Shown here one piece after another: positions 1 to 64,000 of a stretch of DNA of 64,000 nucleotides. Numbering within the stretch: position 1 is the first letter of the stretch; every line of letters begins with the position of its first letter. The stretch comes from a virus. The DNA lies in IMG/VR virus record IMGVR_UViG_3300031965_000004, positions 30,430 through 94,429 of that record; one strand, written 5' to 3'. A program made the position numbers and the translations under genes. Below the pieces are notes generated by a model that did no database searches, was not told where the DNA came from, and saw only the letters and a program-made list of their open reading frames with translations.

Positions 1-2
1 AC

Positions 3-500
3 TACTACCAGATTCTCGCCCTCTACCAGGAGGCGGGGGTCTCGCTCGAGGAGTTGCAGCGAGCGCCGAGACTTGGGATCGGGAGTGTCTGTCGGAGACA
101 GTCCACCCGGCAAGTCGCCTACATGCTGCGCGAGTTCCGCGACGGCTATGGCCTGGAGAACATGCACGGGTTCGGCTTCAAGGTTACGGGGCTGATCTAC
201 GCCGCGCGCTTCTTGGCGTCGGCCGACTCGTTTGCGTGGAGCAAGGAAGCCTACGAGACAAGGGCGCACAACCGCCCGAGCTCGCTGGGTCACCGCCACG
301 GTGCGAGCGGCGGTTGCCAGAACTGCCCTGACTACGCCGTGCGCTGGCGCAACCGGCTGATCGAGAAGATCCTGCTCGCCTACGAGCGCCTGCCCGACGA
401 TCAAGTGGACCTGGCGCTGGAGTGGATCGAGAAGAAGATTCCGGCGGCGTTTCAAGACGAGCTGGCGTTCGGCCAGCAGTATCGGCTGTTTCCAGAATGA
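3..500 (+). CDS. C-terminal part of a queuine tRNA-ribosyltransferase (TGT)-like / DpdA-related protein, 5'-truncated by the window edge
   Basis: Frame open from base 3 (YYQILALYQEAGVSL...); motifs GIGSVCRRQ, HGFGFKxxGL, LASADSFAWS and CQNC resemble the phage TGT-like (DUF7221-type) family. Confidence 0.65.
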   Translation, partial: YYQILALYQEAGVSLEELQRAPRLGIGSVCRRQSTRQVAYMLREFRDGYGLENMHGFGFKVTGLIYAARFLASADSFAWSKEAYETRAHNRPSSLGHRHGASGGCQNCPDYAVRWRNRLIEKILLAYERLPDDQVDLALEWIEKKIPAAFQDELAFGQQYRLFPE

Positions 501-1081
501 GCGACGCACGATTTCGGCACGCCGAACGAGGCCAGTCGGCGGAGGACGCAGCGGCTGTCCTACGCCACCGGATACGAACGGGCGAACTAGACGAGCATAG
601 AGTGGCGGTGGCTGCCTTCTTGGGCTACGCGCCGGCGTTGTTGGCGTCGGAGCCTGTGCGGCTCAACGTGCCCTCTTACGCGGCTCGCTGGTCGCGAGTT
701 CGCGTGGTGTTGCGGTTTGGGGGCCTAGACCAGCGACTGCTTGTGACGCTTGCGGCAGACTTCGCGGAGCGGGTTCCGCAGGGGCCCGAAGGCCGGGCGG
801 CGATCGCCGCGGCTCGAGCGTGGGTCGCTTGCCCTTGTCCCGCCCACGCTCGTGCGGCGAGGGCGGCGGCGAGGGCGGCGGCGAGGGGGGGAGCGTTGGC
901 GTCGTCGGCTGTGGCGGCGGCGTGGGCGGCGGAGGCGGCGGCGGAGGCGGAACTGGAGGCGGCGCGGGCGGCGGCGGCGGCGGCGGCGTGGGCGGCGGGG
1001 TGGGTGTGGGCGGCGGAGGAGTCGGAAAAAGCCTGGCAGGCGGAACACATGGCGCTCGTGCTCTGCTGGAGCACGGTGTGA
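497..1081 (+). CDS. Ala-rich protein with Imm5-like helical domain (paralogue family, copy 1)
   Basis: ATGA overlap with upstream stop; MSDARFRHAER...LAADFAERV...AAIAAARAWVACPC; close paralogues at 36674 and 59633. Confidence 0.7.
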   Translation: MSDARFRHAERGQSAEDAAAVLRHRIRTGELDEHRVAVAAFLGYAPALLASEPVRLNVPSYAARWSRVRVVLRFGGLDQRLLVTLAADFAERVPQGPEGRAAIAAARAWVACPCPAHARAARAAARAAARGGALASSAVAAAWAAEAAAEAELEAARAAAAAAAWAAGWVWAAEESEKAWQAEHMALVLCWSTV

Positions 1082-1170
1082 GCGGCCGCCCGCTTCGCGC
1101 CTGGCTCCCAGGCGCCTGAGTGCCTCTGACGCTGTCGTTCGAAGCTGTAAGATCCCAGCACGGAGGACAC

Positions 1171-1683
1171 ATGAGCCAGGCGATCGACTTGACCCGGTTG
1201 AAGCGTGAGATTCGGTTTCTCGCCTTGAGGTTGAAGGACGCGGACGGGGACTGCTACCGCCTTGGGGAAGGAAGAACGCCCTGGGGAAGAACCCTCGACA
1301 TAGCGCGCTACACCCGGCTCTGCGCGTTCCGAGCGACCCTCCGCCGGCGGTTGCACTTCGCGCCAGGAACGGACCTGGCCTACGCCCATTGGGTCCTGAA
1401 GGTGCCCTGCCTCGCGTCCTTCGTGTTTCGTCATCCCGGCGAGAGGCCGGACGCCTTCTACACCTCCAAGCAGAAGGTGCCCTTCAAGCACGTCTTCAAC
1501 TGCACCCACCTCCCGAGAGACCCGACGCAGGGAGGGCCCGAGGGCAAGCAGCAGGAGATCGAGTGCCTGAACCGCTACAAGGCGATCGGGTTCGCCGTCC
1601 AGCGGGCGTGGGTCGCCGACCTGTTCGAAGAGTTCGCTGTCCGCAAGACTCCCGTGGCCTCGAGCGCAGGGGAGCCCGCGTGA
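1171..1683 (+). CDS. hypothetical protein
   Basis: GGAGGA RBS before ATG 1171; GC3-rich codon use. Confidence 0.65.
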   Translation: MSQAIDLTRLKREIRFLALRLKDADGDCYRLGEGRTPWGRTLDIARYTRLCAFRATLRRRLHFAPGTDLAYAHWVLKVPCLASFVFRHPGERPDAFYTSKQKVPFKHVFNCTHLPRDPTQGGPEGKQQEIECLNRYKAIGFAVQRAWVADLFEEFAVRKTPVASSAGEPA

Positions 1684-1916
1684 AACTCTTCGACGCGATC
1701 AAGCAGTCGCCAGTCGACACGGCAGTTCGCCTGGCGAGTGACGGTGCGCGCCAGGGTTGTGCGGAGCCCAACCTCGCGATCAAGGACGGGTCTCGCTTCA
1801 AGGCGTTTCGAGTGGTCCACAACTACGGCTGGGAGCGCCGGCCGTTGCGGGTGGCAGCGGCGTTGACCGACTGGCGCCCGTCCGAGGTCCGCCACTTGGT
1901 TCCGGCCAGCGGTTAG
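1680..1916 (+). CDS. hypothetical protein
   Basis: GTGA start/stop overlap with the previous gene (VKLFDAIKQ...). Confidence 0.45.
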   Translation: MKLFDAIKQSPVDTAVRLASDGARQGCAEPNLAIKDGSRFKAFRVVHNYGWERRPLRVAAALTDWRPSEVRHLVPASG

Positions 1917-2149
1917 GAGACGCTAGGCTTGCGATCTTGTCCGGCGCTCAGGGACCGCCGGAAGCAGCCCCAGCAAGGATTGCCGTCGTTTCTTCGGCAA
2001 GCGATCGGGGCGCACAAGTGGCAGACCAGGACTCCGTCTTCCCCCGAGCACCAATGCGGGCCGTCGCGCCCGTCGCGCTGGCGGTGCCCTCGAAACCGGC
2101 GCAGTTTCTTGCACGAGGGGCAGCGGCGCTTGGCGAGTCGGCCCTTCAA
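1913..2149 (-). CDS. small Cys-rich (Zn-finger-like) protein
   Basis: CPSC, CHLC and CWGC motifs; overlaps the stop of the phosphatase gene. Confidence 0.4.
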   Translation of the reverse strand: MKGRLAKRRCPSCKKLRRFRGHRQRDGRDGPHWCSGEDGVLVCHLCAPIACRRNDGNPCWGCFRRSLSAGQDRKPSVS

Positions 2150-2655
2150 CGCTCGAGCCGGGTCGTGGCGAGGATCTCGCGGAAGGCGAGGTTGGTGAGA
2201 GTCCCAAGCCCTCGTTTCTCACGGACGATCTCGCCGGCCTCTTGAGCGGAGATCCCCGCAATGAGGGATAGGGCGAAGGCGGCCACGAGCGCTGACCGGT
2301 TGCGCCCTTCGGTGCAGGTCACGAGCACGCACGACCCGGCGTCGTGCGCTTCGACCGTCTGTTCGACGGCGCCCATTGCCATGCGGAGCTGATACTCGTC
2401 GAGCCCACTTTGATCGTCGTCGAAGGGAGCGTGGACCACGGTCATGTCGGGAAAGTGGTCGTCGGTTGGCTGGTAGCCCGACGAGCAGAGCACGAGCGTG
2501 GTGAAGCCGCACGCAACGAGGTCGGGCACGGGCACCTCCGCGTGGTGGACGAAGCACCGGTGCCCGCGCACGGGCGGGTGACTGCCGACCCAGAGGCGGT
2601 CATGGACGCGCGCAGCGTCCACGACCGCGTGGTCGGTCGTGGTGAGGCCGTGCAT
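2146..2655 (-). CDS. dual-specificity / tyrosine protein phosphatase
   Basis: CX5R loop VTCTEGRNRSA, upstream LWVGS and PFDD acid loop; ATG at 2655 coupled to the kinase stop. Confidence 0.85.
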   Translation of the reverse strand: MHGLTTTDHAVVDAARVHDRLWVGSHPPVRGHRCFVHHAEVPVPDLVACGFTTLVLCSSGYQPTDDHFPDMTVVHAPFDDDQSGLDEYQLRMAMGAVEQTVEAHDAGSCVLVTCTEGRNRSALVAAFALSLIAGISAQEAGEIVREKRGLGTLTNLAFREILATTRLER

Positions 2656-3254
2656 TACCAGCCAGCCTTGATCTTGTCGGCGAGTCTGACGGCGGCTGCT
2701 TCCAGATCCTTCTTCGTCCCGTCGTTGGTGACTACCTCGTCGAAAGCGCTGTCGGGGATCCCAAGCTGCTCTGTCTCGCTGACGTGAGTCTCGCCACCTG
2801 GCGCCTCTTGGCGCTTCAGGCGGATTCGGAAGAACCGGACGTCTAGCCCGGCTTCCTGCGCGAGCTCTTCGGTCCGGTGAAGCTCGTTCTCGAACCTGAC
2901 GTCGGTGACCACGAAGAACGGTGGGGTTCGCCGGCCCTTGACGTGCTCGAGCAGGCGCTCGAGCCAAATGTCCTCACCCACCTGTTCGCGCCCGAACTCA
3001 GTCCCTAGCCACTGTAGCCACTCACGCCCGTCGCATTCCCGGCCCTTCGCCTTGAGGAACTTCTTCCACGCCCGCCGCTCCTTTTCGCCCCCGTAGGCGA
3101 CCGAATACGGCATGCCGAGCAGGACCGCGATCTCCTTCAGGGGGTCCGCGAATGCGATCGTGACTGCCCCGAGGAAACGAGCCAGTGCATTTCCGAACGT
3201 GTCTTTCCCCGACTGCATCGGGGCGCTGATCAAAACGATTGTCTGCGTAGCCAC
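2655..3254 (-). CDS. deoxynucleoside monophosphate (dNMP) kinase
   Basis: P-loop SAPMQSGKDT, FADPLKE, REWLQWLGTEFGRE, VTDVRFENE and HVSE motifs of phage dNMP kinases; GTG start with GGAGGA RBS. Confidence 0.85.
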   Translation of the reverse strand: MATQTIVLISAPMQSGKDTFGNALARFLGAVTIAFADPLKEIAVLLGMPYSVAYGGEKERRAWKKFLKAKGRECDGREWLQWLGTEFGREQVGEDIWLERLLEHVKGRRTPPFFVVTDVRFENELHRTEELAQEAGLDVRFFRIRLKRQEAPGGETHVSETEQLGIPDSAFDEVVTNDGTKKDLEAAAVRLADKIKAGW

Positions 3255-3270
3255 TAGATCCTCCTGCGGT

Positions 3271-3591
3271 TCACCAGCACGGGTCCTGCACGGGCACCGT
3301 CGTGCCCGCTGCTTCGTGCGTGCAGTCGGACAGATACTCGACCATGCCCGCTCGCAGGAACAGGTGGCAACGGTGGCTTTTTGTGTGCGGGAAGAGATCC
3401 TCGGCCTTCGCGCGCCCGTTGCAGAGCAGGCTCGGGCTGAAGGTTGGCGACTCCAGGTTCCCGTCGAAGTCCCAGACGGGAACTTCGTCGACGCCGCGTT
3501 TGGTGATGAACCGGTGGTGCGTGTTGCATGGCACACACCAGAACCACATGGACTCTTGCCCGTCGATCGTCTTGCTCAACTTGACGCCCAT
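3271..3591 (-). CDS. DUF6527-like small Cys/His protein
   Basis: CxxCxxHH...WDFDGNLESPTFSPSLL...RCHLF...YLSDCTH; AAGGAGG RBS. Confidence 0.7.
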   Translation of the reverse strand: MGVKLSKTIDGQESMWFWCVPCNTHHRFITKRGVDEVPVWDFDGNLESPTFSPSLLCNGRAKAEDLFPHTKSHRCHLFLRAGMVEYLSDCTHEAAGTTVPVQDPCW

Positions 3592-4184
3592 AGGGCCTCC
3601 TTAGGCGAGGATTGTTTGTTAAGGGAGCCGCTGGCGAATATCCAGAAGTTCCTTCGTCTCGTCGTCCACGCTGTCAGGGAACGCTTCAGCGAGCCTCTGG
3701 ACGATCGACAGGCGGTTCTTGATTTGGCGCAGTTCCAGAATCTCCGCGCGAGACTTCGTCTTCCAGTCGCTTGTCCTCGCGGCAAGCTCCTCAGGGGTCA
3801 GTCGCACGGTTCGCTTTAGCCAATCGAGAATCGGCCCAGGATCGCTGAGGGGGTGTGCCTTCGGTCCAAACCGTGTTACTAGGAGCGTTCGCAAGGCCAT
3901 TGCCCTCTCTTCCTCACCTATGAGGCCGAAGGCATGGATCGCGGTCTCTGCCCACAGGAAGGTTGGCCCCCGCGCCTGCTCCAGCAGGGCATTCGTAGTG
4001 GCGCCCTCAGCCAGCCTATGCAGATTCGTGGCGGTGGTTGTCCTGGGCCAGGGCCGGATCGAAAGCGCCTTTTCCGAACGCACCCACTCCAGTGCGTGAG
4101 CAGGGTCACCCCGCAGCAGTTCTCCAAGCAGATTGGCAGGACCATCATTTGAACTGACGCCCATAGGGCCTCCTTAGGCGAGGA
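3582..4184. repeat. 30-bp exact direct repeat (3582-3611 and 4155-4184) bracketing gene 3619-4164
   Basis: TGACGCCCATAGGGCCTCCTTAGGCGAGGA read at both positions. Confidence 0.9.
3619..4164 (-). CDS. hypothetical protein (apparent inserted gene)
   Basis: 181-aa ORF with RBS, bounded by the 30-bp direct repeat. Confidence 0.65.
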   Translation of the reverse strand: MGVSSNDGPANLLGELLRGDPAHALEWVRSEKALSIRPWPRTTTATNLHRLAEGATTNALLEQARGPTFLWAETAIHAFGLIGEEERAMALRTLLVTRFGPKAHPLSDPGPILDWLKRTVRLTPEELAARTSDWKTKSRAEILELRQIKNRLSIVQRLAEAFPDSVDDETKELLDIRQRLP

Positions 4185-4371
4185 GTTTCGCCCAGCGTGG
4201 ATCCTGAATCGCGATCGGGAGCCCCTCGCGGATCATTGCCACGGCGTTGTCGCTGAGCGCCTTCTTCGGATCAGGAATGAACCCGGCGTCCTCCGCGGCC
4301 TTGATCGTGGCCGTGACGAACTCTCGCATGAGGAACCGAGCCTCGAGTTTCGTTTCGTTGAGGGTGCTCAC
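4174..4371 (-). CDS. hypothetical protein
   Basis: Coupled ORF in the minus-strand operon. Confidence 0.55.
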   Translation of the reverse strand: MSTLNETKLEARFLMREFVTATIKAAEDAGFIPDPKKALSDNAVAMIREGLPIAIQDPRWAKLLA

Positions 4372-4817
4372 AGGGCAGCCGGCGCGATCGAGAGCAGGAT
4401 CGGGAACAGGACGCGAGCCGCGTCCTTGCCCAAGCCGATCATGTTGCTCAGGGCGTCAACAGCTCCTCGCACGCCGTCCGACGCTTCGTCGGCTGCGGCG
4501 TCGAGCTCGTCCCAGCCGGCCTCGTCGCGAAGCCAGATCAGGCGAGCTGCCTTCTCGTCGCCCGACGCCACGAGGCCGGCGACCGCGGTCAGGGCGTCGT
4601 GGCCAAGGCGCGTGATCCGAGGCTTGTTCGCCTCGACCCAATCGAAGCCTTGGTTGGCCGCGGCAACACCGGCAGGCTCGAGCGAGTCTTCGGCGAGCTT
4701 GGCGACCTTCTCTCGTCCAGCTTCTACGGCCTTGTCCACCCACTTGTCGCCGTGCTTGGCCAGGGCCTTGTCGGCGCCGACCAAGCCCTTGTCGGCGAGT
4801 TTGCTCATGAAGCTCAT
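4368..4817 (-). CDS. hypothetical helical protein with hydrophobic C-terminus
   Basis: 149 aa, coupled ORF. Confidence 0.6.
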   Translation of the reverse strand: MSFMSKLADKGLVGADKALAKHGDKWVDKAVEAGREKVAKLAEDSLEPAGVAAANQGFDWVEANKPRITRLGHDALTAVAGLVASGDEKAARLIWLRDEAGWDELDAAADEASDGVRGAVDALSNMIGLGKDAARVLFPILLSIAPAAL

Positions 4818-4822
4818 GGGGC

Positions 4823-5158
4823 CTACTCGCCCGAGGGGAGGGCTGGGAGCGTGACGACGCCGTCAAGGTCGGGGGGGAGCCCCGCGTCGTTGACGGCGTC
4901 GTTGGCTTCGTGCCAGCCGCGCCGGTTCTTTGCGAGCGTGTTGAGGAGCCGCTGCACGAAGACCCGCACGGAGGGCGGGGTGATCGCCAACTCGCCGCTG
5001 GCGAGCAACTCCGCGAGCGCCTCGACGGACTTGCGCGTGTAGCCGTCGTTGACGGCGGCCATGGTCTCCGCCTGGCTCTTGAGGGCCTTGCAGACGCACC
5101 CGGGCGCAAGGAGGGTCAGGCACAGAAGCGTGCCAAGGAGGGTCAGTTTGACGGGCAT
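4823..5158 (-). CDS. putative lipoprotein
   Basis: Signal peptide with lipobox-like LLAPGC. Confidence 0.55.
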   Translation of the reverse strand: MPVKLTLLGTLLCLTLLAPGCVCKALKSQAETMAAVNDGYTRKSVEALAELLASGELAITPPSVRVFVQRLLNTLAKNRRGWHEANDAVNDAGLPPDLDGVVTLPALPSGE

Positions 5159-5336
5159 GGTCTCTCGTTTGTCTGAGGTAGCGCTTGAGCCGGTAGGTTA
5201 CCGCCTGGGTCCGACGTAGGGCCACCCCGCAAAGGCGTAACCCTTGGGGCCCCTATAAGAAAGAAAGCAATGGAGAGAGGTTGCAGACAGTCACGGGAGA
5301 CTGTAGCCTCCTGCGAGCCCAGGGAGGTAACATGCC

Positions 5337-5612
5337 ATGGCCGTGGACAAGACCCCACCATCACGATCAAAGAAGAAGAGACCCGCCCGATCGAAGATGA
5401 CGGGGAGGTTTGTCTTCTGCCCGCACAGCAACCAGCACCACCCCTTGTTCGCGCTCGAGGTCGTTCAGAAGATCGAGACCGGGAACTTGTGGGTCAAGTG
5501 CCTCTGCGGGATCCGGATTCACTTCGACAACAACAAGCTACCCACCATGACCAAGGAACAGGCCGTCAAGGCCGGAGCCATGCTCCCCTTCGTCCTTCGT
5601 AAGGAGGCGTGA
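5337..5612 (+). CDS. small basic Zn-ribbon protein (possible regulator)
   Basis: GGAGG RBS; CPHS..H and CLCG; first gene of the + strand module. Confidence 0.55.
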   Translation: MAVDKTPPSRSKKKRPARSKMTGRFVFCPHSNQHHPLFALEVVQKIETGNLWVKCLCGIRIHFDNNKLPTMTKEQAVKAGAMLPFVLRKEA

Positions 5613-7858
5613 TGCCCCGCAACGTGACCGCAGAACTGGACGACGACGATCTCTTCGACCCGGACCTCGAGTTCGAGGACGACGACGACGACGAGTTCGA
5701 CGACGACGAGCCGCGCGAGCCCGACCCGTTCTCCGCAGGCTTGCGGGACGCAGACGTGGTCGAGGAGACCACCACGACCACGACCACGAAGAAGGCGGCC
5801 AAGACGGCTCCCGCGAAGAAGAAGGCCGCGCCGGCGAAGAAGAAGGCGGCCAAGAAGAAGACGACCAAGAAGAAGGCGGCGGCCGACGACGACGACACGC
5901 CCCCGGAGCCAGCCATGCGCCTGCCCCACACGCCCCCCCAACCGGCCCCGTCTGCGGCTCCGCCCCAACCCCGGGAGACCGGGCTCGACGCCAAGCGGCC
6001 TTGGGGTGACGGTCCCAGCCCGTTGGAGCTGGGTGCCGCTCGGGACGGCGCCATGATCGAGATCGACCGGAGGGTCGCCTACAACGACTCAACGGGCCAC
6101 CCGGGCGGCGGGAGCTACACGGGGGTGATCGGACAGGTTCCGCATCGACCGGGATTCAAGCTCGAGACCCGGCGGCGCTGGGGCGGCGGCGAATACGTCG
6201 CGAGGGGATACGTGAACGGCGAAGTCAGAGAGAACACCTTCGAGATCGGCATGCCGAGCGTCGACCCGGGCGACGAGCGGCGGGAGAGCCGGTTCCCCGA
6301 GGTCGACCGGGCCTTCTCGGAGCACGGCTACCCGCCAGGTTACGACTCCCCCTACGGCCCGCCGTTGGGGGGGCCCCCCGAGTTGGGCTACCCGCCGGCG
6401 GGACCCTATCCCCCTCCAGGTGCGGGCTACCCGGGCGCGGGCTACCCGCCTGCGCCCGGTCCCTACGGGGACCCCATGTCGGGGTTTGGGCGGCGCTTCA
6501 GTGTCGACGACGACGAAGAGAAGCGGGAACTTCGCGAGCAGCTCGCGGAGCTCCAGCGCCAGAACGCAGAGACGAGAACGGCCATGGAGGTCGAGCGCGT
6601 TCGGCGCCAGGCCGAAGCCAACCAGACCGGGCTCATGAATCAGGTCTCGAGGCTCGAAGCGAAGATCGAGGGTGGCGTCAGCGCGCCCGGGAAGAACGGG
6701 TCGGAAATGCTCGAGTTCATGCGGATGCAGGCGACACAGGAGGCCGCGCGCCGCGAGGAAGACCGGAAGGCGGAGCAGCGCCGCTGGGAGCAGGAACAGG
6801 CGGAGCGCAAGAATCACGAACAGGAGCAGCGTCGGATCCGTGAGGAGAAGGCCGAGCGCTGGGAAGTGGAGCGCAAGGATCGCCTCGAGCGCGAGGACCG
6901 CGACCGCCAGCGCCGCGAGGAGGAGGACCGCAAGGAGCGCCTCTGGCGCAAGGAGCAGGCGGCGCGCGACGACGAGTGGCGCAAGACGATGGCGGCCAGC
7001 CAGGCCAAGCCGCTGGACATGATCCAACTGCTTGGCGCGCTCAAGGAGGTTTCGAGCCCCTCGGACCCCATGGGCCAGCTCCACTCCATGCTGGGAGTGG
7101 TCGAGCAGATCAACGAGATCAAGAACGGGGGTGGGAGCGAGGAGACGAGCTCCGCGGAGCGCATGGTGCGGACCGTGGGCGAGACGGCCGGGCCGATCCT
7201 GGCCGAGCTCGCGCAGGCGTGGACCAAGCGCTCCGAGCCCGCCCAGGCGCAGCCGTTGACCCAAGAGCAACACCAGGCGTTGCTCTACCAGCAGCATCAG
7301 CAGCAACTCCTGCTCGAGCAGCAGCGAGCGGCGTTCTACGCGCAGGCCCCGCAAGGGCAGGCGCCAGGGCTTCCGCAGCCGGCTCCGGCGCAAGCGGCTC
7401 CTCAGCAGCAGCAGGGGCCGGCGCCGCTTACGCCGCAGAAGTGGGGCGAGATCCTCAACAACACCGTTCAGCATGCGGAGGCGGGGACAGCTCCGCTGGC
7501 GGCCGTCCAGAACCTCTTCCTGCTCTGCCAGGAGATCGAGGCGGAGGACGCCATTCGCGAACTGGCGGAGGGGACCGTCGACAAGGCGGTGAACAAGGCT
7601 CGGGCGGCCAAGCTCGTCGTGACGGACGCTCGCTACCGAATCGCGATCGACAAGTTCGTGGCGCTCGGAGAGCCGGGAACGTCGGGGCGCGCATGGCTGG
7701 ACGCCTACTTCGGCGTGATCCGAGAGGGCTGGGCAGAGGTCTTGCGGATCCGGTCGGGGGCGGCTGCCCCGCCTCCTTCCCCGCCCGCGCCTGTCGTTGG
7801 GCCGCTTCCGGCCGAGGCGGCGGCCGAGGAATACGAGGAGTCGGAAGAGGGGTTCTAG
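5609..7858 (+). CDS. large low-complexity / coiled-coil protein
   Basis: 749 aa with acidic N-terminus, KKAA repeats, Pro/Gly/Tyr tract, charged coiled coil and Q-rich segment. Confidence 0.75.
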   Translation: MMPRNVTAELDDDDLFDPDLEFEDDDDDEFDDDEPREPDPFSAGLRDADVVEETTTTTTTKKAAKTAPAKKKAAPAKKKAAKKKTTKKKAAADDDDTPPEPAMRLPHTPPQPAPSAAPPQPRETGLDAKRPWGDGPSPLELGAARDGAMIEIDRRVAYNDSTGHPGGGSYTGVIGQVPHRPGFKLETRRRWGGGEYVARGYVNGEVRENTFEIGMPSVDPGDERRESRFPEVDRAFSEHGYPPGYDSPYGPPLGGPPELGYPPAGPYPPPGAGYPGAGYPPAPGPYGDPMSGFGRRFSVDDDEEKRELREQLAELQRQNAETRTAMEVERVRRQAEANQTGLMNQVSRLEAKIEGGVSAPGKNGSEMLEFMRMQATQEAARREEDRKAEQRRWEQEQAERKNHEQEQRRIREEKAERWEVERKDRLEREDRDRQRREEEDRKERLWRKEQAARDDEWRKTMAASQAKPLDMIQLLGALKEVSSPSDPMGQLHSMLGVVEQINEIKNGGGSEETSSAERMVRTVGETAGPILAELAQAWTKRSEPAQAQPLTQEQHQALLYQQHQQQLLLEQQRAAFYAQAPQGQAPGLPQPAPAQAAPQQQQGPAPLTPQKWGEILNNTVQHAEAGTAPLAAVQNLFLLCQEIEAEDAIRELAEGTVDKAVNKARAAKLVVTDARYRIAIDKFVALGEPGTSGRAWLDAYFGVIREGWAEVLRIRSGAAAPPPSPPAPVVGPLPAEAAAEEYEESEEGF

Positions 7859-7885
7859 CGCCCCTCCGGGGGTCGGCGGTAGGCT
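7858..7885 (+). promoter_or_regulatory. putative virus-specific promoter (GCGCcCC-N15-TAGGCT variant)
   Basis: 7864-7887 matches 8997-9020 at 21/24 nt; intergenic. Confidence 0.55.
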
Positions 7886-7891
7886 GAGGGC

Positions 7892-8065
7892 ATGAGCAAG
7901 AGCAAGACACAGGCAACGCGCGCGCTTGTCTTTGGCGGCCCCGTGGTCTTCGTCCTCGCGAAGCGGCTGCCGAAGGGCCAGACGTGGCGGCTTCCCCTCC
8001 TGCTCTTGGGGGGAGCCGGCCTCGCGTTGGGCGCGTGGCGCACCTACAGCGCCGGTCAGAAGTAG
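7892..8065 (+). CDS. small membrane protein (57 aa)
   Basis: MSKSKTQATRALVFGGPVVFVLAK...LLLLGGAGLALGAW; two hydrophobic stretches; below the ORF-track cutoff. Confidence 0.55.
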   Translation: MSKSKTQATRALVFGGPVVFVLAKRLPKGQTWRLPLLLLGGAGLALGAWRTYSAGQK

Positions 8066-8067
8066 CC

Positions 8068-8658
8068 GTGGCTTGGCTAGAAATGGGGCTTGGCGCTTTC
8101 GAGCCGGTCCAGGCCCAGGACGACTTCTCCTACTCCGCGGAGCGAGGGATTTCTCAGGTCTACAACCCCTTCGTTGTGGTTGAGACCTTCATGGATCCGC
8201 TTGGCACGTCCCGTGGCAGCAAGAAAAGAAAGAAGCGCGAGCAAGCCGCAGCCGCTGCGGCTGCTGCTGCCGCCAAGCGGCAGCAGCAGCAGCAGCAGCG
8301 CCTAGAGCAGCAACGTGCCCAGGAAGCGTTGAGCCAGGCTCAACGAAGGGTTGGTGTCGCTCTAGGCGCTGCCGAGTCGATCCTTGGCTGGATCAGGGAG
8401 TCGGCGAGGTCTCTCGTGATCTTCGCGGCGGTTCGTCGCTCCCTCGACGAGGCGCAACTCGCTTCGCAGGCGATCAAGTTGGCAGACAAGGCGGAAGAGG
8501 AGGCAGGGCAACTCCTGTATCAGAAACTGCCAAACAGCGTCGCCGCAGCAAACGCGATGGCTTCGGGCCTGGACGAGTTGGTGAGGCGGCTCGGTGCCGT
8601 TGCAGCGGGCATTGAGAGGATCGAGTTTGAGATCAAGCTCCGGGCGCTCCGCGCGTGA
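8068..8658 (+). CDS. putative virion protein (MGLG motif, coiled coil)
   Basis: GTG directly after the previous stop; N-terminal MGLG. Confidence 0.55.
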   Translation: MAWLEMGLGAFEPVQAQDDFSYSAERGISQVYNPFVVVETFMDPLGTSRGSKKRKKREQAAAAAAAAAAKRQQQQQQRLEQQRAQEALSQAQRRVGVALGAAESILGWIRESARSLVIFAAVRRSLDEAQLASQAIKLADKAEEEAGQLLYQKLPNSVAAANAMASGLDELVRRLGAVAAGIERIEFEIKLRALRA

Positions 8659-8981
8659 ACGACGCCGAGAAGCGCGAGCACGCGCAGCAGCTCTATGAGA
8701 CGTTCTGCACCGCGACCGACAACCTCGCTCGAGGCATGCTCGCGCTCGGTGAGCGAATGGAGCAGAGCCACAAGCTGAAGGTGATCGAACTCGACGAAAT
8801 GCGCGCTTCACGGGAGCAGGCCGCAGCTCTCCAGCGACAGGTGGGAGTCCTGGTCGAGGTGATCTCTCGAGCGCAGGGGATCCCGGTCCAGCCGATCTCA
8901 ATGCCTATGCAGCATCCCAACGCCCACATGCAGAACATGGTGAATGGAGCTCTGCGAGGGTTGTTCGGCGGCGGGGCCTAA
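8655..8981 (+). CDS. coiled-coil hypothetical protein
   Basis: GTGA-coupled ORF. Confidence 0.6.
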   Translation: MNDAEKREHAQQLYETFCTATDNLARGMLALGERMEQSHKLKVIELDEMRASREQAAALQRQVGVLVEVISRAQGIPVQPISMPMQHPNAHMQNMVNGALRGLFGGGA

Positions 8982-8990
8982 AGCGTGCGT

Positions 8991-9018
8991 GCGCTACTCC
9001 GGGGGTCAAAGGTAGGCT
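8991..9018 (+). promoter_or_regulatory. putative virus-specific promoter GCGCTAC-N15-TAGGCT
   Basis: Intergenic, upstream of the protease; same spacing at 17710, 21767 and 62507(-). Confidence 0.6.
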
Positions 9019-9046
9019 GACAGGGGTTGGCGAGGAGACCCCTCCT

Positions 9047-9661
9047 GTGGCTTATTTGGGCGCAAACGAACTGCACGATCTCATGACGCGCCCGGGAGCC
9101 GGGCACGCGGCCGGTATGACAGCTCCTCGCGTCGAGCGCATTCAGATCCCCGAGGGACACGCGGGGACCGTCGTGACGCTCCAGGTCATGCAAGACGCGG
9201 TCGGTGGCGGCGAGGGCGCGCACAACACCGAAGTCCGCCACCTCGCCATGAAGATCGTTGAGGGGTTGCCGCCCAAAGCCTACGAGCGCGAGGTCCGCGC
9301 GATCTACGACTTCATGCGAGAGCACGTCCGCTACACGCTGGACCCGCGCGGGCTCGAGTGGGTCCAAACGCCCTGGTATACGCTTCTCGTGGCCGGAATG
9401 GGCGATTGTGATGACCACGCGGTCGCAATCGTCGCGCTTGCGATTTCGCTGGGCCACGGGGCCGGATTCCGAACGGTCAAAGGCGATCCGTCCCGCCCGG
9501 ACGAGTGGTCGCACGTCTACCCCATAGTAGGGATTCGAGAGCGCGGCATTCCGCGCTGGATCCCGATTGACACCACCGAGGTGAGCAATCCTCGGTTCGG
9601 GCAGGACCCGCCGGGTGCTGACCGTGTTCCGCAAAAGAACTGGGTAATCGCCCCGGCGTAA
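9047..9661 (+). CDS. transglutaminase-like cysteine protease (putative maturation protease)
   Basis: VRYTLDP, GDCDDHA (Cys), SHVYP (His), PIDTT (Asp); AGGAG RBS. Confidence 0.8.
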   Translation: MAYLGANELHDLMTRPGAGHAAGMTAPRVERIQIPEGHAGTVVTLQVMQDAVGGGEGAHNTEVRHLAMKIVEGLPPKAYEREVRAIYDFMREHVRYTLDPRGLEWVQTPWYTLLVAGMGDCDDHAVAIVALAISLGHGAGFRTVKGDPSRPDEWSHVYPIVGIRERGIPRWIPIDTTEVSNPRFGQDPPGADRVPQKNWVIAPA

Positions 9662-9670
9662 GGATTCAGT

Positions 9671-11458
9671 ATGTCTAGCCTGAGTTTTGAGCAAAGCATG
9701 ATGGCCCTCGGCGGGCGTATGCAGAACGTGTTCCCGCAGGTCCCCTACGGGCGAGGCATGGGAGACGCCCGGAGCGAATCCTATGGGCGCGCGCGAGAGG
9801 AGTGGAGACGCGCGGTTCCGATCGCGGACGGCTACGTCGTCGAAATCCAGCGCTCGATCAAGGCGTTGCGAGACCGGCGAGACGCCTACCAGAACGCTGC
9901 AATCGCAATGGAGCGTGACCTCGGCCCGGTCGGCGGATACCAGATCCAGCAGGTCGCGGGGCAGATCGTTGGTCTCTCGAGCCAGATCAGCGACATGATC
10001 GACCAGATTGAGCCCGCGTTCAATCGCTTCAACAGCGCGTATCAGGGGTGGCGGTCCATGTCAGGCGACTCGTCTTGGCTCACGGCAGAGCAAGCCAAGG
10101 CGGCCGAAGGTCCCTATCCCGGTAATGGAGGCGACTGGGTCGTCAGCAAATTCGCCGCGATCGCGTCGTTGGCGGCCAACACCAACACGGTCCTGCGCGA
10201 CCTCGAGGCGAACTACCAGGCCCTCCAGAGCCAGGCCCAGCAGGTCAACGAGGCCAAGCAGAAGCAGGCTCGCGAACTCCAGCAGATCGCCGACGATCAG
10301 GCTCGAGCGGCGAAGCAGGCGGCGGAGGACGCACAGGTGCAGGCCGACGCGAGGAACGCTGCTGCCCTGGCGGCGCAGCAAGCGGCGGCAGCGCAAGCCG
10401 ACGCTCAGGCGCGGGTCGAGTTGGCCCGGATCCAGGCGCAGCAAGCTGCTAGCGCCGGCGAAGCGGAGCGAGCGCAAGCCGACCGGAACATTCAGCTCCA
10501 GATCGAGCAGCAGCGCCTCGCGCAGGAGGCCGCGCTTCAGGAGACGTTGTTCGCGCTCAAGCAGCAGGAGGCGCAGCGGGCCTACGAGCGCGAGGAGCGC
10601 AGTTCCGAGCGCCAGGAGGAGCGCGACCAGCTCGCCTTGATCCTGCAACTCATGGACAAGGGCCTGATCCAGCCGGGACAGGTTGAGCTCGAGGGCATTG
10701 GGCCGCTCGGCGCCCCTCAGGCGCAAGGCGCGAACTACCAGGGCGCCGCGAACTACCAGGGTGGGCCGGTCCCGCTCGGATACCAGTTGATCGACGAAAT
10801 GACGGGCCAGCCTGTCCAGCAGGGCTACCCTGGGGGCCAAGTCTACCCGGGCTACCCGGCTCCGATGCAGTCCTACGGCTACCCGGGCACGCCAACCTAC
10901 GGGCCCCCGCCCGTCGTCGCTCCCGCCCCGCAGCAGCAGCAGCAGGCCCCGCAGCAGCAGGGCGGGATCCCCGGGATCGAATTCGGCCCGCTCGACGTGG
11001 GCCGCGAGTTGTTCGGCATGGGCGGCATGGGGGACGGCGAAGCTGTCTCCTTGCCCGCAGGCGCGAAGGTCGCGCCTGGCTACCTCATGTCGCCAACCGG
11101 CACGGGCAACTGGACGGTCACAGCGCCAGACGGGCGACAGTTCTACACCAGCAACGCCCAAGTCACGCAGCCTGGATCGGTCCAACTCCTCGACCCGCCG
11201 GCCGGCGTGATCTTCTACAGCAAGCCCGACGAACCGTCCATGTGGGACTCGATCGCCAAGGGCCTCAACACGATCACCCCGTTTGGGGTGAAGGCCGCCG
11301 ATTCCTACCTGCGCGCCGAGCGAGGCGAGTCCCTCCTCTCGCCTCAGCAACCACAAGGTGGCGGTGGGATCAGCGGCACCACGCTCGCGATCGGCGGGGC
11401 CGTGCTCCTGGGGATCGCGGGCGCCGTCGTCTTTGCCACCCGCAAGAAGGGGGACTAG
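9671..11458 (+). CDS. putative membrane-anchored virion protein (coiled coil, GMG motifs)
   Basis: GRGMGD and GMGGMGD; long Q/A coiled coil; C-terminal TM followed by RKK. Confidence 0.75.
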   Translation: MSSLSFEQSMMALGGRMQNVFPQVPYGRGMGDARSESYGRAREEWRRAVPIADGYVVEIQRSIKALRDRRDAYQNAAIAMERDLGPVGGYQIQQVAGQIVGLSSQISDMIDQIEPAFNRFNSAYQGWRSMSGDSSWLTAEQAKAAEGPYPGNGGDWVVSKFAAIASLAANTNTVLRDLEANYQALQSQAQQVNEAKQKQARELQQIADDQARAAKQAAEDAQVQADARNAAALAAQQAAAAQADAQARVELARIQAQQAASAGEAERAQADRNIQLQIEQQRLAQEAALQETLFALKQQEAQRAYEREERSSERQEERDQLALILQLMDKGLIQPGQVELEGIGPLGAPQAQGANYQGAANYQGGPVPLGYQLIDEMTGQPVQQGYPGGQVYPGYPAPMQSYGYPGTPTYGPPPVVAPAPQQQQQAPQQQGGIPGIEFGPLDVGRELFGMGGMGDGEAVSLPAGAKVAPGYLMSPTGTGNWTVTAPDGRQFYTSNAQVTQPGSVQLLDPPAGVIFYSKPDEPSMWDSIAKGLNTITPFGVKAADSYLRAERGESLLSPQQPQGGGGISGTTLAIGGAVLLGIAGAVVFATRKKGD

Positions 11459-11460
11459 CC

Positions 11461-11736
11461 ATGTCGTCCTATGGAATCGGCGCGTTGACCGCTGCGGGCG
11501 CAGAGGTTGATTCCACGCCAGGGCGAGAAGATCTTCTCGCGCAAATGCCGGGGTTCGGTCCGTTGCCGTCAGACGTCTACAGCGCGAGTAGCCACGCTGA
11601 CCAGTCCGCGTTGGAGCTCCTCAGCTCCGTTGGCCAGGCTCGTGCAGCCAGGACAAGCAAGGTCGGCGCGGTCGTGGCGGCGGCGGCGGTCGTGGCGGCG
11701 GTCGCTTGGTTCTTCGGACGCAAGAAGCGGAGGTAG
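11461..11736 (+). CDS. small C-terminally anchored membrane protein
   Basis: MSSYGIG...VVAAAAVVAAVAWFFGRKKRR. Confidence 0.7.
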   Translation: MSSYGIGALTAAGAEVDSTPGREDLLAQMPGFGPLPSDVYSASSHADQSALELLSSVGQARAARTSKVGAVVAAAAVVAAVAWFFGRKKRR

Positions 11737-11738
11737 TC

Positions 11739-11903
11739 ATGCTTCAGCCCATGTATGGATCGCCTGGCGGTTACGCCGGGATCAACGGCTGCGGCTGCGG
11801 CATGCGCGGCCTCGGCGCCACTGAGGGAGGTGTCAAGCCGGTCTTGGTCGTCGCCGGCCTCGCGCTCGCGCTCTGGCTGTTCCTCCCCAAGGGCGGTCGG
11901 TGA
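11739..11903 (+). CDS. small C-terminally anchored membrane protein
   Basis: GCGCGMRGLG followed by a TM segment. Confidence 0.65.
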   Translation: MLQPMYGSPGGYAGINGCGCGMRGLGATEGGVKPVLVVAGLALALWLFLPKGGR

Positions 11904-12463
11904 GCTACGTTTACACGGGGCAGGCGGGGCTAGGCGGAGAGGCCGCCGACGCCTTTCTCTCCTTCTTTGGCGTTGGCAACGAGACGGAAGCGGAGCGGCT
12001 CGCACGAGAGAGCGCGAGCGCTCCGCCGTCAACGAAGGCCCAAGAGACCACGTCCAACGCGGAGGCGATTGCGTCGCTGCAAGCGCAACGGACTACCGCG
12101 CTCGAGTTGGCGCTTGCGTTTCCCCAGCAGACGCACTATGCCGAGCGCGCCAAACAACTCGAGAGCCAGATCATTGCCCTCGGAGGTTGGCCGGCCGCGC
12201 CCCCCACGCAAATGGCCTCGCGCCCCTCTCAAGCGGTCACCGTCCAGCAGCCGGACAAGCCGAGCGCCCTGACCGCCATGTTCGCCGCGAGCCAAGAAGC
12301 TCGAGCGGCGCGTCAGCGTGCCGACCCGGGCTCCATGATGTCGTTGCTCGGACCCATGAACGTCACGGGGGCGTGGAGCACCACCGCCAAGGTCGGGGTC
12401 GGCGTGGCGGGTGTCGCCGCGCTCTCGCTCGGTCTCTACCTCGCGCTGAGGCCGAAGTCATGA
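11900..12463 (+). CDS. C-terminally anchored membrane protein
   Basis: MSYVYTGQAGLG...TM-RPKS. Confidence 0.7.
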   Translation: MSYVYTGQAGLGGEAADAFLSFFGVGNETEAERLARESASAPPSTKAQETTSNAEAIASLQAQRTTALELALAFPQQTHYAERAKQLESQIIALGGWPAAPPTQMASRPSQAVTVQQPDKPSALTAMFAASQEARAARQRADPGSMMSLLGPMNVTGAWSTTAKVGVGVAGVAALSLGLYLALRPKS

Positions 12464-12810
12464 GCTACGTCTACACGGGAATGGGGGAGGGGGAGGCCGG
12501 CGGCGGGGACTTCTTCGGCGGGATCATTGGCGGGATCGGCAAGATCATTGAGCCGCTCGCCATAGGCGGGGTCATGGCCTACCAGACCTACGCCGACGAT
12601 CGCGGCCAGACGCGCGACCTCAAGGCCCAGCGGGCCATGGCCGCGCAGGTCGCTGAGATCCGTCAGCGGGAGGCCGGGCTGTCAGCGGAGCTGGCGACGG
12701 CGCTGGCGCCCATGCGTCAGGAGCGCTTCAAGTTGATCGCCGGCGGCGCCGCGTTGCTGGGGGCGATCGGACTCGCGGGGTTCTTCGTGCTGAAGGTGAA
12801 GAAGAGGTGA
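12460..12810 (+). CDS. C-terminally anchored membrane protein
   Basis: MSYVYTGMG...TM-KVKKR; ATGA overlap. Confidence 0.7.
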   Translation: MSYVYTGMGEGEAGGGDFFGGIIGGIGKIIEPLAIGGVMAYQTYADDRGQTRDLKAQRAMAAQVAEIRQREAGLSAELATALAPMRQERFKLIAGGAALLGAIGLAGFFVLKVKKR

Positions 12811-13106
12811 GCGTTGATCGAAACTGGCTCGCAAACGTCCGCCTCGCCAACCGAACGCAGCTCGGGTTGGCGGGCATGGGCGCCACGGTCTCCGAGCAGA
12901 TCGCTGCCGACTACGAGCGGAGGCGAAACGCCGGGCCAGCTCCTCTTCTCGGCGCACCTGTTCCAGCCCCCACGTCAGGACCTGCCCCAGGGCCTGCCCC
13001 CGTTTCTTTCGTCCAATCGAACCTTCCGCGCTACCTCGCCTACGGCGCGGGAGGCGTGCTCGTGTTGGCCCTGGGCTTCGTCGCCTGGCGCACGTTCAGG
13101 CGGTAG
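12807..13106 (+). CDS. C-terminally anchored membrane protein
   Basis: LGLAGMG...TM-RTFRR. Confidence 0.7.
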   Translation: MSVDRNWLANVRLANRTQLGLAGMGATVSEQIAADYERRRNAGPAPLLGAPVPAPTSGPAPGPAPVSFVQSNLPRYLAYGAGGVLVLALGFVAWRTFRR

Positions 13107-13108
13107 CC

Positions 13109-13537
13109 ATGGGCCTGTTCAGTTATGACGAGCTCTCGCGCGGTCTCGGGAACGCTGAACTAGAGGCGGTCCGGGCGCGGACCGATACCGCCTGTGTCAC
13201 GCCCGGCTCGCCCGAATGCACGGCGGCTCGGGCCGAACTCTCTGTCTGGGAGGTCGAGTTTGCCAAGGCCGGGAAAACGGCGACGTCGGGGCCCGCGCCA
13301 AGCGCAGCTCCGCAACGGTCGTTCGTCGAGCGTTGGGCCGAACTCGAGGCCGCGTTCTTCCCGCCCCTGCCCCCCCAAGGACTGGTCCAGCAGGCGCCGC
13401 CCCCGCCCCCTCCCCCTCCCGCCCCCGCCCCCGAGCCTGCGCAGCCCCAGGTCGTCATCATGCCGGCGGCAGCGGCTGGCGGCGGGATCGCGTTGATCGC
13501 GCTCGCGATCGGCCTCTACGCGGTGCTGAAGAAGTGA
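13109..13537 (+). CDS. C-terminally anchored Pro-rich membrane protein
   Basis: SRGLG...polyPro...TM-KK. Confidence 0.7.
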   Translation: MGLFSYDELSRGLGNAELEAVRARTDTACVTPGSPECTAARAELSVWEVEFAKAGKTATSGPAPSAAPQRSFVERWAELEAAFFPPLPPQGLVQQAPPPPPPPPAPAPEPAQPQVVIMPAAAAGGGIALIALAIGLYAVLKK

Positions 13538-13698
13538 ACGACCCACGACGCATTGACGCCGGCGCTCAGGACGAAGTCCGGATGCACTTGGAGAAGAAGA
13601 AGTCCCGACGAGCCGCATGGTGGGCCCTATCCCTAGTCGGTGTCGCAGCGCTAGGATCGGCGTTGTGGCGCAACTACGTCGCCAGGAGTGACGCATGA
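13534..13698 (+). CDS. small membrane protein
   Basis: GTGA-coupled VNDPRRID...AWWALSLVGVAALGSALW. Confidence 0.5.
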   Translation: MNDPRRIDAGAQDEVRMHLEKKKSRRAAWWALSLVGVAALGSALWRNYVARSDA

Positions 13699-14450
13699 GT
13701 CTGAGCATGAGTGATTTGGGCTTAGGCGAGTCGCTCCGGCTCGGCCCTCAGTTTGCGCCCGTGCCTCAAGGCACACGCCTGCGCGTGATCCAGCGAGGAC
13801 CTCACGGAGCCAGTCTCGCGCCCCGCCCGCCCTACACGCCCGAAGGCGGGTTCCAGTGGTGGAGCGAGCAAGTCGCCCCCGACCCCTGGCAGCCACAACA
13901 GAGCGTGGTGGGGTTCATGGGCCTAGGCGCGGAGGGCACAAAGCCAGAGGCCACTTACGCGGTCAAGCGAGACGTTGAGCGCGAGTCCAAGCGCCTCGCC
14001 GCGGATTCAGTCAACCCTCCGCCACACATGATCCAGCCGCTGATCGCTCAGGCGCAGGGGGTCCTTGGGCTTCTGAACGGTCACCGTGCGTGGTCGTCAG
14101 GCTGGCACTTGGGCTTCTGGGGGCGAAGCAGCCAAGAAGACCGAGCCGACCTCCAGGTCGCCCTTCAGAACCTCACGCGCCGCCAGTCGGATCCCATGAC
14201 CGTGACGAAGCAGCCAATGCAAGACGCGAAGAGAACAGGCGACTTCGCGTGGGGCGAGACGACGGCGCGAGCGGGGACCTTGGCAGAGAAGACGGCTCGA
14301 GTGATCGAAAACGCGGGTGGGGCGGCGAGTTCGATCCTCGACAGCCCCAAAGCGACGGCGGCGGTGGTCGTCCTGCTCGGGCTCGTGGGCCTAGGCGTCC
14401 ACGCCTACGCGTCAGGCAAGGGCTCCGGGCCCACGATTCGGGTCGGGTAG
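13695..14450 (+). CDS. C-terminally anchored membrane protein
   Basis: DLGLG and FMGLG motifs; C-terminal TM. Confidence 0.7.
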   Translation: MSLSMSDLGLGESLRLGPQFAPVPQGTRLRVIQRGPHGASLAPRPPYTPEGGFQWWSEQVAPDPWQPQQSVVGFMGLGAEGTKPEATYAVKRDVERESKRLAADSVNPPPHMIQPLIAQAQGVLGLLNGHRAWSSGWHLGFWGRSSQEDRADLQVALQNLTRRQSDPMTVTKQPMQDAKRTGDFAWGETTARAGTLAEKTARVIENAGGAASSILDSPKATAAVVVLLGLVGLGVHAYASGKGSGPTIRVG

Positions 14451-14455
14451 TCGCC

Positions 14456-15208
14456 GTGAGCTCCTTCACCATGGCTGACTTCGGGCTCGCCGGTCGCGGC
14501 TGGGACGACCCTTGCGGACGCTCCGCTAGCTGCCCCCCGATCGTCATTCAACAGGGGTGCTGTCCTGTCACGGGGCGACCCCTTGGGCAGCCCTGGGGTC
14601 CCGCGGGGTATTCTCGTCCCTCGACGGTGACCCCGGGGCCTGCGCCCTCGGGGATTCAGCCTCCGCCTCACGTCCGCGACCCTCGAGTCCAGCCTCCGCC
14701 CGCGCAGGACCCCAGGGTGCAACCGCCTCCGGTCCTCGACGATCCGCGCGTCCAGCCGCCGCCAATCACGACTCCTCCGCCGGCCGTTGCACTTCCGCAG
14801 CCGCCGGCCGGGGTGCCGGGTAGCGGCGGGATCGCGCTTCCGCGGAGCTTCGTCCCCGCCGGCGGGTTCGTCGCCCCAGGCGCCACGGGTTCGATCCCGT
14901 TCAGCGCTCCGCTCGAGGCCACGTCCACAGCACAAGCGCCTGCGGACCCGAGCCTGCTCGTCTTCAAGGACGCCTGGAAGGACATGCAGACCGCGACGCC
15001 GCCAGGCGGGCTGGACCTCGCCGCGATCCAGAACAGCGGGCGCAAACAGGCAGTCCCAGGCGCCCAGGGCGGCTACATGCCCGCCCAGAGCGGGTCGTTG
15101 AGCGTGGCTGGGCTAGGCAGCCTTGCCGCCCTCACCTCGAGCGGGTTCTTCGACGTGCAGGCCAGGCCGGGGGTCGTGCCCTTCGGGTTCCGCGGGGAGC
15201 GCTTCTAG
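14456..15208 (+). CDS. Pro-rich protein with DPRVQPPP repeats
   Basis: Three DPRVQPPP units; FGLAG and AGLG motifs; start uncertain (GTG 14456 or ATG 14471). Confidence 0.6.
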   Translation: MSSFTMADFGLAGRGWDDPCGRSASCPPIVIQQGCCPVTGRPLGQPWGPAGYSRPSTVTPGPAPSGIQPPPHVRDPRVQPPPAQDPRVQPPPVLDDPRVQPPPITTPPPAVALPQPPAGVPGSGGIALPRSFVPAGGFVAPGATGSIPFSAPLEATSTAQAPADPSLLVFKDAWKDMQTATPPGGLDLAAIQNSGRKQAVPGAQGGYMPAQSGSLSVAGLGSLAALTSSGFFDVQARPGVVPFGFRGERF

Positions 15209-16333
15209 GTGGCCTACGCCCGCGTCAGCAACCCGTTCTTCGCACCGCCGGCCGTGAGCTACGCCAACCCGGGCGTCGACCGGGAGACGTTGCCCCTGTT
15301 CACCGACGTGGGCCCCTACCAGATCCGCTACTTCCGCCTGCCGGGCATGGCAGGGATCGGCTGGGAGGTCGTTCACTTCTTGGGCGGGCCCGTGTTCTGG
15401 CCTGGTGGCAAAGAGGAGATGTGGTCCCCTCCAGGCCAAGGCGGGTCGAGGACGGTCGCCGGCGCCGAGAAGGCCGCTCGAGCGGCGATTGCCGACCTCG
15501 CTCCCCAACCGCGCAAGCGGAGCTGGGAGGTCCGGGTCAACAAGAACCCGGCGCAGAGCGACTTCGAGGTGTTCCTGATCCACAAAATCAGTGACTTGCT
15601 CGAGGGCGTTCGGGACAAGGTGCTTGACGGAGTCCCGTTCTGGGACACGTCGCCTCTGGTCGTTGCGGCGATGAAGGTGATCGACGCGCACGCAGACACG
15701 TTGAATCCGCATGACCCCCACTTGAGGAGCGCTCGGGAGTTCATGGCTCGAGCGTGGCACAACTCGGCTTCTGGCGGCTCGGCGCGTGGCACGGTCTGGG
15801 CGCTCAACCTCGCCGCGAACAACCTCCATCACTACGCGCAGGGCTGGGTCAACGCGACGCGGAGTCTTCGGAACCCGTTCTTCGCGCCACCGGCCGTGAA
15901 CTACACCCAGAACCCGCTCTGCGAGCCCAACCCAGAGGTTCACCGCTACGTCGTGAAGGACAAGTCGGGCCGCCCCGTGGCTCGGCTCCAGGCATACAAC
16001 TTGGACGACGCTCGCCAGCGCGCAGCTTCGCACGGATTCTCTGGGCGCAAGTTCCGGGTCAACCGCGAGGGCGCCAAGGCCAACCCTGGCGGGAAGGTGT
16101 TCTACGTCTACGTCCAGGGCGAGCCGGATCCGATCGGGTCGGTCCAGGCGAAGACGGAGCGCTCAGCTCTGACGCAAGCCCGCAAACGCTTCGGGCGAAG
16201 TGACTTGACCGTCGTCGACGAGGCCGGCGCGCACACCCCCGGACAAATGTTCGCAGCCAGTGCGGACTTGACGGCCGAGGACGAAAAGCGACTCAAGCGA
16301 GAAGCCACCGGCGGCCAGGGGTTCCTTTTCTAA
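15209..16333 (+). CDS. NP-motif-punctuated multidomain protein
   Basis: SNP, ANP, KNP, LNP, RNP, QNP, PNP, ANP; duplicated NPFFAPPAVxY. Confidence 0.7.
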   Translation: MAYARVSNPFFAPPAVSYANPGVDRETLPLFTDVGPYQIRYFRLPGMAGIGWEVVHFLGGPVFWPGGKEEMWSPPGQGGSRTVAGAEKAARAAIADLAPQPRKRSWEVRVNKNPAQSDFEVFLIHKISDLLEGVRDKVLDGVPFWDTSPLVVAAMKVIDAHADTLNPHDPHLRSAREFMARAWHNSASGGSARGTVWALNLAANNLHHYAQGWVNATRSLRNPFFAPPAVNYTQNPLCEPNPEVHRYVVKDKSGRPVARLQAYNLDDARQRAASHGFSGRKFRVNREGAKANPGGKVFYVYVQGEPDPIGSVQAKTERSALTQARKRFGRSDLTVVDEAGAHTPGQMFAASADLTAEDEKRLKREATGGQGFLF

Positions 16334-17691
16334 TGCCGCTCCTCGCCTTCGTCTCCAATCCTCCTCGCCACCCGCGCTCCCGGCGGGCGTCTCCGGTTCG
16401 TCGGGAAAACCCCCTAAAGTTCACAGGGCCAAGCCTGACGTTGATGCCGTTTAACCCCTTCCAGAAGGTTTCGATCGACTTGTTCGGGGCCAGCTTCCAG
16501 CCGGTGGCTGGGAAGCCGGCGCAGAGCAACCCCTACAAGCAGACGGGGGCTTATTGGGAGGTCCCTGAGCGACTCTGGCCGGACAACATGAAGCCGAAAG
16601 ACTTCGACGCCTACGTGCAGACCCGGCACGGGTTGGACGTTCGCGAGCTGGTCGAGGGGCGCTTTAAGGTTCCGGGATACAACACGCCCGACGAGCGGAT
16701 CATTGCCGTCAACGAGAGCCGCGCGTCGCGCGGGCTGCCTATGCTCACGCACGAAGAGTGGCGACGTTGGGTGATCCTCGACGTTGTTGGACAACTCTAC
16801 GAGGAGGAGGAGATCGCGCAGTCGGATCGGCGTTCGCGCAAGGACCCCGAGTTTGCGACGGGTCCTCTCGTCATGCCTCGTGCGCGCACCACCCGGCGAG
16901 AGGGCGGGCCTGGCCGGAGCGCCCCCTCGCGCTCGCGCGTTCCTTCGCGGGCGCCACTTGCCGAGGACCGAGAAGCTCTTGGGCTTGCACGGAAGGAGGC
17001 CGAGCGGGCCGTCGAAGAGGAACGTCGCCTGCGCATTGCTGCCATGCGTGCGGAGCTCGAGCGCAGGCAGGCCGCGCGCGAGGCGGGGATCACGCGCGAG
17101 GGCACGGCCAAGGCGGCTGCCATGCTGCGCGGACTCGTCGCCGCCTACCGCGGCCAACGCGACGAGCTCGCCGAGGCCATAGGAATCAGTGAGCAACGCC
17201 TGACCGACTTTCTCGTCGGGCGCTACGCAATCCCAGGCGTTGTAGTCCAGCGGATTGACGCCCTGGCGAACAAGCACGGGGTCCGGGTTGCAAACCCGGC
17301 CACAATGCCCCGCCAGCGCAACCGTGACCACCGTTGGCGCGAGCCGCCAGAGGAGGAGGAGGTCTCGCTCGACGAAGTCAAGCACCTCCCGGGTTACGCG
17401 AAGGCGCTCAAGCAGTTCAAGCGCTTCCACAAAACGGACCCGCAAGTCGCCCGGATCATTCGCGTCCCTGACGGTCGCAAGAAGACGAGTCTCGCCAACG
17501 GTGGCGTCCACGTCTTCCTTGGGCACAGGGAGCAAACGCCGTATACCGTCCCGTTCGGCTCGAAGAAGGACACTCGCTGGTATCACGACCACCCTGAAGG
17601 TGATCGTCCTTCGATCCTCCTCGACCCCGCGACGGGTCTCGTTATGGACGTGGGCGGGACCTACATGGTCGACGACTGGTTCTATTCGTGA
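16333..17691 (+). CDS. NP-motif-punctuated protein with an internal HTH-like segment
   Basis: SNP, ENP, FNP, SNP, ANP; RDELAEAIGISEQRLTDF resembles an XRE-type HTH. Confidence 0.7.
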   Translation: MPLLAFVSNPPRHPRSRRASPVRRENPLKFTGPSLTLMPFNPFQKVSIDLFGASFQPVAGKPAQSNPYKQTGAYWEVPERLWPDNMKPKDFDAYVQTRHGLDVRELVEGRFKVPGYNTPDERIIAVNESRASRGLPMLTHEEWRRWVILDVVGQLYEEEEIAQSDRRSRKDPEFATGPLVMPRARTTRREGGPGRSAPSRSRVPSRAPLAEDREALGLARKEAERAVEEERRLRIAAMRAELERRQAAREAGITREGTAKAAAMLRGLVAAYRGQRDELAEAIGISEQRLTDFLVGRYAIPGVVVQRIDALANKHGVRVANPATMPRQRNRDHRWREPPEEEEVSLDEVKHLPGYAKALKQFKRFHKTDPQVARIIRVPDGRKKTSLANGGVHVFLGHREQTPYTVPFGSKKDTRWYHDHPEGDRPSILLDPATGLVMDVGGTYMVDDWFYS

Positions 17692-17709
17692 GCAGCCAGA
17701 TAGGGTCTG

Positions 17710-17737
17710 GCGCTACCCCCGCCTCGACGTGTAGGTT
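17710..17737 (+). promoter_or_regulatory. putative virus-specific promoter GCGCTAC-N15-TAGGTT
   Basis: Intergenic, upstream of the core and capsid genes. Confidence 0.6.
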
Positions 17738-17788
17738 TTCTCTAGGGGGGGTTCCCCTCCTGCTTGCACCTCTCGACTGAGGGTCGGA

Positions 17789-19144
17789 ATGCTCGAATTC
17801 GTAGTGCTCAACCCCCTCGGGGCGAAGGCCGGATCAAGAAAGAGGGGCTCAATGGCCACCAAGAAGAAGCGCCGGCCGACCCGCCGGGTTGTCAAGAAGA
17901 AGGCGACTCGTCGCCCCGCCGCCAAGAAGAAGACCGTCCGTCGCAAGAAGGCGACCCGGCGTCCGGCCGCCAAGAAGAAGACCGTCCGTCGCAAGAAGGC
18001 GACCCGGCGTCCGGCTGCCAAGAAGAAGACCGCCCGGCGGCGCAACCCGGTCGCCAAGAGGATCAAGGCCGGGATCGCTTCCGGCTGGCGCCCGACAGCA
18101 GCGCAGCGCCGGGCCATCGCCCGCGCCAAGGCCACCCGTAAGGCGAAGCGCACGACGGCCCAGCGGCGCGCGTCTGCGCTGAAGGTGAGCTACTCCAAGC
18201 AGAGTCCCTCGCGCGAGAAGAAGTGGAATGCATACAGCGCAGCGGCCCGGGGTGCTGGCAAGAAGCCGGTGCGGAAGTCGTCTGTCAAGCTGCTCGCAGG
18301 CTACCCCATGAGCAAGGCGCGCCGGGCGAAATACATTCGCGAGGGCAAGCTGTCCTCGCGGGGGCATGCGAACCCGCCCAAGCGCCGCAAGAAGGCTCGT
18401 CGGAAGAACCCGAGCATTCAGAGCGCGTTCCGCCAGCTCGGTCAGGCGAACTTCTGGATCTCAGGCGGTCAGGCCGTCGCCGGTATCAGCGCCGTCGTCG
18501 TCCTGCCTTCGGTGATCGAGCAAGTCGCGGCCAAGCTGGGCGCCGGTGCCTACGTCCGCAACTCCGGTGGCATGGGCGTGGCTCTGGCCGCGGTCTCGAC
18601 TGCCCTGGCCATGTTCGGCGCGCAAGCCGTCGAGAACATGGCGATCAAGCGTGGGATCGCGCCCAAGGCGTTCAACGGTCTGTCGACTCGCGTCGCTCTC
18701 GGTGGCGTGATCGTGACCGTGCTCAAGGGGCTCGAGGTCTTCGCGCGCGGCTTCCACAGCCGCCTCAATCTGCCGACCGTCCCGGCCCCGTTCATTCGGG
18801 TCCCGGGGATCTCGGCAGCGCCCGCGCCAGCTCCGAGCAACGCTGTGTCCGATTGGGTGCAGCTCAAGGGCATGGGCGACTGGATGCAACTCCAGGGCAT
18901 GGGCCTCGGCGGCATGAGCGGCATGAGCGGCATGAGCGGCGTCGAAATGCCCGACCAACTGGTCCTGGGCGAGTCCTTCGCTCGCTCGGTGTCTCAGTTC
19001 GACGGAATCGGTGACTACCGGATCCCCATGAACTCGATCCGCGGCATGGGCGACTATGTCGGCACGGCCCAGCAAGCCGGTGGAGCGCTCACCATGAGCG
19101 CTCCGCAGCAGAATTGGGAGCCCTCTCCCCTCGAGACGTTCTAG
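17789..19144 (+). CDS. putative DNA-condensing core / membrane precursor protein (histone-H1-like K/R repeats)
   Basis: KKATRRPAAKKKT x3 (48-bp tandem repeats), four NP motifs, hydrophobic helices, many GMG/GIG motifs; directly upstream of the capsid candidate. Confidence 0.7.
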   Translation: MLEFVVLNPLGAKAGSRKRGSMATKKKRRPTRRVVKKKATRRPAAKKKTVRRKKATRRPAAKKKTVRRKKATRRPAAKKKTARRRNPVAKRIKAGIASGWRPTAAQRRAIARAKATRKAKRTTAQRRASALKVSYSKQSPSREKKWNAYSAAARGAGKKPVRKSSVKLLAGYPMSKARRAKYIREGKLSSRGHANPPKRRKKARRKNPSIQSAFRQLGQANFWISGGQAVAGISAVVVLPSVIEQVAAKLGAGAYVRNSGGMGVALAAVSTALAMFGAQAVENMAIKRGIAPKAFNGLSTRVALGGVIVTVLKGLEVFARGFHSRLNLPTVPAPFIRVPGISAAPAPAPSNAVSDWVQLKGMGDWMQLQGMGLGGMSGMSGMSGVEMPDQLVLGESFARSVSQFDGIGDYRIPMNSIRGMGDYVGTAQQAGGALTMSAPQQNWEPSPLETF

Positions 19145-19310
19145 TCTCGACCCTCCACTCAGAGCGGGGCTGGCAGGACCTGCTCTGAGTGACCACTCCT
19201 CAGCCGAGGTGACGACCACCCAAACACCGGACGTGTCCACTACGGACTCGTTCGCGTTGTCGTCACGAAGGTGACCCGGACTCCGGGCCCTACAACTGAA
19301 GGAGGCTGTC

Positions 19311-20006
19311 ATGGCCCTGAAGATCGTTCCCATTCCGGCCGTTGGCGCGGTCGGCTCCCGCCCGCGGAAAGAGCCTATCTACGACACAGAGCGCTACACC
19401 GGTGGTGTCGCGCCTCCCACGTCGATCAGCCTCTTCAACAACTTCTCGGCGTTCAGCAACCCGCTGGGTGCGCTCCTCGTCGGCCCCGCGGTCGGTGGCA
19501 CGCTGACGAAGACGTTCTCGCGGGACACAAACCTCAGCGGGCAGCAGGGTTTGCCGGCAGCTCATCACCACTACTGGTTCGCGATGCGCTGCAAGATCCG
19601 CTCGATGGAGTGCGACCTGTCGCAAGCCACCGCGGCGCGGGTCCCCGAGCAGCTCAACCGCCTCCGCGAGCTGAGCGCGGTCCAGTTCCGGTTCGCCTCG
19701 AGCGAACTTTTCAACTGCCAACTGGACGAGATCCCGAACGGAACGGGACCCCAGCACATCGCCACGACGCACACCGGCGTCACGGCTCTGTCGCTGCCGA
19801 GCGGCGTCCCAACGCGCTCCAACGCCAAGGACGTCACGATCAGCGGCAAGCCCGTCGAGATCGTCGCGCTCGAAAGTTTTCGAGTGGACATTCTCACCGG
19901 CCAGGCCGGTGCGGACCCCCTCACGGGAACGGCGTTCAGCCTCATCACGGACCTCTACCTGACGATCGTGCTCGAGGGCCTGCTATTGCGCGGGATCACC
20001 GGCTGA
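19311..20006 (+). CDS. putative major capsid protein (single jelly-roll type)
   Basis: Strong AAGGAGG RBS and downstream terminator; beta-rich 231 aa with PIYDT...KT..DTNL...GLP pattern recalled from tailless-virus capsid proteins; fold is inferred. Confidence 0.55.
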   Translation: MALKIVPIPAVGAVGSRPRKEPIYDTERYTGGVAPPTSISLFNNFSAFSNPLGALLVGPAVGGTLTKTFSRDTNLSGQQGLPAAHHHYWFAMRCKIRSMECDLSQATAARVPEQLNRLRELSAVQFRFASSELFNCQLDEIPNGTGPQHIATTHTGVTALSLPSGVPTRSNAKDVTISGKPVEIVALESFRVDILTGQAGADPLTGTAFSLITDLYLTIVLEGLLLRGITG

Positions 20007-20043
20007 GGGTCTTCTTCAACCCATTGCGGGTTGGGGATTTACG

Positions 20044-20080
20044 AGAGAGGCTTCCTCGCTGAGGGAGCCTCTCTTCGTTT
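20044..20080 (+). terminator. intrinsic terminator-like hairpin
   Basis: AGAGAGGCTTCCTC-GCT-GAGGGAGCCTCTCT then TCGTTT. Confidence 0.6.
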
Positions 20081-20138
20081 GTGGAAGGTCTTCTTGTCGG
20101 ACCTGTGCCTATGCTTCCCGGTGGCCAGGGGAGGCGCT

Positions 20139-21740
20139 GTGGACAAGCAGAAACGCCGGCAGCGGAGACTCAAGATCAAGCCGCAGGGGTGCATGTCGCG
20201 AGATAAGGCGTGGCTGTTGGGCTTCATGGCGGGTGACGGAAACGTGAGCGTGGCAGAAGACGGCGGCGCCCATGTGTCAGCCAACTGCGGAGTCGCGGAG
20301 GACTCCGCCAACATGGCGCTGGCTGAGCGCGTTGCGGAGCTTTTCCGGAGGATCTACGACGTCCCCGCTCACGTCCGGGTTCAGTCCCGGGATCCGGGGC
20401 GCCTTCCTTACTGCCAGCCGATTCTTTATCGGCGGGCAGTCGCTGACGACATACTGTCGCACGGTCCGATCGGGACTTACGATTGGACCGTTCCGGCGGA
20501 GGTTCGGCGAGACAAGGAACTCGCTGGGGCGTGGCTGTCAGGCTTGTGGGACGCAGAAGGAAACGTCTCCCTTGATCCTGACGTCTCGAGGCGAACGGTC
20601 AGCGTCAGCAGCGTGAACGAGCTTGGTTTGCGCGTGGTGAAGGCCATGGTCGAGTCGCTCGGGATTCGCTGTTCGTGGCATACGGACGACGGCAAGTCCG
20701 AGAGGAGCCCCGGCTGCCTGCCGGAGAACAAGGTGATGGTGTGCAGCCAGGCAGCCATGGGGGGCTTCGCCGAGAAAATCGGGTTCACCCACCAGGGCAA
20801 GGCGGCGAGTTTGGCGAGCCTGCTCGCGAGCTATAGCCGCGAGGTGCCTAACCTCCTGTCGCACGAGGTTAGAGAGTTGCTCCCCGAGATTCTGAAGCGG
20901 CGCGCAGCGGGGGCCCCGTTCTCGGCCATAGCGACGGAGTTGCAGTTTTCAACGCCAGAGGTGGCCAAGGGAATGGTCAAGCGGGCGTCGAAAGCCGCAG
21001 GCAATCAGTGCCTGATTTGCCTCGAGCGTCCTGCAACGCATTCGATCCCGCGAGTCATCAAGGGGCGGTCTGGTAAATACGTCTGCGAGCCGTGCCTGGT
21101 CTCTCTTGAGCCTGCCGAGGCTGTCCCCGAGTGGGGCGACGAGCTCGTGAAGCAGTCCGCGCGAAAGGTCGCTGACTTCTTGGACGAGCACCATTACCTC
21201 GGGCGTCGCGGCGGCGTGAGCGACTTCGCACTGCGCAACGCGGCCGGCGTCCTCGTCTTCTCACGCCGGCCGCAAGCAGCCGGCTTGCCGCGGGATTGGT
21301 TGGAACTGTCTCGGTGGTGCCTGGTCCCGGGCGGCGTCAACGTAGGCACCGCTCAGTGGGCGCAGGTCAAGCGCTGGTTGCTCGAGAACACGGACGCATC
21401 GACCGTCGTCAGCTACAGCGATCCGGCCCGACACGACGGGGCGATCTACCGGGCCGCCGGGTGGCTCTGGGCGCCTTCGTCCAGCTTCCTCTTGAAGAAC
21501 ATGAAATTGAGCGGAGAGCGCTACCCAGAGAAGCCCTACACCGACAAGAACCGCTGGGTCTACCCGCTCAGGCGAGACGAGCGCCGGGCTGAGGCGTTGA
21601 CCGTCCGAAACCCGTGGCTCTGCAACAGCGAGCGCTACAAGTTCCTGTGCGACTGGCCCGAGCCGACGTGGAAGCGCGGCCGAGCTACAGGAGGGGGCAA
21701 GGACTACAAGCGCTGGAAGGCGCTTCTCGCTTCTCGCTAG
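20139..21740 (+). CDS. LAGLIDADG endonuclease fused to Zn-finger and Mom-like (GNAT) DNA-modification domain
   Basis: WLLGFMAGDGNV and WLSGLWDAEGNV; CLIC/CEPC; HHYLG...LELSRW...VSYSDPARHDGAIYRAAGW; GTG with GGAGG RBS. Confidence 0.75.
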   Translation: MDKQKRRQRRLKIKPQGCMSRDKAWLLGFMAGDGNVSVAEDGGAHVSANCGVAEDSANMALAERVAELFRRIYDVPAHVRVQSRDPGRLPYCQPILYRRAVADDILSHGPIGTYDWTVPAEVRRDKELAGAWLSGLWDAEGNVSLDPDVSRRTVSVSSVNELGLRVVKAMVESLGIRCSWHTDDGKSERSPGCLPENKVMVCSQAAMGGFAEKIGFTHQGKAASLASLLASYSREVPNLLSHEVRELLPEILKRRAAGAPFSAIATELQFSTPEVAKGMVKRASKAAGNQCLICLERPATHSIPRVIKGRSGKYVCEPCLVSLEPAEAVPEWGDELVKQSARKVADFLDEHHYLGRRGGVSDFALRNAAGVLVFSRRPQAAGLPRDWLELSRWCLVPGGVNVGTAQWAQVKRWLLENTDASTVVSYSDPARHDGAIYRAAGWLWAPSSSFLLKNMKLSGERYPEKPYTDKNRWVYPLRRDERRAEALTVRNPWLCNSERYKFLCDWPEPTWKRGRATGGGKDYKRWKALLASR

Positions 21741-21766
21741 GCGTCAGAGGAGCCAATTCCCCCCTC

Positions 21767-21794
21767 GCGCTACCTCGGGGGGGGAGGCTACGAT
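21767..21794 (+). promoter_or_regulatory. putative virus-specific promoter GCGCTAC-N15-TACGAT
   Basis: Intergenic; same spacing as the other copies. Confidence 0.6.
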
Positions 21795-21850
21795 TCAAGG
21801 GCCGGAGCCTCGAGCTCCAATGCTTTCGCACCCAGCCCCTTCGGAGCACC

Positions 21851-23155
21851 ATGACGACACAAGCATCTGAAGACTGCTGCTCACTGTGCGGGCCGTTGGC
21901 GAGCATTCAGCCCACGGTCATGACGGAGCAGGGCGAGAAGCTGAACCCTCTGTTCGGCATGGTGAAGCAGTTCACGCTCACGTCGGAGACGGTGAGTCTG
22001 GCCGCTGGCGAACGAACCGATCTCAGCCTCGTCGTCGAGGCCGAAGAAAACGACCTGGGCGACCTCGTCGTCTCCGAGCTCATTGTGCAGGGCGTGCCCG
22101 CCACGGCTCGCTTTGCGATCCAAATCAAGTCGCGCCAGAACGACAAGATTTTCAGCAACGTGCTGATCCAAGACCGGTTCATTGCGACCAATGCGCAGCT
22201 CTGCGACCGGCTCCCGTGCTGCTTCTTCATTCGCGCGACGCAGTTCCTCCAGGTCACGGTCGAGAACCTCGAGGCCGTCTCCGCCACGTTCAAGCTGGGC
22301 GCGCGCGGGACCCGGTTTCTGCCCTACGGCGCCGAGCAATACCGGGCTCAGCTCCTGAGCTACTACAACCAGCAGCGCAAGACGCCGTTCTGGCTCGGGA
22401 TTGATCGCGTCCAGGGGACGGCGGTCACGCTCGTGGCCGGCGGAGGCGTGTCCATCCCAGCGAACACGCTCGCGACCGTCTTCATGACCGTGCCCGGCGG
22501 CGGAGACTTCGTTGCGGAGGGGCGCCCGCTCGCGATCGTCGACGGCGGCCCAGCCGACGAGATCACCTGCCAGTTCAAGGAGGGCGCGTCGGGCCGAGCC
22601 CTGAGCAACGAGCGCCAACCCCTGGGGACGTTCGTCGCCAAGGTCAACTCGGCCGTGACCGGACTTCAGGGAGGGGAACTGCGCGCCGCGGCCCTGCGGG
22701 GCTGCAAGATCCGCCAGTTCTTCAAACGCAACACTCGCCTTCGCGTCGAGCTCGAGAACACGGCCGGTGGCGCCCGCACGGTCTTCCTGGCCTGGCCAGG
22801 CTGCATGCTCTACTACGACGAGTGCGGGGCGGGCGGCGGCATGGGCCAGGCACGTAGCCTCGAGCCGGTGATCGGGCCGAACTTGATGCACGTCCCAGCC
22901 TGCCCACCCATGGTCGCGTTCGACCCGCAGGCGGGACCGCAGCCGGCAGGGCTGCCGCAAGGCGTCGCGCCGGGCCAGTTCCTCCCAGGCGGAGGGGCCA
23001 CGACAGGTGACGGTCAGCGAACGACCATGCAGCAGTTCCTCCAGAGCCAACAGGGCCAATACGCCCGGAAGACGTGGAACGCGGAGAATCTCCGCGCGCA
23101 CGGCTACATGCAGGGCATGGGCGGGGGCGTCCAACTGCCTGACGGGGGTCGGTAG
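21851..23155 (+). CDS. putative double jelly-roll-like capsid protein (two tandem homologous beta domains)
   Basis: Internal repeat GDLVV..IKSRQNDKIFSN..FFIRATQFLQVTVENL..TFKLGARG vs GDFVA..FKEGASGRALSN..FFKRNTRLRVELENT..TVFLAWPG; C-terminal GMG tail. Confidence 0.55.
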   Translation: MTTQASEDCCSLCGPLASIQPTVMTEQGEKLNPLFGMVKQFTLTSETVSLAAGERTDLSLVVEAEENDLGDLVVSELIVQGVPATARFAIQIKSRQNDKIFSNVLIQDRFIATNAQLCDRLPCCFFIRATQFLQVTVENLEAVSATFKLGARGTRFLPYGAEQYRAQLLSYYNQQRKTPFWLGIDRVQGTAVTLVAGGGVSIPANTLATVFMTVPGGGDFVAEGRPLAIVDGGPADEITCQFKEGASGRALSNERQPLGTFVAKVNSAVTGLQGGELRAAALRGCKIRQFFKRNTRLRVELENTAGGARTVFLAWPGCMLYYDECGAGGGMGQARSLEPVIGPNLMHVPACPPMVAFDPQAGPQPAGLPQGVAPGQFLPGGGATTGDGQRTTMQQFLQSQQGQYARKTWNAENLRAHGYMQGMGGGVQLPDGGR

Positions 23156-23163
23156 GGAACCTC

Positions 23164-23874
23164 GTGCCGGCCCCGTTCTACAACCCCAAGCTCCCCCAGG
23201 GCTTCACCGGTCCTCCCGCTGGGTATCACCCCATGCCGGTCCCGTTCCACTTGCCGGGCGGACCCTACCCAGCACCTCAGGGGCAGGACGAGGACTGCGA
23301 ACTCCCGACCTCCAACCTGGCGCCCCACTTCCACGCGCCGCTCAACTCGAGCACGATCAACTTCAAGATCCGCGCCGTCATCAACGTGAACGTGGCGGAC
23401 GACGCGGCGGCCAACGCGGCGGGGATCGCGCTCGCGGCGGCGGAGAACGCGATCAACCCGGCCGGGGCCGAGCTGCTCACCGCCGCGGCCGGCGCCGCTG
23501 GCGTCCCGATCCCGATCCCGTCGGCGAACTACCGGACCCCGTCTGGGTTCACGACGATCGTCAACCGCTGGGGGGTCCGGGCGATCAACGCCGACGACTC
23601 GGCTGTGGTCGTGCGCCACAACGTCGACAAGGGGCCCAACGCCGGTTCGTTCTCGCCGATCCCAGGCTTGGGAGGGACGGGCGCCGACCTTCAGGAGCCG
23701 ACGCTGCTCGTGATCCCAGACAACGGCTCGCTCAACTTCTCGATCGGCAACCGAGACGCGGCAGCTCCGCTCTTGGTCGAGATCGCTTGGAGCGGGTGGC
23801 GAATCCCGGCCTCCTTCAAGGGCACGCTTCGCAGCCTGACCCGCGACGGCAATCTCGGATACGGGTGCGCGTAG
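23164..23874 (+). CDS. putative jelly-roll minor capsid / penton-like protein
   Basis: Beta-rich YRTPSG...LVIPDNGSLNFSIGN...VEIAWSGW; position in the capsid cluster. Confidence 0.45.
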   Translation: MPAPFYNPKLPQGFTGPPAGYHPMPVPFHLPGGPYPAPQGQDEDCELPTSNLAPHFHAPLNSSTINFKIRAVINVNVADDAAANAAGIALAAAENAINPAGAELLTAAAGAAGVPIPIPSANYRTPSGFTTIVNRWGVRAINADDSAVVVRHNVDKGPNAGSFSPIPGLGGTGADLQEPTLLVIPDNGSLNFSIGNRDAAAPLLVEIAWSGWRIPASFKGTLRSLTRDGNLGYGCA

Positions 23875-24197
23875 TGGGGATCCAGGCCAAATACCTACCG
23901 CCTGTCGCGGGTCTCGCCGCTGCCGCCGTTGTCACGGGGAAGTTCTCCGCCAACACGGCCGATCGCGTGCGAGGCGCCTTCGTGACGGACGCCGCGGGGA
24001 CGTTGGTCCTTCGCTGGCATTCCGAGACGGGCGTCCTGCTCCTCGAATACACGGTCCCCGTGGACGTGGCACAGACACACGCGCTCGTCTATCACTTCGA
24101 CGTGATCCGCCAGGGCTACTACTTCACCTACGAATTCACCCAGGGGGGGGCTCCCTCCACTTTCCTCCAGGCGGAAGTCGCCGCCCTAACTGATTGA
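23865..24197 (+). CDS. putative virion beta-protein
   Basis: GTG start overlapping the previous gene; beta-rich. Confidence 0.5.
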   Translation: MRVVGIQAKYLPPVAGLAAAAVVTGKFSANTADRVRGAFVTDAAGTLVLRWHSETGVLLLEYTVPVDVAQTHALVYHFDVIRQGYYFTYEFTQGGAPSTFLQAEVAALTD

Positions 24198-24215
24198 CGC
24201 CTAAGGAGAAACACC

Positions 24216-24590
24216 ATGGCAAACACGCTGACCCTCATTGAGGCAACTCCCAACTCACTCTGCTACCGCATGGTCGAGGCCGCGACCGCGGCTGCGGTCC
24301 TGACGACCGACGTCGCCGGCGACCTCGTCGCAGGCCCGCTGCAAGACCTCCTGACGGCGAGCTACGCCAGCCAGGCCCTCGCCAGAACGGCCTGGGAAGC
24401 GGCGGTCGACGTCTCGGTCCAAGCTCGGATCAACACGCCGGCCGGCGGGACCGGGGGCGTGACGCCCACGATCGACCAGAACGTGGCGGCGACCGCGTTC
24501 CGCCTCGAGACCAACAGTGCGAAGGCCGCCAACGGGGACGTCGCGACGTTCGTGCTGCGGTTCTCGTTCCGCCACTCGATCGTCGACTAG
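24216..24590 (+). CDS. putative virion protein
   Basis: AAGGAG RBS; C-terminus FSFRHSIVD resembles VFLRHSEIQ of 26146-26499. Confidence 0.65.
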   Translation: MANTLTLIEATPNSLCYRMVEAATAAAVLTTDVAGDLVAGPLQDLLTASYASQALARTAWEAAVDVSVQARINTPAGGTGGVTPTIDQNVAATAFRLETNSAKAANGDVATFVLRFSFRHSIVD

Positions 24591-24618
24591 GCCCAACACG
24601 TCCACCTTAGGACGGCGG

Positions 24619-24657
24619 AGGGGGTGGGCCGGGTGACCAGCCCACCCCCTTTGCTTT
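24619..24657 (+). terminator. intrinsic terminator-like hairpin
   Basis: AGGGGGTGGGC...GCCCACCCCCT then TTGCTTT. Confidence 0.6.
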
Positions 24658-24670
24658 AGGAGAGATCACA

Positions 24671-25222
24671 ATGGCAATGTTTCTTGTTCCAGCAGGAGCT
24701 CCGGGGGCAGACGGTGCGGACGGCGCGGATGGCGCAGACGGTGCGGATGGCGCAGACGGCGCGGCCGGCGCGAACGGGCAGGCCTTTCTCGCTGGCGCTG
24801 TTGTGGCGTTGCCCAACGGGTCCCCCACTGTGGCGTCACCTGGGGCAGTGCTCACGCTCTCGTCGGTGGTCAACGACCCAAACGGCATGAGCGACGGAAC
24901 CGGTCTCGTGATCCCCGAGACCGGCGTCTGGGAGATTCAGGGCTTCGTTCTCTACGCGGCTGCAAACGACGCCCTCGGACGTCATTGTGAGGTGCTTGTC
25001 GACGGAGTCGTCTTGAAGCAAGACTGGCGAACCGCCCCGACTGTGGTGAGCGGCACAAAGGCCACAAGCCCGCACGTCACCGTTCAGGCCCTACTGACGG
25101 TGGGGGCCGTGGTCACGCTCCGGGCGTTCCACGACGTCTCCGTCTCGGCAACGATCACGGGCACGGGCGGCACGGCGGACCCTTACCAGGGGACGCACCT
25201 CTCAGCTATGCGCGTCGCTTAG
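24671..25222 (+). CDS. collagen-like / C1q(TNF)-like fibre protein
   Basis: (GAD)n Gly-X-Y repeat then IPETGVWEIQG...LTVGAVVTL beta domain. Confidence 0.65.
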   Translation: MAMFLVPAGAPGADGADGADGADGADGADGAAGANGQAFLAGAVVALPNGSPTVASPGAVLTLSSVVNDPNGMSDGTGLVIPETGVWEIQGFVLYAAANDALGRHCEVLVDGVVLKQDWRTAPTVVSGTKATSPHVTVQALLTVGAVVTLRAFHDVSVSATITGTGGTADPYQGTHLSAMRVA

Positions 25223-25245
25223 ACTCAAGGGGCTGGGAGCCCGCC

Positions 25246-25431
25246 ATGAACCTGACTTGCTCGCCCTGTGACCGCCCTATGACGTTGATCTACCAGGCGA
25301 AGGACGCTCGAGGCGTGGACACGTTCACGTTTCACTGCGAGGGGTGTTCGGGTCGGGTCGGCGTCCAGAACGCCAAGGCGAAGCCTCCTCGCCCCAAGCC
25401 GCTCCCCGTGCCGTTTGTGCGCGTGAGGTGA
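25246..25431 (+). CDS. small Zn-ribbon protein
   Basis: CSPC and CEGC; coupled to the recombinase. Confidence 0.5.
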   Translation: MNLTCSPCDRPMTLIYQAKDARGVDTFTFHCEGCSGRVGVQNAKAKPPRPKPLPVPFVRVR

Positions 25432-26192
25432 AGTCGGCCGTCCTCTACTTGCGCGTCTCGACGCAGCTCCAAGAGCGCGAGGGCGCCTCGCTCGACGCCC
25501 AGGAGGACGCTTGCCGGCGCTACGCCGCGAGCCGAGGGCTCGCCGTGGCCGGGGTGATCCGAGAGCAGGTCTCGGGGCGCAAAGAGACGCTCGCGCGCCC
25601 CGGGCTGCTCGAGGCGATCGACTACCTCGAGCGGGGGGAGGCGACCCACTTCGTCGTGTGGAGCCTCGATCGCTTCGCCCGCAACGTCCATAGCGCGACC
25701 GACTTGATTCACCGCTACTTCGGCGAGGGGCGCGACTACGACTTGCTCGTGGCCACGGAGGAGATCGACACCCGCACGGCCGGTGGCCGGATGCAACTCC
25801 ACATTCGCCTGGCAATCGCCCAATACGAGGCGGAGTTGACGAGTGAGCGCATTCGGGCCACGAAGCGGTTTCTGCGCGCGTCCGGGTGCTACCAGGGGGG
25901 CAAGGTCCCCTACGGGTATCGCGTCGGGAAGGGCACGCGGAACGGTTCCCGCCGGCTGGTGTCGCACCGCCGGGAACAGGCGATTCTGCGCCTTGCGTGC
26001 AAGCTCCGCCAGTCGGGTCTGTCCTTGCGCCAGTCGGCAGCCCTAATGGAAACTAAGGGGGTGACGAATCGCAAAGGGCGACGGTTCGACTCTCGCCAGA
26101 TCAAGCGAATGGTCGACGCCGCCCACCTCGAGAAGGACTCCCTGGATGGCCATTCCCGACGCCACGCTGAAGCCGACCGGAGCACGGCCTGA
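25428..26192 (+). CDS. serine recombinase (resolvase family)
   Basis: YLRVST (catalytic Ser), SG...RPGL, LDRFAR, EAELTSERIR, GGKVPYGY. Confidence 0.9.
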   Translation: MKSAVLYLRVSTQLQEREGASLDAQEDACRRYAASRGLAVAGVIREQVSGRKETLARPGLLEAIDYLERGEATHFVVWSLDRFARNVHSATDLIHRYFGEGRDYDLLVATEEIDTRTAGGRMQLHIRLAIAQYEAELTSERIRATKRFLRASGCYQGGKVPYGYRVGKGTRNGSRRLVSHRREQAILRLACKLRQSGLSLRQSAALMETKGVTNRKGRRFDSRQIKRMVDAAHLEKDSLDGHSRRHAEADRSTA

Positions 26193-26499
26193 GGGAGTGT
26201 TGCTTCACGTCGCCGAGGCGATCGGTTCCCCGGTCAACGGCCTGAACGTGGTCGGGATCCCGTTTGTCGACGTCGGGGTCTCGCCGGTCGCCTTCGACGA
26301 AGCCTACCTGGAGGTCCGCGGGCGCCCGCTGCAAGTCAACAGCTCCGTCACCTTCATGACCGAGGGCATTCACCCGACGCCGCTCGAGGTGGGGGGCGCG
26401 CTCGCGGCTGACAAGCGCTCGATCGCCCTCAACTTCACGCAGGCCGGCGCCGATCAGGTGATCCTGCAAGTGTTCTTGCGCCACTCGGAGATCCAGTAA
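26146..26499 (+). CDS. putative virion protein
   Basis: Beta-rich; in the structural operon. Confidence 0.6.
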   Translation: MAIPDATLKPTGARPEGVLLHVAEAIGSPVNGLNVVGIPFVDVGVSPVAFDEAYLEVRGRPLQVNSSVTFMTEGIHPTPLEVGGALAADKRSIALNFTQAGADQVILQVFLRHSEIQ

Positions 26500-27167
26500 T
26501 GGCCAAGCGCATGCTCGTGCATTGGGGCGGAGGAAGCGGGGACAGCCCCTTCGAGGCAGCGTTGACGCTTCTCACCGCGACCCCCATAGAGATCGGGGCG
26601 GACCTCGCGAGTCCGACCTTCAACGCGGCCTACGCTGGAGGCGTGGAGACGTTCGCGGAGCTGTCGGACGACGACGGCAACCCCGTTCAAGACGTGCTCG
26701 GCTCAGCTAACCCGATCACCCGGGCGTTCACCTACAACAAGACGGTGGTCGGAGACACGGTCACCTTCACGTTGACGGCCAACGACGGCGGCCCGAACGT
26801 CACGGACGCGGAGGTGGCGACGTGGCTTCCCCGGCTCTACTACGGGGTGGACGCAAACGCGGCGCTGGCGACCGAGGCAGACATTGAGGCGCTTGCCAAC
26901 AGTCTCCTCGGCGCGGACAAGGCGCTGAGCACGACTCTGGCTCCGGTCGCGGAATACATCTACTACGCCTTCCCGGTGTCGTTCGCAGCAGCCGCGCTGG
27001 ACTTCCAGTTCGGGGCCTTCCCGGGCGGGTTCACGCAGGTCGTCGCGTCGGTGCCAGTCACAGCAAACACGGCTGGCGCTCCGACGCTGAACTACCAGAT
27101 TTGGCGCAGCACGTTCGCGCAGGACACGACGGTCACGGGGCCGCTGGCCTTCAACGTGGCGGCGTAG
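26499..27167 (+). CDS. putative virion protein (Ig-like)
   Basis: VTFTLTA...RLYYG...YIYYAFP pattern. Confidence 0.6.
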   Translation: MAKRMLVHWGGGSGDSPFEAALTLLTATPIEIGADLASPTFNAAYAGGVETFAELSDDDGNPVQDVLGSANPITRAFTYNKTVVGDTVTFTLTANDGGPNVTDAEVATWLPRLYYGVDANAALATEADIEALANSLLGADKALSTTLAPVAEYIYYAFPVSFAAAALDFQFGAFPGGFTQVVASVPVTANTAGAPTLNYQIWRSTFAQDTTVTGPLAFNVAA

Positions 27168-27177
27168 GGGAGACGGC

Positions 27178-27849
27178 ATGGCTTCAGTCGATCCAGGCCC
27201 AGGGTTCCAGGCGGGCGACACCGCGATTCCGTCCACGCTCGGCTCGACCGGCGTCGGGGCGCCCGTCGTCCGCGCGTCCGACTTGCTCGGCAGTCACCGG
27301 ACCGTGGACGCGATCGTCGACCGCGACGCGATCCCTGCCACGTTCCGTGACGAAGGCATGACGGTTTGGATCACGACGACGCTCGAGCTCTACCGCCTCG
27401 TGGGCGGGCTCCTCAACGCCAACTGGATCCTCGAGGGATCGGTCGCGTCGGGTGTCATTCTCGTGCGCGACTACGTGGCGGGCGTCGTCGTCCGCGACGT
27501 GGTCTACAAGAACGGGGTCGCGAACGAGGTCGACCGCGCGGACGCGAGCGCGCCCGCGACCGGCGACCCGGAGGGCGTCGTGCGGGCCCTCGACTCCCCC
27601 ATAGTCGGCCAATGCCTCGTGGCGACGGAGGGCATTGACGTGCCGGGCTTCGCTGGGTTGGTGATCGGCGAAGACTACATTCTCTCCACCACGCCTGGCG
27701 GGATTGTCGGCGTGACCGACACGGGCAACGGTGCCTACCCGGCCTACCTCACCCCGGGCAGCGGCGAGGTTCTGGCTCCGGTCGGCAAGGCAGCCGACGC
27801 GACCATTCTGCGAGCCAATGCGACGCGCGGAATCCAGTTGGTCGGCTAG
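27178..27849 (+). CDS. putative virion / spike-base protein
   Basis: RDAIPATFRDEGMTVW and GLVIGEDYILSTTPG resemble phage structural domains. Confidence 0.6.
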   Translation: MASVDPGPGFQAGDTAIPSTLGSTGVGAPVVRASDLLGSHRTVDAIVDRDAIPATFRDEGMTVWITTTLELYRLVGGLLNANWILEGSVASGVILVRDYVAGVVVRDVVYKNGVANEVDRADASAPATGDPEGVVRALDSPIVGQCLVATEGIDVPGFAGLVIGEDYILSTTPGGIVGVTDTGNGAYPAYLTPGSGEVLAPVGKAADATILRANATRGIQLVG

Positions 27850-28130
27850 TGAGCTTCGACGCTGGCGCTCGAGTCGAGGTGAGGGCGAAGCAGGCCCTTG
27901 CGTGGCGGGCGGGGGTCGTCCGCCACGTTCCCGGTGACGCGCACGTTGACTGCGCGCTTGGCTGCTACGCCGTCGAGCTCGACGTGCCCGTCACCGCCAA
28001 CGACTGGACGGGCACGGCGCGGCGCTACGGGGGCGAGGCTTTGGTCGGCGGCCCCGGCAACCTCGTCTTCGTCAACCAGGTCTCAATCAAGCTGTTCCCA
28101 GGCGAACTCATAAGAAGTGAAGGCGGCTAG
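27849..28130 (+). CDS. hypothetical protein
   Basis: Coupled ORF. Confidence 0.5.
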   Translation: MSFDAGARVEVRAKQALAWRAGVVRHVPGDAHVDCALGCYAVELDVPVTANDWTGTARRYGGEALVGGPGNLVFVNQVSIKLFPGELIRSEGG

Positions 28131-28132
28131 CC

Positions 28133-31100
28133 ATGGCTCAGCGCTCAATTACCCTCCCGCGAGTGGGCGGGCTCGGAGCTGTGAACCTCGTCGAGGGCAC
28201 CGACCAAGTTCTCTTGCCGCAGATCGAGGGCACGACGGCGGCGCGGTCGCTCTGGGCGGACGCCGCGGCCACGAGCGCCTTGCTGGCGAGCGGCACCAAC
28301 GTGGCCACGGTCACGTTGGGCGCAGCCGGGAGCACGGTCACGATCCCAGGCAGCCTGACGGTCTCGGGCACAGCGACCGCGATCAGCACGGCGAACTTGA
28401 CCGTGGCAGACACGGTGATTCTGGGAGCGTCAGGAGCCGCGACCGGAAACGAGGCCGGTATGGCCTTCGAGCGCGGGAGCACGGGCGACGACGCGATCCT
28501 GCTCTGGAACGAGGCGAACACCCGCTTCGAGCTCGGGTTCTTCAACACGGTCGGTGGAACGACCACGCCAACGGGGGCCCTCGCCGCACTGTCCGACCTC
28601 CGGGCCAAGGACCTGACGCTCGCGGGAACGATCACGGCAGACGGGGAACTGACAATCCGGAGCGGAGGGACTGGCGCCCTGCAAATGGTCGGGGCGAATG
28701 GCACGACCCCAGGCCAAATGCTTGTCCAAGCGGGGGGAAACACGGGAACGGGCGCGGGAGCCATTACTTATGTGTTCGGAGGCTCCTCCACAAGCGGATC
28801 CGGCCGAGGCGGAGACGCATTCTTCATTGGCGGAATCGCCGCCAGCGCAACAGGCGACGGCGGGGACGCAGCCGTAGACGGGGGCACCTCGGTCGGCGGG
28901 ACGGCCGGGTCCGTCCTGCTCGGAACGCAGGCTGGATACACAAGCGCGGTTGTGATTGGCCAGTCAGGGATCACGACCGACTTCCCGGCCGGGTCCACGG
29001 TTGACTTCACCGGGGCGACTGTCACTGGCCTGCCGGCGACTGACCTCAGCTCCGTGCTCGCGACCGGCAACAACTCGGGCGGCACAAGCATCGTCCTGTC
29101 AACACCAAGTGAGATTCAGTCAACGTCCGGCACGTCGGGCGACCCGATCTCGATTCAGGCTGGAAGCGCGTCGAGTGGAACCGGCGGAACGGTATCTATC
29201 GTCGGAGGACCCTCGTCTGGGGGCAACACCGGGCCGTCCGCGTCGATCGAGGCAGGAAGAGGAGGGGTGACGGGAGTCGGAGGTCCCTTCTTCGCGTTTG
29301 GCGGGCGCGGCGGAAGCACGAGTGGCGCAGCGGGGGAAGCGACGGTCCGAGGCGGCTTGCCGAACGACGGAAACGGCGGAGACGCCACGCTTGCCGGGTC
29401 GGCAGGGGCCACGGCAACTGCCACGGCAAGGGACGGCGGAAACGCCAACGTGGTCGGGGGGGGGGCAGTTTCCGGTGGAGTTCCCGGCCGCGTCCTCTTC
29501 ACGTCGGGCACGACGAGCTATCCGCTCACGGCGGCAGGTGTAGGCCCCGCTCTGACGACGACGGCCCAGACGATCATTGAGGCGATCAATGAGGTCGCGG
29601 CTGCTTCGCCGACTCTCAGCTCCGTGCTCGCGACCGGCAACACGACCGGTGCGAATGACGTGGTGGTGTCCTCAGGGCAGGTCCTTCGAGGCGTGGACGC
29701 GGCGACTGGGACGGCGCTCACGCTGCGCTCCGGCAACTCCTCAGGAGTAGGAGTTTCAGGCCCAACAACCACGATTCAAGGAGGGAGCCCCGGAAGTTCA
29801 TTGGGGGCCTGGACTGTCCGAGCAGCTTCGGAGGCAAACCCATGGCAGTCCGTGACTTGGTCGCCTGAGTTGGGCTTGTTCGCCGCTGTGTCAAGCACCG
29901 GCACGAATCGAGTCATGACTTCGCCGGACGGGATCAACTGGACGGCTCGGGCCGCCTCTGAAGCAAACTTCTGGAATGGGATCGCTTGGTCACCTGAATT
30001 GGGTCTATTCGCCGCTGTGGCTCAGGACGGCACGAATCGAGTCATGACTTCGCCGGACGGGATCAACTGGACGGCTCGGGCCGCCTCGGCGGCAAACGTG
30101 TGGCACGAGGTCACCTGGGCGGCTGAATTGGGCTTGTTCGTCGCTGTGGCTTGCACCGGCACGAATCGAGTCATGACTTCGCCGGACGGAATCAACTGGA
30201 CTGGACGCTTGTCTGGCAATGACGGTTTTTGCTGGCAGGACGTGACGTGGTCGCCGCAGTTGGGGTTGCTCGTCGGCGTGTCAAGCGACAACTTGGCCAT
30301 GACCTCACCGGACGGAATCACCTGGACGTCCCGCACTGTCCCCGGAGGGGTTGGGGTCTTGGCTTGGCAAGGGGTCACTTGGTCGCCCGAACTAGGTTTG
30401 TTCGTCGCTGTGGGCTCCGACGGCGCGAACCGGGTCGCGACCTCGCCAGACGGAATCAACTGGACGCTTCGGAACGCTTCGGGAGCAAATCTCTGGGACG
30501 AGGTCAGGTGGGCGCCTGAGTTGGGCTTGTTCGTCGCTGTGGCCCAGAACGGCACCAATCCGGTCATGACTTCGCCGGACGGAATCAACTGGAGCGCCGT
30601 GGCGGCGACGTTCCCTCAGTGGAGGTCTGTCGTTTGGGCGCCACAACTTGGCCTACTTGTATCTGTGGCTATAACTGGATCAGGCGCAAACCGAGTCATG
30701 ACGTCGCAAGCCACCTTCGGCGACGGCGGGGCAGTCGTAATCACGGCGCCAGCGGGTGACAGCGGCGGCGACGTCACGATCACGGCCGGCGCGGCAATCG
30801 GAGGCACTCAGGGCCGCGTCCTCTTCACGTCCGGCACGACCTCTTACCCGCTCACGGCGGCCGGTGTTGGGCCGCCGCTGACGACGACGGCCCAGACGAT
30901 CATTGAGGCGATCAATGAGGTCGACGCGGCGCTAGCGGGGGTCACAGAGGACGGCGGGACCCCGAATATCGTCACGATCACGGACGCGCTGGTAGTGGGG
31001 GCGCCCGCAAGCACTGTTGCGACCGGCGCAAGCGACATTGTCGCGGGACTCGCGGGAGGCTACTTCCTCCACTACGACCCGTCAGGAGCGATCCTACTCT

Positions 31101-33073
31101 TCGGGGAGGACTTCGGCGGAGGCCAAACCTACTTGGGCCTTTACGCCGTGGAAAACGGGACCCAGATCGACATGGCGTCGGACGCGGTCTTTGGTTGGTC
31201 CCCCTCGACCACGACCATTACCGGAAACGCCCAAGACACCAGGCTGAGCCGTCCCGCTGCGGGCGAGGTCCTCGTCGACGACGGCGCGGGAGGAGCCGCG
31301 ACCCTGACCGCCGCGACGGTCAAGCTTGGCACCGGTGGACCGACGCTGACGAAGGGGACGGGCAGCCCGGAGGGGGTCGTCACGGCCCCGGTTGGCTCGC
31401 TGTTCGCCCGCACGGACGGGGGCGCGGGAACGACGCTCTACAGCAAGGAGAGCGGCGCGGGAAACACCGGCTGGGCGACGGTGGGAGTCACGCCAACCCT
31501 GTCGTCCGTGCTCGCGGCCGGCAACACAACCGGCGCGAACGACGTGGTGGTGTCTTCGGGGCAGGTCCTTCGGGGTGTGGACGCGGCAGGTGGGACAGAC
31601 CTCGAACTCCGGGGGGGCAATGGTTCTGGCGCGGGAATGGGCGCTGGCGGTGTCTTCATTAACGCGGGGACTCCTACAGCCGACGGCAACGGGCCCAATG
31701 TTGAAATTTACGCCGGAAACGGAGCGGGGAATGGGCACGGCGGCTTACTCACGCTTGAGTCAGGCACGGCGGGAGCCGTGGGCAACGGAGGGGACCTAGA
31801 TATCCGGGCCAGGAACGGCGGCGCCACCAGTGGTAACGGTGGCGACCTCACGCTCACGGCCGGCACGGGAACGGGGGGCGGCACTCATGGCCGCGTCACC
31901 CTCACGTCCGGCACGACGAGCTATCCGCTCACGGCTGCCGGCGTTGGACCGGCCCTGACAACAACTGCTCAGACGATCATTGAGGCAATCAACGAGATCG
32001 ACGCGGCCGGCGGGGCGTCCTCCCTCAGTTCCGTGCTCGCGGCCGGCAACACAACCGGCGGCACTGATCTTGTCCAGACCTCGGGTGACGTTATTCGAGG
32101 AGTCGACGCTGCGACAGGAACCGCGCTGGCGTTGAGGGGCGGTGCGTCGTCCGCGGCAGGTGCAGGAGGGGCAGTCACGATCACGGGGGGTGCTCCTGTT
32201 AACGGAGACGGAGGCGCAGTATCGCTTGTTGGCTCCAATGCTGTCACAAACGGCAGTGGAGGCACCGCTACGGTTCAAGGCGGTGACGGGTTAGGGAACG
32301 TTGGCGGGACTGCTTCGCTTCTGGGTGGAAATTCTGGCACGCAAGCCGGCGGCGCTGCTGTCGTTCAAGCGGGGACTTCTGGGAACGGCGACGGTGGGAA
32401 TGTCACGATCGTTGCGGGGGCGGGAGTCGGCGCAAACAAGAGCGGCGGGACCGTCACGATCGTTGCGGGGGTATCCACGTCAATGTTTACAGGGAGTTTG
32501 GTCAGCATTACTGCCGGACAAGGCGGACCATCCGGCGGCACTGGCGGCACGTTGCAGTTGCGAGGCGGTCCGGGTGGGGCCTCCTCCGGGGTCGGAGGTC
32601 CCGTCATTATCTCGGGTGGGATCCCGATTAGCGGCGGCGGTGGCGCTGTCACAATCACGGCCTCAGACGCCGTCTCCGGCGTTGGCGGCAATGGTGGCGT
32701 GCTCACGCTCACGTCGGGTGCGGGGGCGGTCGCCAACCCCGGAGGCGCGCTCACGATCAGGTCCGGTGCAGGTGGCGCCTCGAGCGGGAACTCGGGAGCG
32801 GTTACGATCGACGCGGGAGCGGTTACGGGCGGGACGGCAGGCACGATCACGATCGGCGGGACGAATGCCAGTGCTGTCAACCTGGGACGTTCGGCAGGCA
32901 CGATCGGGTTCTTCGGGGCTGCGGCGGTCGCTCAGTCGGCGGCCTACACCCTGACCGCAACTGCGGTTCTTGACCGGACCCTGCTGGCTAGCGCCAGCGC
33001 GACCGTGACGAACAACAACAACGCGCTGGCCGCGTTGATCACCGACCTCCAAGCGCTAGGCTTGATCGGGTAA
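28133..33073 (+). CDS. large modular spike / fibre with Gly-rich repeats and a 7-bladed beta-propeller
   Basis: 1646 aa; seven W..V.W.PELGLF.AV...VMTSPDGINW blades; three TTSYPLTAAGVGP.LTTTAQTIIEAINE linkers; GSPEGVVTAPVGS motif. Confidence 0.8.
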   Translation: MAQRSITLPRVGGLGAVNLVEGTDQVLLPQIEGTTAARSLWADAAATSALLASGTNVATVTLGAAGSTVTIPGSLTVSGTATAISTANLTVADTVILGASGAATGNEAGMAFERGSTGDDAILLWNEANTRFELGFFNTVGGTTTPTGALAALSDLRAKDLTLAGTITADGELTIRSGGTGALQMVGANGTTPGQMLVQAGGNTGTGAGAITYVFGGSSTSGSGRGGDAFFIGGIAASATGDGGDAAVDGGTSVGGTAGSVLLGTQAGYTSAVVIGQSGITTDFPAGSTVDFTGATVTGLPATDLSSVLATGNNSGGTSIVLSTPSEIQSTSGTSGDPISIQAGSASSGTGGTVSIVGGPSSGGNTGPSASIEAGRGGVTGVGGPFFAFGGRGGSTSGAAGEATVRGGLPNDGNGGDATLAGSAGATATATARDGGNANVVGGGAVSGGVPGRVLFTSGTTSYPLTAAGVGPALTTTAQTIIEAINEVAAASPTLSSVLATGNTTGANDVVVSSGQVLRGVDAATGTALTLRSGNSSGVGVSGPTTTIQGGSPGSSLGAWTVRAASEANPWQSVTWSPELGLFAAVSSTGTNRVMTSPDGINWTARAASEANFWNGIAWSPELGLFAAVAQDGTNRVMTSPDGINWTARAASAANVWHEVTWAAELGLFVAVACTGTNRVMTSPDGINWTGRLSGNDGFCWQDVTWSPQLGLLVGVSSDNLAMTSPDGITWTSRTVPGGVGVLAWQGVTWSPELGLFVAVGSDGANRVATSPDGINWTLRNASGANLWDEVRWAPELGLFVAVAQNGTNPVMTSPDGINWSAVAATFPQWRSVVWAPQLGLLVSVAITGSGANRVMTSQATFGDGGAVVITAPAGDSGGDVTITAGAAIGGTQGRVLFTSGTTSYPLTAAGVGPPLTTTAQTIIEAINEVDAALAGVTEDGGTPNIVTITDALVVGAPASTVATGASDIVAGLAGGYFLHYDPSGAILLFGEDFGGGQTYLGLYAVENGTQIDMASDAVFGWSPSTTTITGNAQDTRLSRPAAGEVLVDDGAGGAATLTAATVKLGTGGPTLTKGTGSPEGVVTAPVGSLFARTDGGAGTTLYSKESGAGNTGWATVGVTPTLSSVLAAGNTTGANDVVVSSGQVLRGVDAAGGTDLELRGGNGSGAGMGAGGVFINAGTPTADGNGPNVEIYAGNGAGNGHGGLLTLESGTAGAVGNGGDLDIRARNGGATSGNGGDLTLTAGTGTGGGTHGRVTLTSGTTSYPLTAAGVGPALTTTAQTIIEAINEIDAAGGASSLSSVLAAGNTTGGTDLVQTSGDVIRGVDAATGTALALRGGASSAAGAGGAVTITGGAPVNGDGGAVSLVGSNAVTNGSGGTATVQGGDGLGNVGGTASLLGGNSGTQAGGAAVVQAGTSGNGDGGNVTIVAGAGVGANKSGGTVTIVAGVSTSMFTGSLVSITAGQGGPSGGTGGTLQLRGGPGGASSGVGGPVIISGGIPISGGGGAVTITASDAVSGVGGNGGVLTLTSGAGAVANPGGALTIRSGAGGASSGNSGAVTIDAGAVTGGTAGTITIGGTNASAVNLGRSAGTIGFFGAAAVAQSAAYTLTATAVLDRTLLASASATVTNNNNALAALITDLQALGLIG

Positions 33074-33381
33074 GTCGTCCTCCCCTTGGGCCGGCCGCTC
33101 GATCGTGTCGCCCGCCCGCGATAGGATTCGCGCGCCCAGGAGGCAGCCCATGAACACCCCGAACTCCCCGAACACCCCCGCCCCGCTCGATGCCCCCGAC
33201 GAGAACCCGAGCGGAGCGCTCGAACTGTGCGCGCAGCAAGGAGCGGCCGAGCTCATGGGCACCTGCTTCCTGCATCCCGACGGGTGTCCTGAGGAGCTGG
33301 CCGCACGGCCCTGACCAACGGGATCTTTCAGCAGGTGTCGGTGCAACTCGCATAATCACCCTTCACCACGAAGGAGACACC

Positions 33382-33840
33382 ATGCGAAGCAGGAAGCCGG
33401 GCCCAAAGCGCCCTGCCGGCCCCAAGCCGGCAACCCCCAAGGCCCCGGCGGGCCGAGCCCAACTCTCGTTGGAGCAGACGTTGGGCGTGCAGCTCATGTC
33501 CGCGCGCCAGGCGATCAAGGCGAAGAACGTGTTCATAGCCGAGAGTCAGTTGGCGCGTGCCACAGCCGCGCAGGCTGACGCGAAGCGGATCCAAGAGCTC
33601 GAGCTCGAGCTAGCCGCTCAGACCAACCAGCTCATGGGCGCCCTCAACCGTGCGGAGGACGCGGAGAACCACCTGCTCCACCAACGCCTGGGCCTCCCTG
33701 AGGGAGAAGTCGCCTACAGCATGGGTGCAGACGGGCTCTATTCCTACGAGGTCAAGGCGCCCAAGCCGGCGTTGATGCCTCCGTTGATGCCGGCCGCCGA
33801 CCCGAAGGTGGCGGCGCCGGACACCCCCGACCCCGCTTAA
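33382..33840 (+). CDS. coiled-coil protein (possible fibre chaperone)
   Basis: AAGGAG RBS; position after the spike. Confidence 0.55.
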   Translation: MRSRKPGPKRPAGPKPATPKAPAGRAQLSLEQTLGVQLMSARQAIKAKNVFIAESQLARATAAQADAKRIQELELELAAQTNQLMGALNRAEDAENHLLHQRLGLPEGEVAYSMGADGLYSYEVKAPKPALMPPLMPAADPKVAAPDTPDPA

Positions 33841-34670
33841 GGACGGTAGTCGTCACTCCCACCTGGGTAGCCTTCGTCGTCGTAGGGGTAGATCCCGTCG
33901 TCGACGTAGGGGTTGGCGTGCGTCGTGAAGTGCCCGTATTGCCCCGGGTATCCATGGGGGGGCGGGGCGAACGTCGGCTCCGGCCCCTGATAGTGCTCGC
34001 GCCCGAAGTCGGCGACGCTCGAGAAGTGGTGGGGAGGTATGAGCGGCAAGCCCCCATACTGCCCGGCGTATCCGGCGTCTCCCCCCGAGCCGAACACGGG
34101 GGGGACCAACGGGCCGTGCGGGTTGCGGGCGAAGCCCGACACGGCCTCCATGGCCGCTTGAAGCACGGACTGCGGGTCGTTCGCCTGTGAGCGACTGAGC
34201 CCGGCCATGGCTTCGGCCACGGCCTGCGCGATCGGCGACGGGTAGGAGGCCGGGTTGGGCCGGTTGAAGCGTGCGGTCTCAGCTCCGAAGTGGAGCGGGG
34301 GCGTCGCGGACGGAGCAAGGCGCCTCGGGCGCGCGCCGGCCGGGCGTTGGAGCAAGCGCCGATCGGACCCGGCGGCCGGCTGGGCGGGAGCCGGCCGCGG
34401 CCGAGGACCTCGGCTTGGCGCCGGTCGTGTCGCCGGCATGGCGGGGAAGGGCGGCGGCGCGGGGTTGGCCGCGCGCGTGATCTTCGGCCCCTCGCCCTGG
34501 CTGATCTGGCGGACGAGCGCTCGAGGCCCCTTGCTGTTGATCGGGCGGTTGGTGGCCACGTTGAGCAACGGAACCTTGCCGCGCGTGTCGAGGGCTCCGA
34601 CGACGCGCAGGCGGCGCCCCTTGCTGTCTGCCCAAACGTCTCCGACCCGAACCTGGTTCTTGCTGGCCAC
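33837..34670 (-). CDS. NP-motif-punctuated Pro-rich protein
   Basis: GGAGG RBS and GTG; AANP, RPNP, ARNP, HANP. Confidence 0.65.
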   Translation of the reverse strand: MASKNQVRVGDVWADSKGRRLRVVGALDTRGKVPLLNVATNRPINSKGPRALVRQISQGEGPKITRAANPAPPPFPAMPATRPAPSRGPRPRPAPAQPAAGSDRRLLQRPAGARPRRLAPSATPPLHFGAETARFNRPNPASYPSPIAQAVAEAMAGLSRSQANDPQSVLQAAMEAVSGFARNPHGPLVPPVFGSGGDAGYAGQYGGLPLIPPHHFSSVADFGREHYQGPEPTFAPPPHGYPGQYGHFTTHANPYVDDGIYPYDDEGYPGGSDDYRP

Positions 34671-34768
34671 GGTGCCTCCTGTTCGCCTGCTGAGGCGGCT
34701 TGCTCCCAAACTAACAGGTGACCCCAGCCTCGCGCGACGTTAGACTGCGTGACCGAGAAGGAGGCATT

Positions 34769-35572
34769 GTGACGAGCTACAGCGACCCCGAGGGGCCACG
34801 TCCTTCAGCAACGATCGAGGCCCTCGCGATCGAACATGGAATCCCTGCGCCCAGCGTCGCGGATGCTGAGGACGCGGACGCGGCCCCTGACGCGCTCGAT
34901 GCGCGCGACGCGCGAACGCTTGCCGTCGAAGCGGCCTGTGCGGAGCTGCTCAAGCTGGTCAAGGCGGAGGACGCGCAAGGTGGCCCTCGCGTCATTACCG
35001 GCCAAGTCCTCGTGGCGACCGACAACATCGTCAGAGCGGCCTTCCATGGCAACGGGCACGCCGAGACCACGTCGCTCGTTGGGGGGGCGCCAGGGCAAAT
35101 GGTGCCCCTTCAGGGGCCAGAGCACTTCTTCCTAAAGTCCGCTGCAATGGGAGGGGACCTTTGGTTCGAGGCCGCGTCGTTCGGCGAGCACAGGCACATT
35201 CCTATCGGACCGCATTTCGGCAACCCCACCGAGGCCGCGCCGAGGCCGCCCTCGCCGCCTTTCCCTGCCGCGGCGAAGTCGGCAGACAAGAGCCAAGCCA
35301 CTTTCGCCAGGGACTTGGCCTACGCCGCCCTGCGATCGCTCGCAGTGAACGGGGAGACGGCAGACGAGCGGCGACGGGCTCTCGAGCACCTCCTCACGCT
35401 TGCGCCCAAGGCCGAGTCGCCGCCCCCAGCCGAGGCCGCGGCCCCGGCCTCCCCCCCATACATTCCGGGCTTCAGGCACTTGGAGCCTGAAGCAGGGATC
35501 GGGCGTCGGTGTCCCGTCGTGCCACTGGGCGGGGTCTGGCAGCCTTCGCCAGGCGAGTCGTTCGGCGGGTGA
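34769..35572 (+). CDS. hypothetical protein
   Basis: AAGGAGG RBS before GTG 34769. Confidence 0.6.
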   Translation: MTSYSDPEGPRPSATIEALAIEHGIPAPSVADAEDADAAPDALDARDARTLAVEAACAELLKLVKAEDAQGGPRVITGQVLVATDNIVRAAFHGNGHAETTSLVGGAPGQMVPLQGPEHFFLKSAAMGGDLWFEAASFGEHRHIPIGPHFGNPTEAAPRPPSPPFPAAAKSADKSQATFARDLAYAALRSLAVNGETADERRRALEHLLTLAPKAESPPPAEAAAPASPPYIPGFRHLEPEAGIGRRCPVVPLGGVWQPSPGESFGG

Positions 35573-35802
35573 GCCACTACGCCGAGCTCGGGGTCCCAAA
35601 GACCGCGACGGCGGCGGAGATCAAGCGGGCTTACCGCAAGCTCGTGCTCGAGGTGCATCCGGACCAGGGCGGAGACGCGGCGCGCTTCAAGCGAGTCCAG
35701 GCGGCCTACGAGACGCTCAAAGACCCAGCGCGCCGAGCAGGCTACGACGCGCCGCGTCTCGACATGGTTTGGGCTTTCTCCGAGCTCTTGTTTTGGGAGT
35801 AG
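35569..35802 (+). CDS. DnaJ (J-domain) protein
   Basis: HYAELGV...EIKRAYRKL...HPD...FKRVQAAYETLKDP..R..YD. Confidence 0.9.
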   Translation: MSHYAELGVPKTATAAEIKRAYRKLVLEVHPDQGGDAARFKRVQAAYETLKDPARRAGYDAPRLDMVWAFSELLFWE

Positions 35803-35895
35803 GGTCGCGGATCGGAAGCCGCGACGGCGCATCGGCAGTGTCAGACCGGTCGGGCAGACTCCGAGGTCGCGATCGTAGGGGAGGGTGACGGCTGG

Positions 35896-35931
35896 CTCTC
35901 AACGCCCGCGCAGAGGCTTTGTGTCTGCGAC
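35896..35931 (+). CRISPR. solitary CRISPR repeat unit
   Basis: CTCTCAACGCCCGCGCAGAGGCTTTGTGTCTGCGAC matches the array repeat at 51.6-54.7 kb. Confidence 0.85.
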
Positions 35932-35993
35932 CCCGGCAGTAGGGGTTCGACTCCCCTCAGGCTTTTAGCCCTAGCTCCGGTTGCTGTGCTCGC

Positions 35994-36673
35994 TCATGCG
36001 AGCAACCGATTCGCGAGGCCCGCGAACACCTCGGGCCATGTGAGCGCGCCGGACTGGTTGGCCGAATCTAACGCCTCCGCCAACCACGCTACCGTCCTCG
36101 GTAGACCCGGAATTCGCCTATCCCGAGGCGCCCCCGTGGACGACGCCGCCAACCGCGCCGCCGTCTGCGCCAACCGCGCCGCCGTCTGCTCCGCCCACCA
36201 CGCTCGCGCCGCAGCAACTGACTCTTCTATCTCCTCCTCCGTGCCCGTATCTGCCGCCTCCCACGCCGCGATCGACGCCACCGACGCCTCCCTCATTGCG
36301 TCGGTGGCAGCCTCCAACGCCCGCCCCGCCGTAATCGCGTGCTCTCGACACGGACAGTCCGCCCATGCCCGCGCCGCCGCAATCGCGCTCGCAGGCCGCA
36401 GGTCGTCCCCGTGAGTGGCACGCACGACGGCAGTTTCAGCGAGGTCCGCCGCCCAGCGAACTGCCGCGACGTAGCTCAGTTGCCCTACACCAAGCTCCAC
36501 CCGCGACCTCGGGTCCGCTGGCAATTCCGCCGGCTCGACCACCTGTAGCGCGACTGGGTGACCGAGGGCCGCGGCGTAGGCGACTCGCATGGGGTCAATC
36601 TCACCGAAGCGGAGCCGCCAGGCCAAGGCAGCGACGGGGTCGTATCGCTCGGTGCGGCGGTAGGCGCGGTCGC

Positions 36674-36677
<4 letters not shown>
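35994..36677 (-). CDS. Ala-rich Imm5-like family paralogue
   Basis: VSDRAYRRTERYDP...WAADLA...AIAAARAWADCPC. Confidence 0.7.
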
Positions 36678-37288
<611 letters not shown>

Positions 37289-37292
37289 GCGC

Positions 37293-37565
37293 TCACCAGT
37301 CCACCTGTTCGTCCACGGCGCCCAAGATCCCCCGCACGTTGTTCGGGACTTCGTGTCCCAAAGGCCACATGCGGTAGGTGATCCCGCGCAGAGCGTTTCT
37401 GGCAGCCGTGTCCTGCCCGTCCGTGCTGGCCGCCCAGCAGAAGTCTTCGTCGTGCATGACGGCGAGGCGGAACGCTTCCAGCACCCCGTCAAGTTGGACG
37501 CCTTGACGCTTGAGCGCGCTCAGGTAACTGAGCCAGCAGACCTTGCGTTTGTGAGGCTCGCTCAT
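37293..37565 (-). CDS. hypothetical protein
   Basis: MSEPHKRK...; TATCAT -10-like element upstream. Confidence 0.5.
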   Translation of the reverse strand: MSEPHKRKVCWLSYLSALKRQGVQLDGVLEAFRLAVMHDEDFCWAASTDGQDTAARNALRGITYRMWPLGHEVPNNVRGILGAVDEQVDW

Positions 37566-37589
37566 GGACGCATGATACCAACTAGAGAA

Positions 37590-37622
37590 GGAGCCCCGCC
37601 TGGACCGTCCAGGCGGGGCTCC
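37590..37622. terminator. GC-rich hairpin
   Basis: GGAGCCCCGCCTGGA-CCG-TCCAGGCGGGGCTCC perfect inverted repeat. Confidence 0.55.
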
Positions 37623-37671
37623 GTGGGGGGCAAAAGGAGGCGAATCCAGTGCCTGGGGTGAGTCTAGCAAC

Positions 37672-37899
37672 TCACCCTAGACTGAGTCCGCACCGATCTT
37701 TTTTCGTGCTGTAGACAGCACACCCTCGCCCCAAGCAGATCGTCGGGTAGAGGACCGTCGTGATCTCTCCCCCGGCGACAAGCGCCGGGGCCGGCATCAC
37801 AACCGACATGAAGGGGCAGACGTTCTTCAGGTCGGCGACCTCCTCCTCGTCCGTCTTCTTCCTTGCTGGCGCCCCAAACGGGTTGAGGAGCTCGCCCAC
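37672..37899 (-). CDS. small Cys-containing protein
   Basis: CPFM...CLGRGCAVY...C. Confidence 0.55.
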   Translation of the reverse strand: MGELLNPFGAPARKKTDEEEVADLKNVCPFMSVVMPAPALVAGGEITTVLYPTICLGRGCAVYSTKKDRCGLSLG

Positions 37900-38534
37900 T
37901 AGGACTGGCCTGGGAGCCAGGCCGCGTTGAGGTCGTCGCCGGCGACGAGCACGAGCAGGCGCCCGCCGAGGGCGGGGAAGTTGACGATCACCCCCTCGAA
38001 CCCCTGCGCGTCGAGCGGGTCGACGCTGGCCTCGAGCTCGAGCGCGCGAATGCCAGCGGGCACGGGCACGGGCACCGGCGTTCCCGTGCGGAGGAGGCGA
38101 CCGGAGTCGGGGTGGATCACGACCGGCACGAGGACCAGATCGAGTCCGCTCCCGCGGCGCAACCCCAGGGCACAGACGGACACGGCCCCAGAGATCGCTT
38201 GCGCCACGTCTTCGGCAACGATCCCCGACTCAATGAGCGGGCGGGCGGGAGGCGCTCCCTGCGGAGCTTGGATCCGGGCACGGTGCGCCGCCTCGAGCGC
38301 GCGCGCGTGATTGGCGATCGTCGCCGGCATGGCGTTCGACGGGATCCCCGCCGCGACGGCGGCGGCAGCTTGGGCGGCAGCTCCGCCACCTGGCGCGGCG
38401 ACGCCGCCCTCGCGGCGGATTGCTGCGCCACGTCCGGCTTGAGCTGCGCCGATCGAGCGGGAGTCGGAGGGCGGCGGGGGAGCGCCTCGGGTCACGGGCA
38501 TGACGCCGGCAGGCAAAGATTCAGGCAAAGGCAT
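37899..38534 (-). CDS. hypothetical protein
   Basis: 211-aa ORF in operon. Confidence 0.55.
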   Translation of the reverse strand: MPLPESLPAGVMPVTRGAPPPPSDSRSIGAAQAGRGAAIRREGGVAAPGGGAAAQAAAAVAAGIPSNAMPATIANHARALEAAHRARIQAPQGAPPARPLIESGIVAEDVAQAISGAVSVCALGLRRGSGLDLVLVPVVIHPDSGRLLRTGTPVPVPVPAGIRALELEASVDPLDAQGFEGVIVNFPALGGRLLVLVAGDDLNAAWLPGQS

Positions 38535-38582
38535 GTTGGTTCTCTCGTCTTCTAGGGTGGTGGTGTTGGAGCCGATCGTGGC

Positions 38583-38885
38583 TCACGGGTTGAGCAGAGC
38601 GCGGGCGAAAAGGTATCGCTTCGCCTCGGACAGGCCGGAGACTCTGACCACGTTCACGCCGAAGTCTTTCAGGTCCTCGCCCCACGCCCCAATGTATTCC
38701 TCGGTCAGTAGATACCACGTCCGAACCCCGCGTCCTTGCCTGCGCTCGGCGAGCAAGGACTTGGGAATGCTGCCGAAGAAAACGGTAGGCTTGCTTTGGT
38801 AGTCGCACTCACTCACGAGCGGCGAGTAGAGCGTGACGATCTTCCGATTGAGCAGGTGCTCAATGTCGGCGAGCGTTAGCGTCAC
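38583..38885 (-). CDS. hypothetical protein
   Basis: VTLTLADIEHLL...; coupled ORF. Confidence 0.45.
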   Translation of the reverse strand: MTLTLADIEHLLNRKIVTLYSPLVSECDYQSKPTVFFGSIPKSLLAERRQGRGVRTWYLLTEEYIGAWGEDLKDFGVNVVRVSGLSEAKRYLFARALLNP

Positions 38886-48725: not shown

Positions 48726-50449
48726 GCGCCGATCGCCTCCAGCAGAAGCAGGCAGTTGCGGTGAACGTAATCGGAGAGCGCGAAGAACGCCACCGGGTCC
48801 CGCAGGTAGACCCCGGGCTCGTGAGGGGTGCGCATGAACGCGCCTGGCTGGCGTGCCTCGAGGCCACGGAACATGACCTGGTATGCTGACTCCCCGCTTC
48901 TGCGGCTCGAATACCTCAGCCAAACCGGCCACCAAACGAACGGTTCTCGCTCGTGGCGTCGGAACTGAGGGGACTGTGGCGAGAGTCCAGCGCCGATCGC
49001 CATGGCGCGCACGTCAGCCGAGTAGGACTCAACGAGGTAATGGTCCGTCCCGAGTTGGTTTGCCCTAGGGGGGAGGGTATACCGTTGCCGCAAGCGCGAC
49101 GCGAACACCCGCTCCAGCGGGTCAGTGGACAGTCGGTCGAGCTCGCCGCGCCGCCACTTGTGCAGGATCAGGTCCCGGTGCTCGTCCTCGTTTGACGCTT
49201 CTCGCTCGAGGCGGCGGATCGAGCGGTCGCCGGGGTTGGGGGCGTTGGAGGGTTCCGACCACTCGCTCACGTCGCCGGCCTCCCTGAGTCGGGCGAGGAG
49301 CGCGGTCGCTCGCTCGGGGTGCAAGTATCCCTGATTCCGGTCGACGTAGACGGCCCAGGCGAGGTCCTGCAACCTCTCGCCGTATCGGCCGAGCCCGCCG
49401 CCGAGGACCGGGTCCAATGCGCCAGCGCGAGAGGGGCCTTGCCGAAGGAGGTCCTCGACGTGTCTCGCGAGAACTTCTCCGCGACGGAGCGCGTGCCCGC
49501 CGTCCACGAGCACGGGGCCCGTTGGCGTCTCCACCCACTGGTCAATCCCGCCTTCAGGCTTCGTCCACCCAGGCACGTTGAGTTGCTCGTGCCAGTCCTG
49601 CCACCGGCTGGCCCAACGCGGGCGCTCGCCGCGGACGCATTCGCGAACGATCACAGCTTCTTCGGGGTGCCAAGCGAAGACCTTGGGCACGAAGCGAGCC
49701 GTCTGCGGGTGGGCTTTGGCGGCGCGCAGCCAAGCCACTTCCTCGCTGAGGATCTCCCCGCCCGGGTCCAGGTGATGGGCGACCTTGAAGGCGATCCCGC
49801 GGGCGTCGCAGAACACGGAGCCGCTTCCGCCCGCGCCCTGAAACTCGAGCGGGGGCACAGCTCCAACGGCGAGGACCCGCTCGACCTCGTGGGCGGGGTC
49901 CACGCTCTTGAGCCGGGCGGCAACGTAGTCCGGGTCGATCACCAGGTCGCGCCAGTTCCGAGCGCCCGGGTTGCGCTTGTCGATCACGCGGAAGGGGCCG
50001 CCGTGCTCGGTCCATAGTTCGTCGACGGCGGCCTCGAGCGTCGGCATGTAGTGGTGCCCGAAGGGCACGGTCTCCGCGCCGTGGTCGAGGCCGAACCGGG
50101 TCACTTGGACGCTGCCTGGAGGAGCGTCCGGGCGGCGAGTTTGGTGAATCATGACCTCCTCGCCGCGCTCGCCAAAGGCAACGCGAAGGTGCCGGGCGCC
50201 TTCGATCTCAGCGAGAAAGGCCGTCTTTCCGGTCGCCTTGTCGATCGTCCGACGTAGGAGGTCCAGCACGCGGACCTCGGCGGCGTTGTCCGGGTCTGCC
50301 AACGCCTCGAGCCAACCCAACTCCTCCTCAGCTCGCCGCGGCGGGAACTCGCCGCGGGACACCAAGCCTGCGAGGCGGATCGCTTGGGGCCCGACAGGCG
50401 CCTCCAGGTCGCAGGCCCACAAGGGGTGGGGGTCAAACCACCCGGCCAC
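48722..50449 (-). CDS. multidomain NP-delimited protein with a protein-kinase-like domain
   Basis: KRNP | GAGGSGSVF..AFKVA..EE..VPKV..IVRECV..VLVDGG | APNP. Confidence 0.6.
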   Translation of the reverse strand: MAGWFDPHPLWACDLEAPVGPQAIRLAGLVSRGEFPPRRAEEELGWLEALADPDNAAEVRVLDLLRRTIDKATGKTAFLAEIEGARHLRVAFGERGEEVMIHQTRRPDAPPGSVQVTRFGLDHGAETVPFGHHYMPTLEAAVDELWTEHGGPFRVIDKRNPGARNWRDLVIDPDYVAARLKSVDPAHEVERVLAVGAVPPLEFQGAGGSGSVFCDARGIAFKVAHHLDPGGEILSEEVAWLRAAKAHPQTARFVPKVFAWHPEEAVIVRECVRGERPRWASRWQDWHEQLNVPGWTKPEGGIDQWVETPTGPVLVDGGHALRRGEVLARHVEDLLRQGPSRAGALDPVLGGGLGRYGERLQDLAWAVYVDRNQGYLHPERATALLARLREAGDVSEWSEPSNAPNPGDRSIRRLEREASNEDEHRDLILHKWRRGELDRLSTDPLERVFASRLRQRYTLPPRANQLGTDHYLVESYSADVRAMAIGAGLSPQSPQFRRHEREPFVWWPVWLRYSSRRSGESAYQVMFRGLEARQPGAFMRTPHEPGVYLRDPVAFFALSDYVHRNCLLLLEAIGA

Positions 50450-50453
50450 GGCG

Positions 50454-50639
50454 CTACTTCAGCCGCAGCGGGCTCTGCTTGAGCCCGTGCGTGAGGGCGA
50501 AGGCCCCGACGCCGAGCGCGGCCCAGAACACGGGCTGGGGCGGATACTTGCCGGTCGCCTTGTAGACCTGTTGCAGAGCCCACCCGCTCGCGAGGCCGGC
50601 GACGGCGCTCATGGCGGCGTTTCTGGCGAGCGAGCCCAC
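50454..50639 (-). CDS. small membrane protein
   Basis: Two hydrophobic segments. Confidence 0.55.
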   Translation of the reverse strand: MGSLARNAAMSAVAGLASGWALQQVYKATGKYPPQPVFWAALGVGAFALTHGLKQSPLRLK

Positions 50640-51121
50640 TAGAAGCCCTCGCCGCCCATGCCCGAGACGCCCATGCCGCCAAACGACTCGGCCGCGTAGG
50701 GGTGCGCGTTGGGGTCAGTGGCGGCCGGCGCTTGCTGCTGCGAGCTCGCCTGGAGGTCCCCCCAGCTCGGCGCGCGCTGAACCGAGCGCGAGTGACGAGC
50801 GGAGCTTGCGGGCAGGGCCACGATCGGGATCCCGTTGGGATCCATGCCCATCAGGCCCCCGCCCATGGCCGGGTTGGAGTCGTCGACCAGCATGGTTCCC
50901 CCGGGCGCTTGCACCTGCTGCAAGGTCGCTTGCTGCGGCTGCCCGGGGCCGGGCGCGGGGCCTTGTCCGAGGGTCTTCCAGGCGTTCCACGCCATGAACG
51001 CGACGCCGGCCGTCGCCAGCCAGCCCACGGGGCTCATTTGCGGGATCCCCCACTTGCTCTTTTCTGCCACCAGGAGCTCCTTGTGGGCCGTGTGAGGCCC
51101 ACCGTCCTTCGATCTTCGCAC
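50639..51121 (-). CDS. membrane protein with GMG motifs
   Basis: N-terminal TM; GGMGVSGMGG at the C-terminus; start uncertain. Confidence 0.55.
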   Translation of the reverse strand: MRRSKDGGPHTAHKELLVAEKSKWGIPQMSPVGWLATAGVAFMAWNAWKTLGQGPAPGPGQPQQATLQQVQAPGGTMLVDDSNPAMGGGLMGMDPNGIPIVALPASSARHSRSVQRAPSWGDLQASSQQQAPAATDPNAHPYAAESFGGMGVSGMGGEGF

Positions 51122-51176
51122 ACCTGACCCCAGCGGGGCCAGCGAAGAGAGCAGAGATTACGGACTCTCCAATGAC

Positions 51177-51208
51177 GTTGCAGACACGAAGCCTCTGCAC
51201 GGGCGTCG
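51177..51208 (-). CRISPR. detached repeat unit distal to the downstream array
   Basis: GTTGCAGACACGAAGCCTCTGCACGGGCGTCG on the + strand. Confidence 0.8.
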
Positions 51209-51212
51209 CCTG

Positions 51213-51590
51213 CTAGACCCTCGGCCGCGGATACGAAGCCGCGGCCTTGCGGAGAAGCGTGACGAGCACGTCGATTCGATCGGTTCGCTTGAGGATCGTG
51301 GCGAGGTCGGCGCGGATCTCTACGTCGAGGCGCTCCTGCTCGTTGACGAGCCGGTCGAGGACCCCGTGGATCAAGGCGAGGTCAGCGGAAGTCGTCGTCC
51401 TGAGGACTCGCACACCGCTGCCAACGTGTTGTTCGCCCGCGGGCCGGCCCGGCCGCCCGCACGCGCACCGCTGATGCTCGTCCTCGTTCGGGTCGCTGAG
51501 GATCAAGTCGAACTTGGACTCTTCGACTTGCCCCGGGAGAAGGAAGGTTTCAATCTCGAGTAGAACAAGAACAGCGATCGTGTCGGGCAT
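51213..51590 (-). CDS. hypothetical protein lying between CRISPR repeats
   Basis: 125-aa ORF between the repeats at 51608 and 51177. Confidence 0.55.
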   Translation of the reverse strand: MPDTIAVLVLLEIETFLLPGQVEESKFDLILSDPNEDEHQRCACGRPGRPAGEQHVGSGVRVLRTTTSADLALIHGVLDRLVNEQERLDVEIRADLATILKRTDRIDVLVTLLRKAAASYPRPRV

Positions 51591-51607
51591 GAGGTCTCTC
51601 GAATGAC

Positions 51608-52161
51608 GTCGCAGAAACGAGGCCCCTGCGCGGGCGTTGGGATCCGTCTACGTCTGGCCACAGATACGAAGCCTCTGCACAGGCGTTGGAGAAGTCGTCA
51701 TCGGCGCAGAAACGAAGCCACTGCGCGGGCGTTGGGGGCGGTGAACTCAACGCCGAGAGTCGCAGACACGAGGCCCCTGCGCGGGCGTTGAAGGAAGCTG
51801 GCGGCGAAAGGAGGGGCGCGCGAGCCCTGACGGGTCGCAGACACGAGGCCCCTGCGCAGGCGTTGAACTCTACCCGTCGAGAGTTGCAGACACGAAGCCT
51901 CTGCACGGGCGTTGGGTGATTCCTTCCTCCCGTCGCAGGCACGAGGCCCCTGCGCGGGCGTTCACTCCCTGCACTCTGTCGCAGACACCAAGCCTCCGCG
52001 CGGGCGTTGAGGGCGCGCAGTCTACATCCCTGACGACCTGGCAACCAGGGTCGCAGATACCAAGCCTCCGCGCGGGCGTTGAGGGCAGAGGGGTTCTCCC
52101 CGGATTGGTTGCGCGTACGGCCCGTGTCGCAGATACCAAGCCTCCGCGCGGGCGTTGAGGG
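51608..52161 (-). CRISPR. CRISPR array downstream of the cas12-like gene, 10 repeats
   Basis: 32-nt cores at 51608, 51657, 51703, 51759, 51834, 51883, 51932, 51978, 52050, 52126; leader-proximal 36-nt repeat (minus) CCCTCAACGCCCGCGCGGAGGCTTGGTATCTGCGAC; gaps between cores 17, 14, 24, 43, 17, 17, 14, 40, 44 nt. Confidence 0.9.
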
Positions 52162-52335
52162 AGAGGGGTTCATAACTTATTGACCGCAAGTGATTTAGTC
52201 GAGTCATTTCGAGCGCATGGGAAAGGGAAGGGCCGCGGGGCGGCGAGCAATCTTCGGATCTTCGTAAGTCGTTGTGGCGACGGACGCGAGCACCTCCGGC
52301 GGTTTCGAGAGGCCGGAGGTGCTCGCGCGGCAAGG
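52162..52335 (-). promoter_or_regulatory. putative array leader
   Basis: Non-coding, locally AT-rich (CATAACTTATTGACC...GATTTAGTC) between the effector stop and the most homogeneous repeats. Confidence 0.5.
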
Positions 52336-54246
52336 TCAACTTCTGGCGAGCTCGACCAGGGCGCCGGCCTCGTGCGCGGCGTTCTCCCTCGCCGCGGCGC
52401 TTGCCGCCCGCCGTTCGGCTCGGTTCGGTCCGGTCGTCGTGTAGGTCATGAGGTCGCCAGGGGCGTAGGGCTCACGCACCCAGCCGCCGTCCGGGCCGGC
52501 GCCGAGAATGTTCCTGGCTGCGTTTACGTCCTGGTCCCACCGCAGGCCGCACGCCGAGCAGGTATGCAGGAGGAGGAGGTGGTCCGTCCACTCGCTGTCG
52601 ACCGACCCGCAAGCGTGACAGCGCGTGGTCGTCTCCGCCGCTTCAACTGCGCTCACGTCCGCCCCGCGGCCTTTGAGCGACTCGATCAGGCTCGAGAGAC
52701 AGGCGTTGCGCGCGTTGCGCTTCATGCGGTCTGCCTTCGCGGTCTGCCCCTCCTCGACAAGCGGGAGAACGTGAAACTCGCGCAGGTCGAGCTTCTCGAT
52801 CCGAATCTCCCTGTAGGTCCGGGTCATGCGGGCGGCGAAGCGCCGGTAGAGGTCCTTGCGGCTCGCTTGGAGCTGGGTGCGCGTGTGGGCCTCGTAGTCG
52901 AGGAGGTGCCGCTCGCGCAGCCGCCAAGCCTCGATCTCGGCAGGCACGGCTTCTCCCTTGTCGGCGAGCGCGCGGGTCAAGCTCCGCACCCGGGCCTGGG
53001 ACCGCGTGTGAGAAAGGCCCGTGGACACGGGCTTCCCGTCCCGCCGTGGGGGCACGCGACCCTGGGCCTCGAGCGCCTTGACCCACTCGAAAACGAAGGG
53101 CCGGATCGCGTCGAGGAGTCGATCGCGCTCGCTCTGGATCCGCTTGACCTTCTCCATTTCTGCACACCAGCGCGCCGGGAGCGCGAGCTCGCCCTCGGCG
53201 CCGTCTGAACCGGCCCAGACCGCGACGCGCAGTCGCCCGTCTGACATGCGTCGCCAGCCGACGTCGACTCCAACGCGGCCATTGGAGGCCAGGTCGGGCT
53301 TGGTCCACGCGCCCTTCTCGGCGCTGAGGACAAACTGGACCGACCACACGTCCTGGCAGCCCAGGTTTCTGCGGGTGCAGAAGACCCGCTTGACGACGGC
53401 GTCAGGCGGGAGGGGCCGGTGATAGACGAAGGGGATCTCCGCCCAGATCGCGGACCGTGACGAGTCGGCCTGCGAGCCGATTCGCAGGCTCAGCGATCCC
53501 TGGAGGCGCCCTGCGGCACGCTTGGACCCAGGGATCGCCGAAGGTCGGTGCGAGACTACGAGCTTCGCCTGCGTGGAGGTCCCCGAGAGGAGTTTCGCCA
53601 CGCTCATGCCGCCCGGGACTTGGACCTCGATCTTGTCCTTGCGACACGACCAGGGCCGAAACTTGGGGGGCGAGCCCTTGCGCATGCTCTTGCATGCGTC
53701 GTCCACGGCCCCGCCTGTGCCCCAATAGAGGCCATTCAGGGCGCGGGCCGCCTTTCGCGCGACGTCCTCTTTGGCTTCGATCAGCGCATACGCTTCGATC
53801 CAGGCGGGGTCTGCGAACAGCTCCGCCCGGATCGCCTTGCGCGAGGCGTAAAGCGCCTTGCGCGAGGCGCGAGCAACCTTGAGCGCCTCGCTCAAGGTTG
53901 GATCCTTGACGTTCTTCGAGCGCTTCGCCTTCCGAAGGCGTTTGACCGCCGACTCGAGGCGCTCGATCTCCCCGATCACCCCCCAGCCGGCCTCCGCGGG
54001 AGCCCCCGAGTCGGGGTCGGCTTTGCTGCTCGCGGCCCCGATCAAGTCCTCGACCGCGAGCAGCTCGGGCGAGAGCCTCGCGAGCAGCTCGTCGGCCTCG
54101 GCGCGACGCTCGAGCTCGATCTCGCAGCGCTTGTTCCGGTAGACGTGCGCTCGCTGGAATTGCTCCTGGACGCCGTCCAGGTTGGAGGTCGGAGGCCGGG
54201 CGCCGTATTTGAAGACGCGACCGTCTCCCTGCATTTTGTTTCTCAT
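52336..54246 (-). CDS. Cas12m-like (type V-U1/V-M, TnpB-derived) RNA-guided RuvC effector, ~636 aa
   Basis: VFKYG..P...AHVYRNKRCEIE, GLYWGT, HRPLPPDAVVK; RuvC-I GVDVGWR, RuvC-II IEKLDL, Zn finger CHAC/CSAC, RuvC-III DQDVNAARNIL; flanked by arrays. Confidence 0.85.
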   Translation of the reverse strand: MRNKMQGDGRVFKYGARPPTSNLDGVQEQFQRAHVYRNKRCEIELERRAEADELLARLSPELLAVEDLIGAASSKADPDSGAPAEAGWGVIGEIERLESAVKRLRKAKRSKNVKDPTLSEALKVARASRKALYASRKAIRAELFADPAWIEAYALIEAKEDVARKAARALNGLYWGTGGAVDDACKSMRKGSPPKFRPWSCRKDKIEVQVPGGMSVAKLLSGTSTQAKLVVSHRPSAIPGSKRAAGRLQGSLSLRIGSQADSSRSAIWAEIPFVYHRPLPPDAVVKRVFCTRRNLGCQDVWSVQFVLSAEKGAWTKPDLASNGRVGVDVGWRRMSDGRLRVAVWAGSDGAEGELALPARWCAEMEKVKRIQSERDRLLDAIRPFVFEWVKALEAQGRVPPRRDGKPVSTGLSHTRSQARVRSLTRALADKGEAVPAEIEAWRLRERHLLDYEAHTRTQLQASRKDLYRRFAARMTRTYREIRIEKLDLREFHVLPLVEEGQTAKADRMKRNARNACLSSLIESLKGRGADVSAVEAAETTTRCHACGSVDSEWTDHLLLLHTCSACGLRWDQDVNAARNILGAGPDGGWVREPYAPGDLMTYTTTGPNRAERRAASAAARENAAHEAGALVELARS

Positions 54247-54290
54247 GGCGTAACTCTTAGGGGGGCTAGGTGGTGGGAAAGGAGATCCTG

Positions 54291-54662
54291 GTCGCGGACA
54301 CGAAGCCTCCGCACGGGCGTTCGAGGTGGTGGGCGGGTCGGTAACAGAAACGAAGCCTCTGTGCGGGCGTGAGTTGCTGCTTGAAGACGGGGCGCGGATA
54401 CAAAGCCTCTGCGCGGGCGTGGAGGAAGCCGCATCCGTCTTCGTGGTTGCAGACACGAAGCCTCCGCACGGGCGTTGAAGGCGTTCTTCCAGGTGATCGC
54501 AGACAGGAAGCCTCTGCGCGGGCGTTTCGCCCCTCTCTCGACGTCGCAGACAGGAAGCCTCTGCGCAGGCGTGGTCGATCCCTCATGCAGTCAGTAACAG
54601 AAACAAAGCCTCTGCGCAGGCGTTCGTAGGGTCGCAGACTGGAAGCCTCTGCGCGGGCGTCA
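54291..54662 (-). CRISPR. CRISPR array upstream of the cas12-like gene, 8 diverged repeats with short spacers
   Basis: Cores at 54291, 54341, 54391, 54446, 54496, 54543, 54594, 54631; gaps 18, 18, 23, 18, 15, 19, 5 nt. Confidence 0.85.
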
Positions 54663-54863
54663 GGACGCAGGGGGTCCGGGTCGGCGGAACTTCATGGGGT
54701 GGCCTGCGGGAAGGGCACAGGCCGCCCGCTCGAACCAGAAGGCGGCTTCTCGGATCCGCCCCTCAGGACCTGGGCCCCACACGACGGGGCCCGGGTCAGG
54801 GGCCGTTCGGCGAAGGGCGTCGCGGAGCTGCTCGAGCTCGTGATCGTAGAGATCGTCGGTCAT
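54660..54863 (-). CDS. hypothetical protein
   Basis: Stop codon overlaps the first repeat of the upstream array. Confidence 0.45.
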   Translation of the reverse strand: MTDDLYDHELEQLRDALRRTAPDPGPVVWGPGPEGRIREAAFWFERAACALPAGHPMKFRRPGPPAS

Positions 54864-55882
54864 ACCCACTCGACGACCTCGCCCGGCTTGTCGTGCGAGT
54901 GGAGTTCGGCCAAGTGATCGGCGACCTCAGCCAGCGCCTCGCGAACGTCGGCACCGACGTTCGCGCCGAGCGGATCCAGCGCCGCCAAGAGGTCGCGACG
55001 GGCGTGCTCGGTCTCCTCGACCTCACGCGCCGTTTGCGCCGCCTCCTCTTGGGGGGTAGGGGGGGGCGAGGGAAGCGGGAGACTCCAACGACGCTCATGG
55101 CTCGCCATAAGCGTCCGGGCGGACCTAATCACGAGAACCGCGGCCTCATCGGCCTCCGACGCCTTCGCCTCCGCGCGCTCGGCCGCCCATTGGGCGAGAG
55201 CGGACGCGAGGGCCTCCGCCCAGGCACCCGCGTCCGGGCCGGGAAACGCCAACCCGCGGAGCGCCAGCGCGTAGTAGCCCTGGCGGTCGAGGGCCTCAAT
55301 CCAGTGCATGGCGACGTGGACTGGCTGGCCCCCCTTCGGGGCCCCGTTTCGGGGCCCCGCCCGGACTCCGCCCGGAGTCGGCGTCAGTTCCGCGGCGGTC
55401 AGCGCCGCTTCGTAGGCGTCCGTCGCGGCGCGCCAAACCGTCTCGTGCAAAAGCAGCCGAATCGCCCGCTGGGCGGCTTCTCGATACGCCTCGCCGTCCG
55501 CGGCGTTCCAGCGGGCGGCGCCCAACCCAGCCGCCCAGGGCTGGCGGGCGGAGCGACCGTTGCAGCCGCCCATGCCGCCGGGGCCGCCGCAGCCGGCGAG
55601 GTCCACCTGAATCAGGGCGGCGCAGGCGAGGCGGACCTCGCGGGACCACTTGGCCACCGCCTCGGCGACGCTCTCGTTTCGCCACGTCGGCGAGACGGTG
55701 ATGGGCACGACCGCGACCGCGCGGCGGGCGGCGTGGCAGGTGGCGAGCACGCGCCACTTCGCTCGATCCGCCGCGGTCCCGCGGATTGCGTCGAGGACGG
55801 TCTCCGGGGCGCAACCCGCTGTCTCTAGCCGCTTCTTGAGGGCGGCGGCGGTCTCAGGCGGAGGTGCGGCCAGAGGGCTCAT
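54860..55882 (-). CDS. Ala-rich hypothetical protein
   Basis: ATGA-coupled ORF. Confidence 0.55.
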   Translation of the reverse strand: MSPLAAPPPETAAALKKRLETAGCAPETVLDAIRGTAADRAKWRVLATCHAARRAVAVVPITVSPTWRNESVAEAVAKWSREVRLACAALIQVDLAGCGGPGGMGGCNGRSARQPWAAGLGAARWNAADGEAYREAAQRAIRLLLHETVWRAATDAYEAALTAAELTPTPGGVRAGPRNGAPKGGQPVHVAMHWIEALDRQGYYALALRGLAFPGPDAGAWAEALASALAQWAAERAEAKASEADEAAVLVIRSARTLMASHERRWSLPLPSPPPTPQEEAAQTAREVEETEHARRDLLAALDPLGANVGADVREALAEVADHLAELHSHDKPGEVVEWV

Positions 55883-56172
55883 GCGTCGTCCTCGCGGACG
55901 ACGCTGACCTCGCGCCAGTCCCCGTCGCACTCCGGCGGGTCGGCAGCTCCGTTGGCGTCGTATCCCTCGAGCGCGCCGAGCTCCGAGTCGTCGAGGTCGC
56001 AGAGCGCCCACGTCACGGTGCCGTCACTGCGATCGTGCGTCCGACAGACGACGACGCCGAGCTCCGAGTCGATCCCGTAGGACTCCTCGACCATTTGCCC
56101 CTGGCAGGATCGCGGAATTCCGAGACGGAGCCAGTAAGGGATTTCGTAGGTCGGCTTGGTCGGCTTGGTCAT
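55879..56172 (-). CDS. acidic hypothetical protein
   Basis: MTKPTKPTYEIP... Confidence 0.5.
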   Translation of the reverse strand: MTKPTKPTYEIPYWLRLGIPRSCQGQMVEESYGIDSELGVVVCRTHDRSDGTVTWALCDLDDSELGALEGYDANGAADPPECDGDWREVSVVREDDA

Positions 56173-56497
56173 GGTGGGTCTCGTGGGTGTGTTGTGTGAG
56201 ACGCCCGAAACGGCGCCTCCTGACGGGTCGGCGTGGCTCATGCGACCCACTCCCCGCCCAGGAGGACGGTCGAGGCGCAGATCATGATTGACGCCTCGGG
56301 CCGATCCGCCTCGGGCAACTCCGCCACGAGCTCCTCGCCGGCGGGCGCCGGCCACCACCGCCCGCCCGCCTGGTCCGTGACGGTCCAGGCGCCGTGGAGC
56401 CTCTCGGCGCTGAGGCCGAGAGGCTCACAGGCATCCGCGAGGGCGGAGTGTCCCGCCTCGAATACGTAGGCCGACACGGCCTTACGGGCGGCGGGGC

Positions 56498-57390
56498 TCA
56501 CTGCCCGACTCCCTTCGCGGCGCACGCCCCGCAAACGGGGGTGAGCTCGCTGTAGGTGAGGTAGCGCCCCTCACCGTCGCAGCCCTGCGTGTGGCACGGT
56601 AGCGGGGGTAGCGGGGGGCCGGTCTCGTCCTCGTCCTCGTCGTCCTCGTCCTCCGTGAGAGAGATGAACCACGAGGGCCCGGCCTTGGCGAGGGCCTCGT
56701 CGAGCTGCTTCTGATCGGCGGGCGGGAGCTCGTCGAACTTGGCGTTCCACTCGTCGTCGCCCAAGCCCGGCCACGGATCTCGCTCGAGGTAGGGGTTCTG
56801 CGGCAGGGCCAGGACCTTCCCCGCCTTGGGCTTGGCCTTGGGCGCCTTGGGCGCCTTGGGCGCCTTGGGCGCCTTGGGCGCCTTGGGCGCCTTGGGCGCC
56901 TTGGGCGCCTTGGGGGGAGCCATGACCGGGGCCGGGGGCTCGGGAGCCGGGGCGGGAGCGGGAGCGGGAGCGGGAGCGGGAGCGGGAGCGGGAGCGGGAG
57001 CCTTGCCTTTGGGGGCCTTGGGGGCCTTGGGAGCCTTGCCTTTGGGGGCCTTGGGGGCCTTGGCCTTGGTCTTAGGCGGGGGGACGGGGGGGACCGGGGC
57101 CTTTGGGGGAGCCTTGGCCGCCTTGGGCTTGGGGGCCGCTGCGAGGGCCCCCGCGTCACCCGCGGGGCAGATCAGCAGTTGCTCCTTCGTCCAGCGGCGG
57201 TGAGATCGCCGTTGCAGGTGCTCGCCGACGAGCACCTGCCAGATCGGGCCCGAGGCGCCCTTGTCCGGGCCGCGCGCGATCGTGACGATCTCGCGCGAGC
57301 AGTGGCCATGGGGGTCCCTCAAGTCGGCCCACCAGCGCTCACCCCTGCGGGGTCGTTGGCCGGTGCCGGTCAGGGTCTGCGATTGCGTGC

Positions 57391-57394
<4 letters not shown>
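56498..57394 (-). CDS. low-complexity KAP/PA-repeat protein
   Basis: (KAP)n from 9-bp repeats at ~56820-56890; (PA)n from 6-bp repeats at ~56950-57000; AGGAG RBS. Confidence 0.6.
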
Positions 57395-57668
<274 letters not shown>

Positions 57669-57672
<4 letters not shown>

Positions 57673-57989
57673 GCGTCGATCCCCTCAGCCGCCTCAGACT
57701 GCTCGCGCGCCGCGCGCCGTGCGAGCGCCGCAGTAGCGTGGCCCTGGTGTTCCCCGACCGTCCGAATCGACCCGTCAGGGCGGGCCTCCCTGACCGTATA
57801 GAGGCGCGGACCGTCCGGGCCGCTCGAGCCCTCATAGCGCTCAGACGTGATGAAAAACCGTCCGCCGATCACGTCGGGGAGGACGACGCTGGAGAAAAAC
57901 TCCAGCGCCTCAGGCTCGAAAAAATGGTGGCCGCGGCGCGCGTTCGCGCGCCGGATCTCGTGGATGGTGCTGTAGTGGACCTTGGTCAT
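57669..57989 (-). CDS. conserved phage hypothetical protein
   Basis: N..GHHFF....EFFSS...FFITSE...R.YTVR pattern recalled from small phage early proteins. Confidence 0.55.
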
Positions 57990-58028
57990 TGCGGGTTCTC
58001 GTGGGTAGGCAGGTGGGTAGATGGAAGA

Positions 58029-58101
58029 TAGTCCCGGCGGGATTCGAACCCACAACGATCAGCTTAGAAGGCTGATGCCCTATCCATTGGGCTACGGGAC
58101 C
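58029..58101 (-). tRNA. tRNA-Arg (anticodon UCU), CCA not encoded
   Basis: GGTCCCG-TA-GCCCAATGGATAGGGC-A-TCAGC-CTTCTAA-GCTGA-TCGTT-GTGGG-TTCGAAT-CCCGC-CGGGACT-A folds as a cloverleaf. Confidence 0.92.
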
Positions 58102-58105
58102 GGGG

Positions 58106-64000: not shown

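Follow-up and report, generated by a model that had tools for sequence, protein, structure and literature searches.

What does the block of genes between about 5.4 and 33.8 kb of this DNA build? The window, meaning the whole 64,000-nucleotide stretch analyzed here (positions 30,430 to 94,429 of IMG/VR record IMGVR_UViG_3300031965_000004), carries there a set of genes that most likely encodes the particle-building proteins of an uncultured 94-kb tailless bacterial virus with a double jelly roll (DJR) shell. We assign a probability of about 0.8 to the following reading: the block is the late (virion) module of a tailless dsDNA virus that has not been cultured, has a genome of 94.4 kb that is probably circular, probably infects a bacterium, and is distant large-genome kin of the membrane-containing Salisaeta phage SSIP-1. 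To our knowledge, bacterial viruses with this DJR-shell tailless build are otherwise known only from genomes of less than about 45 kb, and no published description of this virus or its lineage was found in the literature. No particle, lipid, host, or transcript has ever been seen for this virus, and the whole reading is in silico.

The IMG/VR contig (G000) totals 94.4 kb and is probably circular, since its ends overlap by 143 nt with 2 mismatches; CheckV estimates its completeness at 74%. The same module is found in two closed genomes, one of 245,276 bp with a 123-nt end repeat (the 245-kb relative, G001) and one of 190,544 bp with a 71-nt end overlap (the 190-kb relative, G002:C66), and its synteny is kept in five other loci. 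An initial sequence-only reading of the window had put the genome at no less than 64 kb; with 94.4 kb here and 190 to 245 kb in relatives, the claim of unusual size becomes stronger.

The genes bearing on the shell are the following.

19311-20006, plus strand: single jelly roll (SJR) capsid protein, 231 aa (AF2 model, VIA, BFVD)
20031-21740, plus strand: fusion of a LAGLIDADG-like and a Mom-like DNA-modification domain, between both capsid genes
21851-23155, plus strand: DJR shell protein, 434 aa (AF2 model, VIA structure matches, trimer prediction)
23164-23874, plus strand: conserved protein, 236 aa, directly 3' of the capsid gene 21851-23155

The AF2 model of the 434-aa protein (pLDDT 82; block means above 90 for approximately residues 21 to 320, with one block at 89) is a double jelly roll, a high-confidence fold at the level of a model. 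In VIA it matched the STIV MCP (Z 10.9, rmsd 4.4, 229 aligned) and the capsid proteins of PRD1 (P3, Z 10.2), PBCV-1 (Z 9.1), and PM2 (Z 8.4) in alignments that span both barrels, and two side-by-side jelly rolls, a criterion for a Bamfordvirae-type MCP, are present in the model. HMMER recovered 68 relatives, a profile search of PDB sequences found no match, and the best Foldseek match in BFVD was I1ZBI0 (256 aa; E 5.8e-9). Trimer prediction gave a score of 0.91, against 0.00 for the best of three controls; among proteins of solved structure, 20 of 30 one-chain pairs reached the mark, as did 1 of 23 single chains. Contact agreement in the trimer runs was at least 88% and partner pLDDT at least 87. 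The predicted assembly is head-to-tail and ring-like, barrel 2 of one copy touching barrel 1 of the next, and would correspond to the pseudo-hexagonal capsomer of PRD1/STIV-type viruses, although the pass may only mirror likeness to DJR trimer structures that have already been solved.

The 231-aa protein was modeled as a single jelly roll (pLDDT 78.5), so that two of the three capsid candidates picked out from the letters alone proved to be jelly rolls when their folds were checked. These folds and the DJR trimer are demonstrated in silico. The top VIA matches of the SJR protein were mostly viral SJR capsid proteins, at only middling scores of Z 5.4 to 6.9 (SPV1 capsid, 6.9; HHIV-2, 6.4; HCIV-1, 5.6; P23-77 VP17, 5.4), and Foldseek returned I1ZBH9 (211 aa; E 3.9e-4) as the best BFVD match. 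It is the best-conserved protein of the module (58 to 63% identity in relatives), with 68 homologues on contigs of up to 245 kb. A C-terminal TM segment flagged by a hydropathy scan is a beta strand in the model instead. We infer that this is a penton or second shell protein, in the absence of any pentamer or vertex data; a distinct SJR penton is a further criterion for Bamfordvirae-type viruses, of which only the fold is seen here.

The gene between the two matches Pfam LAGLIDADG_3 (1.2e-10), Mom (1.1e-7), and PHROG 1384 (9e-11), and shares 51 to 59% identity over ~530 aa with counterparts in the 245-kb and 190-kb genomes. The 236-aa protein has homologues in loci L003, L006, and L008, in the 190-kb genome, and among database proteins (7). 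HHalign of this protein against both jelly-roll families gave no significant match; it is inferred to be a candidate vertex protein, its fold not being established.

Upstream of the shell genes lie candidates for scaffold, maturation, membrane, and core functions.

5609-7858, plus strand: acidic low-complexity coiled-coil protein, 749 aa (sequence)
9047-9661, plus strand: candidate Cys protease of transglutaminase (papain-like) fold (Pfam and triad)
9671-11458, plus strand: Gln/Ala-rich coiled-coil protein, 595 aa, with a C-terminal membrane anchor (hydropathy)
11545-11736, 12460-12810, 12807-13106, 13109-13537, and 13695-14450, plus strand: five small tail-anchored membrane proteins (hydropathy)
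15209-17691, plus strand: two proteins of 374 and 452 aa, function unknown (no family above threshold)
17789-19144, plus strand: protamine-like membrane protein, 451 aa (charge, hydropathy)

The 749-aa protein belongs to no Pfam or PHROG family and has only short local matches (52 to 89 aa) on the 245-kb and 190-kb genomes, the former within a longer 899-aa ORF; we infer a candidate scaffold or size-determining protein. Three elements that had been proposed for this part, a Cys protease, many small TM proteins, and a basic core protein, all held up. The protease candidate matches PF01841 (Transglut_core; E 7e-8, 33.1 bits against a cut-off of 23), has the triad residues Cys121, His156, and Asp175, and finds a counterpart of 50% identity in the 245-kb genome. 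Together with the 595-aa protein, whose hydrophobic segment (567-585) is followed by RKKGD, the five small proteins bring to six those with a single C-terminal TM segment, and basic residues come next in five of the six (four of the five small ones). Homologues of the 595-aa protein occur in the 190-kb genome, the same stretch of which is matched by a 638-aa protein (h310) of the 245-kb genome, 36% over 613 aa. An internal lipid membrane, a trait of the prokaryotic Bamfordvirae-type viruses, is only inferred here, from these predicted proteins and the likeness to SSIP-1; no lipid has been seen.

Residues 343-452 of the 452-aa protein match loci L003, L004, and L005 (tblastn E 1e-7 to 8e-14). 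The protamine-like protein begins with a very basic repeat region (residues 1-215; 81 K+R against 3 D+E; pI 12.0), continues with TM segments at 224-242 and 263-281, and ends in a Gly-Met-Gly-rich tail; with homologues in L005 and L006, it is inferred to be a candidate DNA-condensing link between genome and membrane. The motif G[ML]G, found near the N terminus of four of the five small tail-anchored proteins, occurs 19 times, compared with 4.9 +/- 2.2 in shuffles, none of 2000 of which reached 19.

The closest cultured relative is SSIP-1, a tailless membrane phage of 43.8 kb, against 94 kb here and 190 to 245 kb in the relatives. The lengths and adjacent accessions of I1ZBI0 and I1ZBH9 fit the neighboring SSIP-1 proteins gp47 and gp46, a mapping that rests on length and adjacency, not on name. 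HHalign of the DJR family against gp47 gave E 1.5e-4 over 211 columns, and the protease candidate matches SSIP-1 gp34, annotated as a structural protein (tblastn E 4.6e-10; 2.4e-8 in the reverse direction). Layout is also similar: gp46-like and gp47-like capsid genes are adjacent, with the Mom-like gene intervening here; gene order runs from protease to capsid genes to a large structural protein at the distal end, which is the fibre in this virus; and a serine recombinase and a circular genome (probably so here) are common to the two. However, BLAST-level similarity is limited to two proteins, and the SSIP-1 Walker A ATPase gp40, a structural protein by annotation, has no homologue here (no match at E <=0.01 when all SSIP-1 proteins were compared by tblastn with G000, G001, and G002:C66). 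SSIP-1 has been classed with two-MCP single-barrel viruses (PMC4958249, PMC6356626), in contrast to the side-by-side double barrel of 21851-23155. Membership in Helvetiavirae (Sphaerolipoviridae, Matsushitaviridae, and Simuloviridae) was rejected for the same double barrel, which is not two single-barrel MCPs, and for want of an A32-like ATPase; HHIV-2 and HCIV-1 chains align to only one half of the DJR model.

These comparisons bear on an alternative that we consider improbable, that of a non-viral mobile element (e.g., a large plasmid) without an infectious virion, whose jelly rolls would serve, for example, as an enzyme of the GH172 kind or as part of a surface layer or protein compartment. 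The DJR model matches cellular GH172/DUF2961 enzymes no less well than it matches capsid proteins (VIA Z 10.3 to 10.7), so the fold alone is no proof of capsid function, and such an element would fit both the absence of a packaging ATPase of any known type and the fact that a particle has never been seen. Against it, Pfam hmmscan places 21851-23155 in no such family, and a single conserved operon joins the DJR and SJR proteins to the tail-anchored run, the protamine-like protein, the protease, and the fibres. The nearest viral structures are apparently two adjacent SSIP-1 structural proteins, the SSIP-1 homologue of the protease is part of the virion, and IMG/VR files both the contig and its 245-kb relative as virus records.

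Host recognition is inferred to fall to the distal part of the block.

24671-25222, plus strand: collagen-like (Gly-Ala-Asp repeat) protein, 183 aa, with a C-terminal globular domain
25344-26192, plus strand: serine recombinase among the fibre genes (Pfam, PHROGs)
26200-26499, 26499-27167, 27178-27849, and 27849-28130, plus strand: four small conserved proteins 5' of the fibre
28133-33073, plus strand: Gly/Ala/Thr-rich fibre or spike, 1646 aa (translation, composition)

The collagen-like protein, a candidate trimeric vertex fibre with a homologue in L003, matches Pfam Collagen under the cut-off (2.4e-5) and PHROG tail-fibre families at ~1e-3 to 1e-4, the latter confined to the collagen repeat. 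The recombinase (Pfam Resolvase, 3.2e-31; PHROG 95, 7e-51; PHROG 125, a DNA invertase, 3e-32) has a counterpart at the equivalent position in L006 and is similar to SSIP-1 ORF 3. The four small proteins, which share 36 to 58% identity with those in L003 and L006, are a candidate vertex or fibre-attachment complex; one of them, 27178-27849, has weak PHROG matches to "tail protein" and "virion structural protein" (2.6e-5 to 6e-4). The spike suspected from the translations was confirmed as a 1646-aa protein with seven ~43-aa SPDGxxW repeats, beta-propeller-like, at about 29810-30850. It also carries a module repeated three times, belongs to no Pfam or PHROG family, and is conserved in its N-terminal 185 aa (52 to 53% identity in L003 and L006).

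Could these be the fibres of a tailed phage (Caudoviricetes), with an HK97 capsid, portal, and terminase too divergent to detect and jelly rolls serving as decoration or receptor-binding parts? Neighboring clusters are labeled "Uroviricota" in Atlas, numerous ORFs are without annotation, many BFVD matches of the DJR model are tail proteins, albeit with low TM-scores, and weak PHROG tail-fibre and tail-protein matches occur at 24671-25222 and 27178-27849. However, when every ORF of at least 250 aa was scanned against PHROGs and Pfam, none matched a family of terminases, portals, HK97 capsids, or tail tubes. In six frames, neither G000 nor G001 yielded Terminase_6N, TerL_ATPase, Terminase_3, Phage_portal, or Phage_capsid, and no Walker A motif plausible for a terminase was found. 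Very divergent forms of HK97, portal, or terminase proteins are not excluded by these family searches. The tail-fibre matches are restricted to the collagen repeat, the DJR matches extend across the two barrels of genuine capsid proteins, and the predicted trimer is ring-like; we regard a tailed phage as very unlikely. The lack of terminase, portal, and HK97 genes first noticed in the window thus extends, as far as can be detected, to the whole 94-kb contig and the closed 245-kb relative, and with two jelly-roll capsid candidates the proposal of a large tailless jelly-roll virus is largely supported.

Six-frame searches of G000 and G001 for FtsK_SpoIIIE (PF01580) and Pox_A32 (PF04665) were empty or far below the cut-off; the proteins with Walker A motifs are limited to an SNF2 helicase, an SMC-like protein, and helicases resembling UvrD/RecD, and except for the SNF2 helicase no Walker A protein is conserved in all three genomes. 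The FtsK/HerA-superfamily (A32/P9-like) packaging ATPase is missing from the window, as the sequence-only reading had said, but it is also missing genome-wide and from the two closed relatives, and the lineage therefore fails one usual Varidnaviria hallmark. The suggestion of an undescribed large Varidnaviria lineage is largely supported by size and DJR fold, with the caveats of the missing hallmark and of a distant cultured relative, SSIP-1, which means that the lineage has kin. With neither a terminase nor an FtsK/HerA-type ATPase among the encoded proteins, enclosure of the DNA probably does not depend on pumping by a viral P-loop motor.

A bacterial host is suggested by gene organization and content. 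The plus-strand operon of ~5.4 to 33.8 kb (GC3 0.78 to 0.91 across called genes) has SD-like motifs 5' of 17 of its 30 starts and 11 gene junctions with a 1- to 4-nt overlap or 0- to 10-nt spacing, in agreement with the bacterial RBSs and coupled operons described earlier. A predicted tRNA and CRISPR-Cas system were likewise recovered, the latter as a Cas12f-like (Cas12f/TnpB-like) gene with 19 repeat copies on its flanks.

58029-58101: tRNA-Arg(TCT)

A eukaryotic virus (kin of polinton-like or giant viruses) mis-binned with bacteria is most unlikely, for although genome size and DJR capsid are Nucleocytoviricota-like and collagen-like, patatin, and dual-specificity-phosphatase-like genes are encoded, against it stand the long operons with SD-like sites and overlapping start/stop codons, the Cas12f/TnpB-like gene and repeat arrays, the DpdA, Mom, L5 gp82 domain, and T4-type dNMP kinase genes, the failure to find an A32 ATPase in six frames of G000 and G001, and the Deltaproteobacteria label of the two MAGs in which relatives were found.

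Comparing the bacterial DJR virus proposed here with known families revealed several partial likenesses. Genomes of Tectiviridae (PRD1), Turriviridae (STIV), and Corticoviridae (PM2) are 10 to 18 kb. These families share the DJR fold (Z 8.4 to 10.9, both barrels; trimer predicted), a separate SJR protein, many small membrane proteins, and, as candidates here, vertex fibres, and no sequence similarity to them was found. Among the differences, the contig ends form a direct overlap, not inverted terminal repeats, and Pfam/PHROG scans of large ORFs identified no protein-primed DNA polymerase family. All three families encode an FtsK/HerA-type packaging ATPase (PMC5894146), which is undetectable here. 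DJR viruses without one have been described in the "Odin group" genomes and FLiP (Yutin et al. 2018, PMC5894146), which are small and, in FLiP, ssDNA (PMC5894146). They resemble the present genomes in having a DJR capsid gene but no P-loop packaging ATPase that could be detected, a combination implying that no motor of viral origin takes part in encapsidation, and differ in size (94 to 245 kb here); kinship is untested.

The top structural match of the SJR protein, the SPV1 capsid chain (Portogloboviridae), is only middling (Z 6.9), so kinship is not shown. In SPV1, too, the particle contains a membrane and its nucleoprotein core is condensed, and the virus lacks a packaging ATPase; it differs in being an archaeal virus with a 20-kb genome and solely single-barrel shell proteins. 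Adenoviridae, a working analogy only, combine a DJR shell with very basic DNA-condensing core proteins and a Cys protease whose substrates include several virion precursors, cut at (M/L/I)xGG-x or (M/L/I)xGx-G. The enriched G[ML]G motif resembles these sites, cleavage here being inferred; the adenain fold, in place of a transglutaminase fold, the IVa2 packaging ATPase, and the lack of a membrane set adenoviruses apart.

These elements suggest a model of assembly in which the vertex, membrane, core, protease, and host-recognition roles are inferred. The SJR protein would sit at the vertices or co-build the shell, and the tail-anchored proteins would populate the internal lipid membrane, against which the protamine-like protein may condense the DNA. 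Maturation of virion proteins would be the work of the Cys protease, which may cut at the G[ML]G sites, given their over-representation. A vertex made up of the collagen-like protein, the four conserved small proteins, and the 1646-aa fibre with its propeller would recognize the host. The DNA would probably be enclosed through condensation and co-assembly, or by a host or unrecognized motor.

On a broader and much more tentative view, which may well prove wrong, bacteria host large-to-jumbo (94 to 245 kb) DJR membrane-containing viruses that reached this size independently of eukaryotic giant viruses. Enclosing their DNA would take no packaging ATPase of viral origin: the genome would be condensed by a protamine-like protein anchored in the membrane, with shell and membrane assembling round it, after which a protease of transglutaminase fold would mature the particle by acting at G[ML]G sites. 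If true, this would represent adenovirus-like core and protease logic within a phage.

The record from which this DNA comes is catalogued as a virus in IMG/VR and consists of a single contig of 94,429 bp, bases 30430-94429 of which make up the window; 143 nt at the contig's start recur at its end (two mismatches, near the start). Judged by sequence, a repeat of this kind is what a circular or terminally redundant genome would show, even though CheckV puts completeness at 74%. The G+C content is 64-73%, and a GC3-based gene call gave approximately 120 genes. Between approximately 5.4 and 33.8 kb every gene lies on the + strand, SD-like sites are found upstream of 17 of 30 starts, and at 11 junctions the genes either share 1-4 nt or stand 0-10 nt apart, in agreement with the bacterial ribosome-binding sites and coupled operons described in a sequence-only reading. 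That reading took the block for the virion module of an unusually large tailless virus; the observation was confirmed, and the interpretation is supported. Most module proteins had no annotation in PHROGs or Pfam, but the following features could be recognized.

Features of the probable virion module other than the capsid candidates
9047-9661, +, predicted Cys protease with a Transglut_core fold (Pfam E value, 7e-8; Cys121, His156, and Asp175 present)
9671-14450, +, six proteins, each with one C-terminal hydrophobic segment by hydropathy, followed by basic residues in five of the six
17789-19144, +, basic protein with 81 Lys+Arg versus 3 Asp+Glu in residues 1-215, then two TM segments
20031-21740, +, LAGLIDADG and Mom-like protein (PHROGs/Pfam match)
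24671-25222, +, collagen repeat (PHROGs/Pfam match)
25344-26192, +, DNA-invertase-like serine recombinase (PHROGs/Pfam match)
28133-33073, +, Gly/Ala/Thr-rich fibre of 1646 aa with seven SPDGxxW repeats and another module present three times

The small membrane proteins, Cys protease, and basic core protein anticipated earlier are all among these. Proteins encoded between 8 and 23 kb contain 19 G[ML]G motifs versus 4.9 +/- 2.2 in shuffled sequences, an excess of about fourfold that was reached in 0 of 2000 shuffles. The motif often lies within 30 residues of the N terminus in the small membrane proteins, recurs in the tail of the basic protein and in that of the capsid protein, and resembles adenovirus protease sites; the pattern fits a processing site, for which there are no cleavage data.

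The fusion of LAGLIDADG-like and Mom-like DNA-modification domains sits between the two capsid genes; its identity to the versions in the 245-kb and 190-kb relatives of this genome is 51-59%, a conservation exceeding that of the capsid protein. An intein was rejected: because relatives keep both domains together and no Hint domain came up, the LAGLIDADG region is read, from sequence, as a fused domain. The serine recombinase lies among fibre genes, occupies the same place in another relative (locus L006), and resembles SSIP-1 ORF 3. An invertible fibre segment driven by this enzyme was considered and dropped, since no convincing flanking inverted repeats were found, the best being 21-23 nt long and poorly placed.

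The main capsid candidate (21851-23155, 434 aa) has 68 relatives in a library of 1.8 billion proteins, and an AlphaFold2 model built on their alignment reached a pLDDT of 82, with blocks of residues ~21-320 averaging above 90 except for one at 89. In an exhaustive structural search (VIA), the top matches were double jelly-roll (DJR) proteins aligned over both barrels, including the capsid proteins STIV MCP (Z, 10.9), PRD1 P3 (10.2), PBCV-1 (9.1), EhV-201 (8.8), and PM2 P2 (8.4) and the cellular proteins GH172/DUF2961 (10.3-10.7) and PNGase F (8.3); Atlas's own model of the protein likewise pointed to GH172. The fold assignment rests on this search, which was decisive, and not on Foldseek against the PDB, which returned low TM-scores and assorted beta-sandwich matches. 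Three copies of the DJR core were predicted to assemble into a ring, barrel 2 of each copy touching barrel 1 of the next, with a score of 0.91 versus 0.00 for the best of three controls, at least 88% of contacts shared between runs, and a pLDDT of at least 87. Of 30 proteins solved as same-chain pairs, 20 reached the mark applied to such predictions, as did 1 among 23 single-chain structures. Because DJR trimers are already among the solved structures, the predicted trimer shows likeness and is not proof.

The second candidate (19311-20006, 231 aa) is the most strongly conserved of the module's proteins (58-63% identity in relatives, versus 33-39% for the DJR protein) and was modeled as a single jelly roll (SJR) with a pLDDT of 78.5. 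Its best matches were mostly viral capsid proteins at middling Z scores: SPV1 (6.9), SPMV (6.4), HHIV-2 (6.4), HCIV-1 (5.6), and P23-77 VP17 (5.4). The expectation that the beta-rich candidates would fold as jelly rolls therefore held for these two and remains without support for the third (23164-23874, 236 aa). The latter belongs to a conserved family, but Atlas offered no more than viral clusters without names and a VP17 lead that stayed below threshold, and HHalign against the SJR family, the DJR family, and SSIP-1 gp44-ORF50 gave nothing significant.

The hallmarks of tailed phages had been reported missing, and wider searches agree. PHROGs and Pfam detected no member of a terminase, portal, HK97 capsid, or tail-tube family in any ORF of at least 250 aa, and a six-frame search of this genome and the 245-kb genome found no Terminase_6N, TerL_ATPase, Terminase_3, Phage_portal, or Phage_capsid. 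The FtsK/HerA-type ATPase, noted earlier as lacking from the window, proved equally elusive across whole genomes: FtsK_SpoIIIE and Pox_A32 were absent or far under cut-off in this genome and the 245-kb genome. Walker A motifs are nearly absent from the three large genomes, being confined here to an SNF2 helicase, an SMC-like protein, and one unlikely Cys-rich context, and in the relatives to UvrD- or RecD-like helicases; of the Walker A proteins, the SNF2 helicase alone is common to this genome and its relatives. Yutin et al. made the same missing-motor argument for the ATPase-less “Odin group,” and noted that the DJR genomes known to lack a motor were small ones only (PMC5894146).

A search with the DJR alignment found loci on four other records, all with a syntenic module; they were recovered with a smaller alignment (A2), as the sequences in the family alignment (A1) diverge too far for scanning loci. 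The sequence-only reading had put the genome at 64 kb or more, and the relatives extend well past that bound. They comprise a 245,276-bp genome recovered twice, from IMG/VR and from a metagenome collection; a 190,544-bp contig in a MAG that bears the label Deltaproteobacteria; two shorter contigs from metagenomes; and a 1.4-kb fragment. The 245-kb genome has an end repeat of 123 nt and matches ~30 proteins of this genome. Because the two ends of the 190-kb contig overlap by 71 nt and 91 proteins called on the 245-kb genome match along its entire length, we read this contig, on sequence evidence, as a closed viral genome binned into a MAG and not as a prophage. In each of the larger genomes there are two tandem DJR paralogues (loci L003, 10001-12430, and L004, 10001-12577), the second being 29-31% identical to the single copy here, which suggests that capsomers of more than one type may occur in the larger viruses. 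SJR homologues were also found on contigs of 45-99 kb, one within a second “Deltaproteobacteria” MAG.

Among those listed, the sequencing runs containing this DNA were soil and sediment metagenomes, and there were no RNA runs among the matches listed. Atlas neighbours carry a Uroviricota tag. An IMG/VR scan with a single protein as query found no relative, tblastn and blastn against 50,697 GenBank phages returned nothing for the DJR protein, the SJR protein, or the DNA at 26499-27846, and neither phmmer nor a profile search of PDB sequences yielded anything meaningful.

The closest cultured relative of this genome is SSIP-1, described as a tailless Salisaeta phage with an internal membrane and two MCP types (PMC6356626, PMC4958249). 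In the viral model set BFVD, the best Foldseek match of the DJR model was I1ZBI0 (256 aa; E value, 5.8e-9; TM, 0.64 by target), and that of the SJR model was I1ZBH9 (211 aa; E value, 3.9e-4). Since the circular, 43,788-bp SSIP-1 genome (JN880423) has adjoining structural genes of these lengths, gp46 (211 aa) and gp47 (256 aa), I1ZBH9 and I1ZBI0 are very probably their products. HHalign aligned gp47 with the DJR family (E value, 1.5e-4; 211 columns), and the module protease matched the structural protein gp34 (E value, 4.6e-10), whereas none of the three large genomes has a homologue of gp40, which is annotated as structural and bears a Walker A motif. SSIP-1 has been placed among single-barrel two-MCP viruses (PMC6356626, PMC4958249). 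Because gp47 (36043-36813) aligns with both barrels of the DJR family (HHalign columns 80-320, and the Foldseek match), it could be a double jelly roll too, in compact form.

The sequence-only reading also named CRISPR-Cas: outside the module, a protein of 632 aa in which a Cas12f1-like TNB domain was recognized (52336-54234, -), kept in both larger relatives at 31-39% identity, is flanked by 19 copies of a ~32-nt repeat (51172-52161 and 54286-54666). Start-to-start spacing is mostly 46-56 nt, which implies very short spacers, and in four cases 72-76 nt. The tRNA noted earlier is tRNA-Arg(TCT) (58029-58101, -), the only one within the window. A patatin-like phospholipase (61531-62472, -), conserved at 38% identity across the three genomes, might act on membranes when the virus enters or leaves the cell. 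At 2146-2655 (-) and 2655-3254 (-) are a dual-specificity-phosphatase-like protein, under the Pfam cut-off and with 39-41% conservation, and a T4-type dNMP kinase. Upstream of the window, bases 1-30429 of the contig encode replication and DNA-modification genes: SNF2 helicase, PD-(D/E)XK nuclease, SMC-like ATPase, MT-A70 methylase, PAPS-reductase-like protein, DpdA (7-deazaguanine DNA modification), and an L5 gp82-like domain. The large ORFs showed no DNA polymerase family.

The observations support the model of an SSIP-1/PRD1-type tailless virus with a genome 2-5x the known size and no detectable packaging ATPase. The jelly-roll folds, the trimer, the synteny, and the missing hallmarks are in silico results, and the architecture of the particle and its assembly are inferred. 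The shell would consist of DJR trimers, with the SJR protein at vertices or inside the lattice, over an inner membrane bearing the tail-anchored proteins; the protamine-like basic membrane protein would condense the DNA, the Cys protease would carry out maturation, and a vertex complex would terminate in a propeller-bearing fibre. Full-text literature searches turned up no account of bacterial viruses that are large and of the DJR or SSIP-1-like type.

Among tailless dsDNA phages in culture, those with jelly-roll shells have genomes of ~10-44 kb, and to our knowledge all large phage genomes so far belong to tailed phages. A DJR lineage whose closed genomes measure 94, 190, and 245 kb would, if true, break this association. 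Its genomes are likely mislabelled or overlooked in viromes, because marker-based classifiers look for tailed-phage genes. The lineage raises the question of how up to 245 kb of DNA is enclosed without a terminase or an FtsK/HerA motor, and, if true, would be a bacterial counterpart to the size growth of eukaryotic giant viruses.

Follow-up and report, generated by a model that had tools for sequence, protein, structure and literature searches.

The window analyzed here, a 64,000-nt stretch of a 94,429-bp soil virus record in IMG/VR, carries a locus best explained as a virus-borne type V-M CRISPR-Cas12m system without adaptation genes, in which arrays of CRISPR repeats lie on both sides of the effector gene (Table 1). 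Most of its repeat-spacer units are 46–56 nt long and match a finished Cas12m crRNA in size, so their seemingly "ultra-short" spacers most probably serve as complete guides, arranged head to tail. It is reasonably probable that these compact units are the mature-size guide units of the locus, inherited as a set and, by analogy with characterized Cas12m proteins, restricted to binding DNA. This compact two-array layout is a previously undescribed form of a known system. It departs from a canonical adaptive CRISPR array in that 13 of the 16 units measure 37–56 nt, the repeats differ at up to 6 of 32 nt, and no Cas1 or Cas2 was found.

Table 1. Features of the Cas12m locus and solitary repeats; positions are those of the window unless marked otherwise.
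Feature	Position	Strand	Remarks
Solitary repeat	record position 24005-24040	plus	covariance-model match
Solitary repeat	35896..35931	plus	end of plus-strand gene group
Solitary repeat	45372..45407	plus	inside plus-strand operon; 46 bits, the top score in the record
Solitary repeat	51177..51212	minus	directly past stop codon of 125-aa ORF; missing in related strain X2
125-aa ORF, no known family	51213..51590	minus	between D10 and solitary repeat
Downstream array, repeats D1-D10	51608..52161	minus	units from leader side 76, 72, 46, 49, 49, 75, 56, 46, 49 nt
Putative downstream-array leader	52162..52335	minus	locally AT-rich; from cas12m stop codon to D1
cas12m, type V-M (V-U1) effector	52336..54246	minus	636 aa; ATG at 54246
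Upstream array, repeats U1-U8	54291..54666	minus	units 37, 51, 47, 50, 55, 50, 50 nt

The Cas12m effector and its viral carrier

A reading of the DNA made from its letters alone (hereafter the sequence-only reading) had described a ~636-aa RuvC/Zn-finger protein of the Cas12m clade, and profile and structure searches bear this out. The top PADLOC profile is Cas12u1 (E 2.6e-81), a full-length match in which residues 10-582 align with profile positions 4-528 of 533, and the top solved relative is Cas12m (PDB 23vw_A, E 2.6e-45), a D-E-D protein named "DNA-binding protein Cas12m" by its depositors, with Cas12m2 at E 6.6e-12 and TnpB chains reaching E 0.46 at best. The C-terminal RuvC domain has an inserted Zn-ribbon (TNB; Pfam PF07282, Cas12f1-like_TNB, E 2.2e-11, residues 524-580). 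The RuvC triad, D328-E484-D573 (D-E-D), is intact and falls on columns that are invariant or nearly so in the family alignment A1, where four Cys are also conserved; the motifs quoted earlier (KYG..P, AH.YRN...EIE, GLYWGT, HRPLP, and GWR) were all found, likewise on conserved columns of a family alignment.

An IS200/IS605 TnpB was considered and rejected. Among models of TnpB and Cas12 subtypes, Cas12m/V-U1 fits best and the TnpB models score far under their cut-offs (guided_TnpB of NCBIfam, 38.4 bits against 100; IS200_TnpB, 26.9 against 425), and CRISPR-type repeats lie on either side of the gene. Tested Cas12m proteins, D-E-D types included, bind dsDNA without cleaving it (PMC11013384), and extrapolation from the D-E-D, H-D-D, and N-D-D proteins in that study suggests that the present effector would bind PAM-flanked DNA without dsDNA cleavage. 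No opposite-sense repeat copy that could signal a tracrRNA was found in or near the locus with up to 10 mismatches in 32 or with the covariance model, a search that a short anti-repeat could escape.

The viral origin proposed earlier agrees with the source of the entry, an IMG/VR virus record; no capsid or terminase gene was recognized, and the viral label derives from the IMG/VR classification together with phage-type replication and DNA-modification genes. The absence of cas1 and cas2, reported earlier for the window, extends to the full 94,429-bp record, in which neither Cas1 nor Cas2 was found.

Organization of the two arrays

The repeat comprises a 32-nt core, which extends to 36 nt if a weakly conserved 5' end is counted. 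The eight upstream and ten downstream copies listed in the sequence-only reading, all co-oriented with the gene, were all recovered, as were its gaps between cores: three long (44, 40, and 43 nt), twelve of 14–24 nt, and one of 5 nt. Downstream cores, on the 3' side of the gene, start at 52126, 52050, 51978, 51932, 51883, 51834, 51759, 51703, 51657, and 51608, and upstream cores, on its 5' side, at 54631, 54594, 54543, 54496, 54446, 54391, 54341, and 54291. With a covariance model of the family repeats, all 22 copies in the record score 30.6–46 bits and the next best match 13.7 bits, so the repeats are not chance matches. In both arrays the functional RNA strand is that of cas12m. The two-sided, short-guide layout had been called non-standard for type V, and it is indeed unusual, because relatives normally carry a single downstream array of 72–74-nt units.

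Repeats D1-D3 of the downstream array are nearly identical and the least drifted, D4-D10 have drifted, and the two leader-nearest units are canonical in length. The leader role of the segment between the gene and D1 is inferred from its position and from the relatives' arrays, which begin ~100–250 nt after the gene; the segment contains a terminator-like hairpin (52244-52232), and no sigma-70 consensus promoter was found in it. In the upstream array, U8 is followed by the cas12m 5' UTR, with the ATG 45 nt past the repeat. An 8-nt inverted repeat brackets U6.

Repeat RNA structure and selection

The repeat can be aligned to the 36-nt repeats from 40 relatives' arrays. Those arrays sit downstream of the gene and share its orientation, and their repeats finish in GAC. 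Across the family, a pseudoknot stem is paired at 89% and a 6-bp stem at 95.5%, and 9 of 9 pairs covary, with a score that none of 500 shuffles matched. This architecture, a pseudoknot and a stem 5' of the guide, agrees with that described for the Cas12m2 crRNA (PMC10442227). In the 22 copies of this record, pairing of the 6-bp stem reaches 97% on the gene's strand, and both-sided changes occur in four of its six pairs, which 0 of 500 shuffles reached, though the sample consists of related copies and relatedness inflates shuffle tests. With the helix taken as the five pairs of the tested structure, pairing is 97.3% on the gene's strand versus 90.9% on the opposite one. Conservation of the repeat begins at −32/−30, identity being 50% at −36 to −33, the level of the flanks, versus about 90% at −29 to −1. 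The changes in the stems of drifted repeats are compensatory or create strand-specific G-U pairs and thereby keep the Cas12m crRNA hairpin, and for this reason the drifted repeats look selected rather than decayed.

Unit lengths and mature guide size

The compact units of the two arrays measure 46, 46, 47, 49, 49, 49, 50, 50, 50, 51, 55, and 56 nt; the others are three canonical units of 72–76 nt and one of 37 nt. Compact units are also present in arrays of relatives. Among 179 units of at most 85 nt, from the arrays of 14 relatives located with the covariance model, 104 measure 70–78 nt and 22 measure 46–50 nt, the lengths between 46 and 69 nt run as a continuum, and 178 are at least 46 nt long. 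In the relatives' long arrays (L011, L009, and L094), units shorten from 70–74 nt by the gene to 46–62 nt at the far end. The 46-nt floor is the sum of a 29-nt scaffold and a 17-nt guide.

These dimensions can be set beside published guide sizes. In Cas12m2 the heteroduplex is just 17 bp, and repeat nucleotides −36 to −30 are disordered (PMC10442227). PmCas12m makes a ~50-nt crRNA of ~33 nt of repeat and ~17 nt of guide by cutting after repeat nucleotide 2-3 and at guide nucleotide 17-18, and 17-nt guides work best (bioRxiv 10.64898/2026.03.26.714355). The compact 46–56-nt units are, by analogy, consistent in size with such self-processed crRNAs. Where 33 nt of repeat are retained, several units leave a guide of 13–16 nt, under the 17-nt optimum, and the 37-nt unit from U1 to U2 has no room for any guide.

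Under the favored reading, both the arrays and the solitary repeats would be transcribed in the direction of the genes around them into crRNAs in which a 5' scaffold (pseudoknot and stem, ending in GAC) precedes a 3' guide, as expected from homology to characterized Cas12m. Most units would have shed what Cas12m leaves unused, namely the 3' half of a canonical 36–40-nt spacer, along with 4–7 dispensable nucleotides at the repeat 5' end, and the remaining 46–56 nt would accommodate ~29–33 nt of scaffold and ~13–23 nt of guide, which is as long as a mature Cas12m crRNA. If it behaves like the Cas12m proteins that have been tested, the effector with its ~20 guides would bind PAM-flanked DNA without cutting it and block transcription or replication, the likely targets being competing mobile elements or host genes.

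The sequence-only reading had assigned interference to the long guides and programmable repression to the short ones. A division in which long guides cut or interfere and short ones only bind is not supported, given that tested Cas12m proteins bind without cutting and trim their guides to ~17 nt; long and short spacers should therefore yield like guides of ~17 nt. A locus with two length classes and an intact D-E-D triad might still be read as using long guides for interference, through cleavage or strong silencing, and short guides as separate bind-only repressors, the more so as Omura et al. left open whether D-E-D clades hydrolyze DNA (PMC10442227). We regard this as highly improbable: D-E-D variants left dsDNA uncut when assayed (PMC11013384), the closest solved relative, itself D-E-D, was deposited as a DNA-binding protein, 17 bp pair regardless of spacer length, and the relatives' lengths form a continuum instead of two functional classes.

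Inheritance and decay

A related strain, X2, from a run of a separate study, is ~93% identical to this record over cas12m and shares units D3, D4, U1-U2, and U5-U8 with it. Four additional units (14, 16, 24, and 37 nt) separate D3 from D4 in X2, which also shows other block differences and has 25 other letters in place of positions 51171-51247, a solitary-repeat site. The unit set looks inherited and reshuffled through recombination, not freshly acquired.

The same features could be attributed to decay, with just two or three leader-proximal units still working and the drifted short units surviving as dead remnants, eroded by deletion with no acquisition to replace them. The most diverged repeats do lie in short units and the leader-nearest units are canonical; degeneration at the far end is usual in CRISPR arrays, and relatives show the same gradient. 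The missing adaptation module, the 37-nt unit that is unable to encode a guide, and the failure to find targets point the same way. Such erosion is nonetheless difficult to reconcile with a stem that is 97% paired through double-sided compensatory changes and strand-specific G-U pairs, or with a scaffold about 90% identical from −30 to −1 while −36 to −33 drifts to the level of the flanks. Random erosion also predicts many units under 46 nt and partial repeats, and units this short number 1 of 179 in relatives and 1 of 16 here. Compact units D3, D4, U1-U2, and U5-U8 have, moreover, been kept in a strain ~7% diverged in nucleotides. Decay is accordingly given a minor, if appreciable, chance of being correct.

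Solitary repeats outside the arrays

Four solitary repeats, all co-oriented with neighboring genes, occur elsewhere in the record, three of them beyond the range covered by the sequence-only reading (51177-54662). The RBS and ATG of the 125-aa ORF lie within ~20 nt past D10, and its product has no match in Pfam or PADLOC. The repeat at 45372 sits in a ~140-bp insert, with a 17-bp RBS-ATGA gene-junction sequence duplicated at its two ends. Just after the repeat at 35896 lies a tRNA-Leu-like T-arm (35941-35957), and a 22-nt stretch at this site recurs without mismatch in two genomes, in a tRNA-Leu(TAG) gene and in a tRNA-Leu 3' fragment.

These positions raise the question of whether the repeats act mainly on RNA, as Cas12m-dependent processing or occlusion sites in viral transcripts or as decoys for a host Cas12m, with the inter-repeat sequence not serving as a DNA guide. 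Solitary copies lie at gene junctions in the orientation of the genes, and in two cases an ATGA stop-start overlap precedes the copy by 5–9 nt, which means that cleavage within the repeat would part the start codon from its ORF. D10 is similarly followed by the ribosome-binding site and start of the small ORF, U8 by the cas12m 5' UTR, and U6 is enclosed by the inverted repeat; in one relative (L012), too, a single repeat immediately precedes cas12m. The strict length floor of the tandem units, which fits a scaffold and a 17-nt guide, would not, however, be required at a pure processing site. Decoys would not be needed, since the virus encodes its own effector, and no repeat of a host is known. 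We therefore consider a mainly RNA-level role rather improbable; such a role may apply to the solitary copies and still leave the arrays to be read as guides.

Spacer targets and function

Within the virus itself no protospacer was found for any guide, and none was found in GenBank phages; a search of IMG/VR with four long spacers, three from this locus and one from strain X2, was likewise negative. Because no target was found, function is deduced from structure and sizes only. Different spacers have nine 8-mers in common, compared with 2.8 in shuffled spacers, an excess that fits a history of duplication and a functional cause equally well.

A more ambitious proposal, which we hold to be doubtful, is that Cas12m here is a hard-wired multi-guide silencing device rather than an immune system. 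About 15 compact inherited guides would act against promoters of the host or of rival elements during infection, and the solitary repeats at gene starts and junctions and before cas12m would make particular viral mRNAs substrates for Cas12m processing. Together these would form a feedback or timing switch at the protein level, and the 46-nt compaction would be a selected design.

Implications

If the compact units work, viruses without adaptation machinery would long retain sets of Cas12m guides trimmed to what the effector uses. The sharp 46-nt floor also gives, from evolution and independently, a measure of the smallest functional crRNA (29-nt scaffold, 17-nt guide). Array finders tuned to uniform repeats and 30–40-nt spacers would tend to miss arrays of working compact units, so that counts of viral RNA-guided systems may be too low. 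The locus would also offer a natural blueprint for dense multiplex guide arrays, at ~48 nt per guide and with repeat variation tolerated, which could serve the miniature Cas12m tools for CRISPRi, base editing, and epigenome editing now in development.

Comparison with known systems

Short or atypical crRNAs with fixed functions include the homing crRNAs of type V-K CRISPR-associated transposons, the crRNA-like CreA and CreR regulators, and the Cas9 scaRNA and tracr-L. Like the present units as read here, they combine degenerate repeats with short guides, are inherited rather than acquired, and bind without cleavage. They are single units with a known target, such as a tRNA or att site or a cas or toxin promoter, in contrast to the ~15 tandem units here, for which no target was found and among whose guides none has a PAM-proximal end that matches the cas12m promoter region. 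Phage solitary repeat units and RNA anti-CRISPRs are viral copies of CRISPR repeats outside arrays that mimic host repeats and act on host Cas proteins, whereas the virus described here carries the matching effector itself.

Bacterial type V-M systems (MmCas12m2, GoCas12m, MsCas12m, and PmCas12m) share with this locus a homologous ~600-aa effector with RuvC and Zn-ribbon, a 36-nt repeat with pseudoknot and stem, the lack of a tracrRNA-like anti-repeat and of nearby adaptation genes, and a downstream, co-oriented array (PMC10442227; PMC11013384; bioRxiv 10.64898/2026.03.26.714355). Their units are ~72–74 nt, whereas most here are 46–56 nt, and the present locus further differs in its drifted repeats with compensatory changes, its second array upstream, the four solitary repeats elsewhere in the genome, and its viral carrier.

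MvCas12m of the myxophage lineage MV-1 has been presented as the first phage Cas12m (bioRxiv 10.64898/2026.09.14.751636). It, too, is a viral D-E-D Cas12m beside a CRISPR array, without cas1, cas2, or cas4 and with no spacer targets found, but it has 610 aa and a conventional array with one consensus repeat and eight spacers, and neither compact units nor an upstream array nor solitary repeats figure in its description. A further homologue (32% identical, E 1e-50), annotated as "similar to transposase," is encoded by the phage Virus Rctr197k (KX853510.1, a 197-kb Caudoviricetes), where it adjoins a 1.5-kb annotated CRISPR whose repeats are recognized by the family model and run in the gene's direction. 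That array differs from the present ones in lying only downstream and in its conventional spacing of 71–74 nt where adjacent repeats were detected.

The Cas12m Effector and Its Homologues

The 636-aa protein encoded between the two arrays is a Cas12m effector, as its top PADLOC profile is Cas12u1 (E 2.6e-81, residues 10-582), an older name for Cas12m, and its closest solved relative is the Cas12m structure 23vw_A (E 2.6e-45), followed by UnCas12m4a and Cas12m2 at ~1e-12. The sequence-only reading had assigned the protein to this clade and had set it against the TnpB proteins of IS200/605 elements; TnpB family models score far under their cut-offs, so that the TnpB alternative fails, and TnpB chains among solved structures appear at E 0.46 or worse. 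When the protein is aligned with 22 relatives, the motifs quoted in that reading sit on conserved columns; of the RuvC triad, D328 and D573 never vary and E484 is kept in 90% or more of sequences. Searches of the whole 94,429-bp record detected neither Cas1 nor Cas2, and no family was found for three neighboring ORFs in Pfam and PADLOC or for a fourth in PADLOC (see table). A search of 50500-55200 against Rfam gave no match, and no sigma-70 consensus promoter was found within 51000-55000.

Large viral contigs often carry Cas12m homologues (46 loci in IMG/VR, the largest contig measuring 245 kb), and a 90%-identical protein (P0002) is encoded on a 22.5-kb contig; a search of IMG/VR for sister viruses by repeat pattern returned no matches. 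A myxophage Cas12m has been presented as the first in a phage in a September 2026 preprint (bioRxiv 10.64898/2026.09.14.751636); the GenBank phage Rctr197k (KX853510.1, 197 kb) has, at 3947-7363, a Cas12m homologue beside an annotated CRISPR. The Rctr197k homologue carries the annotation "similar to transposase," and its CRISPR is given on the strand opposite to the family-model orientation.

Features of the locus and the surrounding record (window coordinates unless marked)
Feature	Position	Strand	Basis or remark
cas12m effector, 636 aa	52336-54246	minus	ORF
Array 3' of cas12m, repeats D1-D10	51608..52161	minus
Array on the 5' side, repeats U1-U8	54291..54666	minus
Solitary repeats	51177; 35896; 45372; record position 24005		covariance model
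GC-rich hairpins	35803-35825; 51222-51245	minus
tRNA-Leu-like segment	35932-35965		variable-arm end, T-arm, start of acceptor stem
Spacers flanking repeat U6	54373-54445		8-nt inverted repeat GAAGACGG / CCGTCTTC
Neighboring ORFs	51213-51590; 50639-51121; 54860-56011		no Pfam/PADLOC family
Neighboring ORF	54660-54869		no PADLOC family
ORF spanning tandem repeats	56498-57394	minus
9-nt tandem repeat GCCTTGGGC	56835-56914		8.9 copies
6-nt tandem repeat CGGGAG	56941-57000		10 copies
tRNA-Arg(TCT) gene	58029-58101	minus
LAGLIDADG-plus-Mom-like protein, and DpdA-like queuine tRNA-ribosyltransferase	20007-21737; L003 14535-15926	plus
Large ORFs	1-33000	plus	include 1646 aa at 28133-33073

Repeat Number, Homology, and Fold

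The evidence supports a Cas12m carried by a virus and flanked by an array on either side of its gene, and the repeat counts and gaps read from the sequence (three long gaps, twelve of 14-24 nt, and one of 5 nt) match exactly. Scored with a family covariance model, the record contains 22 repeat copies (30.6-46 bits; next best match 13.7 bits), comprising ten on the gene's 3' side, eight on its 5' side, and four solitary copies. Relatives carry homologous 36-nt repeats, which lie downstream of the gene, are co-oriented with it, and have GCGAC or GAGAC at the 3' end; conservation begins at -32/-30, with 50% identity at -36 to -33 and 90% at -29 to -1.

Family-wide (52 repeats), a 3-bp pseudoknot stem is 89% paired and a 6-bp stem 95.5% paired, and all nine stem pairs covary, the observed score being reached by none of 500 shuffles. 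This pseudoknot-plus-stem fold is the crRNA architecture of Cas12m2 (PMC10442227). The record's own copies keep 97% pairing in the 6-bp stem when read on the gene's strand, and four of the six pairs have changed on both sides. Over the five pairs of this helix in the tested structure, pairing is 97.3% on the gene's strand and falls to 90.9% on the opposite strand, since the variants form G-U pairs in the sense of cas12m but not in the antisense. Such strand-specific pairing indicates that repeat RNA is read in the direction of cas12m and that drifted copies have been kept foldable. Two GC-rich hairpins at or just past ORF ends resemble, on the minus strand, the 3' stem-loop half of the repeat without its 5' half, and may be truncated repeats or terminator-like hairpins.

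Probable Array Compaction to the Size of a Mature crRNA

We favor, with moderate confidence, the reading that this type V-M locus has arrays compacted to mature-crRNA-size units that would still provide working guides for a DNA-binding, non-cutting effector. Measured start to start, units are 76, 72, 46, 49, 49, 75, 56, 46, and 49 nt long in the downstream array and 37, 51, 47, 50, 55, 50, and 50 nt long in the upstream array. Cas12m2 pairs only 17 nt of guide, and its repeat nucleotides -36 to -30 are disordered (PMC10442227), while PmCas12m cuts past repeat nt 2-3 and at guide nt 17-18, has a mature crRNA of ~50 nt (~33 nt of repeat and ~17 nt of guide), and works best with a 17-nt guide (bioRxiv 10.64898/2026.03.26.714355). 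On this published scale, 12 of the 16 units each match a single finished crRNA in length, and the spacers, which the sequence-only reading had called ultra-short, are not truly so. That reading had also proposed a division of labor in which one effector used long guides for interference and short guides for bind-only repression. This proposal is not supported, given the 17-nt pairing and trimming and the behavior of tested Cas12m proteins, for which D-E-D, H-D-D, and N-D-D forms all bind dsDNA and none cut (PMC11013384).

The lengths found in relatives bear on the main alternative, namely that the arrays have decayed without function. Across 14 arrays located with the covariance model (179 units, all of 85 nt or less), 104 units measure 70-78 nt, 22 measure 46-50 nt, and one falls below 46 nt, a floor that is the sum of a 17-nt guide and 29 nt of ordered scaffold. 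Decay free of constraint would not halt at this floor, and the stem has stayed paired in drifted copies through changes on both sides, which together make functionless decay unlikely. Compaction also has counterparts elsewhere: the long arrays of relatives L011 (52 repeats), L009, and L094 pass from canonical units near the gene to compact ones at the far end, and the 180-kb phage L091 has 46-49-nt units wherever neighboring repeats are detected. Several relatives thus have compacted arrays too, and arrays probably become more compact as they age, the present locus being an extreme case. No description of compact Cas12m arrays of this kind was found in the searched literature.

A strain ~93% identical over cas12m was found in a sediment metagenome from another study, one contig of which covers repeat D1, the leader, cas12m, and units U8 to U5. 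The two strains were compared through contig alignments of at least 80% identity, in which repeat placement is ambiguous and the informative features are the spacer letters and junctions. Compact spacers D3 and D4 are common to both, with four extra units between them in the related strain (spacers of 16, 37, 14, and 24 nt), which also has a single 25-nt spacer in place of units U3 and U4 and lacks the solitary repeat at 51177. Compact units have therefore been retained across ~7% nucleotide divergence, and the arrays differ by whole-unit blocks, as would be expected from recombination between repeats.

Spacer Contents and Candidate Targets

No targets were found in the virus itself, IMG/VR, or GenBank phages. 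Every guide was searched against both strands of the 94-kb record with its first 10 nt at no more than one mismatch, followed by extension, and self-targeting was rejected because only chance-level matches of 12-16 nt with two mismatches resulted. Autoregulation was likewise set aside: a 10-mer of spacer U7 recurs in the cas12m 5' UTR, but it belongs to the PAM-distal end of the spacer, and the match is read as a trace of duplication history rather than targeting. Neither the first 24 nt of the long spacers D1, D2, and D6 nor 24 nt of the related strain's 37-nt spacer matched IMG/VR, and the whole downstream array, compared with GenBank phages by BLAST, had no match better than E 2. Compact guides are 59% GC compared with 67% for the genome (P ~0.008, resampling), which hints weakly at intergenic or foreign targets.

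Spacers share nine 8-mers with one another, against 2.8 in shuffled controls. The inverted repeat in the spacers flanking repeat U6 could pair across that repeat in RNA, and AGACGGAT is common to spacers D9 and U5.

Solitary Repeats and Repeats at Gene Starts

All four solitary repeats are co-oriented with the surrounding genes, and may be dispersed guide units or sites at which Cas12m processes or occludes viral mRNAs. Those at 45372 and record position 24005 start 5-9 nt past an overlapping stop and start codon (ATGA), and the downstream ORF reads through them; the former lies within a ~140-bp insert bounded by a 17-bp duplication. Within the arrays, the RBS and ATG of a 125-aa ORF come directly after repeat D10, and the cas12m 5' UTR comes after repeat U8. 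The relative L012 (341-kb metagenome contig) has, as with U8, a single repeat (7908-7941) immediately upstream of the cas12m start, which hints that a repeat in the effector's own 5' UTR is a recurrent feature.

A tRNA-Leu-like T-arm comes after the solitary repeat at 35896. ARAGORN called no tRNA in this segment, and the one adjoining ORF tested matched no integrase family; the segment may represent a tRNA fragment of attP type, a guide directed at a tRNA gene, or a structure at an RNA end. A 22-nt stretch of this segment has exact matches in three genomes only, from unrelated phyla, and does not name a host. The matching Labedaea genome has neither Cas12m nor the repeat.

The Virus Record and Its Genes

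The full record, from a soil metagenome (94,429 bp, GC 68%; the window is its bases 30430-94429), is probably a complete genome, circular/circularly permuted or terminally redundant, to judge from the 98.6% identity (two mismatches) between record positions 1-143 and 94287-94429 (window 63858-64000); its IMG/VR entry gives it as linear and 74% complete. It is called a virus on the basis of its IMG/VR classification and of recognized phage-type genes, which encode a helicase, an exonuclease, a Holliday-junction resolvase, a DpdA-like queuine tRNA-ribosyltransferase, a LAGLIDADG-plus-Mom-like protein, and a patatin. Searches of 16 large ORFs against PHROGs and Pfam yielded no capsid, portal, or terminase, and the virion module is not recognizable from sequence; the large plus-strand ORFs have no Pfam or PHROG family. 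The Mom-like and DpdA-like proteins suggest modification of the viral DNA, and this might in addition protect it from defenses that target DNA. The virus has a tRNA-Arg gene, and perfect tandem repeats lie inside the span of one minus-strand ORF.

What the first reader, a model, noticed from the sequence alone, without database searches (positions are those of the whole stretch)
51608..54662. Diverged repeats show compensatory changes preserving the 3' stem
Seen: the consensus stem CGCAGA/TCTGCG becomes TGCAGA/TCTGCA (51883, 51177), GCGGA/TCCGC (54291) and ACAGA/TCTGT (54341). Other variants (51657, 52050, 52126, 54594) pair through G-U only on the minus strand, which also fixes the transcription direction (3' end ...GCGAC). 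Inference: the short-spacer units are under selection as RNAs and are not a decaying array; repeat diversification may also protect them from recombinational loss.
Basis: partly seen in the sequence, partly recalled or inferred. Interest (0 to 1): 0.7.

Follow-up and report, generated by a model that had tools for sequence, protein, structure and literature searches.

The report
Viral Cas12m guide array, diverged repeats
A soil virus carries its own DNA-targeting CRISPR protein (Cas12m) flanked by two guide-RNA arrays in which almost every repeat differs, yet paired mutations keep the RNA helix the protein needs, so these unusually short units look like working guides rather than decaying DNA.

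Summary
The window (part of a 94-kb IMG/VR virus record) holds 21 copies of a 32-nt repeat: 8 upstream and 10 downstream of a 636-aa Cas12m gene (minus strand), one terminal copy, and two solitary copies on the plus strand.

The 6-bp stem is paired in 122 of 126 cells on the minus strand. Four of the six pairs show double (compensatory) changes, each with G-U intermediates still present. Random placement of the same substitutions gives 109.6±2.6 paired cells (P<5e-5; P=1.6e-4 on unique haplotypes).

The stem is the known pseudoknot helix of the Cas12m crRNA scaffold. It covaries at all six pairs across 150 repeats from about 40 other Cas12m loci.

The wider result is an array architecture I did not find described. 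Spacer lengths across Cas12m loci are bimodal (about 40 nt and about 16 nt). Short-spacer units have lost the repeat's 5' four bases, are about as long as a mature crRNA, and sit between diverged repeats. This state recurs in unrelated Cas12m lineages and in two virus records.

The anti-recombination idea remains untested. No targets, RNA data, Cas1 or reverse transcriptase were found. An earlier first-reader note on this same stretch exists.

The parts
54291..54662 (-). Upstream array: 8 diverged 32-nt repeat cores (54631, 54594, 54543, 54496, 54446, 54391, 54341, 54291). Spacers are 5, 19, 15, 18, 23, 18 and 18 nt. The last repeat lies 45 nt before the cas12m ATG.
52336..54246 (-). cas12m gene (636 aa plus stop). 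It has a TnpB-like RuvC domain and a zinc-ribbon TNB domain. The RuvC residues D328, E484 and D573 are all present.
52286..52326 (-). 15-bp inverted repeat (hairpin) between the cas12m stop codon and the downstream array. Its role is unknown.
   Evidence: read directly from the sequence; no T-run terminator was called there
51608..52157 (-). Downstream array: 10 repeat cores (52126, 52050, 51978, 51932, 51883, 51834, 51759, 51703, 51657, 51608). Spacers are 44, 40, 14, 17, 17, 43, 24, 14 and 17 nt. The three gene-proximal repeats are near-identical and keep the full 36-nt form.
51213..51590 (-). 125-aa ORF between the last array repeat and the terminal repeat. It has no family match. Its ATG lies 17 nt after repeat 51608.
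51222..51245 (-). Repeat-derived perfect 8-bp hairpin that keeps the repeat's loop sequence.
   Evidence: (family D9) and the sequence
51177..51208 (-). Terminal repeat copy with the compensated U-A stem variant. Its downstream 12 nt resemble those after repeat 51608. Positions 51171-51247 are replaced by 25 other bases in the related virus of run X2.
45376..45407 (+). Solitary repeat copy with a perfect stem, on the other DNA strand.
35900..35931 (+). Solitary repeat copy with a perfect stem, on the other DNA strand.

Best explanation

Inferred mechanism:
- Both arrays and cas12m are transcribed on the minus strand.
- Cas12m cuts the transcript into crRNAs of about 48-50 nt. Each carries a 32-nt repeat-derived pseudoknot scaffold, followed by a 14-24 nt guide.
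- The scaffold has helix 1 (GCC at positions 5-7 with GGC at 16-18) and helix 2 (positions 10-15 with 25-30).

Why the repeats diverge but stay paired (shown by sequence statistics only):
- The protein reads the shape of helix 2 rather than its sequence. Repeats can therefore drift as long as the helix stays paired, and they do so through G-U intermediates and compensatory second changes.
- No adaptation genes are present, so repeats are not homogenised by copying during spacer uptake, and nearly every unit becomes distinct.

Origin of the short units (inferred; I lean to the first):
- (a) Deletions erode the parts that are trimmed from the crRNA anyway, down to a floor set by the roughly 17-nt guide.
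- (b) A Cas1-independent route inserts crRNA-sized units.

The guides most likely direct Cas12m to DNA of the host or of competing mobile elements. No target was identified.
For: Effector:
- P0002 matches a solved Cas12m at E 2.6e-45 and Pfam PF07282.

Structure within the locus:
- 122/126 stem cells are paired against 109.6±2.6 expected; P=1.6e-4 on unique haplotypes.
- 4 of 6 pairs have double changes.
- All 21 variants keep at least 5 of 6 stem pairs in their minimum-energy fold.
- The only two copies with an internal mismatch both carry A31 to C. This adds a G9-C31 pair.

Structure across the family:
- A covariance model built from these repeats finds 368 matches in 85 loci. Among the 150 best, all six stem pairs covary (157 double-changed cells, 99% paired) and helix 1 is 98% paired.
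- The helices coincide with the pseudoknot in Cas12m cryo-EM structures. Those structures also show a 17-bp heteroduplex and a mature crRNA of about 33 nt repeat plus 17 nt guide (PMC10442227; bioRxiv 10.64898/2026.03.26.714355; PMC11013384).

Architecture:
- Spacer lengths are bimodal, with a peak at 16 and a peak at 40-41.
- Short spacers go with diverged repeats: 4/107 identical neighbours against 110/188.
- The repeat's 5' four bases are kept after long spacers (197/216) but not after short ones (74/156).
- Other diverged arrays (L003, L011, L043, L070) also keep pairing above shuffles when repeats are found without using the stem.

Dynamics and gene content:
- A relative about 93% identical over cas12m in run X2 (parts also in X3) has like repeats with other short spacers, and gains or losses of units.
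- No Cas1 in the record. V-M loci lack other cas genes in general (PMC10691335).
Against: - There are no RNA data. No RNA run holds the stretch, so transcription, processing and loading of the variants are inferred.
- No protospacer was found in the 94-kb virus record, in IMG/VR or in 185,579 reference genomes. Collection scans need exact matches, and 14-19 nt guides are too short to search there.
- Copies share ancestry, so independent events are fewer than cells. I count at least 4 independent double changes.
- Four cells are unpaired.
- One unit (54631) has only a 5-nt spacer and cannot guide.
- Whether this Cas12m cuts or only binds DNA is unknown.
- The distal enrichment of short spacers that erosion predicts is weak (pooled rho -0.23, p 0.02), and one locus shows the opposite trend.
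Confidence: 0.8

Rival explanations
1. This is a decaying, non-functional array. The apparent compensation comes from chance, shared ancestry of copies, or only paired copies being recognised as repeats.
For: Repeats are degenerate (18 distinct among the 19 minus-strand copies of the locus). Most spacers are too short for a canonical array. One spacer is 5 nt. No adaptation genes are present.
Against: Random placement of the same substitutions is rejected. Finding copies without using the stem gives the same 19 copies in the locus. No gap in the arrays is long enough to hide a decayed copy. Scaffold positions outside the stem are invariant. Both copies with an internal mismatch gain a second-site pair. 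Spacer content turns over between relatives.
Confidence: 0.04
2. The units are RNA decoys or crRNA-like regulators aimed at a host Cas12m, like viral RNA anti-CRISPRs (Racr) or phage crlRNAs. They would not be guides for the virus's own effector.
For: The element is viral, and three solitary repeat copies lie elsewhere in the genome. A provirus record (G001, 92% complete) has at least 35 short units of the same repeat family but no Cas12m gene. Racrs and phage crlRNAs are documented (PMC10651486; bioRxiv 10.1101/2024.10.29.618823).
Against: Here the cognate cas12m lies between the two arrays, on the same strand. Spacers are diverse, keep a guide-sized length (mode 16 nt) and differ between relatives. 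A pure decoy does not need any of this.
Confidence: 0.08
3. The repeats act mainly as Cas12m-dependent processing or regulatory sites within viral messenger RNAs, setting the expression of neighbouring genes rather than supplying guides.
For: Repeat 54291 lies 45 nt before the cas12m ATG and repeat 51608 lies 17 nt before the ATG of the 125-aa ORF. The whole neighbourhood is co-directional on the minus strand.
Against: This could apply to a few copies only. It does not explain about 16 tandem units with unique guide-sized spacers, or the same architecture in other loci.
Confidence: 0.08

Closest known systems
Type V-M CRISPR-Cas12m systems (MmCas12m2, GoCas12m, PmCas12m; Wu et al. 2022, PMC10442227, PMC11013384, bioRxiv 10.64898/2026.03.26.714355)
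   Same: The effector family is the same. There is no tracrRNA-like anti-repeat near the locus and there are no adaptation genes. The repeat lies 5' of the guide. The pseudoknot scaffold is the same: positions -3 to -8 pair with about -18 to -23, plus a GCC/GGC helix. The guide is about 17 nt.
   Different: Characterised systems use arrays of uniform repeats. Here nearly every repeat is distinct, is cut down to a 32-nt core, and is followed by only 14-24 nt. Arrays lie on both sides of the gene. The locus is on a virus. The RuvC D-E-D triad is intact, unlike the HDD or NDD sites of MmCas12m2 and PmCas12m.
MvCas12m of myxophage MV-1 (bioRxiv 10.64898/2026.09.14.751636)
   Same: It is a virus-encoded Cas12m with conserved RuvC residues. 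It has an adjacent array, no cas1/2/4, no tracrRNA and no spacer matches.
   Different: That locus is described with one consensus repeat and eight spacers, and a 610-aa protein. No repeat diversification, short spacers or covariation are reported. I could not compare the sequences.
Virus-borne mini-arrays, solitary repeat units, RNA anti-CRISPRs and phage crlRNAs (Medvedeva 2019; PMC10651486; bioRxiv 10.1101/2024.10.29.618823)
   Same: These are repeat units carried by viruses, including solitary copies, without adaptation genes.
   Different: Those elements borrow or block a host effector. Here the cognate effector is encoded between the arrays, and there are about 18 arrayed units.
TnpB omega-RNA / reRNA
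   Same: The scaffold core is a triplex-pseudoknot and the guide is about 16-17 nt and genetically fixed. GoCas12m crRNA is described as reminiscent of the TnpB reRNA core (PMC11013384).
   Different: The scaffold is about 150 nt and there is one guide per element, not tandem 48-nt units.

Membership tests
Type V-M CRISPR-Cas12m | Effector belongs to the Cas12m family (TnpB-like RuvC plus zinc-ribbon TNB domain, about 570-650 aa) | tested here: met
   E 2.6e-45 to solved Cas12m 23vw_A over residues 93-588. Weaker matches to UnCas12m4a and Cas12m2. PF07282 at E 2.2e-11.
Type V-M CRISPR-Cas12m | Repeat-derived 5' scaffold folds into the Cas12m pseudoknot (helix -3..-8 with about -18..-23, plus a second short helix) | tested here: met
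   Covariation within the locus and across 150 repeats of other Cas12m loci. The positions agree with PMC10442227 and bioRxiv 10.64898/2026.03.26.714355.
Type V-M CRISPR-Cas12m | CRISPR array next to the effector, on the same strand, with no tracrRNA | tested here: met
   Arrays lie on both sides of cas12m on the minus strand. No reverse-complement copy was found at up to 9 of 32 mismatches. The only plus-strand copies are 6 and 16 kb away.
Type V-M CRISPR-Cas12m | No cas1/cas2/cas4 in the locus | tested here: met
   No Cas1 (PF01867) in the 94-kb record, with the controls positive. The record is only 74% complete.
Type V-M CRISPR-Cas12m | Interference by DNA binding without cleavage | not testable with these tools
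   D328, E484 and D573 are conserved in the homologue alignment. PMC10442227 suggests clades with D-E-D may cleave.
Canonical CRISPR array | Near-identical direct repeats | tested here: not met
   18 distinct sequences among the 19 minus-strand copies of the locus, mean pairwise identity 0.82. Canonical Cas12m arrays give 0.97-1.0.
Canonical CRISPR array | Spacers of uniform length, about 30-40 nt | tested here: not met
   13 of 16 spacers are 26 nt or less (mostly 14-19) and three are 40-44 nt.
RNA anti-CRISPR (Racr) / solitary repeat units | Repeat mimic on a virus that lacks the cognate effector | tested here: not met
   The cognate cas12m lies between the arrays. The feature is met in a different record, provirus G001.

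The most novel reading that the evidence does not exclude
Short units are not eroded canonical units. They are made by an unknown, Cas1-independent route that inserts crRNA-sized modules into Cas12m arrays, for example capture of processed crRNAs, possibly from other Cas12m systems.

This would explain three things at once:
- the sharp 16-nt mode of spacer length;
- the loss of exactly the parts that are trimmed during crRNA maturation;
- the very different stems within one array, such as L043.

Against it: no reverse transcriptase is present in three virus records, and L011 holds intermediate spacer lengths.
Probability: 0.12. Interest if true: 0.9.

Novelty: new variant of a known kind. Interest (0 to 1): 0.62.

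Why it matters
CRISPR repeats are normally identical, so selection on crRNA structure cannot be seen within one array. Here a single locus acts as a natural mutagenesis series. It shows which scaffold positions Cas12m needs as sequence and which only as pairing. That is directly useful for designing non-repetitive, recombination-proof multiplex arrays for the compact Cas12m tools now used for base and epigenome editing.

The recurrent state (32-nt core plus about 16-nt guide) suggests that Cas12m arrays without adaptation genes can persist as sets of long-lived, individually selected guide genes. They would sit between adaptive CRISPR arrays and hard-wired guide RNAs such as TnpB omega-RNA.

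It also raises a testable question: how do such units arise and turn over in viruses?

Tried and rejected
The contig of the 90%-identical homologue P0003, and other homologues' contigs, could not be fetched that way.
- No RNA holder is listed for the stretch. All runs laid were DNA contigs, and the table of base differences was cut before the arrays. Orthologous repeat substitutions between relatives could therefore not be scored.
- Spacer targets:
  - No second match at up to 2 mismatches in 16 nt in the 94-kb virus record beyond chance.
  - The three long spacers give no exact match in IMG/VR.
  - Two of them give no exact match in the reference genomes.
- No sigma-70-like promoter, and no convincing terminator, in 50900-55200.
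- No Rfam family matches the repeats.
- The global fold of the array transcript is no more stable than shuffles (z 0.37).
- An anchor-only repeat finder with 8 positions was too permissive in GC-rich DNA. I replaced it with a 13-position one.
- Neighbour avoidance of similar repeats was tested and not found.
- Reverse transcriptase (PF00078) is absent from the three virus records.
- Variability of positions in this locus correlates with variability across the family only weakly, and my scanner partly fixes the conserved family positions, so I give this little weight.
- PHROGs and Pfam give no function for most neighbouring genes.
Full report
WHAT IS THERE

The window is bases 30430-94429 of a 94,429-base IMG/VR virus record, 74% complete by CheckV. 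It has 67.8% G+C, and most of its predicted proteins have no Pfam or PHROGs match.

At 52336-54246 on the minus strand lies a 636-aa protein (P0002).
- It matches Pfam PF07282, the Cas12f1-like TNB domain.
- It matches TnpB-family models below their curated cut-offs.
- Among solved structures it is closest to a Cas12m (23vw_A, E 2.6e-45 over residues 93-588), followed by UnCas12m4a and Cas12m2.
- In an alignment with 22 homologues, RuvC residues D328 and D573 are invariant and E484 is conserved in at least 90% of sequences. The D-E-D triad is therefore intact.

A fuzzy search with the 32-nt consensus finds 21 copies in the window.
- Eight lie upstream of the gene (54291-54662).
- Ten lie downstream (51608-52157).
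- One lies beyond a 125-aa ORF (51177). All of these are on the minus strand.
- Two solitary copies are on the plus strand (35900, 45376).
- A 22nd copy lies in the same record outside the window.

CHECK OF THE OBSERVATION

Read on the minus strand, the unit has a 6-bp stem between positions 10-15 and 25-30.

On the 21-copy alignment A1:
- 96.8% of stem cells form a standard pair.
- Four of six pairs show changes on both sides (6 cells). Eleven cells are G-U and four are unpaired.
- 0-5 of 500 column shuffles reach the observed measures. Sliding the 3' partner by 1-3 columns drops pairing to 29-58%.

Because the copies are related, I ran two further nulls.
- I placed the 27 observed stem substitutions at random stem positions, using the observed mutation spectrum. 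This gives 109.6±2.6 paired cells against 122 observed (0 of 20,000 simulations).
- After collapsing to the 11 distinct non-consensus stem haplotypes, 62 of 66 cells are paired against 53.4±2.3 expected (P=1.6e-4).

Further points:
- Substitution density is the same in stem positions (27/252) and non-stem positions (42/420). What is conserved is pairing, not sequence.
- Each of the four covarying pairs has at least one independent double change, and each still has G-U intermediates present in other copies.
- Reading the other strand turns those G-U pairs into A-C mismatches (112 against 122 paired).
- All 21 variants keep at least five of the six stem pairs in their minimum-energy fold.
- The only two copies with an internal mismatch (51703 and 54391) are also the only two with A31 changed to C. 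This adds a G9-C31 pair at the base of the helix. That is 2 of 2 against 0 of 19 copies.

WHAT THE STEM IS

The helix coincides with the pseudoknot helix of the Cas12m crRNA scaffold seen in cryo-EM structures.
- In Cas12m2, C(-22)-C(-17) pair with G(-8)-G(-3), next to a non-canonical G·A pair (PMC10442227).
- In PmCas12m, -23..-20 pair with -3..-6, and G(-28)-C(-26) pair with G(-15)-C(-17) (bioRxiv 10.64898/2026.03.26.714355).
- The second helix corresponds here to GCC (positions 5-7) with GGC (16-18). It is invariant in all 21 copies.

A covariance model built from the 21 copies finds 368 matches in 85 loci. These were fetched through Cas12m homologues, or through the repeat pattern, from metagenomes and IMG/VR.
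- In my own scan, 440 matches lie on the cas12m strand and 26 on the other.
- Among the 150 best matches, all six stem pairs covary (157 double-changed cells, 99% paired). The second helix is 98% paired, with two G-C to A-U exchanges.

Rfam has no model for it.

THE WIDER PATTERN

Measured from the 32-nt core, spacer lengths across these loci are bimodal. One mode is at 39-42 nt, which corresponds to a 36-nt repeat with a spacer of about 36 nt. The other is at 14-17 nt, with its peak at 16.

Arrays rich in short spacers have almost every repeat distinct.
- These are this window, L003/L087, L043, L011, L014 and L070. Their mean pairwise repeat identity is 0.65-0.84.
- Canonical arrays have identities of 0.97-1.0.

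Short spacers go with diverged neighbours.
- Neighbouring repeats across a short spacer have a median of 26/32 identical positions. Only 4 of 107 such pairs are identical.
- Across long spacers the median is 32/32, and 110 of 188 pairs are identical (P about 1e-28).
- Per locus, Spearman rho is -0.66.

The first four bases of the 36-nt repeat are kept after long spacers (197/216 positions) but not after short ones (74/156). A short unit is therefore a 32-nt core plus about 16 nt. Its total of about 48 nt is close to the mature crRNA reported for Cas12m: about 33 nt of repeat plus 17 nt of guide, with a 17-bp heteroduplex (preprint above; PMC10442227). The parts that are missing are the parts that maturation removes.

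With repeats located only by non-stem anchor positions, the other diverged arrays also keep the stem paired well above within-array shuffles:
- L003: 1 of 2000 shuffles reach the observed pairing.
- L011, L043 and L070: 0 of 2000.

L043 is the extreme case. It has 26 detected units plus two degenerate copies inside its 61-62-nt gaps. They carry 19 distinct stem haplotypes, mostly fully paired, and the spacers are mostly 13-19 nt.

On a Cas12m tree the short-spacer state is scattered: 7 changes for 7 rows. It therefore arises repeatedly.

Two of the clearest cases are virus records: this window and provirus G001. A third virus record, G002, has a mostly canonical array.

DYNAMICS

Contigs of two sediment metagenomes (X2, X3) hold a relative. 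In X2 it is about 93% identical over cas12m.
- The four units nearest the gene in the upstream array are collinear with the window.
- Elsewhere the relative joins like repeats through other short sequences (14-37 nt).
- It lacks two units of the upstream array.
- Positions 51171-51247, which hold the terminal repeat and the adjacent hairpin, are replaced by 25 other bases.

The arrays therefore gain and lose units on the time scale of a few percent divergence. A few spacer pairs within arrays are related beyond chance, for example those after 51883 and 51759, and those after 51608 and 51177. This points to occasional unit duplication.

HOW IT MOST LIKELY WORKS

Shown:
- The effector family.
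- The co-orientation of gene and arrays.
- Selection for the pseudoknot helix.
- Guide-sized spacers.
- Absence of Cas1.

Inferred: the minus-strand transcript is processed by Cas12m into crRNAs that direct it to DNA of the host or of competing elements.

Without adaptation genes nothing homogenises the repeats. They drift under the constraint of pairing.

For the origin of short units I favour erosion of the dispensable segment down to a functional floor.
- For: L011 shows many intermediate lengths, and short spacers are weakly enriched away from the gene (pooled rho -0.23, p 0.02).
- Against: the trend is weak and one locus shows the opposite.

Direct insertion of crRNA-sized units is not excluded. 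No reverse transcriptase is present in the three virus records.

Whether this enzyme cleaves or only binds is open. PMC10442227 suggests that D-E-D clades may cleave.

THE RECOMBINATION IDEA

Diverged repeats share exact runs of only about 7-15 nt. That should reduce deletion between close direct repeats; this is general knowledge and was not tested here.

The order of repeats shows no avoidance of similar neighbours. Age alone explains the association between short spacers and diverged repeats. The idea remains open.

RIVALS

- Neutral decay is rejected by the statistics above. It is also rejected because there is no room for undetected decayed copies in the arrays.
- A decoy or regulator role against a host Cas12m fits provirus G001. 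That record has at least 35 short units and no Cas12m. It fits this locus less well, because the effector sits between the arrays here.
- A role as messenger-RNA processing sites may apply to the copies just upstream of cas12m and of the 125-aa ORF. It cannot explain the arrays.

NOVELTY

The helix and the system type are known. A virus-encoded Cas12m has been reported in a myxophage, with a conventional array (bioRxiv 10.64898/2026.09.14.751636).

I found no description of the following features in full-text searches or in the key Cas12m papers. The nearest remark is that V-M lacks a characteristic repeat length (PMC10691335).
- Within-array covariation.
- The bimodal spacer lengths.
- The truncated diverged repeats.
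- The recurrence of this state.

LIMITS

- There are no expression data and no identified targets.
- The repeat finder is tuned to this repeat family.
- Many contigs are short.

Noticed in passing
L087:3293-5078 and L088:1849-2023 (provirus record G001): A 74.6-kb provirus record (92% complete) holds at least 35 short units of the same Cas12m-type repeat, with 13-18 nt spacers. The first stem pair is mostly A·G and the rest covary. No Cas12m homologue was detected with the protein or with the 23-sequence profile. It is an orphan array that may use, or decoy, a host Cas12m.
   Followed up: partly
L043:5256-6590: This array has 26 detected units plus two degenerate copies inside its 61-62-nt gaps. 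The units carry 19 distinct stem haplotypes, mostly fully paired, and the spacers are mostly 13-19 nt. It is the most extreme case of within-array covariation found, on a 180-kb metagenome contig of moderate G+C.
   Followed up: partly
window 54246-54322 and 51590-51639: The last repeat of the upstream array ends 45 nt before the cas12m ATG. The last repeat of the downstream array ends 17 nt before the ATG of a 125-aa ORF with no family match. These repeats may double as processing or regulatory sites for those messages.
   Followed up: no
window 51171-51247: The related virus in run X2 has 25 unrelated bases in place of these 77 bases. The 77 bases contain the terminal repeat copy and a repeat-derived perfect 8-bp hairpin, so this block is an insertion or deletion between relatives.
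   Followed up: partly
window 51703-51734 and 54391-54422: The only two copies with an internal stem mismatch both carry A31 changed to C. This adds a G-C pair at the helix base, where Cas12m2 has a non-canonical G·A pair.
   Followed up: yes
G000:C1:24009-24040 (outside the window, plus strand): A third solitary repeat copy matches 51932, the copy with the compensated G-C variant, over the 30 bases compared (positions 3-32 of the core). It lies about 58 kb away on the other strand.
   Followed up: partly
window 52286-52326: A 15-bp inverted repeat with an 11-nt loop lies between the cas12m stop codon and the downstream array, with no T-run after it. It may be a processing or stability element, or a factor-dependent terminator.
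   Followed up: no
window 20007-21737: A 577-aa ORF combines a Mom-like DNA-modification domain with a LAGLIDADG homing-endonuclease domain. It is probably a Mom-like gene carrying an intein.
   Followed up: no
window 51867-51882 and 51743-51758; 51592-51607 and 51161-51176: Two pairs of spacers are related to each other (9 of 13 and 11 of 13 identical at their 5' ends). This suggests unit duplication followed by divergence, or guides against variant alleles of one target.
   Followed up: partly
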